DNA from: Octopus vulgaris
Taxonomy: Eukaryota
NCBI GenBank assembly: GCA_951406725.2
Contig: OX597817.1
Location: 43,834,001 to 43,898,000, forward strand
Length of the DNA stretch: 64,000 nt
Direction: 5' to 3'
Positions within the stretch are counted from its first letter, which is position 1; the number at the start of each line of letters is the position of its first letter. The position numbers were made by a program, and so were the translations under genes. This document shows, in pieces, positions 1-64,000 of this stretch. Below the pieces are notes generated by a model. That model was not told the origin of the DNA, made no database searches, and saw nothing but the letters and a program-made list of their open reading frames with translations.

Positions 1-9
1 CAATAGAAA

Positions 10-430
10 CTTTATCAGCATAATACCATAGAAGAGATTGAGTAAACTTGCAACACAGATGATCTCAGAGAATGACAAAGTGACCATACCTATTGATCCA
101 TTGATATGATAAATCATACAGATAGAGATCAAGGTAAATCTTCCAGATATTTATGTGACATACGATGAAGAAAGATATGTTTCTCAATCAATGCATCAAT
201 TTCAATTTCTTGAAAAAAAATTAATAGAAGAAAACTATCCTGACAATAAGGATAAGCAGAATATGATAGAGATGGAACACAGAAATTATTACCATAATTA
301 TAGACAATTTGGAAATGACAGAAATGATCTAGTCAAATATACTAACCAAAACTCTAGGACTTAAATATAAACACATACAAAAAATAGTACTATCAAGTGC
401 TGCAGATATTTTATGTAATAAAATATGCCA
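10..430 (+). mobile_element. Degenerate 3' fragment of an R4/Dong-like (restriction-like endonuclease) non-LTR retrotransposon
   Basis: Frameshifted motifs ENDKVTI..HTDREIKVNLPDI and a C-terminal HIQKIVLSSAADIL, resembling RLE motifs IxWDxxIxTD..NRPDI and QKxALLGTAxILR. Boundaries approximate. Confidence 0.6.
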
Positions 431-2299
431 AGATATATTGAAATTTTGAACAAATATAAATAAATTCAACAAATATGTAAACACATGCATACACACATAC
501 ATAGATACACACACTCACACACATGCACATATGTATGTATAAAACAAAACAAATGAGGGCTTACCAACCACCTGTACTGTGCCACAAAAATGACCAGGCA
601 TGCACTTTGATATGCCCTGCTTTGGTCTATAGAGCAACATGTTGCTACATATTGGTAAGGATTATTTCTAATTTCTTTTTCGAGGGCACATGGAAACCCC
701 TCTACTTTCAAGAAACAGAGTTATGTTACTTTCTTCCTTGCCCTTTTAAATATGAAATCATTGAGCACTGTGGCACAACTTTTTGAGATACCTTTTCTAT
801 GTTTTTTCCTCTCTTGAAAGTAACTTAATTCCATCATTTTCCTGTTTTGCAACACTGGCAAATGACATTTTGCTGTTGCCTACATTGTTAACATTGTTAG
901 TTATCATCATTTTCCTTGTGTATTTGTCAAAGTAACCACCTGTTTGATTTCAACCGACAATGTTTTTCAGTATGTCTTTTGTTTTAAATCTATTAATTTT
1001 TCGGGAATGCATTTGTTGCTATTGTGTTTGAGGCTAGTACTTACTCCCACTCTTCCACTGCTGGCAATATCCACTGCCTAATTAACAATGTTTTAAAAAA
1101 TCAAACATTCTAATGTTCATTGTTCATAATTAAAAAAAAAAATCGCTATCAAGTGAATGTAATTAACTGTAATTTTGCTTTAGAGCACTGTTAAAGATGT
1201 ATGTTCATTGCAAACAACTACAACAACCATAACCATGAGAGATAAAGTTTGATAGATGAAGCAGACGGTTTCCTTTTTGATTAGGATATTTTCAAAGGAA
1301 TATTTTAAGGATTTAAATGTCATTCTGTTGTATTCAATAAGGAAGCAATTCAAAATATTAACATCTTTTTTGACATTTTAGAGACTTGACATGACAAGCA
1401 GTGCTCATTTACATTGTTTAAATACAATACTTCACTATACACTAACTGAATTAACAACATACACCTAAACTGAAATCATCTTTGAAAATGGCACAATTTG
1501 GTTTCAGTACATTTTAATACTGCAGGTTGATTTCAAGAATCATTATATTAATAACAATAGACAAAGCATTGACAGAAATGATAACATTGGAGTAAATGTG
1601 CTACAGTGGTTGATTAGTGTTCAGCTACATCTAATGCTACAAGGGTCAATTTTGCCTTTCATCTCTTTGGAATCAATATGTATATTAGAGTTAATTCAAT
1701 AGAGTTATAACTTCACATCAATACTAGAAATCCTATTTCTAATTAAACTTAAACTTTCAGAGATCAACAAATAACAAATATAATGCTTTCTGTAGAAAAA
1801 ATAAATTTGTGGTTATAAAAATAAATGGCATAAGGTTTACGAAAGGGAAAGGATATTTCAAATAATAATCAAATAAAAATGGCAGGACAATGGAAAAAGT
1901 GAAAATGAAAAATTCTAAGAGATTTTGTTAATGATACGCATTTAGAACAGATCACAGTACAGCCAAATATGAAAGAGAAGTATCCAGTACAGACTACATT
2001 ACAACTAACTATGAACATAATTACAAAAATGACATTATGCAAAAAGCATATAATTAAAAATGACTATGAACTTGAAGAAACCCTTATTTAGATTACAAAT
2101 GTGTAATATCAAGGAATATAATTTGAGGAAATATTGAAGCGACTTAAGCAAAATAAACCGTTGTAAGAATTCATAAATCATGATCCTCAAAGGAATTTAA
2201 AAGGCAAGTAAAAAAACTATAGACCCCTAAACAAATGGAGAAATATTAGAATTTGGTAAAAGGGCTGGAATAAATGAAAAACTATTAAAAAAATAAAGG

Positions 2300-3230
2300 A
2301 AAGACATTAAGCAAATTATGCTTACAATAGTGGCTGGGATCAGTAGGCAGGACATGTGTAGAACTCATTCTTCTCTTATGAGCCAAAACCAGACAGTAGA
2401 GAAGGAGCTTTAAGAGTGCCTTATTGGTATGTATATGAGGCTTCTCATGAGGGCTCATCTCCCCTACATCTCATCCCCTAACACCTATCACTTCTCAATT
2501 TATGATACTACTCAGTTATTATAATCACCTGAAAGCAGAACAGGCATGAACTACAACCTACAACTTTTCAGCTACCTTACTCCTTTCCTCACCCTGGAAC
2601 CACTACCATTTCTCATCTTCTCCTGGCCACTGTTTTCATTAGTAACCTCCTTTCTGTACCTTCAGCCATTGCTCTTTCTTCTCTGCTATACTCCATACTT
2701 AACACCTCTCTTATCTGCTATCACTCTCAATGCCCTCACATATCTATCAAAATCCCTCTGCCCCTGAGCCACATCTATATCTCTTACCATCATTTGTTAC
2801 AGTAATCTCTTTTCCATCTCTCCTCACACTCTTATGGAACTTACCCCTCTATCCCCCTGCTCATTCAATCAGTCCAATTCTCTATATCACTTTACCTGTA
2901 TTCTGTACCTTGAGGGTATGTCCCAATACATCTTCACCACCACCACTCTCCCCCTCTCTCTTTATCTTACATGCAAACTCTTTCTTTCTCTCCTTTCTTT
3001 TCCAACTGGGGTATCCAATGTATCTCCTCTACAACAAGACACCTCTCTCTATCCCTCTATTATACTTTTAACTTCTCATTAGCTGCCACAATACTACTCT
3101 CCCTCCAGCCATAGAAACCATGCTAAAGTAGACTATAAAGTTTAGCATCACTCTCTGGCTTGCTAGTTCTTGTTAAACCATCCAACCCATTCCTGTATAG
3201 AAAAACGATGTTAAATGATGATAATGATAC
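2300..3230 (+). mobile_element. Old RTE-related 3' region with long CT-rich tract and tail
   Basis: Pyrimidine-rich 2540-3110 followed by aaaccatccaacccat...gaaaaacgatgttaaatgatgat, the same tail as the RTE. Similar arrangements at ~20200-21090 and 46800-47520. Confidence 0.5.
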
Positions 3231-3879
3231 AATCAATAAGTTGCTTTGATTTGCTAATATCTGAGGATGAGCCAGTGAAGGTATTCAGCTTTTGCATTGT
3301 GTTTTTAAAGGTACTCAGCATTGGTATGAACTGAACAGTCAGAAAGAATGCCTTTTAATGTTTCATTTAATACACCATATACTCAGCATATATATACTCA
3401 ACTATATATTTTTTTAATGATATGCAGGAGGGCACTAATATTGTTGCAGATACCAACTCTTAAGAGCCAGTTTTTGAGTAGAGCTCATTAACCACAGTTT
3501 TGTAGTTTATTTGTAGTTTATTTGTCATCATCATCATCATCATCATTTTTAAAAGGGGTGATGAACAGAAGAATGGTAGAGTTGTGCAAAAAGGTCTTGA
3601 AAAATTTAGTTATACCTATAAATGCTCAAAGTTTTATTACTATAAAGGCTGGTTTTACTTTTTGTCCTAATATATATCAGGATTGTTTGAATTGCAATTG
3701 AAATTTTTGGTCTTGTGCCAAAGGAGATATAATACTAATAATCCCTTCCAGGAGGATTATTATTATTGCTATTACTACTACTTGTTCTAATCTAGTACTG
3801 AGTTGATAATACCAATTTCTTCAAAATTGTAGGTCATGTACCTAAATCACAAAGTATTATAATTATAATTATAATTATT

Positions 3880-4435
3880 CAATATTTGATAGCTTCAGGC
3901 AAATATCCACTGCATCACCTGCTACACCTCCATGTTACTAAGGTGTATGCAGCATTGTGTGTTCTTGAATTTTTATCTTGCTGAGGAAGTACAAACTCTT
4001 CCTGGTATTGTATTGTATCAGTTTTGTTATATGGCTTGGTTAGAGTCTGTTTTATTTTATTCTAGTGTTTGTATAGCATTGTGTGTAATGTGAGTTGTGT
4101 TCTGTTGGGTATCTGACTTGGACAGTGTGTAGTGCTGAGGGTCTATGTTTTTTTTTATCATACTCAATGCTCCAGTTATTACTGGTATTATTTTCATCTT
4201 CATGTCTCACATCTTGAATACTTCAATTTTGAGATCTTTATACTTGGACAATTTCTCCACTTCTTTTTGAGCAATATTTTAGTCCATGAGTAAGCAGGGG
4301 TTTTTTTTTGTCCCAATCTTTGATTATTTTGTTAGCTTTGATTTCTTTGTTAATTTGAACATATCCCAGATGATTGTGGCCTGATCATTGTCATGTTTGG
4401 TACATGTTTATACCATTTGTTGTTAGTTTTATGTT
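3880..4435 (-). mobile_element. Degenerate R4/Dong-like RLE retrotransposon 3' fragment
   Basis: Minus strand reads NDQATIIWDM..KEIKANK and NIAQKEVEKLSKYKDLKIEVFKM*DMKMKIIPVITGALSMIKK; abuts an (ATT)n tract. Boundaries approximate. Confidence 0.75.
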
Positions 4436-4437
<2 letters not shown>

Positions 4438-4479
<42 letters not shown>

Positions 4480-4483
4480 GTTA

Positions 4484-4517
<34 letters not shown>
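4438..4517. repeat. (ATT)n microsatellite
   Basis: Direct reading. Confidence 0.95.
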
Positions 4518-4805
4518 GAGGATGCTTGGCCTAATGGTTAGGGCATTGCACTCACACTTGTGAGATCATGGTTTCAATTCCTAGACTGAGTAGTGCATTG
4601 TGTTCTTGAGCAAAACATCTCATCTCATGTTGTTTAGTGATCACTTCAATACTTGATGTGTGGTGCACTGTGCACCTGTTCAGGCAATGTTGAGGGAGTG
4701 AGCTATTGTACAGCACGTACATTTGATCACTATAAACAAATCATTTGTGCAGGTCATTCAGCAAAAGCTGAATACTCATATGTCGTCTTTGATGGGAGAG
4801 TACAT
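4518..4805 (+). mobile_element. Decayed tRNA-derived SINE
   Basis: tggcctaatggttaggg, ggtttcaattcc and gtgttcttgagcaaaac motifs shared with 53532-53876. Confidence 0.65.
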
Positions 4806-4821
4806 CATCATTATTATTATT

Positions 4822-5592
4822 AAGGTGGTGAGCTGGCAGAATTGCTAGCACACTGAATAAAATGCTTAGCAACATTTCATGTGTCTTAACATTTTGAGTT
4901 AAAATCCACCAAGGTTGACTTTGCCTTTCATCCTTTAGGGGTCGATAAAATAAAGTACCAGTTGAGTACTGGGATTGATGGAGTCTACTAGCTCTGTCCA
5001 CCTCACAATTTCAAGCCTTGTGTCTATTGTAATATTATTATTAAGGTAAAATTATTAGCATACTAGTAAAATTATTAGCATACTCGACAAAATGCTTTGC
5101 AGCATTTCACAGTCTTTATGTTCTGAGTTCAGACTCTACCTAGGTCAATTTTGCCTTTTATGCCTTTAGGTCGATAATTAAAAGTACCAGTTGTATCCTG
5201 GTCTGGATGATTTCAACTAGGCCCCTCACTCAAAATTTCAGGCCTTGTACATACAGCAGAGCTGGAAAAGTCATTAACATGCTGGGCAAAATGCATAGCA
5301 ATATTTCTTCTGGCTCTTTCTGTTCTGAGTTCAAATTCCATCGAAGTTGACTTTTTCTTTTATTCTTCTGGGGTCAATAAAATTAGTATTAAGGCAGCAA
5401 GCTGGCAGACCTGTTAACATATCAGAAAAAATGCTTAGTGACATTTTTTCCAGCTCTTTACATTCTGAATTCAAATTCCATCAAGGTTGGCTTTGTCTTT
5501 CATCTTTCTGGGTCAATAAAATAAGCACCAGTTGATACTGGGTTTGATATAATCCCATTAAAAATGGCTAGCATTGTGCCAAAGTTTGAAAC
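4822..5592 (+). mobile_element. Tandem cluster of ~4 copies of an abundant SINE-like repeat
   Basis: Unit gagctggcagaa..aaatgcttagc..ttctgagttcaaattcc..gttgactttgcctttcatcc..ggggtcgataaaataaagtaccag repeated head-to-tail near 4822, 5043, 5258 and 5390; a more decayed copy follows at ~5660-5880. Confidence 0.8.
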
Positions 5593-5949
5593 TATTATTA
5601 TCATTACTACTACTACTACTACTACTACTATTATTATTATTATTATTATTATTTAAAAAGAGTGGTGGATATCATCAGAATTGGTAGAGCAACAGCGAAA
5701 ACGCCTTGTGGTATTAGATATGCTTATATATGTTCTTAGGCTTAATTTTGCTGGTGTCAGTTTTGACTTTCATTCTTTTCGTTTTTTTTTTAAATAAATA
5801 GAAGTACTAAGATAGATTTAACTGATATATGTACCTTCCCCTAAATTTATGAAGATGTGTTTTAAAGTTAGGAATGATTTATATTATAATTGATATGAGT
5901 GTGTCTGCTCTAACTTTAATTGCCAGCAGTTATCATTGTTGAAGATAAT

Positions 5950-6600
5950 GAATATAATAGTCTATGTGCAAATGTGTTAGTTGGGCAGAACATCTATTGT
6001 ACTCAGTGAATGGATTGAAATTTACTAACTGTCATTTCAAAAGCCACTCAAATAGAAGCTATAATCACGTAAGGATGAATAGCAGAGTGATATTAGAAGG
6101 TCTCAGCTTAATTCTTGGAATAATGGCATGTTCCCATAATGTTTGCCTTTTGTAACAATGTTAACTTCAATCCTGCATTTATTATTATTTGTATTATTTG
6201 AATTCCTGTTCCATTGCAAAGGGCAGTAGCCTTATTTAAAGTTCACAATAGCATTACAACACATATATCATGGTCAAAGTAGAGATGAGGGTGCTCCACT
6301 TAAGTTACAGATGTTTAGAAATTTCCTTGGATAATTGTACAGATTATCTGCATCATTGCCATAAGAAATGCTTCTGTGTGTGACTGTTTCTTTATCAAAT
6401 ATGCTGATAATTTCCACCTTTACAGAATTAGCAATAATATAGAGGAGGGATAGTAATGTTGTTAAGTTTGCTGGATCCAATGACTTGAGTAGAATGACTT
6501 ATTTGTTGTTCATTTGACACAAGCTCAGCATTTCCATCATAGTACAATTATCCACACTCTTCATCAATATGAAACAGAAAATCAATTGTATCATGGCCCT
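5950..6600 (-). mobile_element. Degenerate Helitron PIF1-like helicase fragment
   Basis: Minus strand in shifting frames: DNLYNYPRKFLNICNLSGAP (cf. YPxEFLNSLxPSGLPPH), VVMLL, LCNGT, IIPRIKLRPS, VAFEMTVSK (cf. AFAMTINKSQG). Boundaries approximate. Confidence 0.7.
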
Positions 6601-7789
6601 ATCAATTCTATAGTCATAGATTTAAAGTAATTTTCAATTTCATCACTCACTTCTAAAAGGAAGCAGGAGTTCTAACTATTTTCATGATAGAAACTCTGTA
6701 TTTGGACCTTCACATTATACCTTATATCAAACATTAAATATCACAATTCTTGAAAAGAAAAGGGGGAAAAAACGACTATGCTATCTTGCTATCAGGTAGT
6801 AAACAACATGAAAGGAAAATGATATTTTTAAGCAAATGACACCACCAATGCATACACACTTCATTGTGAAACATGTAAAGATTGAATCACTGGTCAAATA
6901 GTTTTTGACAATGAAGGTCAAAGCGTAACTTACACACACACTGTTATTTTAGAAATAAAATAATACCAGTAAGTGTTCAGGTCGATATAATCAAGTAAAC
7001 CCTTTTTCAAAATGTGATATTTTGTATCACTGTTAAAAATCAATATCATTAGTATTGAGGCAAGCACCATAGTGAGTCAAAATTAATTATAATCTAGAAT
7101 TGATTATCTTGTTCATGTAAATTGAATTCATGTTACCAATACTCTTGAGAAATGAATGGGAATGAGTTTGCAAGTCTAAAGTTTTCATGTCCTCTGAAAT
7201 ACAGACCGTTTGTGCCTAGCAAAGAAACATAGCATTATTGTTAACAATTTCATTTTCTAAAAAACATTTTCTTTTGTATATTTTATCAAGTCAACATTTT
7301 TTTCATTCCTGTAAATTGATGGTTTAGAAGAGAGTAGGAATTAATTATCAGGCAAGCGGAATGTTTTAGTGCTTGTACAGTTATGATTATATAATGAGTT
7401 TAGTTGTGCATTGCATTCTGTAGCAATGTGTCTTGCTTGTATGTTATGATATAGTTTTATTTACATATTCGAGGCATTTTTGTTTTCAAATCATTGTATT
7501 TAATGAGTTTCTCATGATCTACAATGGAGACATTTGAGTCTCACTTCGAAATATTTGCTTGCAAGTATATTTTTAGTGTAGTAATTTTTGATAGGGATAT
7601 TAAAGTTGCTTGTTCTTTAATATGTAGTAGTAAGGCTTTGTCCTTTTCTGCGCTTATAACAGTAAATTGCTTTAAAACTTTTTCTCTGTTCAATTTGGCT
7701 GTTATTTTATTACATACAAAGCTACATGTTGGCTGCTGAATCCAAAATTCTTCAAGACAGATTAATTATTATTACTATTATTATTATTA

Positions 7790-7945
7790 TTAGCTGCATT
7801 TTGTCTGTCTTCATGTTCTGAGTTCAAATTCCACCAAAGTTGACTTTGTCTTTCATACTTTAGGGGTCAATGAAATAAGTACCTATTGAACACCGGGATT
7901 AATTTAAATTTAAATTTTAGGCTGTGTGCTTTATAGTAGAAAAGA
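7790..7945 (+). mobile_element. Partial copy of the same SINE-like repeat
   Basis: gttctgagttcaaattccaccaaagttgactttgtctttcatactttaggggtcaatgaaataagtacc after an (ATT)n run. Confidence 0.7.
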
Positions 7946-10900
7946 TCATCATCATCGTCATCATTGGCAGTGATAATTTATACAGTGAAATGAATGCTAG
8001 ACTTATTTTCATTTTTACATGAATAAAAATGTATTGATAGTTACTGGTAGCATTCTCAATCTTATGAACAAGGAAAAATTCATCAGGAAAGGATATGAGC
8101 AAGAGCCACATAACTGAGACAAGGTAAAGGGCTTGTTGCACACACTGGGTAATGTTTTCAGCCTTACAAACACAATACTAAGAAAACAATTTAATTTGTG
8201 TTGAAGCATTAGAGTTATAAATATCATTTCTTGATCTATAATATAGAAATGATGCCTGTTGATTTTGTAAAGAGCTGTCTAAGTAGCTTTCTATTGTGCT
8301 TGTCTATTCATACTTCAGTCTTCACAAGAATTAAATAATATTGCAGAATGAAATTATACTTGTATTTTAATTTCTTAGATATTTGAAGATTTTATATAAT
8401 CTTTATCCCAATAATTTGAAATAAAATATTTTTTCAATATTCTCATAAAAAGGAATTTCAGATTAAATATTTCTTAAAAGCAAATCTATAATTGGAACAT
8501 CACAATAAAGGACCACAACTTAAATGTAACAAAAATAGGACTATATCTGTAAAATACTCTGTAATTAATCTGATATTAAAAAAATAAATAGATAAATAAA
8601 AGAAAGATGTATGGTGAAGGGAACAAAAAGACTGAACAGTAGGAAACAAATGAGAAAGCTAGTGAGACAAATTTATGCAAAACTAAAGAATAAATTTTTG
8701 AGGATAAAAGAATAAGTTTTGAGGATATGTTACAGGAAAAAGAAAAAAAAAAAGGAAAATACAGACCACCAGAGATGAAATGTTAAGAAATCAGAAATAC
8801 ACTTTAAAATAAAAATGGGGAAGTTGAGAGAAAGAGAAATAAAAAAGGCATAGGACTAAATAAATGTATTTCGCACGAAGTACAACTATTAAGAACTTTA
8901 CTGATACAAAATATTAAAACAATCTGAATGATATTTGAAAGTTGAACTGTAACATTCATATATACTATATGTCACTCTAAAATAGATTATAGAGTAGCAT
9001 ATACTATATATTCTACAAACACTATCAAAACAAATTAAATACAGACACAGAACTTTCAATGTAATGGACAGATAAAAGGATGAATAACCATATCTGAAGA
9101 GCAAACAATATACCAAACATGAGTTTCATCATAAATATTTAGACCTATGCATCTTGAACAACAATAAAATATAATACTAGGATACCATTTGGGCATTAAA
9201 CTCCATTTGTACGTGTATACAAATGCACATACTACAGAAGGTTCCCAAGAAAATCCCACAAATAGTTTATCCTGTCAAAACAAAGAATTACCCTGAAGAT
9301 TTTAACAATTTACCAACAGCTTACTCTCTGGGTGCTAAGAATTTTCTTTACAAGAAGCTCGTCCATGATAACAAAAACCTTGAAATCTCTGAAAGTTAGA
9401 CTACTTCACACAGCTATGACTTCTTAGTAACCTAGGCTTTATCTACCAGTGGGAATGATTACAAAACTTCTTTTTCATAGATCTAAAATACTGGGAGTAT
9501 ATTTCTGCACTAAATTTCTACATTGGAATGCTGTCAATTTTACACAATTATACTTACACACAAAGTCCTTGAAGCTCCTTATCAAAAATGCTCTTTACAT
9601 GAAGTAAAACAAGTGGATTATGACATATTACCAAATCCCTAAACTTCTTCCTTTACACATTCATATGAGGTCTTTTCTGCAATAATGGTTGGTAACTATT
9701 CAATTACCTTCCAAAATAGTAAAGCAATTTAGCTACAGTTTCTTTGGAAATGTTTAAAGAAATATGGACACACTAATTTCTAGTTGTCTTAAATGAACTC
9801 TCTGCAAAGAGTTATCTATAAGATAAAACATCATCCATTAATTCACTAATACTTTAGTTTAGAAAACATGAAATTATCAAATATGAACTTGGAGATAAAT
9901 ACCATGAGTGTCACTAACAACATGGGACAATAATGATTGAAAACAATGTACTGGCATGCTTTAAGTCTTGATAATTAAATGATCTAAAGAACCAACACAT
10001 ACATGGAAACATAAGTGATTTTGTATACTTGAATGTGTGGTGCCTATATATATATATGTATTTATGCAAAGGTAGCTACTACATGTCCTTATCCTTTCTT
10101 AAGTTATTGTTGTTTGGTTTCAGGTCATTGACTCAATGTATGATCTACAGCAATCCATCTTTGATTACTCTATCTTTTTGTCAGGCAGTGGAAGTATCAT
10201 TGCAAAGTGACATAAGATTACGGTCAGAAAAAGTTAGATTCTGCCAACTGAAAGAATTTATACTCCATTGAATAGAACACAAATGACATGTGAAGAGGAA
10301 AGGACAAAGAATTTAGTACATGTGTAGTACATCAGCTATACATGTGTGTGTGTGTGTGTGCATGTTTATGTATTTATATGTTTATGAGCATCTGTATGTG
10401 AATGATTTCTTCAAATCAGTGAATAAGGTTTTTTGTTGTTGTTGTTGACAAGTAAAATATTTCAATAATATCTATGTCCTAAGATAATAAATAGTCTACT
10501 TTGGCAGACAATGTGGAAGTAAAACTACAGGAGCAAATAGAGATAAAGAAAAAGAAAGGAGCACAGCAAAGTGTACGAACAGAAACATTGGTGGAATTTA
10601 TTGATAGAATATTTTAATGTACATGGGGATAAGAAATGTATATTTATTAGTAAAATGAAGAGTGTGTCATTATTAAATTGAAGCATCAGGTAATGTAAGA
10701 TAAATTTGACTACAAAATTGTTAGAAGTGAGGTTTCTTCAAAAGTCTTTTGTTCAGTATGTTTAGATGAGAATAATGATAGTTTAATTGTAAGTTATGGA
10801 AGAGTGGTAGTGAAATTTCATAGACTATAATGAACATTGAAAATATTGGTCAAAGTATGTTAGAACGTAAGTTAGAAAAAGGAGTCGTTTGTATATGATA

Positions 10901-11129
10901 TAGAGCAACAGGTCAATAGTAGATATATGATAGCCAGAGATACAGAGATTGCACAGTGTAATTTAGAAATGACTAACTAGAAAGAACAATGTATAAAAAA
11001 GACAAAGTTAACAAAGAATACGTGTTATAAAAATTAACCAGAGAATTATAACCACCAGCAAATATTAGAACTATCACAATATCACAGCTTATTTTAAACT
11101 TGGTAAAATATCTCAAGCTTTATTGTGCC

Positions 11130-11560
11130 ATCATCATCGTTTAATGTCCGCTTTCCATGCTGGCATGGGGTGGATGGTTTGACTGGGGACTGGTGAGCCA
11201 GGTGGCTGCACCAGGCTCCAATCTAATCTGGCAGAGTTTCTACAGCTGGATGACCTTCCTAATGCCAACCACTCTGAGAGTGTAGTGGGTGCTTTTACAT
11301 GCCACTGGCATGAGGGCCAGTCAGGTGGTACTGGCAATGGCCACGCTCAAATGGTGCTTTTTATGTGCCACCTGCACAGGAGCCAGTCCAACGGCACTGG
11401 CAACGACCTTCCTCAAATGTTTTTTCACGTGCCACCATAAGTGCTCGAATGGTGCTTTTTACATGCTACTGGAATGGGGGCCATTCAGTGGCCCTGGCAA
11501 TGATAGCACTCGGATGGTGCTCTTAGCACTCCACTAGCACGGATGCCAATCATGCGATTC
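11130..11560 (-). mobile_element. RTE LINE 3'UTR fragment
   Basis: catcatcatcgtttaatgtccgctttccatgctggcatggg... is collinear with 42705-43060. Confidence 0.85.
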
Positions 11561-13296
11561 TATTGATATTAATGTTCATGTGAGATAAGTAAATACAAAT
11601 TTTTTTCATCGTCAAATATGCTACACAAAAATATTGATGCAAATGGAAGGAATTTTATTTTGATTAAAAATTAACAAACTAATACTCTATTTTACTTAGC
11701 TTATTTCAGGAAGCTACTACATTCAGGATGATTTAAAGGTAACTCAAAAATGAACTTTGACTACCTGATATGTATTTACTTGTTCTTGTTTCTTTACTTG
11801 CTGTATCTGGAGGAAGAGGGCAGTATTCATGACCTTTGTAGGCCCAGAAAGACTAGAAAACTAGATGTCATTAATGTTCTGTTTAAGCTGTTGCAGTTTA
11901 ATGTTTCTGTTCTCTGTTTAATACTTTCCACTTAAATCTTCAAACATGAGTGTTGAAGATGCAGTAAATGAAGACATAGTACATGGTTTTATAGTGAATG
12001 AGACCTCTAGGCCCCCATCCCTACTCTGGAATTACACAGCAGTATGCTAATAGAAATGTTTTAAATGTTAGTGTGTAATTCCACTTTATGGTACATACTT
12101 GCAGGTAGCTGAACTAGAATTTTAAACGCTAAATGTCTTAGCTATGAACATAGCTCAGAACATGTGATAAAATATGAACCACTAATCTTTTTGATGATAT
12201 TCTAATACTTTGAAAACAATGACATGATGGTTCCCCTGTTATTAATAGTGTTCCATGAAAGACTACATGAAAAATGTAATTTTGTCAAAAAGGTGAAACA
12301 ATACTAAAACCTTAGATTAGGCTGTACCAGCTGTTAGAGAACTAATGTTTTTGAGTTCAAATTCTGGTACAGTCTTTCTCACCTAATTCCTAGTATCTAT
12401 ACAGCTGGTATAGAATCCAGTATATTTGGTTTTGAGTATCCAAGGCAACCGTTTAGCTATCAATACAGAAGTTTATCATTACCACTTCTGATTGAATCAT
12501 CTCAAAAATATCAGTGATCAAATATGTATTATTTGTAGATTTGTTTCCCATAAAATACTGTGGTGAAACCTATTTATAAATTCTGTTGTCTGATGCAATA
12601 AAATGGAACTATCCTCTCCCATTTTATTCTACTTATATTTTCCCCTTCATACTGTTACCCCTAGGAGCAGAATAAAATTGATATGATGTTTTAAATAAAT
12701 CTACATAACATTTTGAAATTGTTTTGACAAAGGAAATTATCTGAAGTTGATTATTGTTGCATAACTGAAATAAGTAAAACTGATATGAAAATTTATTAAA
12801 ATAACGTTTAAAATTTATGAAGTTGAAATCACAGTATTCTAATATGAATTTAGAGCTGATATTATGATGTTTATGGAAGTGATAGGGCACAGAAACTTTA
12901 AAGCTTAAAATTTGACCTTAATCACATTGAGATTCTTCTTAAATGCATTTTATTTGAATAATAGCAACAAAAAAAAAAGGAAGAAAAATTGTGGATATGT
13001 TGTGGGGATAGAATCCCAAGCTTAGTTTTTAGCACATGCTAAAGACAAATAGAAGCTCCATGGGAACAAAGTAATGAAATGAGATTGAGGAAATGAGCAG
13101 GAGGGATATATTTATCCAAAATTGTCGAATATCATAACCATAAAATTTGGTAATGAAATTGTGTCTGTGATATGTGCACATGCAGAGTTTCCATATATTA
13201 AATAAAAAGAAAGAAAAGAAAAAGGAAATAAAGTAAAGAATTTGCAAATGAAGGTGAGAAGGGTTAAACAAAAGATGTAACAACAGAGATACGTAC

Positions 13297-13326
13297 TTGG
13301 AAAAACATGCATTGGACCAAACTCTT
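13297..13326 (-). CDS. Nrxn: Candidate 30-nt neurexin SS4 microexon (EEFGPMHVFP)
   Basis: ttttcattttatctcttcttctttacttccatttcag|AAGAGTTTGGTCCAATGCATGTTTTTCCAA|gtacgt; very strong acceptor, good donor, phase 1-1, open; TGCATG about 115 nt into the downstream intron. Confidence 0.55.
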
Positions 13327-14199
13327 CTGAAATGGAAGTAAAGAAGAAGAGATAAAATGAAAAACGGACAACATTGAAACAACATAGATTGCATTCCTTA
13401 GTGATTTTCTTTGTGTTTAATGCTATTTCTTTTCCTTTAATTCTCTATTTTACAGATAGTGAGTCTATAAGAACTATGTGAGTTTGAGACGAAATGTAAA
13501 TGCTCATGTATCTGCACCTCAAAAACTAGAGTATTTCTGTAAGGAAACCAATTAGAACTCGCAGTATCTTTTTAGTATAATTTTTGTTTGTAGTGGTACA
13601 AAGAGAATAATTCTTAAATATTTGAGAACGTATTTAATGCCTAATTAATAAAAGTGTTGCTCTAAAGGTACATTACAAATACTACTACACATATCACATT
13701 ATTTCCATAAAGAAGGAGCATCATATAATTTTCTTGAATGAACTGATGTGAAACCAGGGCTAATTAATTCATGGTTGACTGGTTTGCAAGAGAATAATCA
13801 TCTAGCTGACTAAAAATCATTAGCTCCTGTAACTTATGTAAATGCCTTTAATTTTCAGTGTAACCTTAGAAACAGTTATCCTTAGAAAACAGACATGAAA
13901 AGAAACTGCTAAACTTTCATAAAAACTAAAACAAATGCATGTTTGTATATGACACACAAACACACACACACAAGTAGACTAATAGATATTCATATACATT
14001 TATATAAATACATATAAATGTAATAAAATATCCTGGAGATGAATAGGTTCCAATATATTTAAAATGCCTAAAGCATTCTGTTCATAATGGCACTCTTACA
14101 AAACCATAAGGAGTTCAGAGCCCAAAGAAGGTAACATGTGTGTATATATGTGTGTGCGTGTATAAAACATACTCTATGTATATCTTATGATATATAGAC

Positions 14200-14245
<46 letters not shown>

Positions 14246-16337
14246 TGACTCTTAGAAAGTTCAGTAATTCACAGCAGTTGTTTCATTCCAAGTGGGAAAC
14301 ATTCTACTGTGTAATACTGAAATGGAAGTTGTATTCGTTCAGCTGATAAATTTGAGTGTGTGTGAATTAATAAAATACAGTTATCACTTTTTGTGGTAGG
14401 GTATTATGTGGATTCTTATTTTACAGATGTGTAAGCTAAATTAATACAAATTCCATTTCAAAAAAATCCTACAGTACAAGGTTTCTCAATTTCCATTTCC
14501 TATAACAAAATTCTTAGTTAACAAATATTATTCTCTTTCTTTTAGTTGAGATAGTTGTACACCTATTAATTACACACACACACACACTTCAAAAGTGTAT
14601 TTGATATTGAAATGGCTGAATGATATAATTTTGATATGTAGTAATTGCAATTTAAGAAAAAAATATGTAGCATATAATTTTTAATTGATAAAGTAGATTT
14701 ATAATATACACATACAATATATTTGTGAAACTTTCCTTTCATAAAATTAAACAAATTTAGGTTGCATGAAAAATATTAAAAATAGATAATTTGTTTTAAT
14801 AATTCCTATTTAGAATATGTAACTATAATCTGTTTATTATTGTATTTTAAAATAAAGTATGTTTGTTTCTCTGTACTTTGTATGGTTTAATTAGATATTA
14901 AAATTGAAAAAATTGCAAGTTTTCACTAGAAGTGTGCTTTTTCTCTTCATAGTGGCATTACTTCTGATTCTGTTATGTGATATCTATACAATACGTGATA
15001 AACAACAAACAGGAATAGAGTTCTTTTTGCAATGGCATACTTTGCTTATCATAAAAATTGATATAATGGCTCATATTCAAGTAATCAAATGTTATTCAGT
15101 GATGGTAATTACATTGAATCCCTGTTACTTGGAAAATAAAAAAGATGCACACTTAAGAGAAGAATGTAATATTTCTAAAATATCTTCATCAAACTTTGCA
15201 TCCAAGAGATTGATTCATAATGCTTAAGTCTTTATCAAGAATTAGTGTTTTTGTTCCTGGACTTATTACAAAGTTTGGGTAATGATAGTTTGCTGTTGAA
15301 AATAGAACTTCTGTCTTAATGAAGAATGCTATATCACATCTTAATAATTGTGATAATGTCATTTGAGAGATCATTTATATTAAGCAAAGTTCAGATAAAT
15401 TTCTTTTCACTCTGTTTTATTAGTCCATGTTGAATAAGCTTTTAAATTCATGTACCTACTTGCACTACTAAAACAAATTAGAAGCCCTTCCCAATGCTAA
15501 TTATGTCAACATGACATTATTTATCTACAGCTATATTGACTAAAGAAATACATTTTTTAATTCTTATATCTCTAATAGAGGAATATTTCTCAGCTTATCT
15601 ACTTCACCTTAGAGAGAAAATGAAATAAATGATCTTAGTTTAGTCTATATGAAATTCTGAAGAGTTTATTGTTCAGAGGGTATACATTGGTAATAGCACA
15701 GCACTCAGAATTAAGAACTCGTGTGTGTGTGTGTGTGTGTAACTGAGAGAGAGAGAAAGAGAGAGATGTGCAATTGGGAGAGTAAAGTGTATGGTGATAT
15801 GTTAAAAGAGATACAATAAACACAACAAAAAGATAAACCAGGCCCAGAAGATTTTGGCAAGATAGGATCAATTCATCATATGAATAACTATCTTTTGAAT
15901 GTTCCATAGGATGTTAATAACAACTATAGAGCTGGGATAGAATTGATGGCAAATAAGATTTAAGATTATGTGCATGTAAAGAATATATATTCTGTTTATT
16001 AAATTTCAATGTATATGTATGTGCGTATATGACTGTGTAATGGACATGTGTTTTATAAATGCAGATTATATAGTTAATAATTTATGGTTCTATCTATATT
16101 CTACAATTACAAAAAATAAAAAAAAAACAAGCACAAAACAATATTAAGCTTTTAGAAGTATTTTTAAGAAGAAATGAATTTTAAATTTATTTTTCACTAT
16201 ATAAATTGAATGATTGATGTTAAATAACATTTCAAAATAGTTATATGAAGACATAAGGAAAAATCCTTTTTAAATTAATGAAAGTGCTAAATAGTGTAAA
16301 TTTGTTTGAACAGAAGCTATATATAATTATAATATAC

Positions 16338-16402
<65 letters not shown>

Positions 16403-19400
16403 TAATTTATAAACAAATTTATTAGCAGTAATTTGGCACTTATTTTACTAATTAAGTTGGAAAATAGGAACTTCTATCAGGCCTATAATTATCTGCAGTA
16501 TATCTAAAAATTTTGGAGGTTTTGGAGACCGAATGCTTGTTAAATATTTTTTTCCCAAATGTATCAAAGAACAATAGAATAAAATGAATTTTGTATTTTT
16601 AGAAAGAAATGATTAATAGCATATTTCAAAGTGTAAAAAGAAAAAAATAGAAGGAAAGGGGGGAGAAAAATATTTGCTAGTTTGATTTATGATAAATTTT
16701 CAAAATTACTTTGTCATTGATTATAAATAAAAATATTTCAGGAAGCGAGTGAAAGTGTGAAATACATGAGAAATACTAAATCTAAATACCAAAGTAAAAT
16801 CATATAATTATGACTCACTGTTGGAGAATATAGCTGTGACTGCGTTTGCTATAAAATAATTGCTACAGTTCACTAGAATAGGAAGGGAGATGATTGATGC
16901 AGTATTTATAAGTGCCTTGACTATAAATTGAGGAGGACTTTAAAGAATATGTATAATTTATTCTGCTTTAATACCTTATAGAAAACTTAACTGAAGTGAA
17001 AATATGAATTAATGATGCTAATTCATACACACACACTTATAAAAATAGGCTGTAAATGTACATATGCATGCATCTATTTAACTGTCTGTCCATCTGGTTT
17101 TTGTCTATCTATCTATCTTTCTCTTTCTTACTTTATATGTATATGTGCCTATATATATGTATCAATATATGTTGGGTCACTCTCAGTGCTACTGGTAACA
17201 TGTAACCCAGGAAAACTTGCTGCATGACCAGGCCTTTGGTCACTAAACCAGTTACCCTGCTTGGTAAGGAAGATGGTTTTTGTTGGTCACCCAGCAGAAG
17301 AAAAAAAAACTGTCAAAGGGCAGAGAATTCAGTGGAGTCGACTGCCATCTCATAGCTGGGAGTGAGAGAGAGCCGTAATCTCTGCTTAGACATTTCTCTT
17401 AGTTTTAGGAAAACTCTGATGTAACACTTGTGACTTTCTTTGCATTCACTTATGTAAACTAGTTCTTCTTTTGGGGCAATTGCATGCATTGTTCAGAATG
17501 GGACTAGTCCTGTGTAAGGCCTTTCCTCATTTAAAAAAACTTCAGGTATAGGCATCACTTGATTTTTAACATGTTTATTAACATCTATCTCAATATAGTT
17601 GGCATTAGCTTGAAAAAGTAAAAACACTCAATGAAAATTCCATGATAGAATGAAGGCATATGTTGTGTGTGTGGTAGTTGTAAGAGTCATCTTTTGTTGC
17701 TACATCTGTGTAAAAGAGTGTAGATCCCTAGCAAGATTAAAAGGCCACATCTGTGCTGTTCATCATTGCATTGCAGCCATCATGTTATGCATGTACGTAT
17801 GTATGTATGTATGTATGCATGTATACATGCATGTGTGCATGTGTTTTTGTGTGTGTGTGTGTGTGTGCATATGTGTGTGTGTGTGCACGCATGCGTGTGT
17901 ATGAATTATATACTGTATAGAAGTTCATTAATAAATTCTGAGAATAAAAATACATTTCTAAATTTAATGTCTCTCAAGGTCATCTTTTTCATCTTTAATA
18001 GAATGTTAAATATCAAAAATTACGTATTAGGATAAAATATGAAACTGATATAAGAAAGCAGAGTTCCACTTAGGTTTCTGAATTAAAGTTTTTTGATTTT
18101 CAATATTTTGACTGTGTAAAGTATTTTCTTTTGCTGTATGTGCATGCTGCTATTCTTTGGAATTTTTTTGTTATTGTAATATTTTTTTCAGCTGTTCATG
18201 GTTCTTGTGGATAACCAATATGTGAAAGGGTCGTTAATTAATCAAATGTATTCATTTGTGAAACAATTTCATATGTGCTATGAGCTGATATACTTAGACT
18301 TGCATATAATCTTCCAAATTAAAATAAATAATTCCTTGAGTGAGACAGTTTTTAATAATGGTGAATTCAATATATAATTGGTACTGGTTTTATTTAACTG
18401 GTTAGTTGAAGGGTGAAACAGAACGCTATTTTGAAATATGACTATATGAAGAGAGACTAAATTCTGGAAAATAACTATCATCCTGTTAACTGCACTCTAA
18501 ACGTTTGAATATACATCTAGGAAAACATATTTAACAGCCATCTGAAAAGGGCTACTTGAATTTCTCTCATTCTTTCTACTTGTCTCTTTCTTTCTCTTGG
18601 TGTAAAACATTCTAATGATAACGGTGTATCTACCAAATATATTCCTCTATGTAATTAAATGCTTTAGGGATTTCTTCCTTGACTATATCATATCTATTTG
18701 TGTAAATGATGTACCATCAGTTAAAGGTTCCTCAAGTGTCAGTATTTAATCTGACCTTTACTTCTATATCGGTAAACTTTTTCCAATTATCAAATCACAC
18801 CATTTATTCATATGTAAATGCTATTCCCTGTGACTTTGTACTTCTATATCTGATTCTCTCAATGCTGTAATTATCTACATTTTCTATCAATAATTCTATC
18901 TGAAGTTGTGTCATATCCAGGGAAGAAAACTGCCTTAAACATCCTTATTTCTCCTGATTAACACATATTAGGGTTAATATAATCTATAGAGGTTTCTCCT
19001 GGAAATTTCATATTCTCAACTAGATTCAAATGATTTCGATCCTTTACAAGTAAAAAAACAACTATGTTTTGGTTCCTCACAAGGCTTAAATATCCCTCAA
19101 TATGGAGTGCTGTTTTCATATCAGAGATAGTGCACTGCCTTCTAGCACTGACAACATCAAAAGGAAAACAATCTACTTTATAAACCTTCCCTTCAAAGCT
19201 TTCGCTCTTGTTACACCTCATGGTGGCAAAGAAGCTGTCTGTGTCTTATGTCACTATTGTAATGTACTTTGCTATTTAGAGCTTGACAGTTTCAATCAAT
19301 CTTCAATGAACTTATCCAATGTAATTGTTTCTGTGCCCTTTGTTACTAATACATATTATTCTCAAACTGTGCAATCCTTTGATCTAAAGACTGATAATTT

Positions 19401-20049
19401 TTGGGTGTCCTCTCTCAGCCCTTCTTATATAACCCATAAACCCTTTAAGTTTTACAATACTTGTACATGCTTTACACCTGCCTCTGTTTTTCTGATCAGA
19501 GATGAGTCCTTAGATCAAGAGGCTTAGATTAATGCTTTAATTCTTTTTGGATCTAATTTATACACAAATTATTGGCATTAAGTAATGTTATTTCAGAGTT
19601 AGCATATTCTTTCTTTGCTTTCATGTAATTATTTGGGGATTCTTTTTAAATTACAGAAGAAAACTAAACTAAACCACTAAATTAGCTTTTTGAAATTTCA
19701 GTATTATTTTTTTAGTGCAATCTAATGTTGTAGCATGCTATTACAAACACCAAACGTAGCACAAACATATAACACAATTCACTAAAGAGCAACAACAAAG
19801 TTTTACAATAAATATAACAAAACAGTAGAATAAAGCAACATCCATGCACCAATAATTACAAAAAAAAAAGAGAAACAATGCAACAGCATCAATATTCCCA
19901 CCAAAAATATATTTTCCCAGGAAAACTTTAAACTATCATGGTAGGGTTATTTGAAGAATTGAATAAATAAATTAATACTTTTCTGAAGAAGTAAAGTAAG
20001 AGAAAATAAATACTGAAATAATTTTCTTACAACACTCATTATTACTCAC

Positions 20050-20088
20050 CATTTTCTTTTGAGATTATAAAGAAGTAATGTAAAAGGA
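20050..20088 (-). CDS. Nrxn: Candidate 39-nt neurexin SS4 microexon (VLLHYFFIISKEN), or 6 nt if the inner AAG is used
   Basis: atctttatcacag|TCCTTTTACATTACTTCTTTATAATCTCAAAAGAAAATG|gtgagt; strong donor; both possible acceptors preserve frame. Confidence 0.38.
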
Positions 20089-20199
20089 CTGTGATAAAGA
20101 TTTAATTAAAAGAGCTGCTAGTAAATGCATTATTTTCTTCACTTTTATAGTATACAAAATATACTTTTATATTCTTTTAAAATGTGTATGTATGCACAC

Positions 20200-21090
20200 A
20201 CACACACACACACACATTACTTTCATTCTATCATTCTACCTGTGTAACAAGATATTGGATCTGTCTGTATTCAATCTTCCACACACCATCACTTCTTTAC
20301 TGCACTCACTCTTCTCCATTACTATCCCTTCTATCACAAATTACTGACATCCATCACTCTCATTCTCACTCTTTGTTGACATCCATAATTCTCTCTCTTT
20401 CTCTCCTTCTATAATTCTATTTCCTTTTTATTCCCCACTCTTTCAACATCACAGCCAGCACTCATGCTGTTTCTAGTGAAAATCTTATCATGTTTATTAT
20501 TCTTTCTATCTCTCTCTTCTTTTACTTTCTCCTCAACCACTCTCTCCCTAGCACCCTTGTCTTTCATTACTCTCTCTTTCTTTACCTTCTCATTCTTGTC
20601 TGCTTTCATCATTCTCTCTTCTATTGGTCAGGAATGAGGCAAACCTCTGATACTGGTGAATGAATGAAGATAATATAGGGTAGAGAGACTTCTTCCCTGG
20701 GGCAAAGCAATCCTTCTAGAGATGGTGGCATGATAAAACATATCTTGTACATTCTGTGAATGAATGGTGATAATGTAGGGTAGACCTAACTTCTTACTTT
20801 TACTGAGAATATAACAAACAATCTAGTACTACTGTCACAAAAATTATCCCCAGTGCACTCTGTAAAGTAGTTGGTAATAAGAAAGACATCCAATCATAGA
20901 AAATATAGCAAAAAGAGTACATATGAGCAAGATATCATCCCCAAACTACCTAAAAAGAGCTATAACTGCAAATATGAATAGACTCAGTCCTTGATGACCC
21001 ATCCACCCCATGCAAGCATGGAAAAATAGATGTAAAAATGTTGTATTTGCTATTGTTGTAGATAATGATAACAATCATAATGACAATGAT
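20200..21090 (+). mobile_element. Old RTE-related 3' region
   Basis: CT-rich tract, then gcactctgtaaagtagttggtaataagaaagacatcc and atccaccccatgcaagcatggaaaaatagatgt tail. Confidence 0.5.
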
Positions 21091-21720
21091 GATGTGATAA
21101 TGTATAATGAATGCATTTGTGTAAAAATTTTTTAGAAATAACGTTTATAGAGCAGAAAATAGAATCTGTTTTGTCTAATTAGTATGGCCATAATGTAAGT
21201 GTTATATTATTATTCAATTATTTGCTTAGCTAAGAATGAAGTAATAACATATTTGAATGTAAATTTTGATTGAAGATAGATGAGTAAAGATAACTTTATA
21301 AGCAAAACTAATTTCTGTTAGCATCTTAGAATTGTAATAGTAAATAAATTACAATTTCAGAAAGTTTATTGTTACTTTTGAGAATATTTCAGAAAATGTA
21401 GAAATGTTAGGAAAGCAATATATACTTATTTACAGGATCTAAGCAGAGAATGCTGTCAGTAGCAATGACATTTTTATATTTTTACTTTGGAAATGTTGAG
21501 GAATAATTTCTATGTGAAGACAAATGTTTTTAGCTGGGAAAAAATGTAAAATATTTTTCCTCACTGCCCTAGTACTGAAACCTAATCATAGAATATGCTG
21601 TTTTATGATAATGGTATTTAAATTCAAAACAGTTATTTTTATTTTGAAGATAAATACTCTAAACTTTAGAAAAGTAGTCTTAAGTTTTAAAAAGGTATAA
21701 TTATAGATTAATTTTGCTAC

Positions 21721-21786
21721 CTTCTGAATTGTAAAAAATACTGTTGACGTTTTCCACAGTTAAGTTCAATATAAAAGGGAGGAGAT
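21721..21786 (-). CDS. Nrxn: Candidate 66-nt neurexin SS4 cassette exon (DLLPFILNLTVENVNSIFYNSE)
   Basis: ttttctttttcatcttttcaccttttctggaag|ATCTCC...TCAGAAG|gtagca; phase 1-1 and open, but the AAG acceptor and GTAGCA donor are weak. Confidence 0.3.
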
Positions 21787-23835
21787 CTTCCAGAAAAGGT
21801 GAAAAGATGAAAAAGAAAATTAAATGAATAAACCAAAGCAAGGAAACTGGCATGCAAGTTCATGAGGTGGCAAGACAAAGCATGAAAACTTGGTGACATG
21901 AGCATTTTTCTATTGAGAATAATAAACAGTGACAGCAACAACGAAAGACATTATATTTGATATTGTTTTTGAGACAGTGCATTTGATGGTAAAATTAGCT
22001 CAGAGATATAGAAGTATATCATGATTTTTTTTTTCATATTTTATAACTTTCTGCATCTATGAAAGAAAGCTCCTGAAGATGAAATCATAGGCTTATTCCA
22101 AAATTTTTGTAGAACTAATTGTCAAGCTAAAACTATAATAATGATTGAGCTCTAAAGAACAATGTAGGTAACAATCCCTAAGACAAAATGAAAATAAAAT
22201 TGTTTAAGTTCAATAGTATACAAAAATAAAATAAACTATAATAAATGAATAAAAAGAAAATCTAGTCAGTGAACAATTTATCATCACATTGAAACAGTAA
22301 CTTATTGTAATCTATGTGAATTTTAACATTATTAGAATTAATTGTTTTTCCAGTATTTACCATACTTTTTTAAAATTGAAAACACAAAATTGTTTTTCTC
22401 AACATCATCAAACTTTTAGAATATGAAATAATCACTATAACAACTTTTCTAAATGTAGAGAAATTCGATTTCAGTAACTAAGTCAAGTAATCTATTGACA
22501 CCAAAGAAAAAATTTTGAGCATCTTCAAATTATTGAATGTGAATACATTAGCCTTTCTTAGTTAAAAAAAGGTCTTTATAGATATATTTACTATCTTCCT
22601 TCTGTAACTGTTAATAGGGTAATATTAAAATCTTTGTTTCCCCTATAATGTTGAATGAACTATTTAGCTTGACTGAGTGCAACTTTCTTGAGTTGATGAT
22701 TCAAGCTACAAATAAAATATGAAATAACTTGTAATCAGCCCTGCAGAGTAGACTTGGTTTCCTGAGGGCTTAAAACCATTTTGTGGTGCATACTGCAAAT
22801 ACTTGATTTATTAAACAAAAATAAAAAGTCAGCTTTATCATATTAACCAAAGCTAGCCAAATAAATCCAATTTATTCTGTCATTTGTATAACTATGATGA
22901 GAAAAATGTTGTTTAAGAGGAATGTAAAAACTCAGTGTAATATTTTAGATTGCAGTTGTGAGGCTTGTAGTAATGTTTCATGCAATGACAGTTGCCTAAC
23001 TATTGGAGATTGCTATTGCTTGTAACTAGTGAAATGGCTATGTAACATCAATCACTTTAAAGATATGATATAACAACAACATAGACATAAACGTTAAGAA
23101 TTGCCAATGATAAAATTTGACTAGAGAAATACAGAGGAAAGTATAACCTCATTAAAATCCAGTACAAAGGTGTCAAACAGCTTTATTTCAGACAGCCTTT
23201 CTTGATTGTGAAAAAGCTCGACATGTCTTAATATCTTCTGGAAGTTAAAGAGTATCAAATTTAGTAATGATAGGCTGAAGAAAGGCCTTTTATCACTGTG
23301 TGTTGGAGTTGATTTTTATGAACTCAGTTTGTTATCATCCTCACATAAAAATCTAGAAAAAGTAGTGATCAATACTGAAAAGATTATTGGTACTGCTACT
23401 CTACTCAACCTACAAGATATTTATTGTACATGAGTACTCTTCCATCCTCTACACTTTACCAGTGAAACAAGCAATTCTGCTTGAAGCTATTCATTCTAAT
23501 TCATTCAGAGTTAAGTGATGTACATATTCAGAATGGTCCCTTATTTAGAAAAATATTTGTATAAAACTGACATGCTGTGTCTTGTTGCTTTCCATTAATA
23601 TAATTAATTACTACAAACTATGCTATTCTGTATCTAAAACAGTATTTCAGGGTATGTAGCATGTTACTTGATTAGTAAGAAGTGTCTGATCTTAAATCTC
23701 AGGACTACACAAAATTGAGTCTAAGTTGAACTGAGAAAGTGATATAAGGTTTGAAGCTTCTGTAGGAAATGATATCAATTAATCTGTAATGATTTTACTT
23801 TTTAGAAATATGTATATTTAGGAAACAAAAGCACA

Positions 23836-23871
23836 ATAATAATAATAATAATGATAATAATAATAATAATG

Positions 23872-23923
<52 letters not shown>

Positions 23924-24154
23924 TAATAATAATCCTTTTTACTATAGGCACAAGGCTGGGAATTTGAGGGGAGAGATAAGTCAATGACATCGACCCCAGT
24001 ACTCAACTGGTACTTAATTTATCAACCCCGAAAGGATGAAAGGTAGAGTTGACCGCAGTGGAATTTGAACTCACAATATAAAGACGGAGGAAATGTTGCT
24101 AAGCATCTCGCCCAGCATTCTATAATAATAATAATAATAATAGTAGTAGTAGTA

Positions 24155-24188
<34 letters not shown>

Positions 24189-24231
24189 TAATAATAATAA
24201 TAGTAGTAGTAGTAGTAATAATAATAACAAC

Positions 24232-24265
<34 letters not shown>

Positions 24266-24400
24266 GTAATAATAATAATGATAATAATAATAGTAATAAT
24301 AATAATAATAATAATAGTAATAATGAGAATGATGGTGTTACTACTACTACTACTACCACCACCACCACCATCACTACTACAAATGATGATAATATTAATG
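23836..24400. repeat. Compound (AAT/AGT/ACT/ACC)n microsatellite interrupted by a SINE
   Basis: Direct reading; source of the poly-I/L/Y ORFs. Confidence 0.95.
23933..24120 (-). mobile_element. Young copy of the SINE-like repeat embedded in (AAT)n
   Basis: Reverse complement of the 4822 unit (cgaccccagtactcaactggtac...cccgaaaggatgaaagg...ggaatttgaactc), retains CpGs, long AAT tracts on both sides. Confidence 0.8.
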
Positions 24401-24786
24401 AGTTCTTTATTATCAAATGGATGATTATTACAAAATGGCAGGATCTTCACAATGAATGCAATGAAAATGTACAATAAATAAATAAATAAATAAATGAATA
24501 GATAATAAATAAATAACTATACTATTTATTTAAATAAAATGTAAGGATATTTATATTGAAATGGTCCCAACAGTGAGACATCAACCAAGGATTAATCCCA
24601 CAGATTACTCTGATATCTTCTTGTTATGGTCTCTGGTTTAGAATTCTATGTTTAAAGAAGGCGCATTGAACTAGGTTTTACTTGCCACTAAAAATGGTGG
24701 CACTACTGCTAAAATTGATGGGAATACTAGTGTCTTTATGATACTGGAATAGGTAAGAGTAGTGGTATTAGCGTACCAGTAGCAAC

Positions 24787-24820
<34 letters not shown>

Positions 24821-25729
24821 ACAAAAACAATGACAAGAACACAAGCTTAATAAGTGAGGAATTAATAGGGTGGTAGCTGATAAGCAAAAACAAAAATGTC
24901 AAAATATTATTGTGATGACCAAACGAATATATAAGTATCTTTTCAAAAGAACTCTTGACCAACAGAAGTTAGATCTTAAAAACATTTATGTAAAATATCA
25001 AAGGAAGAGTAGTGGTAATTATTCTGCTATTTTAAGTACAAAACATAGATAAAAGTATTATCTATCAAAAGGAGTATGTTTTGAAGTTAAATTATGTATT
25101 AAAACTTTCAGAAATTTCCATAAGAATTAGGTCCAATAGATGTAAAATAAATAGTAAATACAACCTCAGCTTTTGACACTAAACTATAAAATCTTACAAT
25201 AGAATATAAAATTGTAAAATTTCATCCATTTAACTAAGGAAGTAGAATAATTAGATATTGTTTTTTTCTAATGCTATTATCATTTATTCACTATTTTCCT
25301 AACAAAAATACTATTTATTTTAAAATTATGTACTAATCTTTATAAACGTAATTTTATTCAATAAACATTATAAGTGGTTTTTAATGCAAACACCTTATGG
25401 TCAATCTATATTTTTTAGTTTAATTATTTTTACTTTCCAAGTATTCTATGAAACACCTAAAGAAATCATTGCTTCTTGTTGAATTTATGATAACACAGAA
25501 TTATGACTACACAACAGGAAATGGCAAAATGCCGTTAAAGACAGTGGTTATAAGATTACAACAAGATACACATTTGACTTCTTATAAAAATATGATGCAC
25601 ACTAATAAATGTACAAGAGTTGTTTCACTCATTGTGAGTAACAAACAAGAATGAAAGTTAGTATATAGAATAATTTCAGTAATTAGCACAGAAGGGATAG
25701 CAAGGAATGGGACTATGTATGTGAATGTG

Positions 25730-25730
<1 letters not shown>

Positions 25731-25792
<62 letters not shown>

Positions 25793-25797
25793 GTATG

Positions 25798-25890
<93 letters not shown>
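25731..25890. repeat. (TA)n microsatellite
   Basis: Direct reading. Confidence 0.95.
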
Positions 25891-25892
<2 letters not shown>

Positions 25893-26419
25893 AGCTGCCG
25901 GATTTCTTGTCTTCATTGGTGTTTCCTTATTTTTTTAATGGTGCTGCATTTCTTTGTAGTTACAGTTTTTCTGTGGGTCTGGATTTTCTTCATGGCTTGA
26001 GAACAGCTTTGCAGTCCATGATTGCCTGCTTCTTTAAAATAGTTACACATGATGATCATGGAAACCTAGATACAGATCTTAAGAACCAGAGTACAATACT
26101 ACCACTATGAACATTTCTTAAATTGTAAAAGTGATTGGAATAGCATAGAAAAATAAAATACACTGAGGTATAATAGATATCACTGGTATTTATTATAAAA
26201 AGTAAAGTAAAAAATACTATTTTCAATCACAACTAATACCTATGGAAATATAGTGAAGAGATATAAAAATAAATTCTATGGAGAAAAGATAGTTCAGAAA
26301 CATTCAAACTACGAGCTTATTGGACTGAAACTAATGGAAGATATTTAAAACCATTCTTAAAATAAAGATTTTATTTTTACAAACTAATTTTTCAATCCAC
26401 TATGATTTAATACTGAAAC

Positions 26420-26582
26420 TTATGACATATATATATATATGTGTGTGTGCGTGCATGTGTGTGTATTTGTACATGCATGTAAAGCAAATATACATATAAT
26501 ATGCATTATATATATATACATATATATAAATAAATATAAATATATATGTATTATATATGTATATATATTATAAATATGTATT

Positions 26583-26617
<35 letters not shown>

Positions 26618-26717
26618 CATATATTTGTTATATGTATTATATATATATTTTATATATTATATATATATTATGTATGTATTATATAATATATATATATATA
26701 TACACACACATATTTTC

Positions 26718-26751
<34 letters not shown>

Positions 26752-27098
26752 GTATTTTCATATATATATACATATATATTATCAGCATCATCACCAGCAG
26801 TTATGTCTGCTTTCCATGCTGACATGGATTGGATATGTTATCAAGGTCCAAACCAGTTATTACTCTCCTAGTCAAGTCAAAGAGCCAACTTTGATATAGT
26901 TTCTATGGCTGGATGCTCTTCCTAATGTTAACCACTTTACAGAGTTTACTGTGTCCTTTTATCATGGCATCAACACTAGAGGTCGCATGACTTTGAGTAA
27001 TGGCGCTTTCACTCCTTTTGCATCTCCATTCATTCAAAGCCTTGTGACTAAGGGAAGTAAATAGAGGATAGAGAGAGAGATGACAGAAGAAGTAATTA

Positions 27099-27160
<62 letters not shown>

Positions 27161-27265
27161 TGTATAAGTATAAATAAATATAGATATATATATATGTGTG
27201 TACATATATATGTATATATATATACGCACACATATATATATGTGGTATACACATACACAAATATT
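26420..27265. repeat. TA/CA/GT-rich low-complexity region including (GT)n at ~27103-27160
   Basis: Direct reading. Confidence 0.85.
26783..27075 (-). mobile_element. Decayed RTE 3'UTR-related fragment
   Basis: tgtctgctttccatgctgacatgg and ggctggatgctcttcctaatgttaaccac motifs shared with 42730-42870. Confidence 0.6.
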
Positions 27266-27449
27266 TTTGACTAAAAAGTATCAAAGGAACAATTGATTCA
27301 AGTACAGTAGATTATTTTAAAAATTTATTTAAGGGGAAACTGTAAATAAGTGGAAAATGCATCACTAGTGTGGCTACATATACATGTGTGTGTGTGCGTG
27401 CATGTATATGTGTCTGAATATAAATATTATTATTATTATTATTATTATT

Positions 27450-27972
27450 GAGTGAGAGAGCAGTGCATGCCATAAAGTGACTTTGAGGTACAATTATATA
27501 ATGCTCAATATACCCACCAGGCACATGCATCATAACCACATGTCTGCAACATGGTGATCTTATATCAATATAAACAGTGCATGACCTTGCAGGTGGGGTC
27601 CAGTTAGAATTTTCTTCAGGTTGAGTAGCCCATCCCACTCAAAAGGTCCCCGAATAAGGTTTGTTTAAGGATGATGAATGAAGCAGCCATGTTTCCAGAG
27701 GTGAATTATTCAAACCACAAAGAATTCCTCAACACATGGTTATGATGCTCCGCTACTACTTCTGTTCGTGACTAGAGATGCACATATCCTCAGCCATGAA
27801 CAGACATGCTCAGTTGGTTAAGGTCAAACTGCTGACAAACAAATCTGTTGTATTGAGCAGGATATTTATGTAGCCCATCTTTTATACCAAGACAAAACAA
27901 TGTATATGATATCACTTCCAATGAGTTAAGGTCAGAAGCCATGTGAGCCACTGCCTGGTACTGCATCAGGGC

Positions 27973-27975
<3 letters not shown>
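27450..27975. mobile_element. ~525-bp non-coding interspersed element inserted within an (ATT)n microsatellite
   Basis: Sharp transition from (ATT)n into GC-richer unique sequence (gagtgagagagcagtgcatgcc...ctgcatcagggcatt) and back into (ATT)n; no convincing ORF. Confidence 0.55.
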
Positions 27976-28030
<55 letters not shown>

Positions 28031-31000
28031 ATTATTATTATCATCATCATCATTATTATTATTACATAAACAATCTAAGTAAGATGAAAAAATAATACAA
28101 TTTTATGAAATGAAGAAAAATAAAGGAAAACAGGTGAAAAAGAAATTACTCAGAAATAGAAAATAATAAATTGTGTGTGATGAGAAACTCGTGATTGAGG
28201 TGCCATGAACATAAATCAAAATATGAAAAAGATTTGTTAAAAAATATTGAAAATTAAAGTAATTTAAGGGATATATTTTGTTGTTGTTTTTGCCATATTT
28301 GAAAACCAGGCAGATAAATAACAGCCTAAGAGTATTTGTTTAAAATTAACACTTTCCTTAAAATGCTATAGGTCTATAGAGAGAAGACTATATTACTTTA
28401 ATAGATGCTTATATAAACTTCAGGATAAATGGAACTAAATTATATACAAAAAAAGAAAGATGTTTTCTCTAAAATGATGAATTGATATTTTATGAATGAA
28501 TTCTAAACCATATTTCACCTGCACTGTTTTTCCCTATAAAATCAAGATGGATAATTTATATAGTAAACTGAAATACTCATATGCAAGAAGACTTTAAATG
28601 AATTCAAATCACAAGGTGTAATGTAATATAGGGAGACATATTTCTAAATCAGTTATAAGCATCCAAAGGAATTGATTTTGGAAAGGATTTTTGCTCTCAT
28701 ATAATTCTTCTCACAATTTTTTCATCATATATTTTTCTTAATTCAGCTATGAACACTATGTGTAACTGATCAATAGATTAGTTTTATGGTAGTTTGATAG
28801 CTTAACCTTGGAATTTTACAATTGTATGAAATTTTTTTAATGAAGAAGTTTACAAATGAAAATTTCATAACACATTAATTCATTATACCAAAAATTAATG
28901 CATAAAAAATCAATAATGATTTGTAATCCTTAACCAAAATCTATTTTCTGTCATTATAAGAATTCGGAATAGATTAGCATTACTACCCAAAAGATTTAGA
29001 AGAATTTGTTTCTAATGAGATACAAAATGTTTATTTATTCTAAATAAGTCTATGTAACACTGATCTATTACGTAAGTGATTTTTATTGGCTTGATATAAT
29101 AATTTCATTTTTATATTTGAATATAACAAATATTATAACTGAAAAATATAACTAAAAACTATTATTTATAGAATTTTATATTTTATAAGGACTCTATTCA
29201 AAAAACTCATTGACTACAAACCAATATGAATTGGTAAATACTAGACCAAAAGAAAGTAAAAATATTGTATGCATAGTTATTTAAGAACACATTTAATCTA
29301 TGAGCAATATGAAGTAGTGACACATTAAAATTACGAAAATGTGTGAATGATAAGGAAATAATGCACACGAAAATGTAAATATACAAGAAGTATACTTAGA
29401 GACTGAGAAAGAGTAACAGAGAAAGATGTGGAACAAGATGAAGAAAAAGCAATAGGATTTGTTAATGGAAAAGGAACTTAAAAAAGAAGAAAAATACTAA
29501 AATACAAATATGTCTATTTACTAAATGTAATTTAGCAGAGAGCAGAATCATAGTCTGAATCTCCTGCAAGAAATTTTTTAGGATCTATGTGGCTATATCC
29601 TAAACTGGATTACAAGAGAAAGTTAGTCAGTTATTTCCATCCATTTTTACACTGAATTAAGTTCACAGACAAGACATTAATGGTGCAGTGCAAAAAGGAC
29701 AGCCTACTTGGCCAAGTGCAAGAGAAATGTGATATGACAATGATACTGACTAACATATACATACAACATAAACCAAAAAGAAATATCAGTTATGAAAGTC
29801 ATAGTTTTGTTTTAGTGAGTATACGAAGAAAAACAACCAATGCAATTGACACTTACATGGATATTATAAGAATTGAATAATAAAAGAATGTCTAATTATT
29901 ATTTTCCTAATGATCTTGAAAACATATTTTCTAAAATCTCCCTATCAGAAAACAACTGTTATAAATTTAATTTAATTTTATCTTAAAAAATAGATATTTG
30001 AATAGTATTCAATAAATTTTCTCAATTGAAGTATAAATAGTTTCCAAAAATATTTTATAAACAATCTAATATCTCAAGTAACAATGTATATGCCCTCTAA
30101 ATAGTTACTATGATTGCTTCATGATATAATAGTTGACATATATATATATATATATAAGCATATTTCTATGTGCATATCAAATATAAATACATGCTCCCAC
30201 TCATTACATTCACGTATATACTATATGCATGTCTGTGTGCATACATTTATATATTTATATATATATATGCACACACAAACACACACATATACATATTATA
30301 CAAGCATGTGCATATACACATATACATATGTGTGTGTTTATATGCATGTATATGCATACATACATACATATATATATATATACACATACATAGAGATGTG
30401 AAAGAAAAGAATATTCAATATATTATTTAGAATATATTTGCAGAGAGACAATGAATGACACACATGATCATCAATCAGAGTTCTGTAGATATGAAAATAC
30501 ATGTCTAAATATACTATTTGCATGCTATTTTATGCCTTCTGTAAATAAGAACTAAACTTCTTATATTCACAACAATAAGTACTGCAAACGTAAATTTCAG
30601 TTGACCGTTAAATATGGCTTCGTTTTAGTTTAGTTCTTGCTGGGAACTGTTTCCCATCATTCAATGCTCATATGTTAGGGATAAACATTAACATATTACT
30701 GCTACTTTACTTCTCTAAAAAGTTAGTTTGCATGTTTATAAATGTGGCCTAACAATTTTTATAGAATAATTACTTTCTGACTGATGCTTTGACACTATGT
30801 ATCAAGATTAAATCTCTAATGAATTGTATCACAGTATTTATACATACTAAATTCTCAAACATACTCACACACATGCCCACATATAAACTTATATAAATAT
30901 ATGTGTGTGGCATGATAAGATACTTAAATGCACAAACACAAATACACACGTATGCAAACATACAAACACACACATACACACACACAGAGGCATCTGTTGA

Positions 31001-31564
31001 AACAGCAAGATGAAGTAGAATAATTTTTTCTTGAGTGGGATCTTTCAGTGGATTCACTTTAAAAAAGACTATTACTAGCCAATTAGTTCATATGATTATT
31101 GTTATAACATACACACACTCACAACATGCATAACTTCACTGTCAAATAATTTTAAACTGTTTTACATTTTCTAGATCCAGATCCAGAACTGATTCAAGAT
31201 GCTATATAAAAATCCTTTCTGTGAAAAATATATGAAAAATTAACTGTAAAGTTATTTTCTACACAATGAAGATAAAAGTTACCAAACCAACAGAAGTTTT
31301 GAAAGGGTGTATACTTATATGATCATGTCTGGGAAGGCATATCACAGTTAGCATAAGTTTCCTGCTACAATTCATTTTCATTTTCTTTTGCTTTTTCAGA
31401 TCAATCGCATTCATGTTATCAGTTCTTAGGATTGTTACAATAAACTGATCAAATGAATAAATTTACACTTATTGATCAGTAGAAACAAAACTTAAGTGTA
31501 TGGCATAAATCAATATAGTTTTCTTTATTTCCCTATCTTCAAAGCCCTCTTAATATTATCATTG

Positions 31565-31788
31565 GCCTTTTAGCATTTAAACCAGCTATATCCAGCCTGA
31601 ATTTTCAACCTGTTTTATGTTCAAACCAGCCAGATCCAGCCTCTGACACCTACCCTACACTATCGTTCTAAAGGTGAACAGTACATCATTGAAATCTAGA
31701 AGCCATGAGATAATGAATGATTAATTCAAAATAATGGGAATACATAAATATTACATTTGACAGAGTAATCTGAATGCTAATGGGTTAA
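31565..31788. mobile_element. MITE with piggyBac-like ends
   Basis: Ends ccttttagcatt / aatgctaatggg-ttaa are imperfect inverted repeats with TTAA at the right end; second collinear copy at 60571-60785. Confidence 0.65.
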
Positions 31789-32717
31789 AGCTACACACAA
31801 CATATACTTCTTTTTTAAAACTCTCTTTTCCTCTTACTGTTGCTATTGCTTCTGCTCAAATTCTCCTTCCATTCAAATATTTATAACATTCAAGTATTTA
31901 AATCATTTTTTCATCTAATCTTATTTTGTATATCACTTCTTTCAAACACTACAATGTTATTTTTTAAAGTGACCATTGAATGCTCACAAAAGAATGAATT
32001 ATGTGGAGACTACTTGCAAAATTTACATTTTGTTTATTTTCTGTGTATTTGATAGATTTCATTTAAATAATATATTTTGAAGATTGGTCTTAATGATAAA
32101 ATTTGATACCTAAAAATCCCTCAAAGTGGTGTGGTTAGTTATGTTTTAATCAATCTTACAAAAACTATGTCTTATAATGATTAGAAGAAACCAAAACAAT
32201 TATGACAAATGTTTCGATGAACATTAGATATATTTTCCAAAAAAATGTAATATTGAAGTAGGATACATTATCAGCAGAGTAAAGATTTTCCTCATGATCC
32301 ACTTATATATTAAATTATCTGACATAGGAAGCTAGAAATAGAAAATGTATTTAACTGCTAGTATAAATTATAACAACATAGATCAGTGCCAATGAAACTT
32401 TCATTTCAGGACCACTCTGACTGGTGAGAAGGAGAAAACTTTTCTTCAACTGGACAGCTGTCCTAAATACTTGCAGTAGGGCAACCAAGTAGTGATACTA
32501 AACTGGGCAATGTATCAAATTTACAGCCTAAGTTAGATAGATATATATTGATACATCTTACCTTAGACAACAATGACCAATTATCATATGGTATGGGGTG
32601 CATTCGATTCCATTATATCATTCCCCATCCACAAGGGAGCAGTGGAGATGTAAGCTGAAACAATCGTCACGCTAAATAAAGCTTACAGTACACTTTGTCT
32701 TCCCTATCAATTATTTA

Positions 32718-33300
<583 letters not shown>

Positions 33301-34848
33301 TTAGTTATTGCAATCTACAATGAAATCTTAAAGTATGTGATGTATGTCATCTAATCTGAAAATATCTGAATGATTCATAGCATACTTTTGTTCAATAAAG
33401 AAATTCTTAGCTATAATTAGTGTAGTCAACACTGATTAAAATATATACACTTCCACATCTATTTATAAAATAAAAGTTGGCACTTTTACTTATTTGACAT
33501 GAATGTGAATGAAACCTTTTTCATGAAACTTCAAGAAACCTAAAGTCTTTTGTATTAAAGATGAATATGATACAGCATAGAAGTTAGGTAAAAAGAATTA
33601 CAAAGTATTTAAGGCATTTGGCTTTTAAAGAGTTATGAATTCATTAATTTACATATGAAATTATTGTTTGTTTTTGTTTTTAGCTTCATACTATCCCAGA
33701 TCAAGCAGACCTACAATCAAAGGCATACCTACTGTGACGGATTTATCTTTTTTCCTGACAGTATCAGTATAAGTTGGTAGGTTATGATTTGAGCAATACT
33801 TGAGTACTATTCTTAGTTGGTCAGGTTAGGATATAGAGGAACTCTCATTGATTCAGTTTGATATATCTACTTGGAGAATTACAAACTGGAAAAATAACTG
33901 CTATTCAGAATTTAAACCAGATTTTACTTCTATGGGTTATTTTTGTACATTTTTTAAATATATATATGTACTATATAAAGGTAAACATTACATTTAAACT
34001 GGAAGACTTTTTTTTTGCATAAATAAACATTTATGCAGTTCATCAAATAGCTACAGTTTTAATGTTGGAAACTTGAAAAAGATAATCAAAATTCTTTTTT
34101 ATCCATTTACAAAATTTTTAATCAATTGAAATTATATTTCCTTTGAAAGTTTGAGGTATTAGAATTGCATAATACCAATATTATATCTAATTCATGTAAC
34201 TATTGTTAATTTTATTTCATATGCCATATTTATGTGTGATAATACTGCTTAAAAATAATGAAAAAGAAAAAAGCTACCTGCACCTGAGAGAAATAGGTAA
34301 ATATTCAGATAAGTTTTAATGGAAGAGGAAGCATTGTCATTGAATTAAAAAGTTCATAAGAAAATGGTTTTAGTAGACTGAATTCTTATCTACTTATTTT
34401 AGTTGATTACTAATAAAATTTATAACCAATTGTGATGTTAATGAGTATTTTGCTAAGTATAAAAGTACAAGCTAATAAGGATCTAAAAATATATGGTTGA
34501 GATAATGGAAACAATATTTTATTAATGAAAATGAAAGTAAAGCCCTGTCGATGAATTTTGATAAACCTGATATACAGTTTAAGGAAGTAGTAATGGAAGC
34601 TCTGGAGTTAATAATGATGCCAATAGTAATAAGTGACTAAAATAATAATGATGATATCGATATAAATAGATGACTGTGATAAAATTTTGAGAATAATGAT
34701 AATTATTTAAGATAACTAATAATAATGAAAATAAGAATGATGAGAACGATGATGATGGTGATGACAATGATTGAGGGAGAAGTCAAGAAATAATACAGCT
34801 ATCAATGGTAAAACGTAACATCTTATATCTGAGGAGAAGTGGATTTAC

Positions 34849-34884
34849 CTGGATCTAGAATTTCCCCAATATACCATGAAGATA
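34849..34884 (-). CDS. Nrxn: Candidate 36-nt neurexin SS4 microexon (VSSWYIGEILDP)
   Basis: Long pyrimidine tract with several TGC motifs (ttctttactttctgttttcttgcttgccaatttgcccag)|TATCTTCATGGTATATTGGGGAAATTCTAGATCCAG|gtaaat; symmetric phase 1, no stop. Confidence 0.55.
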
Positions 34885-36199
34885 CTGGGCAAATTGGCAA
34901 GCAAGAAAACAGAAAGTAAAGAAAAAAAAAGAAAATATCAATATAAGTATATATATTCCTCAAATAACTTTAATGCAAAAACCATGTGAATTTGTTGAAT
35001 GTGAAAAAAGCAAACAACTGGATTAGTCAACGTTTTGAGAGAGAGCGTTAGACGAAAGAAATTTAATTGAAAGATTAATACAATAAAATTTTTAAAAATA
35101 AATACTGATAAATATTATTTACATGACAAAAACTGCATATAGAAATATAAATTAAGTATTTGAGGAATATAAAATAGAAATAATACAATAATAAATAGTT
35201 GTAGCGGTTATATATATATTACCGATACTGACTATTTGTTGGTAATATACACCTGATTTTCTGCACTGTTTTTTAAATAGGGAAAATTTTTATTTTTTCA
35301 CTATTTCAAAATAATGTATATAAAATATTTTACTCATATAGTTAGTTTTATAAAAATGATGATAGTATAAGCTTTTAATTCAGCTGGACATAGCAAACTT
35401 GCACAGATTTTTGCTCTTAGAATTTAGTATGGTTTTCACAGCTAAATTATTAAGTACATAAATTCTAAAATAATGATTTAAATCTTGTCTGTATTTTCTC
35501 CCTTTGCATCAAATTTTTCAATCCAAAAATAAATTCCTTCACAGTAAGTTATGTGTGGTATGTTTTGCTATTTGGATTTCTATGTGAGAATCCTTATTAA
35601 GAAATAAATAAATATTCTGTTGAAAATTGTAGACAAACTTTCATATCAGTGAATTTTATAAAATAATTAAACACTCATCTTTTCCTTTATCATAGTTGTC
35701 TATTTTAATGAATTTGAGAATAGTCTAAAATGTGAAACATAATCTTCAGAATTCTTTTATATGCAATTTGTTCTTCATACAGCATATTAAAAGAAACTAT
35801 ATGTGTTTTAGTATCTTTTAGTTGTTGATCAGTTAATTTAACTATGAAACACATAGTGAAGGGTAAGTGTAAATATGTCAAAACAATTGTGATTAAAAAC
35901 GTTTGTTATACAAAAAGACTATAGAAACCATTAAAAAGTCAAAACGTAGCACTTGAATAAACTATTATGTATTTCACTAAATATATAATGGTTTAGTGTT
36001 TAATACGTTTATTAGTAAACAAAAGTTCTGAATGTATGCTTTTGTAAAGGTGACTGAAATCAGTTTCTATGCAGATATATCAATGTGACTAAGAGACTAT
36101 CCAAAATTTCCCATGTATTTGTTGTACAGAGGGAATAACTTAGTCAGCATACTCACATAAAGGACTATTAGCAAATAGTGGTTGGTGACAATTAGTTAC

Positions 36200-36217
36200 C
36201 AGCTATCTGGTAATTTT
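36200..36217 (-). CDS. Nrxn: Candidate 18-nt neurexin SS4 microexon (ENYQIA)
   Basis: tcttcttttttttttcatgttag|AAAATTACCAGATAGCTG|gtaact; symmetric phase 1, no stop. Splice-signal evidence only. Confidence 0.4.
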
Positions 36218-38614
36218 CTAACATGAAAAAAAAAAGAAGATAAATATTTGCTTTATTATTAGCATTTAATTTGGTTGATCTATATAGAAATTTACTTGAT
36301 AATTTTGAAAACATTTGCTTTCATATCATGTCAGAATCAATACTTGTTTTATAACTGTATTTTTTGTATAAAAATTTGGCTATTATATTTACTAGTCATC
36401 TCACTGAGATCAGTAATTAAGGTTAATTTATTATTACATATTTTAGAATGAAACACAATGATTTTAAAAAAAAATTTTGAAATATATAACATATTTGAAT
36501 ATTACAAATTTAGTTTTATGATAGCATTTGTTGTAATATAAAAATTATATTAACTCATGGAATTTTAATTTATGTTTGATAAACAATAAGAAATAGTTTT
36601 TCTTTCCTTCATGGGAATGATTCTAAAATTTAACCTTCATGTAAATTCATTTTTTAAATATATCTAGTTAAGTTCCAATTAAAAGTACAATTTAGTCTGA
36701 CACATGGATCTTTAATGGAAATAAATTTTTAAAGAAACTCTAGAATTAGCAGGAAAATCAGATACATATTTTACAGAAGTATTATAAATATATTGGAAAT
36801 GCACTCCAAGGTACAAAAAATGTTTACATGTTTGCTTGAAAAAATACAAAATTATCAAAATTTACACATAATTGTTGTAACTCTATATATTATTCCAGTT
36901 TTCATAACAACAAAATTTTCCTTACCAAAAAGAGAAGTATATAAACTCTCTCCACGCACACACACACACATGTATATATGTGTGTGTGTAAAATATTCTG
37001 TACTCAGTCATTGAGCTGTTTTTATAGAAGAGGCATCTTTTGGTATCTCAAGTTTTATGAGTATAGCATTATGAATTAGATTTACAGATTTTTCTGAATT
37101 CAAAATATATAAATTAAAACTTAATACTTCAGCAGAATGTCAAATTTGTTAGAATATTTTCAAAGAGTGAACATATCTAAAGTAAATAAAGTTTGAAGAA
37201 AAAAAAAACTGTTTGTAAGTAAAATTCAGTAATCTAATGAATAAATGCTTTATTTGAATATAAACAGAAAGCACATTTGATTACCAAAATAATTATTTCT
37301 TACTAAAGTACGAGACCCTAGAGGAATCATGATGGTAAAATCATAATGGTTTTGCTTTTCCCAAAAGATTAGTATTTTGAAGTGAAATAGTTCATACTGA
37401 GAATCAATAGTGAGTGCTAGCCTATTCTATAAAATAAAAGCAAAATATATACTTTTTGCAAAACTTGTGAATAACTAATATTATAGATGATTCTGACTAA
37501 TTATTTAAGATTTCTAAGATATTATTCATTACAAGGTATAGTTTTTACTTGAAGGACATTTGCAGTTGGAGTATTGAGTTTTACTGTTTATCTCTTTTAT
37601 TTATTTAAAAAGCATGGGCAAAAAATAAATTTTGCTACACATGCAATGAAATATACAAGAGCGCCAAATTTTAGCTTCTTGTTAAAGACAGCCATATTGA
37701 AAGAAATAATTAAGATCAGCTAGGCTCTTAAGTTCAATAACCAAAGTGCCACATATATACCTAGTAAGATTTGTTCTAAAAAAATAAATCATTCTAAGGT
37801 AACCAATGAACTGTGCAAACGTACTTGATCATGTGACCATTTGTTAAAGTCATATCCAACATAACAGTTTGTAGATATCTGCAGGGATGTATGACATTAA
37901 TTTTCAAACTTACCAGAAATGTATTAAAGATACAAAATCTTGTTAAATAATATATCCTTAGAACAATATGTTAAAGAGTAATGGGGAGATAAACTCATTT
38001 AACTAAATTAATTACCCAGCATTTAATAGAAAAGATGGCAGTTGAATATGACAATTGAATCAAACTGTGGTATATGAATATCAATTATGTCAAATTACAA
38101 AAAACTGTGACTCAACATATTTTTGCACAGATATTATCTATATTACTTGCAATCACCAAAAGGACAAGTAAAAGAGTCATAATATTCAAAAATGTGCTTG
38201 TATGTACATATATCTCACAGCATTTGCAAAACATGAATATTCTATAATTCATAGAACACAAAACATGATAATCTAAATATAAGCCAAATTATACATGGCA
38301 TAAACATTTGGAGATAGAGTGACATAAATGGTATATGTGTACTTGTGTGATCATATATATATGTGTGTGTGTGTGTATGTGTGTGGGGAGTTATACAAAC
38401 TTTGGAGAAGCTTATCAAATAGAAATTAATTTATTATCCTTTTTTACTAATCCTAAGTGTTTTAGCTTAACTTAGTAGATACCATCTCAGTTTGTTTTCA
38501 TATATTTCAAACATTTTATCAAACTATATTTCGTTTATTGTAATAAGATTTCAATCATTTGATATTCACAAAAGATGTGTTACTTAATTTTGATTTTACT
38601 GCATCCTATTGCTT

Positions 38615-38648
38615 GTATATACATGCAGATACAATACATATATATATA

Positions 38649-38691
<43 letters not shown>

Positions 38692-39005
38692 ATACATGAA
38701 TATATACATATATATGTATATATATTGTATGTATATGCTTACAATATAGGATTGTGTATATATGATGTATATATATATAATACATATATTATACATATAT
38801 ATCTACATACATATATATAATATCTATTTACATAGAAGTGTATATATATATATATTATATATATATGTGTGTGTGTATATGTATAATATGTGTATGCATA
38901 ATAAAAAATGTATATGTACTATACAAAATATACATTATATATAATATATATATATATATATATAATATAATATATATGTATGCATGTATGTATATATGTA
39001 TGTTT
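38615..39005. repeat. TA-rich low-complexity tract
   Basis: Direct reading. Confidence 0.85.
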
Positions 39006-41504
39006 GTGTTTACACTCAAACATCAAATTAACTCTGTTGAAATAAATATGATCATCAGAAAAAAACAATCTTGAAGGAAACAATATATTGGCTACAACGT
39101 TCATGTGTTTACAAAATAGTATCATTCAAACAGATGATTTTTTGTAGGGACGCTGGTACAAAATATAATAGGTCCAGCTAATTACAGCAATTGGAATAAA
39201 AGGAAAAAAGTGTTAAACAAAACATCTCAATGTAAAAAGTGAATTTTGAAGAAGATTGTTTAAAATAGTTTATGATATTTAAGAAAATATTTTGAAAAGT
39301 TTTCATTTTTTTTACAATTTTTTACATTAAATAAAAATATAAAATATTTTGTTAGTGAAAAAACCATGGTACATTTTTATGGATAAACATTTTTTATTTA
39401 AAATAAAATCAAGTATAATTACATTATTATCAAAATAAAACTTGGCATAGGAAGATATGAATAATAAATAAACAATTCTAACATAAAAATGTCATTGTTA
39501 TGGAATTTGTACCTAAGGTAACAGTTAACCCAAACGACACTATATTTCCTTCATTAAATACTTGATTTTCAAAAAAAAAAAATACTTTCACTGTTGGATA
39601 CATGGATATATTCCAAAATGTTTAAGTGCAGAGTTTTCCATTAATTACTTAATGTTATGTAAATTTTAATCTGGTTGTGAAATTACATTTTGTAAGGCTA
39701 AATGAGATTATAAACTAAACTGTTATGAGTTCAAACTTAGCATGCATTTCATGTTGTGTTCTTTAGCCAGACATTATTTTTGTCCCAGTTGTCCTGCAAA
39801 TAATACATGCCATCAATGTATTCCATTTAAATGATTAAAATAAAAGTGTTTTGAGCTGTAACTACTAGTCCCATTTGTTGACAAATAACTAAATTTTTAA
39901 AAACTGTTTCATCCATGGTAGGGAATCTCTCTCTTTCTTTTTCTCTCTCTCTCACACACACAATTTTGAAGCAGAAATCTTTATTAAACTGCAAAATTTT
40001 AATTTTGACTCAAGCCTACAAAACAGACATAGCCAAATATAACATGCTAGTTGGTATTAGTAGATGAATGGAAGGTGAACATCTCTGAGAAACTATTATG
40101 GAACTAGAAATTTAAGCACCTTATATGCACTGATACAACTGATAGCCTTTGTAGCCATACACTTAAACCTACACTGCTCCAATGATCTCTCTGATTAGAC
40201 ATATAATGATAATTAGATGATAGTGTGCTAAATGTTAATTATTGATAGTATCTGTAAATAAGGATTGAAGTTTTGGTATTTCTTTTTTTCAACTAACAAC
40301 AAAGGCTTTCTCTTATCAGAGAAAAACAGTCTATGTAAAGTATTGGTATATTAAAATATAAGGAAGAGAATAAGTAAATTGTAATAGTGTCTGAGCACAA
40401 AAGAGTAAAGTAACTACACAGAGATGGTGAAGATGGATATGTCCCAGGAGCAAAATTGTTTTCTAATAATGATATGGAATAATTAGTTCTAACAATAAGA
40501 GAACAATGAGCCACAGACATGAGAAAAAGAAACTGAGATGCATAAGATGCAATATAAGAGTCATTCCAGTGAAAATGAACATGAATTCACGAAGAAATAG
40601 CATAACTGATAATTGCACAAATATCTAGAACTCTCATAATATTTCATGAAATATGGAGAGATGTGACAACTACTTTACATTATCATGTGATAATCAAAGA
40701 AAAGTACAATAATTACACAAAATACCTATTCTAATCGAAAAGTTGTTATTGGTAATGTTTGAATATATTTCAAACCAGAAAAAACAGTAACTTACCCGAC
40801 AATATGCACTAAAATTATATCTGATTTATACAGTTATTGATAAGGTAAAAATAGTAAAATACGTATTTTAATAAGTGACTAATAACTGCAAATCTCTGTC
40901 TATTCATTGTCCCCTTCTCTCTTTCTGGATACACACACACACGCACACACATATAATTATGCTTATACACACATGTGTATATATATGTATATATGCATCT
41001 GTATGCATATATCGTCGTTGTCATCATCAGATATATATATATATATATATATATCATTATCATCATCTCTACCATCATTTTAACATCCACTTTCCAGTGC
41101 TTGCATAGATTAGATAGAGTTTGTTGCAACATATTTTCTGTAACTGGATGCCCTTCCTGTCACCAACCCTTACCTGTTTCCAAGTAAGATCCAAGACATC
41201 TGGTGATTTGCTGTGCTTAAGAAGATACACCCAGCTAAGTAAAATTGAAGTCATACAGGCAGGTTCTTTATATCTCTACACTACCCAACAGTTTGTTCCC
41301 CCTTATCAAAACTCCCCCCAACCCATTTTCCCATCACCTCTCTTCCTTCTACAATCACTCTCAGTGCCTTGACATATCTATCAAATTGTAAAAGACTGTT
41401 TCATCCATGGTAGGGAATCACACACACACACACACTTTCACAAGCTCCCTCTACTGTTAGAGTGTGACACTTCTTCACACAGCTGTCCTCATCCATGCAG
41501 CAGA

Positions 41505-41715
41505 ATCCATCAGGGAAATATACTGGGACCATTATTGTTTGTGATGGATCTCTCAGATACACTTTCAGACATACAGTAAGTCACTCTTACCAGCTATGCT
41601 GATGATACAAAAGTATCAAAGGTGGTCAGGGACGCTGGTAACATCCTAAAACTGAAAAAAACACCTGAATGCAATATACAGGTGAGCAGAGAAAATAACA
41701 TGCAGTTCAAATGTC
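41505..41715 (+). mobile_element. CR1/L2-like LINE RT fragment
   Basis: QGNILGPLLFVMDLSD..LTSYADDTKVSKVV..HLNAIY..AEKNNMQF with stops and frameshifts. Confidence 0.75.
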
Positions 41716-43040
41716 AGCAGGTTTAAATGAACAGTTTTCCTTCTACTCTTACACCTCGTCTTAATTCCTTAAACTCTTTTGTATCCTTCAACTTTCTTTC
41801 TTCATCTTTTGCCTTCATCTCACTCTCAACTTAGTCTGCTTCTCCTATTCCATTACTCTTACCTTCTCCCTTCTTACATGATTTCACCTACTACTTCTTG
41901 TTCACATATGAAGCTCACAAGGTCCTGCATTTCTTATCAGTTGCAGCCAGATTTTTTTAACTTAAAAGATTTCATTTATTTCTCTCATTTCTAATTTTCC
42001 CTCCTCATGGCAAGTTCATTGTACTCTTCTTATCAATTTTACTATATAATTTAAGTCTTGTTGACACAGACTAACACCAACTACTACGGAGTTTATTTGA
42101 TCACACACACACACACACATACCATGCACATGCATGTTTGTGTGTGTGTGTGTGTGTGTGCATGTGTGTGTGCATGCATGTGTGTGTATATTCATACATA
42201 AACTATGTTATACAAGTACCATATTTCAACATTATCTTCTTACAGACCAAGAGAATTGTCAAGCAGAATGTAAAACTTTTGGCTATGTTGTTTAATGTTA
42301 CTGTGATTGGCAACCTGGATGGCACACCATCACTATGGTTTTGCTGTTACCCACTCATTAAAATAGCTGACAAGTGGCTCCTATAATTTTCATTTAAATA
42401 ATTAAAAAATGTTTCTTAAAAGTAACAGTCATTCAACAAGGTAAGACATATATTAGGTATGGGCTATGGGTACTGTGGAAGGAAGTAGAATGATGTGATG
42501 TACTAGAAGCAATTTTTTTGAGTCTGTGCTTACAGACTATTTTGGCTTGTTTTCAATATTTCTTTTTTACATAACAGTCATTGTACCTAGTGGACTTACG
42601 TTCATCCCCTAGCCTATAACACTCAGTCTCCTATCTGTAATACAGCAGCATTAGACACAGAATAACTCTTTGATACATTTAAAAATATAACAAGTGTGCC
42701 TTATCATCATCATCATCATCATCATCGTCGTTTAGCGTCCGTTTTCCATGCTAGCATGGGTTGGACGGTTCTACTGGGGTCTGTGAAGCCAGAAGGCTTC
42801 ATCAGGCCTAGTCAAATCTGGCAGTGTTTCTACGGCTGGATGCCCTTCCTAACGCCAACCACTCCGTGAGTGTAGTGGGTGCTTTTTACGTGCCACCCGC
42901 ACAGGTGCCAGACAGAGCTGGCAAACGGCCACGAACGGATGGTGCTTTTTATGTGCCACTGGCACAAGAGCCAGGCGAGGCTGGCAACGGACACGAAACG
43001 GGGCGGTACTGGCAACGGTCGCGAAACGGAAGGTTCTCTT

Positions 43041-43331
43041 ACATGCCACCGGCACTGGTAACACATCTGCAATTTCCATTGATCGATTTCCATTCTGATC
43101 CTCACTTGCCTCAACGGGTCTTCACAAGTAGAGTTTCAACATGCCACCGGCACTGGTAACACATCTGCAATTTCCATTGATTGATTTCCATTCTGATCCT
43201 CACTTGCCTCAACGGGTCTTCACAAGTAGAGTATCAACATGCCACCGGCACTGGTAACACATCTGCAATTTCCATTGATCGATTTCGATTCTGATCCTCA
43301 CTTGCCTCAACAGGTCTTCACAAGTAGAGTT
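43041..43331. repeat. Three tandem ~98-bp near-identical units in the RTE 3'UTR
   Basis: acatgccaccggcactggtaacacatctgc...cacaagtagagt starts at 43041, 43139 and 43237. Confidence 0.95.
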
Positions 43332-43404
43332 TTGTGTCCCAAGAAGGGAAGGTATGCATACGTAGGCTGGCTCCATCCCAAGTAGAAGGCCACGGGTTAT
43401 GGAC

Positions 43405-45051
43405 TCACTTGTCCTGCCAGGTCTTCTCGCGCACAGCACACTTCCAGAGGACTCGGTCTCTAGTCATTTCCTCAGTGAGACCTAAAGTTCGAAGGTCGTG
43501 CTTCACCACCTCGTCCCAGGTTTTCCTGGGTCTGCCTCTTCCACAGGTTCCCTCAACCGCTAGGGTGTGGCACTTTTTCACACAACTATCTTCATCCATT
43601 CTTGCCACATGACCATACCAGCGCAATCGTCTCTCTTGCACACCACAACTGATGCTTCTTAGGTCCAGCTTTTCTCTCAAGGTACTTACACTCTGTCGAT
43701 TATGAACACTGACATTACACATCCATCGGAGCATACTGGCTTCATTTCTTGCGAGCTTACGCATATCCTCAGCAGTCACGGCCCATGTTTCACTGCCATG
43801 TAGCATGGCTGTTCGTACACACGCATCATACAGTCTGCCTTTCACTCTGTGCGAGAGGCCTTTTGTCACCAGCAGAGGTAAGAGCTCTCTGAACTTTGCC
43901 CAAGCTATTCTTACTCTAGCAGTTACACTTTCAGCACACCCGCCCCCGCTGCTGACTTGGTCACCTAGGTAACGGAAACTATCAACTATTTCTAGTTTTT
44001 CTCCCTGGAAAGTGACGGAAGTTGGTCTCAGAGCATTTTCAGTGTTTATTGTTCCTGAGCATCTGCCACATACAAAAACCATCTTCCTAGTTAGCCTTCC
44101 TTTGACATTGCTGCACCTCTTATGTGTCCATAGCTTACACTTGGTGCATCTTGAAATAGAGTTTCTACCTACACCTTTTCTACAGATCGAGCAGGGCCAT
44201 CTACCTGAAGGCGTTTGTGATTTGTCTACCTTCCTACTGATTACGACTTTGGTTTTAGCTAGATTGACTCTGAGGCCCTTCAATTCTAATCCTTGTTTCC
44301 ACACCTGAAACTTCTCCTCCAGTTCTGATAGCGACTCAGCAATTAGAGCAAGGTCATCAGCATAGAGGAGCTCCCAAGGGCATCCTGTCTTGAATTCCTC
44401 CGTTATTGCCTGGAGGACTATGATAAATAGGAGGGGGCTGAGTACTGAGCCTTGGTGGATCCCTACCTCTACCCAGAATTCTTCACTGTACTCGTTTCCA
44501 ACCCTCACCCTACTAGCAGCGTCCCTATACATGGCCCGCACAGCTCTCACTAACCATTCATCTATCTCTAGTTTCCTCATTGCCCACCAGATAAGGGATT
44601 GAGGGACCCTGTCGAAGGCTTTCTCCATGTCAACAAAAGCCAGGTACAAGGGCTTATCTTTGGCTAGGTATTTCTCCTGCAGCTGCCTTACCAGGAATAT
44701 AGCATCAGTAGTACTTTTCCCTGGCACAAACCCAAACTGCATCTCATCTAAACTTACTCTCTCTCTAATTAGTTGGGCTATGACCCTCTCCGTAACCTTC
44801 ATCACCTGATCCAACAGCTTGATACCTCTGTAGTTATTTGTATCTAGGGCGTCACCTTTACCTTTGTAGCAGTTGACTATTATGCTGCTACACCAGTCAT
44901 TGGGTATGACTCCTTTGTGTATCACCTGATTAACTATATGGGTGACTAGGCTATAGCCGACACTACCAGACATTTTGAGCATCTCTGCAGTGATTCCTGA
45001 TGGGCCTGGGGCTTTTCCTGTCTTCGTGCTTCTAATTGCCTTAGCTACCAC
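43405..45051 (-). CDS. RTE LINE reverse transcriptase (partial, no true start codon) with inserted PHD-like Cys/His finger
   Basis: KAPGPSGI, NYRGIKLL, QFGF, AFVDMEKAFDRV, GIHQGSVLSPLLF, LLYADDL, FRYLG and RTE-type C-terminus (HGSETW, RRLRWYGHV, GRGRPRKTW). The listed start is an internal GTG. Confidence 0.95.
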   Translation of the reverse strand: MVAKAIRSTKTGKAPGPSGITAEMLKMSGSVGYSLVTHIVNQVIHKGVIPNDWCSSIIVNCYKGKGDALDTNNYRGIKLLDQVMKVTERVIAQLIRERVSLDEMQFGFVPGKSTTDAIFLVRQLQEKYLAKDKPLYLAFVDMEKAFDRVPQSLIWWAMRKLEIDEWLVRAVRAMYRDAASRVRVGNEYSEEFWVEVGIHQGSVLSPLLFIIVLQAITEEFKTGCPWELLYADDLALIAESLSELEEKFQVWKQGLELKGLRVNLAKTKVVISRKVDKSQTPSGRWPCSICRKGVGRNSISRCTKCKLWTHKRCSNVKGRLTRKMVFVCGRCSGTINTENALRPTSVTFQGEKLEIVDSFRYLGDQVSSGGGCAESVTARVRIAWAKFRELLPLLVTKGLSHRVKGRLYDACVRTAMLHGSETWAVTAEDMRKLARNEASMLRWMCNVSVHNRQSVSTLREKLDLRSISCGVQERRLRWYGHVARMDEDSCVKKCHTLAVEGTCGRGRPRKTWDEVVKHDLRTLGLTEEMTRDRVLWKCAVREKTWQDK

Positions 45052-45110
45052 GGAACTATCAACTCGGATAGCTGGTCCCTCTGTTAGCTGGTCCCTCGGA
45101 TAGCTGGTCC

Positions 45111-45152
<42 letters not shown>

Positions 45153-45154
45153 CA

Positions 45155-45330
45155 TACAGGTTGGTTAGTTTGTTAAAAAGTTTGTTTCCAAACTATTTGG
45201 TTGTAGGTCCAGTTCCCTTACATGACACCTTGGTCAAGTGCCCTCTGCTATAGCTTGAGTCAGCCAAAATCATATATATTTGGTAGATGGGAACTGAAAG
45301 ATGCCCATCATATTCATGTATGTGTATGTG
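45155..45330 (+). mobile_element. Decayed SINE of a third family; partial inverted copy at ~45640-45700
   Basis: gacaccttggtcaagtgccctctgctatag...tttggtagatgggaactgaaagatgccc; reverse-complement relative tagtagacacttgctcaaggtagtgcacagtgggac ~400 bp downstream. Confidence 0.55.
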
Positions 45331-46115
45331 TGTGCATGTTCATGCACATGTATCTGTTTGTGTCTTTACATATTCTCTGAATACTGTGAGCTACAACTAG
45401 TGACAATGTCATTTCTTTGTCAACATCTTTGAAAATGTCTGACATATGAGGAGATTCCTTTCAAAAACAGGTAAATGTTAGTGACAGGAAGGGTATCCAG
45501 CAATAAAACAATGCTAATAATAATAACCAATGATAACATGGAATAATGAAATTTAAAAAATGAACAATATATGAAAACACTCTCTCTCTTTCGCTCTCTC
45601 ACACACACACTGTTAGTACTTTGATCACTCATCACTATCATAGTAGACACTTGCTCAAGGTAGTGCACAGTGGGACTGCACTCAAAACCATGTGCTTGAG
45701 AAGTAATGTCTATGACTATATATATACATATATATGAAAAGAAAATGAAAATGGAATAAGGGATTATGTCATGAACTGCATTAGATTGCAGCTGTTTTGC
45801 AATAAGATGCAATGCACTCATAGTTGAATACTTGTGTATCATTCTATAGCATCAGTGGAGCTTCAAACATGTACAATTTTATCTGGAAAATGTAAACTAA
45901 TGAAGTTCATGACAATTCCTCATTCCTTCATTTTAATGTCTTATTACTGCTCTATACTTGATAGATGCTTTGTTCTGAAACATATGAATATTGAGTTCTG
46001 TCACTAAGTTATGTAGTATTTCTATACCTAAGTGAAATAATAATAATGATTGTAATAAAAATAATAATAATAATAATAATAATAATTATATATATATATA
46101 TACATATATATGTAA

Positions 46116-46380
46116 GTGAAGGTGCATGACCTGGTGGTGTGTTGTGTCTCTGAGGAACACACCACTATATTTCATGATGCTTCAGTCCATTCAGCTGGCA
46201 AAAATTAGTAGTACATGTATTTTAAAGGGCCAGCTTTGTCACATTCTGTGTCATACTGAGTCTCCCTGGGAACTACATTAAGAGTATGCCTGTCTGTGGA
46301 GTGCTCAGCCATTCAAACATTAGTTTCAAGAGCAGGCTGTTCCACTGATTGAATCAGATGGATAACTGATGGAATGCTAT
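46116..46380 (+). mobile_element. Decayed SINE with the same head as 53532
   Basis: aagtgaaggtgcatg start; internally deleted; tatttcatgatgcttcagtccattcagctg core. Confidence 0.55.
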
Positions 46381-46439
46381 TTATACTTAACATCTAGTTT
46401 GCTTGTATATATATATACACATATATATGCACAGGATTT

Positions 46440-47520
46440 GCAAAGACTAGATAGAAATAAAGTGAGCATGGTTTACTGCATGTGTAATGTTAGTATGCAT
46501 GAATCAGAGTATAATTGACCTGAGAAAAAATCTGTATATAAGAATCAAATGTAATATGCAAGAGAGAAGACTAATGTATGGATATACAATGCATATTGAT
46601 GACAACAGTGACATAAAAGAAGTATCAAACACTCAATATGAACAAAGAGAAGACTTAGAAAGACATGGGACAAAATGGAGAAAAACCGATCTGAAGTTGC
46701 TGAACCTCACAGAGGAAATAACAAACATCACAACAATTTGTGACTTGTCATAATGAAGATGACCTGAACTTGTGCAAGGAAGGTAGAAAGGAATCTATAA
46801 CCGTTACTATATCAATTTTTTATTCACCCCTCCATCTCTGATCTACCTTCCTACCTTTTTTCTCACTGCTTTTGCTGCATTCATCTACTGTTCCAACTCC
46901 AGGCCTTATTTCTTTTGTGGTCCCTGTCCTCTTTCTATAAATTCTTCATTGCCCCAATACTGTCCATTTACTCTCTCATCTCCCTCTGATAGTACCCAGC
47001 ATCTCTGTTTTTAGTGACTCTCCTTGTAGTTTCTTCAGCTCCCTTTTCACTTTCATATCTCTCTCTCTCTCACTCATACAGTCCTCCACTGAGCCTACTC
47101 TCGTAGCCCATCAGCCTTACCTTGCTCTTCCTCTCTCAATTTCACTAACTCCTGATACTACTCCTTCTCTTTGCCATTCCCAAGCTTTCCTCATCTCTGT
47201 TACCTTCTCTATTGGCACCTTCTCACAAAATTAAACCTGTTCTTCCCATCCATAACTTAAATTCTCTTAACTCCAAAGCTAAAGTTATTGCCCTGTCTTC
47301 TTTCCTCTGTTTCAGTTGTGAGAACTCTAACTAGCAAGACAGTCTCAATGGAGCCAATGCCATGAAAAAGCATCCAGTTCACTGGCAAATTAAGCACAGA
47401 AAATGCAGCATTGAGAGAACTCTTTAAATGTTGATAACAGGAAAGCAACAGGCCATACAAAAACTATCTCAATAAGCTTTGTTCAAACCATGCCAGCATA
47501 GAAAATTGGGTGTAAAAACT
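46440..47520 (+). mobile_element. Old RTE LINE 3' end (ORF C-terminus, CT-rich UTR, tail)
   Basis: Decayed match to the young copy's ASMLRWMCNVSVH...MQERRL..YG.. region, then a CT-rich tract and a caaaccatgccagcatagaaaa tail; opposite orientation to the young copy. Confidence 0.65.
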
Positions 47521-47657
47521 AATGAAATATATGTCCTGTGTGCATATGTATATATGTAAGTGTGTGAATGTATAAATATATATATATACATATACATATA
47601 CATATATATATATATGTATCATTTATACAGTATTAGAAAGTTATATTAGAAAGTTAC

Positions 47658-47681
47658 CCTCATAATGGCCAGTTCTTGTTA
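47658..47681 (-). CDS. Nrxn: Candidate 24-nt neurexin SS4 microexon (VTRTGHYE)
   Basis: ctctcattctttaacttgaattttttcag|TAACAAGAACTGGCCATTATGAGG|gtaact; symmetric phase 1, no stop. Splice-signal evidence only. Confidence 0.45.
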
Positions 47682-50600
47682 CTGAAAAAATTCAAGTTAA
47701 AGAATGAGAGAGTATATTGTATGATGCTTGGTGAGTATTAAATTACCCTTCCACACTTGGAGTATTCTTTAACACAAAATCTTTTGGGAATATGAATTGG
47801 CTGGTTTGAGACTAAATTTATAATACTGCATAAAAGAAAAATATTCCCACTCTGTTACCTAATATACAAGCACCTGATTTTTCTGATTTAGGAATATACA
47901 CAACTAATATATAATGTATATATAAAATAATGTATATATTAGGAATATATACAACTAATATATATTTATACACATATATACATATATATATAATTATATA
48001 TGTATATATGTATGTGTGTGTCTGTGTATCTTTGCACATATGTATATGCTCACAAACAACTGTTTACAGTTTATATTTAGAGAAATTATTATTTTGAAAT
48101 ATATTTTTGTCTAATTTACATTATTATAAAGGAAAAGAAAAATTGTTATAATCTGAAGTATTTGTGTTTGTACATTTATTTAAATGTAAATGTTATTTGC
48201 TCAGGCATCGTTTTAAATTCCAATAAAAACAAACAAAAAAATTTAAAAATCTAATCTGATTAAGCATTGCTCTAAAATATTTCATAAAATTAATAAATAG
48301 TGTTACATTAATAAAAATGCATCTGAACTCTGTATGAATCAGAAAACAACTAATTTTAGTGAAATATTAAATTTGTAACAAAATCATTGACTTACATATT
48401 CTAGGTAACATTTCCTACATTTTGTTTGTATTAAATAGTACAGATGTTGGTTGTAGACTTTGCAGTCAAATATAATATCACTTGCACTATTTTATTTCTC
48501 TGCTTTGAGAGAAGATACATAATTTTTCATGTTTAGAAATAAAAAACTCAATCAATAAAAGCAAATTTTCTGTTCTCATTAGGTGGGTATTAACTCTAAA
48601 ACTTTAAAAACACTAAAAGTGTCTTCTAGTTCTCATATCTAAAAGTTATTTAGTCTTAAGGTTGATGTAACATTAAAGAGATTCCCTTTTATTTCTACTT
48701 GTGCTATTGATATATCTTATGCTAATGAATGTTGATGGTGATATTAAACATGGCTAGTTCATTGTTGCAAGATGACATGTTTTATCACTATTAAATATGA
48801 GGTATACAGTTTATTATTAAGCAATAAAATATGCATTCAAAGTAATAGTTTGGAGAATATAATTGATAAAACTTGATAATTAACTATTATACTTGTGTCT
48901 TTCTCTATAGTGTATTTCTTTTTTATTTTTAAATTTTTCATGTCTTTAATAAAAAATAGATATCAGCCGAGCAAAGTTTAAAAAATACATAAAACACATC
49001 ACTAACAATACAAAAACCTTAAAATTTTATGAAAATATACCTGTTTATCTGAATTTATTTTTCTTTTTTTATATTTTCAAATATAAACTTTTCTTTACAA
49101 AAACAGAGAAAATAATCAATAAAACACAAATAAATCAATGCATATATATATATATCTTCTTCTTCTTCTTCTATATATATATATATATATATTTGTATAT
49201 ATAGATATATGCACACACAAATTAGCATATATGAATAGAAAATGTCTAAATAGTGTCTGTTTTCGCTTTTACATTTTTGGCTCATTTTTTTGTATGATGT
49301 AATCATTATAGAATGTTACAATAATGGATATGTGCATCAAACATTTTACATAGACTGCAAGCACATTGCAGAGGGTAATAATAGGAACAAAAATCAGTTT
49401 AATATAATTCTATCCTGGTGTGCTACTATCTGAACAGAACTGACAATATATGATTAAATTCAGTTTTCAATCACCTTAAGACTAGATTTATCAACAAGCT
49501 CACTGTAAAATTTCATTCAGAGATAATAGCATTTTTTAAAGTATTATTTATTCTAAATTAAAAATGCTACATAATTAAAACTGGCATTTTATATACAAAA
49601 TCTAATCATTTTTCAAGATTGTAAGAATAAATTAATTTTCCAAAAGTACATAAGAATTAAGATTTTAGGATAGAATTATGTCAGAGAATGGTTTAAATAA
49701 CAAAATAACAAAAATATGCAAAATGTTCATTGTTACAAAATTAAATTAATACATTGATTAACATTATTTAGTGAAATAAAGAAAGAGTTAAATTTTAGGT
49801 TTAAAAAGTTGGTAATATTACATCAGTACATAATTTGGAAGATAAGAAGTTTAGAAAGAATTCGAATATTTGAAAAATACTGAGTGTTTCCTATTTTTCA
49901 TTTTGTTATAATTCAAAGACCTTTCAGAGATTTTTTTTTTAAAGAGCTATATCAATTTATGATAGCATCTTATACAGACAATAAAACTTTCTGGAAATTT
50001 TCAGTAAAGGTATTGCTATGGAATCTATGAGCAACTATGATAGAGTAACAATGCAAATTTAATGATCTTTTTTCAATGCTTTTATTATAAACTAGCCATG
50101 TTTAAAATAATGTTTAATTTTATAAAGAAGAATTGCTTTTGAAAGTTCCTCAAAATGTCATCAATAGTATTTAACTAATGTAGATTATTAAAGATTACCT
50201 ATAAGAATTATATATTACAAGTGAGTTTCTAAAAGTATTACTTTTAATAGCATTATTCATAATGTTTAAATGGCTTTAATGATAGTACCAAATATACTTT
50301 CTAACCAAGATATTTTAGAAAAAATAATTATTTTAATGTAAATGTTATATAAAATGAGAAAAGTTTGAGTTGAATGTAGTAAAATCATGCTAATACACAA
50401 CAGAAATAAGAAGTGAATGCCATTATTCCTTTACTAATACTTCAGAAATAACTATTTAAAGAAAAATGAGTAAGAAACAACAAAAATAATATCAATCATA
50501 ACTAAGATAGCATTACAAGACTAATTGAATGAAAATGAATTCTTATTGTTAAAATTAATAATATCATTTGTTTGAAGGTTGTAAATATTTAACAAAGAGA

Positions 50601-50899
50601 ATTCAGGTTTTTTATTAACAATCTTTAATGGTTATACTTAAAAACGTTTACTTTCATTATTATAAATTAGTCGAAAGAAGAGTAGCATCAATGACCTATG
50701 TAAGTAATCTCATACTGGTTAAGATGTGTTGATAATGAAAAACTCGAACTTCTGTAGATTTATACTCATAGGAAAAACATAGTCAAGAAGGCAATGCTAG
50801 TGAGCTGCAGTTCTAGATTGTTAAATTTGGAATTTGCTGAGTAATACACAGTAGGGATGATGACAAGAAGAGATGAGAGCCAAGTGAAATAGATGAGCT

Positions 50900-52000
50900 T
50901 GGGAGGAGGTAGTATCTAGCTTACTGGTTTAGAGGAGTAAAAGTTAGTGTTAGTAATTGTGAAGGAGGAAGTGAGTGAAGAAATAATGTATATTTGGGCT
51001 AGTGAATGTAGCATAGTGTTGGATGAATCTTTACTTATCAGTCAGATAACCAATTTTGGAATGGAGTTTATAGCAGCAGTACTGTCATAGAAATGTGAGC
51101 AGTACATCAATGTGAATCATACCCGAGCTTTAGAAGGCCAGTAATTGATCAAAGAAGTATTTTCTAGCCCTGAAAGAAAAAAAACTGGTCTTTTTAATTT
51201 AATTTCACCTATGTTCTTTATGTAAAGCTGCCATAACAAGTCAGAAGAGGCTTTGAAGCCTTACATTTGTTGTGACTTTACTATTCTTGTGTTCACACAA
51301 AAGGGTGTAAACAAGGCAGTTACTGGTGCATACTTACAGGTTTCTGTTCATGAAAGTAGATCAAGTTTGTTGTGAGATATCTAAGCTGCATGACAACACC
51401 TACATGCAGAAAGTTAAAGAAGAGCGAAGTGGGGGCATCACCTGGGAGAAAGAGAGAGAGAGAGGGGGGAGGGAGACAGAGAGAGAGAGATTATAAGTAA
51501 CAAGGAGAATCTCGGGCTGAACAGAAATGATTCTTCTCAATGCAAGCTGAAATAGAGTGGTCTAACAGAGACTTCATGTTTAAGAGATGAATGGAAAGAT
51601 CCCATAATCAAGCAGCATTACTCTAAGATTCTTGTGTCAGACACAGCTGAAAGCTTTGCTCAAGGACAATATGCAATGCTATATTCTGTTTTGGATGGGT
51701 CAAAAGTGAAGTACTAAAGCTATGTTTTAGGTGAGTCAGAAGTGAAGTACATTGCTCTCAAGAGAAGTCAGTATAGATTTGATGTTAGACCTGATGTTGA
51801 AACAGTATAGAACTGAGAGTTGAAGTACCAGACAGATTAGTTGCAGAATAGGATTATGTAAACTGGTCAACTTGACGGGATAATCAGATGATCCAACAAG
51901 GGAAGATATGTAGATAGTTGAGTTTAGAGATGAGATAGAAGGCAAGAGTGTTTGGAAAGTTGGTTTGAGTTATGGGTAGGTGAGGAAAATAACTGCTGCA
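50900..52000 (-). mobile_element. Highly decayed LINE-like remnant (possibly CR1/L2)
   Basis: Composition shift and a weak endonuclease-start-like motif (LSVLYCFNIRSN); family and boundaries uncertain. Confidence 0.25.
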
Positions 52001-53270
52001 GACAATTCAGGGTAACAAACAATTTGGGAGGAATGAGAGAATTGAGAAATGCTGGAGGCATTGAAGTTACTATGGATGATGATTTCAGAAAAAGTTTAGT
52101 TGAAATAAATAAATAACTTCAATACAATTTGGGAGATAGTCATACAGCTACTGGAGTTTAAAGGAATTTAGAAAGAAGTTGAGAAAACATGAACAAATAA
52201 GGAAGGAAGACTTAAGTCAGAGTAACTGGAAATTATTGTTTTTAACATTCAGGTGAGAAAATATAACTTGGCTGTCCAAGAGATACCATAATATATCTTA
52301 GTAAGTTGAAATATAATTAAAATACAATTATTTCCTGCTAAACATATTTCTTCTTAAAATTGAAGTTTCTATTAAGATAAAACACATTAATAATTTTCAA
52401 AACATTAAACTATTGTTTTCTTAGAAGAAAGCAATAACAATGCTCAAGACAAATGTTATAAGGAAGCTGGATAGTTTAAATTTAGTTGTTAGTTTTAATA
52501 AATATTGGCTATAAAAGTATTAATGGGAGTAATCTGAAGAATATCGGTTGAGAGAATGCAACTTTCCTCAAAACATAAAGAAAATCTGATATACCTACAA
52601 AACAAATTAATCCCCCTAGGAGAGTATAAAAGAACCAATATGTTAATTCTATTAATTAAACAAAAAATAAAATCAAAATAAAATCAAACAAATAAAATCA
52701 ATCAAGTTAAATTAAAGATCCAACTTTCTAATAAAAGATTCAACAGACTGATTAACATTTATGAAAAATGACTTTAACTAGTACAACAAAACTGAAAATC
52801 ATAGAAATCTTTAGAATGAAAAAATATAGGTTGAATAAAAAATAACAAGATCAAAGAAATATACCAGAAACTACAAATCAAATGTTTTAAGGTTCTTACT
52901 AAGCTGTGAAATTCATTAATAAAAAATGACTTAACTAAGTATATTAGGTATACCCAGGCATAAATTCATTTAAAACCTAAAAGAGTGTTTATAATTTCAT
53001 ACTAAATGTAATAGTCACAGGAAAAGTGTAACATCTTAAAATGACTCTTAATTTTAAGATATATATAATTTATACTATATTTGTTATATTATGATTAAAA
53101 CCAAGCTACAAATTTTGGCTTCAACCTGGTTATATTATTTTACAGATGAAGACAATACAGTAAAATTATAACATTTTCTCAAATATTCCATACTATCATC
53201 TCAATCTAGATTTTGTTGAAAACATTTCTAATACTATGCTTACTTCTCTGTGCCAGTCTATTTATGTAGA

Positions 53271-53301
<31 letters not shown>

Positions 53302-53482
53302 CATGTATACATATATATATGTACATATATACATGTGTGTCTATGTATATATATATATATATACATGTGTGTCTATGTATATATATATATATACACACAC
53401 ACACATATATGAATATGTATGTTCATATATATATAAATATATAACTATATATGCATATATACACACACATATGTATATGTAT

Positions 53483-53525
<43 letters not shown>

Positions 53526-53531
53526 AGTTAA

Positions 53532-53876
53532 GTGAAGGTGCATGGCTCAGTGGTTAGAGCATCGAGTTTACGATCGTGAGGTTGTGAGCTCGAATCCCGG
53601 ACCGGGCTGCGTGTTGTGTTCTTGAGCAAGACACTTTATTTCACGTTGCTCCAGTTAACTCAGCTGTAGAAATGAGTTGCGACGTCACAGGTGCCAAGCT
53701 GTATCGACCTTTGTCTTTCCCTTGGATAACACTGGTGGCGTGGAGAGGGGAGGCCGGTATGCATGGGCGACTACTGGTCTTCCATAAAACAACCTTGCCC
53801 AGACTTGTGCCTCAGAGGGTAACTCTCTAGGTGCAAACCCATGGTCACTCATGACCGAAGGGGGTCTTTACCCTTT
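53532..53876 (+). mobile_element. Young tRNA-derived SINE
   Basis: A box TGGCTCAGTGG, B-box-like GCTCGAATCCC, central GTGTTCTTGAGCAAGACACT; CpG-rich relative to flanks. Older relatives at ~4518-4805 and ~46116-46380. Confidence 0.85.
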
Positions 53877-54230
53877 AGTTTATAGAACACTCCTCAGAGA
53901 ATAAATACCTCTCAGTCACCCTGTCTGTGAAGAGAACTAAATAGAAAATGCTATTTAAATCAAACATATACAAGGAAGTTAAATATTTGATTTAAACAGT
54001 GTTAATAGGAAGTAGCTGAAACAGCTTGACTATTGTGTATTTGTCAGTAGCATGATTAATTAATTTTTCATTAATTATCATGCCACTAACAAATTCATAC
54101 TATGAGAATTAGTCAAGCTGTTTATTGCACATTATTGTTTGTGTTTGATTTAAGTAGCATTTAATATTCAGTCCTCTTTCTAGACAGATGAGTGGGGTTA
54201 ATTTACCTCTGGGGAGTAGCTAATTAACTA
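53877..54230. repeat. ~355-bp imperfect palindrome (foldback/MITE)
   Basis: actcctcagag / ctctggggagt; atgctatttaaatcaaaca / tgtttgatttaagtagcat; aaacagcttgacta / tagtcaagctgttt; gcatgattaattaa / ttaattatcatgc. Confidence 0.8.
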
Positions 54231-54541
54231 TTAAGTATGTAAGAATACCTCTTTTATTTTTCTCTGTATGGATGGAATATCAAGATGTATTTACATTTAT
54301 TCTTTTACATGTTTCAGTCATTTAACTGTGCCTATGCTAGAGCACTTGCTTATTTTTTTTTCCAGCTTAACACATTACAAATAGTTGAACAACTATATCA
54401 ATTTTATATAGAATTTCTAATGCACATTGTATGTGAATAAAATATTAATTAATTAATTAATTACACAGTCAAGAAATGCACAATATGCAAATTAAATCAG
54501 CCCTTTCAGCTACTTCTAGGTTTGTGTTTTATTTGGTCTCA

Positions 54542-54730
54542 AATTTTGGCACAAGGCCAGCAAGTTTGGGGGAGTTGGGTAAGTCAATTACATTAACCCC
54601 AGTTCTCAACTGGTACTTACTTTATTAAGTACCTGAAAGGATGAAAGGTAAAGTTGACCTTGGTGGAATTTGAACTCAGAATATGAGCATTTTGCCTGGT
54701 GTGCTAATGATTCTGCCAGCTTGCCACCTC
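54542..54730 (-). mobile_element. Copy of the same SINE-like repeat
   Basis: ggcacaaggccagc...ccccagttctcaactggtac...gaaaggatgaaaggtaaagttgacc...gaatttgaactcagaa...ttctgccagcttgccacc. Confidence 0.75.
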
Positions 54731-54959
54731 AATTTTATATCTTATTTAAATAATATATACTATTTAATTGTCTTCAAAGGCAGAGGAATGCAGTTTATTT
54801 ACTTCCTAACAGGTTACTAATTAGCCATGAAGTATGTCAGGATAATCTTTATTTTTCAGTGTATGAAGAGAATAACAAGATATATTTACATTTGTAAGCT
54901 AAGTACATCAAATTTATCTCATATTTATAGTTATATATATATAACACAGATATATGTTT

Positions 54960-55035
<76 letters not shown>

Positions 55036-56489
55036 TTTATTAGTTTTAGCTAAAAGCTGTAGCCATGCTGGAGCATATATATATATATATATCTATGTGT
55101 GCATGTCCCAAATTGCAAGCAATACTGAAATGCACAGACAAATATATGCATATGTTTGTAAGTGCACACATATATATATATTTATACATCAATACAAAAA
55201 CATATGTATATATTTGTTTATGCATTTTAGTACTTTTTGAAATATGATACATACAAATACAAGTGATCTCTTGCATTTAGAATCAATGTATTATTCAAAG
55301 TACTGCAAATAGCAGCTGGGCAGAGAGTTGTTCTAAACTTTTTCTTAATTTGAATAGAGGCAGCAGCAAAATACATTTATTAGTTAGCATTTGTAGAATT
55401 AGTGGAACTAATAAATGATCGGTATATTCTAATCAGTTACTACATAGCCAATGATTTATGTTAAAGTTGAATCTTTAGATAACATGCTTAATTGTTAAAT
55501 ATAAAATTTTTGAAAAGACTTTATGAAATTAAAATAAGCATTTTTGGAAAGTAAAGAGATATACAAAGGAAACAATCAGTAGTATACTATTACTTTCATA
55601 AGAAATATTGAAATTGTTTAAAACCAAATTCTTAGCTTGTGTCTAATCAATACAAATTCTAAAGATAGAACATTTTGATTTCTTTGACTGACAGAATCTA
55701 TAGTTACAAAAACCAGATAAACTATTCTAAAATGCTATTCACAACAAAATAAATCTAAATAGATATGTAACATATACAGGTAAATGCAAATCTTATACCT
55801 GTTGTAAATATATTTTAATAAATTAGTTATTTAATTTTCTATATACCATTATGAAAATCTTATTGAAAATTAAATATCAATTATTATTAAATAAACAATT
55901 AAGAAACTAACAAGCAATTGTTTCTAGAACCAACAATAAAATATCATATAAATGTTCTATTTCTTATTTCTCATCAGACAAGTGTGACAAGTAAAATTAC
56001 ACAATGGACACAACTAAACATTGAAAAATTTTAATCAGTTGCATATAAAACAAAGATGTGTAATAATTTCTTTTAATGTAATAGGATTTCAAATTGAACA
56101 CTACACTATTAAATTTGCATTTAAAATTTGTATTCTCACAGAAAACTAAAATGAAAATATTAATATATTAGTTTATACTAAATTAATCTTGATTATTATT
56201 TTAAGTTTTCCTTTCTCAAATGTTTTTAATAATTAGAAGTAGAAATGAGCAAATCACTTTACGACGAGGAATAAAATTTCCATATCATAACCTGAATTAT
56301 TTTTATATTTAGATACATATGCATATTTCTATTTCTACTAAAATGAATTTTACAATACAAATATATATGCGCAAATGAATATGGATGTTTATGCAAGAAA
56401 ATGCACATAAGTGGATATAATATTCTACTAACTATAATTTAATACTGATAGTTCCGGGGCTATTTGAAATTCTGTTAAACGGAACAATT

Positions 56490-56537
<48 letters not shown>

Positions 56538-56566
56538 CATATATATGTATGCATGTATAATATATA

Positions 56567-56608
<42 letters not shown>

Positions 56609-56829
56609 GATATGTACAATATATGTATATATAATACATATACATATATAATAGCATATATATAGATATACATACATCCACATCATGTTATTTTTACGTA
56701 CATATGTGTATGTATATATACATAGAGACTTATTACTTATATGGTAAAAATGAAAAATATATGAACTTTTTTTTATATATATATGGACAATAAGACAAAC
56801 ATATATTTAAAAAGAATTGTATCACTTAC

Positions 56830-57001
56830 CGTCTGGATGTTTTGGCTGTGGTTTATAGTTGTCTACCTGGATGGTTGAATTTGCACCATTTCGTGTAAAA
56901 CGGACTACATGGTATTCCCCATCATTTACCTTATGGTAGACTTCCCCCACTGGGTGGTCTGCAGTGCCCATGTTATATACAACAAATATGTTTCCATCCA
57001 C
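56830..57001 (-). CDS. Nrxn: Neurexin coding exon, middle of LNS6, ending at the splice-site-4 (SS4) position, phase 0 to 1
   Basis: ttttcag|GTGGATGG...CCAGACG|gtaagt, 172 nt, in frame with the previous exon. Translates [57 protein letters not shown](G); compare neurexin [23 protein letters not shown]...ERYPAG. Confidence 0.96.
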
Positions 57002-57700
57002 CTGAAAAATAAAGTTTTATGAAATAAATTGAGCATCAAAATAAATAAAATGATGCTACTAGTTTTGCAAATAGCAATATTTAAGAAATGGAAAAGTAAA
57101 TATGTTATTATAGGAGACTTTTAAATTTTCAATTTACTAAAATCAAATAGTGGAATTGTACATTTGAACAGGAGCACACTTTTGCAGCACATTTTCATAT
57201 TACGTAAACTATTTGTGTTGATTGCATGCATCATCCAAATCTGTGTGTGTATATAATATATATATATATAAAGTAAGAGAGGAAGAAGAAACAGACTTCT
57301 TCATCCACATTCAAACACACTTTCTAATCTGTCGCTGGGTTGATTGCAGCATATTCAACATGATGGAGTTTAGCTTTAACTGCTCTTTTTGCCCAGAGTT
57401 TAATGAACTGGTTGATGGAGAATAATAGACATTGTATACACGAGGAAACTGAAAGAAATATGACAGCACTTAATTGCATTCTACCTGAGGAAGTGCCTAC
57501 ATACAGTTGTTGCTAAAATATATTTAATTATACAGTAATTCTAAAGAATAATCCTATATAATAATACATAAACGTAAACTCAACAACTTAAAGCCAGTGT
57601 CTGTTGCAGAAACAAATATTGTGATTTGCTACTGAAGCCTGCTTTTTTTCCCTTTTCATGTTATATTATTCTTATATATGTATATTTTTATATATATATA

Positions 57701-57757
<57 letters not shown>

Positions 57758-58128
57758 GTGTGTGTGTATTGTATATAAACAAATAACAACAGATGGATTG
57801 TGGTTCATTCACTACAGCTGTTTCAGATGTGTTTTCCATCTGCTGTTATTTGCTTATCATTCACCTTACTTGGAACTTGCAATTTGCAGGGATCTGGAGT
57901 CTATTGAGTGCAGTACAATTGGTGCAGTGTTTGTTCTCATGTGTAGCCTTGAAACTCATGGTATATTCAGTTGGCCATTTTTGATTGTACAAACAACTGG
58001 AATATAATTCCGTGTTTACGTTAGCATGTATGTATTTGTTTCTCAAATATTGTTCATATGCGATAGCCATTTCTCTGACCCAACCATGGTACTTTACTAT
58101 TTAAGGACCTGATTTGCTTGAATCCTAA

Positions 58129-58169
<41 letters not shown>

Positions 58170-58265
58170 TATACACACATATATATATAAGCACATGTTA
58201 GTGTGTGTGTGTGTATATATGTATGGAGGTATATATAAATATAAATATATTTATTATCATTTAAC

Positions 58266-58569
58266 AACAGTCTGATTTGGCCTGAAGCAACTTAAAGTTT
58301 TGTACACTTGTAACAGGAACCTAGTTCATTGGGCTTAGGTGGTGGAATGGGGAAAGGAAAGAAGTCCAAGATGGATACTGGAAACTGGACTGCTATTGGT
58401 CAAGGTGAGTCAAATGGTGTTTGGACCCACTGTGACCAATAGCAACCCAGTTTCCTGTAGTATACTTGGATTTCCTACATCTTCCCATTTGGCTGCCTGA
58501 GTCCAACAAGCTAGGTTTTTGTGATGAGCCCATGAAACTTTAAGTTGCACTGGGTCAAATCAAACTGTT
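58266..58569. repeat. ~305-bp imperfect palindrome (foldback/MITE)
   Basis: Arms aacagtctgatttggcctgaagcaacttaaagttt / aaactttaagttgcactgggtcaaatcaaactgtt; inner ggaaactggactgctattggtca / tgaccaatagcaacccagtttcc. Confidence 0.85.
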
Positions 58570-59235
58570 TTCAATAATGATATGTGTAACTCCTGGTAAA
58601 TGTATTGAATGTCACTTTCTTTCATTTGTCCACTCACTCACACATGAGAATTATATATATATATATATATATATATATGGAGAGAGAGAGAGAGAGATGC
58701 ACACATATAAATATAGATATATACATATATTATACATGCACAAATACATGCACACACTCATATCCACATACACTGATGTGTGTGTAAGTGTGCATGCTTG
58801 GATGTGTGTTAGCATTGTCTTCACAGTCCTGTAAGTTACCTTGTCACTTGTGTTATATATGTGTGTGTGCGTGTGTGAATGTATAAGAGTGTTTGCTTGC
58901 ATTTACTCATTATGAAAGCTGCTTGCTATGTGTGCTTGTATTGTAGAATGTCTTAAAAATATATACCTCTAACCCATGCTAGCATGAAAAATATGGCCAT
59001 AAAACTATTGAATAAACACACACACATAGATATAATGTAATTACCTTATCAAAAATCATGGGGGTTATTATTTACTGTTGTTTCTTTCCTTGTATCAAAA
59101 GTTTCAGTATTTCTGTATTTTGAATGACTATCATGACTCTTTCATGAAACCATTCTTTCAGTTTCAACAGATGATGCATGTAAGTCATTTGCCAAACAAA
59201 TACAACTTTGACACACACACATGCACACATATATA

Positions 59236-60497
59236 CAGGGGTTGGACAAAATAATGGAAACACTTAGCATCATAGCATAATTTTATATTTCAAATAGCTA
59301 TAAAGCCGTCAAAAGCTTGTTTATTCTTATGTTTTTTTAAATTTATTATTAGTGTTGCTTAATATGTTCTTCTAAAATTGCTATTTATTTTCAGATATCA
59401 TCAGAAAAAAGTAATTAAAATTCATTAAAATGACAGATGTATTGGACTTTCCAAGAGGTCAAATTGTTGGTGCTCGAATGGCAGGCACTAGCTTAACGAA
59501 AACAGCCAAAATGTTTGGTGTATCAAGAAGTTCTATCTCTAAAGTAATGATAGCCTTTGAGAAATAGGGAGAAACCTCCTCATTGAAGCAAAACTCCTGA
59601 AGAAAACCAGAACTTTCAGATAGGGACCATCAAATTCTTACACGAATTGTTAGAAAGGATCACAAAAGTACAGCTCCCAAAATTACTGCAGAGCTTAATG
59701 ACTACCTTAAGAACCCAGTTTCCACAAAAACCGTGCACCAGGAGCTGCACAAAGCCAGATTTCAATGGAGGGCTGTAATCAGAAAACAACTACTTTCAAA
59801 AACAAATGTTGCAAAGCATTTAGAGTGGAGTAAAAACCTACAGAATTGGTCCTGCGAGCAGTGGAAGAATGTTATTTTCTTGGACAAATCAACCACCAGC
59901 TGAGTATACATGTGGAGACAGCCAAAAGAAGCATTTGAACCAGACTGCCTTCTTCTAACTGTTAAACATGGAGAAGGATCTGTGATGATCTGGGGGTGGG
60001 GTTATATCTTGGAAATATGCCGGCCCAATGGTTTCCCTTCATGGCAGAATCAATAGTCAAGACTAGTTAAGCCTTTTATCTGATCAGATTCATCCTATGG
60101 TTGCAGAACTGTTTATGGAGTGAAACAGTCTTTCAGGATGATAATGCACCAATTCACACAGCTAAAGTTGTTACTGAATGGCATGAGGAACATTCTAGTG
60201 ACGTTGAACATCTTATCTGGCCACCACAGTCCCCAGATCTCAATATTATTGAACATTTATGGTGCATTTTAGAAAAACAAGTAAGGAGTTGATATCCTCC
60301 ACCATCATCACTACAAGAACTGGAGACTGTTTTAGCTGAAGAATGGACAAAAATTTCTTGGGAAGCAATTCAAACTTTGTACAAGTCTACACCGCGTAGA
60401 ATTCAAGCTGTAATTACTGACAAAGGTGGTTCTATCCCATATTAAAATAAATTTGTTTGAAATTTTAAGGTGTTTCCATTATTTCGTCCAACCTCTG
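59236..60497 (+). mobile_element. Full-length decayed Tc1/mariner DNA transposon (DD36E spacing)
   Basis: 28-bp TIRs (CAGGGGTTGGACAAAATAATGGAAACAC; 2 mismatches on the right) flanked by TA on both sides; 1262 bp. Confidence 0.95.
59430..60445 (+). pseudogene. Disrupted Tc1 transposase
   Basis: MTDVLDFPRGQIVGARMAG...; WKNVIFLDKS; TVKHGEGSVMIWG; FQDDNAPIH...WPPQSPDLNIIEHLW; several in-frame stops and frameshifts. Confidence 0.9.
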
Positions 60498-60570
60498 TAC
60501 ATACACAGATTATATACACACTTTTTAATAGAATTATTTCAAATAATAATTTCCCTAGTTTTTGCCTTTG

Positions 60571-60785
60571 CCCCATTAGCATTTAAATCAGTCATACCCG
60601 GCCCAAAAATTCTACCTGCTTTATGTTCAAACTGGCCAGATTTGGCTTCTCACACCTACACTACAATATCATTCTAAAAATAACAGCCACTTCATTGAAA
60701 TCTCGAAGTTACAAGATAATGCATGATTAATTCAAAACAATGTGAATAAATAGGCTTTACATTTGATATAATAATTAAAGGTTTA
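60571..60785. mobile_element. Second copy of the MITE at 31565
   Basis: cccattagcatttaaatcag...tgttcaaactggccagat...cattgaaatctcgaag...gattaattcaaaacaat...acatttga collinear with 31565-31788. Confidence 0.65.
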
Positions 60786-61020
60786 AATCAGGATGACTTT
60801 AACAACCACTTTAAAGAAAAAGTTGCACCAGATGGAACCAATCATAAACTTATAATTACAGGTTATATATCTAATTTCCGCATTTATAATAAATTTATTC
60901 AGCAGTACCAAGAGATATGATGTACCTATAAAGGGATACTGAAATTAATGATTCATATGTGATCTAATTATTTTATCATGTAGATTTCATATAACAGAAA
61001 ACATATTATGAGAATCTTAC

Positions 61021-61199
61021 CAATTCTGCTTCCAAATAGTCATCTGAATCTTTACTTTGAACTCGAACAAGAACGGCATCTTTTTGTTTTGTCTTTAATC
61101 CGAAAGCGAGGAGGTCTTCCGTTCTGTCTTTACGTTTCTTCGCTGGATAGGTGTACTGAAGAAGGCCAGGATTGGGGCCGAAATGGTATGTTGTGCTTT
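61021..61199 (-). CDS. Nrxn: Neurexin coding exon, N-terminal part of LNS6 (laminin-G) domain, phase 1 to 0
   Basis: Minus strand gtgattag|AAAGCACA...GCAGAATTG|gtaaga, 179 nt, preceded by a T-rich tract. Translates (E)STTYHFGPNPGLLQYTYPAKKRKDRTEDLLAFGLKTKQKDAVLVRVQSKDSDDYLEAEL, matching the vertebrate neurexin LNS6 start as I recall it ([54 protein letters not shown]). Confidence 0.95.
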
Positions 61200-63224
61200 C
61201 TAATCACAAATAAATAAATAAATAAAATAAAAATAAAAGTTAAAACAAATTTATGATATAATATTTTTATGTTAATGTGGCATGTCTCAAATTATATCAA
61301 TGCATTTTTACAAATAAAAAAGCAAAACATTTTCATAGAAAAAGAATGTTATAGATACCAACTATTGAAAATATATTCCATGTAATTAATGTCACTATTG
61401 TATGTTATCTGACCATCTGCATCATACTTATTGTAGAGTAAGTGAATTATGTCACAATGTTCATTTCAATTAGGCATAAAAATCATAATAGTCATTATGA
61501 AATCTCTAATTTCATAACTTTTATTTCTTTGCATCTTAAGCCTTGAAGTATCATTTTAAATGATTAACTTATTTATTTTCCTTTTTTCATATCACCTGCA
61601 CATTTTCTTTTCTTTAGAATCTATGATAAGCAATAAATTCCAACTAAAAAAGTGTTTCTCTGAAACTCAGTTAGCTGTTATATATTTTTACCTTTTATAA
61701 TATGAAATTAAACATAAGACGTATTAACCAAACATCTCACCCACAACTTTCCAATCCAGGAAGGTTTGCTATAGTACAGTTCTTACCACAAAACAAAATA
61801 TATTTGAATATCTTTTTGTAAGGTTTGTCATTTTACAACTGCCAAACTACATTTCAGCCCAGTGAATTTAACTTTTAAGAGAAAAAAATGCACTACACTT
61901 ATTTTGTTCCAGGGTTTAGACACGTGTTCTTTTGAGAGATATATAAATTTCAATTAAAGGAATAGCTCTTAAAATTTACAAAGAAGTTTGTAATTGAAAA
62001 TTATACTTCAGTGCATTTTGAATAAATTATTAAGCAATGTAGGCAGGATACTAAAGTTGTGTATTAGTATTAAAAGGTCAGAGTATACTTGACATTTTTG
62101 TTTGTAAACAAAGTACAAGAATAAAAAATAGAAAAGCAAAATGAATAAAGATTGTGCTTAGATAAATATTAGTAGTTTAGTATTTAAAAAATGTAATAAA
62201 GAACATGTATGATAGGAAACACCAATGTTAGAAAATTCTCAAAGAGCTAAGATGCCTTCTAAATCTATGTGAAACATCGATGATATTGAACATCCTTCAT
62301 CATGTTGTAAATATATGAACTTAAAAGGTAATGCAGTGTGTAAAACTGAAGGCATTTTGAATAATTATATATTGCTAGTAATTTTTATTATTGAAATTAG
62401 GAAATATAGTGTTTATTGTTGATTAGCAACTAAATACTAGTTCACTGTACAGAAGTGTAGTACTGTTGATTAAAATGTGTTGCTTATACAAAAATATCCA
62501 ATATATGTAGATGTGAAAACATTCTAATAACTCACTACAACACTGCTGCAACAAGTTATGTGAAATAAAATGTTCATGATATGCATTGATTCAGAATAAA
62601 ACAGTTTACACACAAATATATCATTAAAAGATAAAAAATAATCCATACTTATATATGTGCATGAAAGAAAATAAACACAAATACATCAAGTGAGCCTATC
62701 TTTTATGTAGTATAACTTATAGACTAAAAGAGATCTTATGAGGATCGTTTTTTAAATTTATATGTAATTATATTGAAGTGGGATTAATGAAATGTTTAAT
62801 GCTTCTGGAGTTGATTGCAGGAAGTAATACTGAATATAACAAAACTTTTGCAAATTGACGATTATTGTATTTCTGATTTCTTTATGCATTATTATCGGAG
62901 AAGCACTGATATTGTTCTTGTAAGATACAAAAGAAAAAAAAAGCATGGATAACATTTTGTAAAATATCAAACAGTTGGAAGATATTTGGAGATCTTGATG
63001 AAAGTTTTATATAAACCTTTAGATATAACTAAAAATTCTAAGCCTGTTTCCTTTGCAGTAAATTGGTATTACGAAACACAATTTTAATATTCTTTATATA
63101 TTTTCTTACAATGTCAGCTAGACTATCAGAGTATAATTTCAAAATATTTTACTGTTATTAAAACTCCTTTGGTTTAGTGAGCATATAAGTTAAAAATACA
63201 TAACCTTTATGTATGTATGAATGC

Positions 63225-63334
63225 ACAAACACACACATGCACACACGCACACACACAGATATATAATGATAGATATAATCATATATATGTATGTATATAT
63301 ATATATATACACAGACACATATATATGTGTATGT

Positions 63335-63381
<47 letters not shown>

Positions 63382-63477
63382 TATAAATATATATGTATAT
63401 ATACATACATATATAAATATATGTATATATATATATACATATATATAAATATATATGTATATATATATACATACATA

Positions 63478-63521
<44 letters not shown>

Positions 63522-63663
63522 TGCATATATATATGTATACATATATATATGTATGTATATATATGTACATACATATGTATATATATATATGTTTATATAT
63601 ATATATATATGTATGTATGTATAAATACATATATATATATATATGTATGTATATATACGTATG

Positions 63664-63694
<31 letters not shown>

Positions 63695-64000
63695 GTATAT
63701 ATATGTATATATATATATATTATATATATGTATTTATATATTTATATGTATATATATATGTACATATATATATAAGTACATATATATATTATATATATGT
63801 ATGTATATATATGTATATATATATATACATACATATATATACATACACACATATATATATATACATCTATATATATTATATATGTATGTATATATAATAT
63901 ATATATATATTATATATCATATATATATATGCATATATACATATATATGCATATATACATATATATATATATGCATATATATATATATGCATATATATAT
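63225..64000. repeat. Long degenerate (TA)n/(TATG)n tract
   Basis: Direct reading; source of the YIYI ORFs. Confidence 0.95.

Follow-up and report, generated by a model that had tools for sequence, protein, structure and literature searches.

The alpha-neurexin gene of Octopus carries, in its SS4 intron, two optional cassettes, A (36 nt) and B (30 or 27 nt), which gene models show absent, single or stacked. We regard it as probable (roughly 0.78) that they form a convergently evolved switch on the ligand face of LNS6, and that eight other short segments proposed as cassettes of the same intron are there by chance. Among synaptic splice switches, SS4 has been studied best, and it is frequently presented as having arisen in vertebrates (PMC3229692). 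Since A and B are already in public gene models their sequence is not new, but their reading as SS4 exons appears to be. If this reading is true, octopus, whose large brain evolved independently, would have an unrelated two-exon SS4 and decapods yet another version, which together would amount to clean convergence on a single protein loop.

The neurexin gene and its SS4 intron

The window, i.e. the whole stretch of 64,000 nucleotides of Octopus vulgaris DNA that was analysed, contains part of the Octopus alpha-neurexin gene on the minus strand. The predicted protein has the alpha-neurexin architecture, with six Laminin_G stretches, EGF, a Syndecan-type transmembrane region and the C-terminus KEWYV, and all exons of the alpha-neurexin model map onto one contig of this genome. 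The parts of the gene that frame SS4 in the window are:

61021..61199, minus strand: constitutive exon that codes for the first portion of LNS6, an exact match to all nine Octopus isoforms mapped
56830..57001, minus strand: constitutive LNS6 exon ending HPD-G, with a phase-1 donor (GTAAGT) that opens the SS4 intron; its boundaries agree with the contigs of four runs
1..56829, minus strand: portion of the SS4 intron that lies in the window, from exon mapping

One Asp in the first of these exons aligns, in an alignment to PDB neurexins, with the Asp of the vertebrate 'ADRL', which we take to be a Ca2+ ligand. The SS4 intron measures 74,402 nt in total, 17.6 kb of which fall past the start of the window, and the next constitutive exon (GEQMSIFN...) is found 17.6 kb beyond that start. 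The octopus junction aligns to the vertebrate YP(A/T)|GRQLTIFN, at which the vertebrate 30-residue insert is located according to the available text of PMC6160412, and the octopus inserts stand at the identical position, i.e. at the LNS6 junction before G-x-Q-x-x-I-F-N. A preliminary description of this DNA had called the gene a neurexin, the site SS4, and the upstream LNS6 exon (57001-56830) one that ends HPD-G in phase 1; the exon itself and the junction alignment to vertebrate neurexins bear this out.

Cassettes A and B

The evidence for inclusion of the two cassettes is gene-model annotation, not reads, and comes from 14 Octopus models drawn from a cluster with 15 of its 26 members listed. 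NCBI X-isoforms are usually based on RNA-seq alignments. The elements are:

34849..34884, minus strand: cassette A, 36 nt, adding 12 residues (VSSWYIGEILDP); in 8 of the 14 models, both species
34885..34960, minus strand: acceptor region of A, with a 72-nt AG-free zone and 84% pyrimidine; three TGC motifs lie no more than 32 nt from the AG
13297..13326, minus strand: cassette B, 30 nt, adding 10 residues (EEFGPMHVFP) and turning the junction Gly into Ser; this form in 6 of the 14 models, both species
13297..13323, minus strand: B27, a 27-nt form of B made through a tandem NAGNAG acceptor; in 1 of the 14 models (O. sinensis X3)

The A and B inserts of the NCBI isoform models, from two Octopus species, match the window without mismatch, residue for residue. 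All seven O. bimaculoides models (X1-X7) were used, of which four carry A+B, and one each carries A, B or none; of the six O. sinensis models (X4 left out), three carry A, and one each carries B, B27 or none, while the one O. vulgaris model is cassette-free. Overall, five SS4 forms are annotated (none, A, B, B27 and A+B), with stacking of A and B confined to O. bimaculoides models. Since four of the seven models of that species have both, mutually exclusive splicing of the two cassettes was rejected. The whole-protein identity of O. bimaculoides and O. sinensis is 98.7%, so close that peptide identity alone is no proof of selection.

The acceptor of B has a 68-nt AG-free zone with 82% pyrimidine and no nearby TGC, and a TGCATG is located downstream. 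When eight acceptor filters were applied to the 74 kb of intron, the two strictest, picked with A and B already known, left these two cassettes as sole survivors, compared to 0.15-0.46 expected. DNA searches around A and around B each found their own locus alone in the genome, and without a second copy an origin of either cassette from a repeat family was rejected, although this is a weak negative. When the downstream strand was considered as the source from which B had been copied, no good register emerged, and the back-translated patterns of the two cassettes had 0 matches each in metagenome scans. As a separate observation, A resembles the native strand just ahead of the junction in length and register.

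RNA-like contigs on the upstream exon join both flanking constitutive exons directly in four of four runs, and no RNA record with A or B was seen among the RNA-like contigs of these runs, which are not recorded as RNA, have unlabelled tissues, and whose contigs drop minor forms. In bulk RNA, the form without either cassette is probably the most frequent. Forms with and without an insert are both on record, the former from annotation in two species and the latter from contigs as well. An SS4 insert of any kind is absent from six transcript-contig proteins, in a cluster that holds cuttlefish fragments, and from one Argonauta model, and a search of short protein fragments over SS4 yielded no further cephalopod insert. 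Among 144 new cluster representatives, 23 span SS4 by pattern, and two have inserts of 20 and 28 residues, which may be prediction artefacts.

Ten candidate segments and alternative readings

Ten short segments of the intron, all from the part that the window covers, had been put forward as an array of mini-cassettes, each quoted by its last exon base, and all ten are indeed found at these minus-strand coordinates as AG/GT-bounded, phase-1 open segments with lengths in multiples of three (3n). The whole 74,402-nt intron contains 21,437 AG..GT pairs of 3-100 nt, of which 7,123 are 3n and 3,032 are both 3n and open, and pair densities are similar on the antisense strand and in five other introns. 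The enrichment of 3n or 3n-open pairs that had been proposed as a test was seen at none of eight splice-score thresholds (best p 0.079), using a rough score model trained on 17 acceptors and 17 donors of the neurexin gene itself. With this model, the 66-nt and 57-nt segments ranked poorly among the 3,032 pairs (688 and 293, respectively). The eight candidates other than A and B occur in none of the 14 models, but annotation often overlooks exons of 6-18 nt, so that this absence is weak evidence. RNA-like contigs over 33400-38300 (three runs), a region with A and the 6-, 15- and 18-nt candidates, included none on the candidates among the pieces and loose ends listed. No recursive AG|GT sites passing the scores were found in the intron. 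A DNA run from a close relative, compared over four candidates, showed at least 12 substitutions in 4.9 kb, a relative too near to gauge conservation. The eight unsupported segments are probably splice-like words that arose by chance.

The best-looking of these eight is the following:

34278..34283, minus strand: 6-nt candidate GTGCAG, which would add Gly-Ala; AG-free zone of 92 nt with 70% pyrimidine; seen in neither protein models nor contigs

If GTGCAG, 565 nt downstream of A, were a real microexon missed by standard aligners, the switch would have three elements, possibly with the 24- and 18-nt segments as minor extras. Among the ten, GTGCAG has the longest AG-free zone; it ranks 4 of 3,032 by splice score, and is the sole 3n-open segment besides A and B that passes a filter of AG-free zone at least 40, pyrimidine at least 70% and donor at least 2; moreover, the loosest acceptor filter leaves eight segments beyond A and B where 4.6 are expected. 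However, one leftover match is the background level for the filter that GTGCAG passes (0.77 per 74 kb, p 0.54), three such matches occur on the intron's antisense strand, and the segment is lost at 75% pyrimidine, has no TGC near its acceptor, and is absent from the contigs of all four runs as well as from protein models, which makes a third element rather unlikely. That the majority of the ten are used, resulting in dozens to hundreds of SS4 forms, is very improbable: their shared reading frame and boundaries, the two that outside evidence supports as real, and the position of four of them inside 3.5 kb free of listed tandem repeats are outweighed by the lack of any excess over background, by the eight that no model contains, by AG-free zones below 32 nt in five of the ten, and by negative summed splice scores in two. 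The array is therefore not supported, and the notion of unrelated short cassettes used in combination at this site holds for A and B, annotated alone, together and absent, and not for the other eight.

A and B could also be real but low-level and functionally neutral, through leaky exonisation in a long intron that is tolerated in a surface loop, or be annotation noise. The skipped form assembled in every run, the missing RNA record of inclusion, and the fact that A and B were not seen outside the genus Octopus would fit this. Yet, both are annotated with identical boundaries in two species, A in more than half of the models, both keep the frame at the exact SS4 position behind long, AG-free, pyrimidine-rich acceptors, and the junction takes an optional insert in decapods as well, so that we hold neutrality or noise to be unlikely and prefer a switch made of A and B.

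SS4 in other lineages and related splicing systems

Vertebrate NRXN1-3 and the octopus gene share the family, the LNS6 domain, the junction, and a phase-1, frame-keeping optional insert before Q-x-x-I-F-N (PMC6160412, available text). However, vertebrate SS4 is one 30-residue exon, whereas octopus has two exons (12 and 10/9 residues) located 21.5 kb apart, and these measure 36 and 30/27 nt, in place of one 90-nt exon, and bear no similarity to the vertebrate insert. Decapod crustacean neurexins likewise have an optional insert at this junction, present in 25 of 47 records and absent from 17, with 5 not covering the site, and both forms occur in five species. The decapod insert, known from protein records, is single, 19-20 residues long and basic, and its sequence is related to neither A nor B; none of the cross-lineage pairs of octopus, decapod and vertebrate inserts showed similarity (shuffle p 0.12-1.0). 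In honeybee neurexin I, too, an intron occupies the position of human site 4, which the available text of PMC2570956 describes as an intron/exon junction only, reporting no insert.

The isoform models probably mirror real RNA. The vertebrate insert alters ligand affinity; similarly, an insert of 9-22 residues a few residues ahead of the conserved I-F-N motif would change how strongly LNS6 binds neuroligin or some other partner, and by this analogy A and B likely tune partner binding. LRRTMs and cerebellins appear to be limited to vertebrates (PMC10084454, available text), therefore, of the three ligands named in the preliminary description, only neuroligin is a likely partner, and octopus SS4 raises the possibility of a neurexin splice code in cephalopods that would apparently operate without the other two. 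More tentatively, and with doubt prevailing, SS4 might be a hotspot at which vertebrates, decapods and octopuses separately invented unrelated ligand switches, with Octopus alone combinatorial (A, B, B27, A+B, perhaps the 6-nt Gly-Ala) and neuron-type-specific in its use, and with A substituting for the native strand before the junction.

A similar arrangement is described for meA1/meA2 of Ptprd, a presynaptic adhesion protein of the LAR-RPTP family, in which two short exons share a single ligand-facing site and are used in all four combinations and for which cell-type specificity and function have been demonstrated; these belong to a different protein family, are located in an Ig domain, and total 9-27 nt (PMC10883964, available text). 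Features of eMIC/Srrm-dependent exons include, in the available text of PMC8797185, a long AG-free zone, a pyrimidine tract and UGC near a weak acceptor. A resembles Srrm234 targets in all of these, whereas B shows the first two and differs by the lack of a nearby TGC. Neural microexons are frame-keeping and range from 3 to 27 (or up to 30) nt, so the label "microexon", which had been applied to both, fits B (30/27 nt) at the limit and does not fit A, which at 36 nt is above it. Inclusion of A may be neural and driven by Srrm234/eMIC. The genome contains an SRRM_C match of 32.6 bits, compared to a Pfam cut-off of 27 bits.

The splice site 4 junction and its intron

The piece of the octopus genome that carries the neurexin gene (G000:C4) accommodates the entire gene, which was mapped exon by exon. 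Two consecutive exons of the sixth LNS domain (LNS6) lie in the window:

61021-61199, minus strand: LNS6 exon of alpha-neurexin
56830-57001, minus strand: LNS6 exon of alpha-neurexin, next in the gene

The second exon matched neurexin proteins of Octopus and Argonauta at 100% identity, and its top match among solved domains was the sixth LNS domain of neurexin-1-alpha. Octopus LNS6 also has aligned counterparts of the Ca2+-binding Asp, Ile and Asn of vertebrate LNS6. The following constitutive exon (GEQMSIFNNQA...) sits 17.6 kb outside the window, past its start, so that the intron measures 74,402 nt. The octopus junction between HPD and GEQMSIFN aligned with the vertebrate junction between YP(A/T) and GRQLTIFN, which is described as the location of the 30-residue S4 insert (PMC6160412), and the octopus site is therefore splice site 4 (SS4).

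The intron also holds a reverse transcriptase ORF of 595 codons (43405-45192, minus strand; RVT_1, E 4e-31), likely a 5'-truncated LINE in the same sense as the gene, adjoined by three tandem copies, 96% alike, of a 98-nt unit (43041-43332).

Two cassettes among ten candidates

The preliminary description proposed ten mini-exons in this intron, and in the window all ten were as described: bounded by AG and GT, a multiple of three in length and open in phase 1. Of the 21,437 AG..GT pairs 3-100 nt long that the intron contains, 3,032 were both 3n and open. Using a splice score trained on 17 acceptors and 17 donors of the same gene, with cassettes A and B excluded, the enrichment test suggested in that description came out negative: there was no excess of 3n or 3n-open pairs at any of eight thresholds (best p 0.079). 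Pair densities were similar on the antisense strand and in five other introns. Taken together, the ten candidates do not exceed chance.

Splice-score rank of the ten candidates among 3,032 open 3n pairs
30 nt (B): 2
6 nt: 4
18 nt: 5
24 nt: 9
39 nt: 12
36 nt (A): 15
15 nt: 27
12 nt: 89
57 nt: 293
66 nt: 688

Annotated isoforms were read from 14 full-length Octopus models, which with one 244-aa fragment made up the 15 listed of 26 cluster members; in line with usual NCBI annotation practice, we assume that the 14 models rest on RNA alignments. Isoform inserts matched the window without a mismatch at A and B, the latter also having a shorter form:

34849-34884, minus strand: cassette A, 36 nt
13297-13326, minus strand: cassette B, 30 nt
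13297-13323, minus strand: 27-nt form of B, NAGNAG acceptor

O. bimaculoides X1-X7 comprise four models with A and B, one with A, one with B and one with none, and O. sinensis X1-X3 and X5-X7 (the set is without X4) three with A, one with B, one with the 27-nt B and one with none; the single O. vulgaris model carries neither. Two exons and one tandem acceptor account for the five annotated states. Of the several unrelated mini-cassettes envisaged, A and B found support, annotated singly or together, and none of the other eight occurred in any of the 14 full-length models. A and B are a real two-cassette combinatorial SS4, as seen in gene models, and the remaining candidates are most likely chance. 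Their sequences are not new, since public models already include both. With 98.7% identity between O. bimaculoides and O. sinensis across the whole protein, identity of the A and B peptides is a weak sign of selection; the identical exon boundaries in both annotations are the stronger argument.

Contigs from four runs of four studies, presumed to be RNA of unlabelled tissue, were aligned to the exon upstream of the intron. In all four runs the donor-side loose end continued directly into the next constitutive exon, so the cassette-free form is real, and it is probably the commonest in those contigs. Since contigs lose minor forms, this leaves room for A and B. Among the contig pieces listed for region 33400-38300 in three runs, none overlapped A or any of the candidates of 6, 15 and 18 nt. 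Over 4.9 kb, a DNA run from a relative showed at least 12 substitutions along with a small number of indels and left these four candidates unchanged, but the relative is too close for this to bear on their conservation.

Acceptor anatomy

Exons dependent on eMIC in flies and mammals are reported to have long AG-free zones, acceptor-proximal UGC and long pyrimidine tracts (PMC8797185). The acceptor of A is weak and has an AG-free zone of 72 nt, 84% pyrimidine and three TGC motifs at most 32 nt away; that of B has 68 nt and 82%, with TGCATG downstream; and that of the 6-nt candidate (GTGCAG, 34278-34283, minus strand) has 92 nt and 70%. A filter on such features, defined once A and B were already known, left four survivors in 74 kb, namely A, B, the 6-nt candidate and a frame-shifting 62-nt segment, against a background of 0.77 3n-open hits per 74 kb, and three on the antisense strand. 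Over eight settings, A and B passed eight times each, the 6-nt candidate six, the 24-nt three and the 18-nt once; the other five passed none. We consider it improbable that the 6-nt segment is a genuine third element.

An SRRM_C match in the genome exceeds the Pfam cut-off and marks a Srrm234-like exon (L042 1501-1635, plus strand) on a separate contig from the neurexin gene. Downstream of A, 11 YCAY motifs, presumably Nova-type sites, cluster within 150 nt (34700-34845); they resemble CAT-repeat sequence common in this genome and may be incidental.

SS4 in other animals and possible function

An insert at the SS4 position was absent from 13 abalone, three limpet and two Capitella records, from chelicerate records spanning the site, and from the Argonauta model and six transcript-contig proteins clustering with cuttlefish fragments. 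Decapod crustaceans have an optional insert of 19-20 residues (clusters P0016, P0009, P0015 and P0020), present at the junction in 25 of 47 records, absent in 17 and not covered in five; five species show both forms. In honeybee neurexin an intron occupies the corresponding position (PMC2570956). Pairwise comparison among the octopus, decapod and vertebrate inserts showed no similarity (shuffle p 0.12-1.0), whereas pairs from the same lineage did in the shuffle test. The simplest reading of these comparisons is that the inserts arose independently within one ancient intron. A single ancient origin for all of them is a possible alternative, as short sequences may diverge past recognition and inserts missing from gene models are weak evidence. 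The octopus cassettes are, judged by alignment, equivalent to SS4 by position and not homologous to the vertebrate exon. Of known systems, two come closest: vertebrate SS4, where the site is shared and the exon differs, and Ptprd meA1/meA2, where the two-exon logic is shared and the protein differs (PMC10883964). In the portions of the open-access literature consulted, there was no account of cephalopod SS4 cassettes. A 2011 Aplysia neurexin paper reportedly mentions splice variants at vertebrate-equivalent sites, which may reduce their novelty.

The A and B forms would insert 9-22 residues a few positions ahead of the I-F-N motif, next to the ligand surface. The vertebrate insert is reported to weaken binding to neuroligin about 4-fold and to LRRTM2 by more than 20-fold (PMC6160412), and to allow cerebellin binding (PMC6856630). 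As LRRTMs and cerebellins appear to be vertebrate-limited (PMC10084454), the octopus partner would likely be neuroligin or another protein. Scored against a profile of the 13 pre-junction residues from 131 neurexin segments, peptide A ranked first among 119 open segments of 36 nt. The shuffle p was 0.05 for the full profile, 0.004 for a subset of Trp-bearing neurexin segments picked afterwards and 0.105 for the other neurexin segments. As a lead only, cassette A may substitute for the native pre-junction strand; the vertebrate insert is described as a beta-strand in one crystal form.

Elsewhere in the gene, an optional 27-nt exon (LAKDRGLFV; G000:C4, L034), missing from one of 14 models, is located some 121.5 kb upstream of the SS4 donor, apparently where LNS2 has its equivalent of SS2. 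Its acceptor shows an AG-free zone of 67 nt and one TGC, and two GCATG motifs follow downstream. In the O. vulgaris model P0058 a different last exon (L007 1870-1932, minus strand) takes the place of the KEWYV PDZ-binding end; this could be a genuine alternative terminus or an artefact of gene prediction. All six cuttlefish-cluster proteins are shorter, and P0003, the one read, is without the third EGF. Among the 14 models, three omit the 120-nt third-EGF exon and two omit the two stalk exons (G000:C4, L025 and L004-L006).

What the first reader, a model, noticed from the sequence alone, without database searches (positions are those of the whole stretch)
34849..34930. 36-nt microexon candidate with a UGC-rich acceptor (SRRM/eMIC-like signature)
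Seen: a ~45-nt AG-free pyrimidine tract with three TGC motifs precedes the CAG; donor CAG|GTAAAT; peptide VSSWYIGEILDP(G); a local CpG cluster lies at ~35030-35055. Known: UGC motifs near the 3' splice site mark neural microexons activated by SRRM3/4-type eMIC proteins. Its W...LDxG ending loosely echoes the vertebrate insert ending (EWLLDKG), which could be coincidence.
Basis: partly seen in the sequence, partly recalled or inferred. Interest (0 to 1): 0.7.

Follow-up and report, generated by a model that had tools for sequence, protein, structure and literature searches.

The report
Octopus neurexin splice-site-4 microexon pair
This is a real, optional 36-base exon in an octopus synapse-adhesion gene (neurexin); with a second 30-base exon it sits at the same spot as the well-studied vertebrate 'splice site 4' switch but has unrelated sequence, so octopuses likely evolved their own version of that switch, probably turned on by neuronal splicing factors.

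Summary
Confirmed as a real exon. 34884-34849 (minus strand) is a 36-nt, frame-preserving cassette in the neurexin LNS6 domain, in the intron that holds vertebrate splice site 4 (SS4). Its peptide is identical in public models of two Octopus species: present in 8 of 15 octopod isoforms, absent from 7, so it is alternative and already annotated. The peptide is not detectably related to the vertebrate insert (shuffle p=0.40). Decapod crustaceans carry a third, different optional insert at the same junction. The eMIC signature holds: three UGC, 72 AG-free bases, and an eMIC domain is encoded in the genome. An 18-YCAY cluster just downstream points to Nova as co-regulator or rival. Neural specificity, eMIC dependence, squid conservation and effects on ligand binding are untested. 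Earlier notes of this scan found neurexin microexons in a sea urchin, none at this place. Ten literature searches found no paper on this exon; an Aplysia paper that I recall reporting an SS4 insert could not be read.

The parts
34849..34884 (-). Microexon A, 36 nt, phase 1-1, VSSWYIGEILDP, first cassette at the neurexin SS4 junction
   Evidence: in 8 of 15 octopod isoforms
34885..34958 (-). 3' splice site of A: 72-nt AG-free zone, 85% pyrimidine tract, TGC at 34903, 34899 and 34891, then CAG
34843..34848 (-). 5' splice site of A, CAG|GTAAAT
34614..34842 (-). YCAY cluster downstream of A (18 motifs in 250 nt, densest +79 to +124), candidate Nova enhancer; partly a decayed CAT repeat
35022..35055 (-).
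13297..13326 (-). Microexon B, 30 nt, phase 1-1, EEFGPMHVFP(S); CAG|AAG tandem acceptor gives a 27-nt form; no TGC within 40 nt of its acceptor
   Evidence: in 7 of 15 octopod isoforms
56830..57001 (-). Upstream exon, first half of the LNS6 core, ends ...KPQPKHPD G| (phase 1)
61021..61199 (-). Neurexin exon after EGF3 (start of LNS6)
34278..34283 (-). Unverified candidate 6-nt cassette (ctctcag|GTGCAG|gtagct); in none of the isoforms examined
   Evidence: absent

Best explanation
This is a genuine optional 36-nt microexon of octopus neurexin at the splice-site-4 junction of LNS6, likely born independently of the vertebrate SS4 exon, likely included in neurons through an eMIC-domain Srrm protein acting on its UGC acceptor, and predicted to add a flexible loop that would tune ligand (most likely neuroligin) binding. 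Shown: exon, frame, position, alternative use, pairing with a second 30-nt cassette, acceptor anatomy, presence of eMIC and Nova-like genes. Inferred: the exon is skipped by default because it is short and lies in a 74.4-kb intron between two GTAAG/TACAG-flanked exons; eMIC recruits early spliceosome factors to its acceptor; Nova on the downstream YCAY cluster may help. Inferred from vertebrates: an insert at this site weakens neuroligin binding by crowding the interface. If right, the control is opposite to vertebrates, where STAR proteins make neurons skip the exon. My odds per step: real alternative exon 0.97, independent origin 0.8, eMIC contribution 0.6, altered ligand binding 0.55.
For: Peptide identical in O. 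sinensis X1/X6/X7 and O. bimaculoides X1/X2/X3/X6/X7, absent in 7 other octopod isoforms. Same junction as the vertebrate insert, and every insert starts with a residue from a G-initial codon, as a shared phase-1 intron requires; the honeybee gene has an intron at site 4 (PMC2570956, passages). No similarity to vertebrate or decapod inserts (p=0.40, 0.75); no insert in 23 gastropod, 10 spider and 7 insect proteins. Acceptor features match those listed for eMIC targets: long AG-free zone, UGC near the AG, long pyrimidine tract, median 31 nt (PMC8797185 section 10). TGC within 20 nt of the AG in 3 of 19 acceptors of the gene: A (three), the 27-nt SS2 microexon and one skippable exon. SRRM_C (PF15230) on two exons of G000:C25, model positions 14-55 (32.4 bits, cut-off 27) and 57-67 (12.9 bits, below cut-off alone). 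One 443-nt contig of run X12 (RNA by guess) matches 34650-34885 and stops at the acceptor with 29 unaligned letters, while a contig of X20 runs on across it; this fits splicing to the upstream exon with the downstream intron still in place, but the 29 letters were not displayed. AlphaFold: LNS6 intact (mean pLDDT 86.8), insert a low-confidence loop. Vertebrate SS4 effects and STAR control: passages of PMC10084454, PMC6856630, PMC9812575.
Against: No tissue-resolved inclusion data; no test of eMIC dependence. The triple UGC is not significant against a dinucleotide-keeping shuffle (P=0.07), and UGC is neither strictly needed for SRRM4 response nor helped by extra copies (10.1101/2024.09.17.613571 section 10). 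Fly eMIC targets have short flanking introns; here they are 21.9 and 21.5 kb. No CTAAY branch point inside the AG-free zone; the nearest is at -142. The eMIC exons were not shown to join a cwf21-bearing Srrm234 gene: the nearest cwf21 hit is 1.5 Mb away. Microexon B has no proximal UGC. Reported SS4 effects on neuroligin affinity may be under tenfold, and NRXN3 with the insert binds neuroligin-1 better. The AlphaFold alignment had gaps under the insert, which favours a loop. The isoforms are predicted RefSeq models; that they rest on RNA junctions is my inference.
Confidence: 0.55

Rival explanations
1. Same real exon, but Nova bound to the downstream YCAY cluster is the main activator and the UGCs are incidental.
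For: 18 YCAY in the 250 nt after the donor, against 0-8 at 18 other donors of the gene and a mean of 4 per bin; 7 of 1760 bins in 226 kb of octopus DNA reach 18. The published Nova cluster pattern covers 132 of 250 nt, next best 55 (microexon B) (pattern from PMC8379844). Downstream binding enhances inclusion in mouse and fly (PMC3165201, passages). A Nova-like gene is in the genome (best PDB hit Nova-1, E=3e-47), with two similar loci seen.
Against: The cluster is partly a decayed CAT repeat, common here; dinucleotide shuffle P=0.022. Nova-bound introns are usually spliced first, whereas the one informative contig retains that intron (weak). Does not explain the acceptor anatomy.
Confidence: 0.2
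2. The octopus, decapod and vertebrate inserts descend from one ancestral bilaterian SS4 cassette exon that diverged beyond recognition and was lost in many lineages.
For: Identical junction and phase in three phyla. The SS2 insert of the same gene is shared across molluscs and arthropods, so old cassettes exist. I recall, without having been able to read it, that Aplysia neurexin has an insert at site 4 (Choi et al. 2011).
Against: Lengths 36+30, 57-63 and 90-93 nt and no detectable similarity; absent from 23 gastropod, 10 spider, 7 insect and 6 cuttlefish-cluster proteins, though annotations can miss microexons.
Confidence: 0.12
3. The exon is real but a low-level, nearly neutral inclusion, or a loop that lowers folding or surface delivery, with no effect on ligand choice.
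For: Insert is low-confidence in the model; the Argonauta and O. vulgaris database proteins and all 6 cuttlefish-cluster proteins lack it.
Against: 12 of 12 residues are identical in two species and the window; frame and both splice sites are kept; it is in the longest isoforms of both species. Flank conservation, the proper control, could not be measured.
Confidence: 0.11
4. A chance pseudo-exon or annotation artefact.
For: The gene models are predictions; junction letters were not seen directly here.
Against: Called with the same boundaries in two species' annotations, alone and joined to B; top candidate in a blind scan; contig break at the acceptor.
Confidence: 0.02

Closest known systems
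Vertebrate neurexin SS4/AS4 cassette exon (NRXN1-3, 90 nt; PDB 2R1B, 3MW2, 3MW3)
   Same: Same domain (LNS6), same junction and phase, frame-preserving, optional.
   Different: Two cassettes of 36 and 30/27 nt instead of one of 90 nt; no detectable sequence similarity; UGC acceptor and YCAY cluster suggest activation, while vertebrate neurons skip SS4 through SAM68/SLM1/SLM2; the insert-dependent ligand cerebellin and LRRTM are described as vertebrate-limited.
eMIC/SRRM3/4-dependent neural microexons (PMC8797185; 10.1101/2024.09.17.613571)
   Same: Short, multiple of three, long AG-free zone, long pyrimidine tract, proximal UGC; eMIC domain encoded in the genome.
   Different: Very long flanking introns (unlike fly targets), no CTAAY within the AG-free zone, added downstream YCAY cluster; dependence untested.
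Decapod crustacean neurexin insert at the same junction (Homarus, Panulirus, Petrolisthes, crab models)
   Same: Optional insert at the SS4 junction in an invertebrate: 22 of 31 decapod isoforms carry it, 9 do not.
   Different: 19-21 residues, basic, single cassette by protein sequence; unrelated to A.
Aplysia neurexin splice variants (Choi et al. 2011, PMID 21555073)
   Same: Molluscan neurexin; I recall a report of inserts at positions matching vertebrate sites 1 and 4.
   Different: Not held, not read; its insert could not be compared. A review citing it confirms only the neurexin-neuroligin role (PMC3229692, passages).

Membership tests
Neurexin (alpha) gene | LNS/EGF repeat ectodomain, transmembrane segment, PDZ-binding tail | tested here: met
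   Window exons are 100% identical to Octopus neurexin P0034; the rest of the gene maps to G000:C4:43.78-44.08 Mb; best PDB match is LNS6 of neurexin-1
Neurexin SS4 cassette (positional) | Insert between ...P-x and G-x-Q-x-x-x-F-N of LNS6 | tested here: met
Neurexin SS4 cassette (positional) | Frame-preserving phase-1 cassette, alternatively used | tested here: met
Vertebrate SS4 exon (orthology) | About 30-residue insert with recognisable sequence homology | tested here: not met
   12 residues; shuffle p=0.40 end-aligned, 0.12 sliding; A+B p=0.91
Vertebrate SS4 exon (orthology) | Skipping driven by STAR proteins | tested here: inconclusive
   UWAA motifs: 8 upstream and 4 downstream per 250 nt against a background of 5.3; binding not testable
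Vertebrate SS4 exon (function) | Changes binding of neuroligin, LRRTM, cerebellin, latrophilin | not testable with these tools
   No binding assay; LRRTM and cerebellin described as vertebrate-limited
eMIC-dependent neural microexon | Short, frame-preserving exon | tested here: met
   36 nt; fly median 31 nt; longer than the 27-nt vertebrate cut-off that I recall
eMIC-dependent neural microexon | UGC close to the 3' splice site | tested here: met
   -19, -15, -7
eMIC-dependent neural microexon | Long AG-exclusion zone and long pyrimidine tract | tested here: met
   72 nt and 85%; note 4 of 18 other acceptors have longer AG-free zones
eMIC-dependent neural microexon | Strong CUAAY branch point | tested here: inconclusive
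   CTAAY only at -142 and -167, beyond three AGs; weaker candidates at -63 and -57
eMIC-dependent neural microexon | eMIC-domain regulator encoded in the genome | tested here: met
   PF15230 across two exons on G000:C25; link to the cwf21 part not shown
eMIC-dependent neural microexon | Neural-specific inclusion | not testable with these tools
   Runs carry no tissue label and are contigs
eMIC-dependent neural microexon | Inclusion lost without eMIC, gained with it | not testable with these tools
   Needs minigene or knockdown
Nova-enhanced exon | YCAY cluster just downstream of the donor | tested here: met
Nova-enhanced exon | Nova binding and dependence | not testable with these tools
   Nova-like genes present; no CLIP or knockdown

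The most novel reading that the evidence does not exclude
The SS4 intron of neurexin is a hotspot where vertebrates, decapods and octopods each invented a ligand-surface switch. Octopods built a combinatorial two-microexon code (none, A, B, B minus 3 nt, A+B) with separate control: A by eMIC plus Nova, B otherwise, with polarity opposite to vertebrates. A may act as a decoy copy of the preceding strand (it resembles the vertebrate end of the upstream exon, shuffle p=0.001, one of 14 post-hoc tests) and gate a partner unknown in vertebrates, giving octopus neurons a cell-type-specific synaptic splice code from a single neurexin gene.
Probability: 0.2. Interest if true: 0.78.

Novelty: new variant of a known kind. 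Interest (0 to 1): 0.48.

Why it matters
SS4 is the best-studied splice switch of synaptic adhesion, and a 2025 review still calls extensive neurexin splicing exclusive to vertebrates (PMC12665717, passage), though honeybee work already qualified this. Octopus neurexin is optional at SS2- and SS4-equivalent sites, at EGF3 and in the stalk. Unrelated inserts at one junction in three phyla would be a clear case of convergence at a synaptic ligand surface, testable with a minigene and a binding assay. The interest is limited because the exon is already in public gene models, both candidate regulators are known, and an SS4 insert may already be published for Aplysia.

Tried and rejected
Homology to the vertebrate insert ending: rejected. 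Repeat origin: one match in the genome, itself (the search skips simple repeats). RNA evidence by tissue: no RNA holder listed on record (20 holders in 7 studies, RNA only by guess, no tissue). Of 7 distinct runs laid, X8 and X4 had no contig on the exon and laid nothing for X12, X10, X13 and X17, not even the X12 contig seen; contigs drop variants, so these blanks say nothing. X20 differs by one letter and one gap over 394 nt, too close to test conservation. Squid or cuttlefish conservation: 0 of 6 full-length cuttlefish-cluster proteins have an insert (15 of 20 members listed); no genome was searchable, so this is not absence. A degenerate pattern for the peptide in metagenome contigs gave 1 hit inside a long AT-rich open frame without splice sites, taken as chance. 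The search of 1.84 billion representatives never ran, so Nautilus, bivalve, annelid, echinoderm and Aplysia isoforms are largely unsampled. A second fold with 5 vertebrate rows that aligned A to the preceding strand gave mean pLDDT 51: no verdict on strand swapping. No complex prediction was run; the pair is a textbook one. Literature: 10 searches found no paper on this exon; 'neurexin+octopus+microexon', 'eMIC+microexon+octopus' and 'ApNRX' returned 0. Choi 2011, Torres-Mendez 2019 and Koehnke 2010 are not held; their texts and supplements, and public exon databases, may list this exon or an equivalent. The one supplement file of PMC8797185 had no hit for Nrx-1, neurexin or Octopus.

Full report
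Observation. The minus strand at 34884-34849 reads as a 36-nt exon between CCCAG and GTAAAT, phase 1, giving VSSWYIGEILDP and then G. TGC occurs at -19, -15 and -7; the AG-free zone is 72 nt and the tract 85% pyrimidine. Among 1547 YAG sites in this part of the window 3 have three TGC in -25..-4, and among the 40 pyrimidine-rich ones only this site does. The count is significant against a base shuffle (P=0.00045) but not a dinucleotide shuffle (P=0.07). The CpG cluster is three CpGs, uncommon (4 of 2133 bins) but without shown meaning.

Gene. Two window exons (61199-61021, 57001-56830) encode the start of neurexin LNS6 (Pfam Laminin_G_2; best PDB match LNS6 of neurexin-1; 96-98% identity to cephalopod neurexins). 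The gene spans G000:C4:43.78-44.08 Mb; the next-best locus matches at about 31-39% identity. The next coding exon, GEQMSIFNN, starts at C4:43816427, outside the window. The intron between them is 74.4 kb.

The exon is real and optional. Of 15 octopod proteins covering the site (14 from a 26-member cluster of which 15 were listed, plus Argonauta), 4 have A alone, 4 have A followed by a second insert EEFGPMHVFPS, 2 have the second alone, 1 has it three bases shorter and 4 have none. A is identical in O. sinensis, O. bimaculoides and the window. The second insert is a 30-nt exon at 13326-13297 with a CAG|AAG tandem acceptor, which explains the short form. These are predicted RefSeq models; that they rest on RNA junctions is my inference. 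In run X12 one 443-nt contig matches 34650-34885 and ends there with 29 letters that do not fit, while an X20 contig continues through the acceptor to 35130. The upstream exon ends in G, so 29+1 letters would be the 30-letter overlap expected at a branch of a 31-mer graph. This fits a molecule spliced at A's acceptor with the downstream intron still present, but the letters were not displayed and the run's RNA status is a guess.

Position. Vertebrate neurexin-3 reads HYPT|30 residues|GRQLTIFN; octopus reads KHPD|A and/or B|GEQMSIFN. All inserts begin with G, A, V, E or D, as a shared phase-1 intron requires. Cuttlefish-cluster genomic frames also break at this point, and the honeybee gene has an intron at site 4 (PMC2570956, passages). 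So the intron is old.

Origin. A does not resemble the vertebrate insert (p=0.40 end-aligned, 0.12 sliding) or the decapod insert (p=0.75). Decapods have their own optional 19-21-residue insert (22 of 31 isoforms); 23 gastropod, 10 spider, 7 insect and 6 cuttlefish-cluster proteins have none (one gastropod model is low-quality at the site). Independent exon births in one intron are the simplest reading, in line with the hotspots described for other splicing programs (PMC8797185, passage). Annotations miss microexons, so loss and age are not settled. By contrast the 27-nt SS2-position microexon of this gene is shared with gastropods and has counterparts in arthropods. One post-hoc test of 14 found A similar to the vertebrate end of the upstream exon (p=0.001; invertebrate ends 0.08, own end 0.21); this is a lead only, and the fold meant to test it gave no verdict.

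Regulation. eMIC targets have long AG-free zones, proximal UGC, long pyrimidine tracts and a median length of 31 nt in flies (PMC8797185 section 10); A meets these. TGC within 20 nt of the AG is found at 3 of 19 acceptors of the gene: A, the SS2 microexon and one skippable exon (that exon's coordinate was one base off there). The genome encodes SRRM_C on two exons 24 kb apart that join in frame through a split serine codon; their link to a cwf21 domain is not shown. Against: long introns, no close CTAAY, and UGC is not strictly required (10.1101/2024.09.17.613571 section 10). New here is a cluster of 18 YCAY after the donor, against 0-8 at 18 other donors; 7 of 1760 background bins reach this, dinucleotide shuffle P=0.022. 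That is the enhancer position of Nova (PMC3165201, passages), and Nova-like genes are present. Vertebrate SS4 is instead skipped in neurons through SAM68/SLM1/SLM2 (PMC9812575, passage).

Protein effect. AlphaFold on 38 sequences keeps LNS6 folded (pLDDT 86.8; TM about 0.8 to beta-neurexins with and without the insert) and leaves residues 124-133 below 50; the alignment had gaps under the insert. In vertebrates the SS4 insert lowers neuroligin affinity, probably by steric clash, blocks LRRTM and latrophilin and enables cerebellin; cerebellin and LRRTM are described as vertebrate-limited (PMC6856630 and PMC10084454, passages). Neuroligin is therefore the likeliest partner affected; neurexin-neuroligin signalling is reported in Aplysia (PMC3229692, passages). 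This step is inferred, not shown.

What is known. The exon is in public models. Ten searches found no paper describing it (listed under Tried and rejected). A 2025 review calls extensive neurexin splicing exclusive to vertebrates (PMC12665717, passage). I recall that Choi et al. 2011 report an Aplysia insert at site 4, that Torres-Mendez et al. 2019 included octopus, and that Koehnke et al. 2010 describe a strand exchange by the insert; none was held, so these are unverified. Also seen as passages only: PMC3084293, PMC8379844, PMC9171784 and the preprint 10.1101/2021.02.24.432780. Earlier notes of this scan report neurexin microexons in a sea urchin and a 31-residue ray SS4 exon, none at this place.

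Verdict. A real, already annotated alternative microexon at the SS4 junction, one of a tandem pair, probably convergent with the vertebrate exon; eMIC control is plausible and untested, with Nova as the main rival. New variant of a known kind; interest 0.48.

Noticed in passing
window 13326-13297 (-): Second SS4 microexon (30 nt, tandem acceptor gives 27 nt), no proximal UGC, second-highest downstream YCAY count (8).
   Followed up: yes
window 34283-34278 (-): Possible 6-nt cassette GTGCAG with a 92-nt AG-free zone, 565 nt downstream of A; in no isoform examined.
   Followed up: partly
window 52648-52595 (-): 54-nt open candidate cassette from the blind scan; AT-rich, in no isoform examined, probably chance.
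   Followed up: no
G000:C4:44012534-44012508 (-), L022: 27-nt microexon LAKDRGLFV at the SS2-equivalent position, TGC at -7, optional in octopods and gastropods, with counterparts in arthropods.
   Followed up: partly
G000:C4:43937759-43937640 (-), L007, and the stalk exons in L009: Annotated isoforms skip the whole EGF3 exon (40 residues) or the two stalk exons (80 residues); EGF3 skipping also occurs in the cuttlefish-cluster and Argonauta proteins.
   Followed up: no
G000:C25:37317480-37317628 and 37341781 onward (L013, L018): eMIC/SRRM_C domain on two exons; a separate cwf21 gene on C27 appears intronless, and another cwf21 exon lies 1.5 Mb upstream on C25.
   Followed up: partly
G000:C5:48.67 Mb, C13:53.10 Mb, C16:31.29 Mb (L025, L026, L033): Three Nova-like genes; the C5 copy has all three KH domains in one 558-residue frame, possibly a retrocopy. 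Only C5 was checked against PDB.
   Followed up: partly
P0012, P0063, P0064, P0072 and cluster members: Decapod crustacean neurexins have an optional 19-21-residue basic insert at the SS4 junction; I did not search the literature for it specifically.
   Followed up: partly
window 45192-43405 (-) and 59415-60445 (+): A 595-codon reverse-transcriptase-like frame of a LINE and broken Tc1-like transposase frames inside neurexin introns (labels from recalled motifs).
   Followed up: no
L005:2778-2689: A degenerate 30-codon copy of part of the next exon lies in the intron just upstream of it (63% identity, one stop).
   Followed up: no
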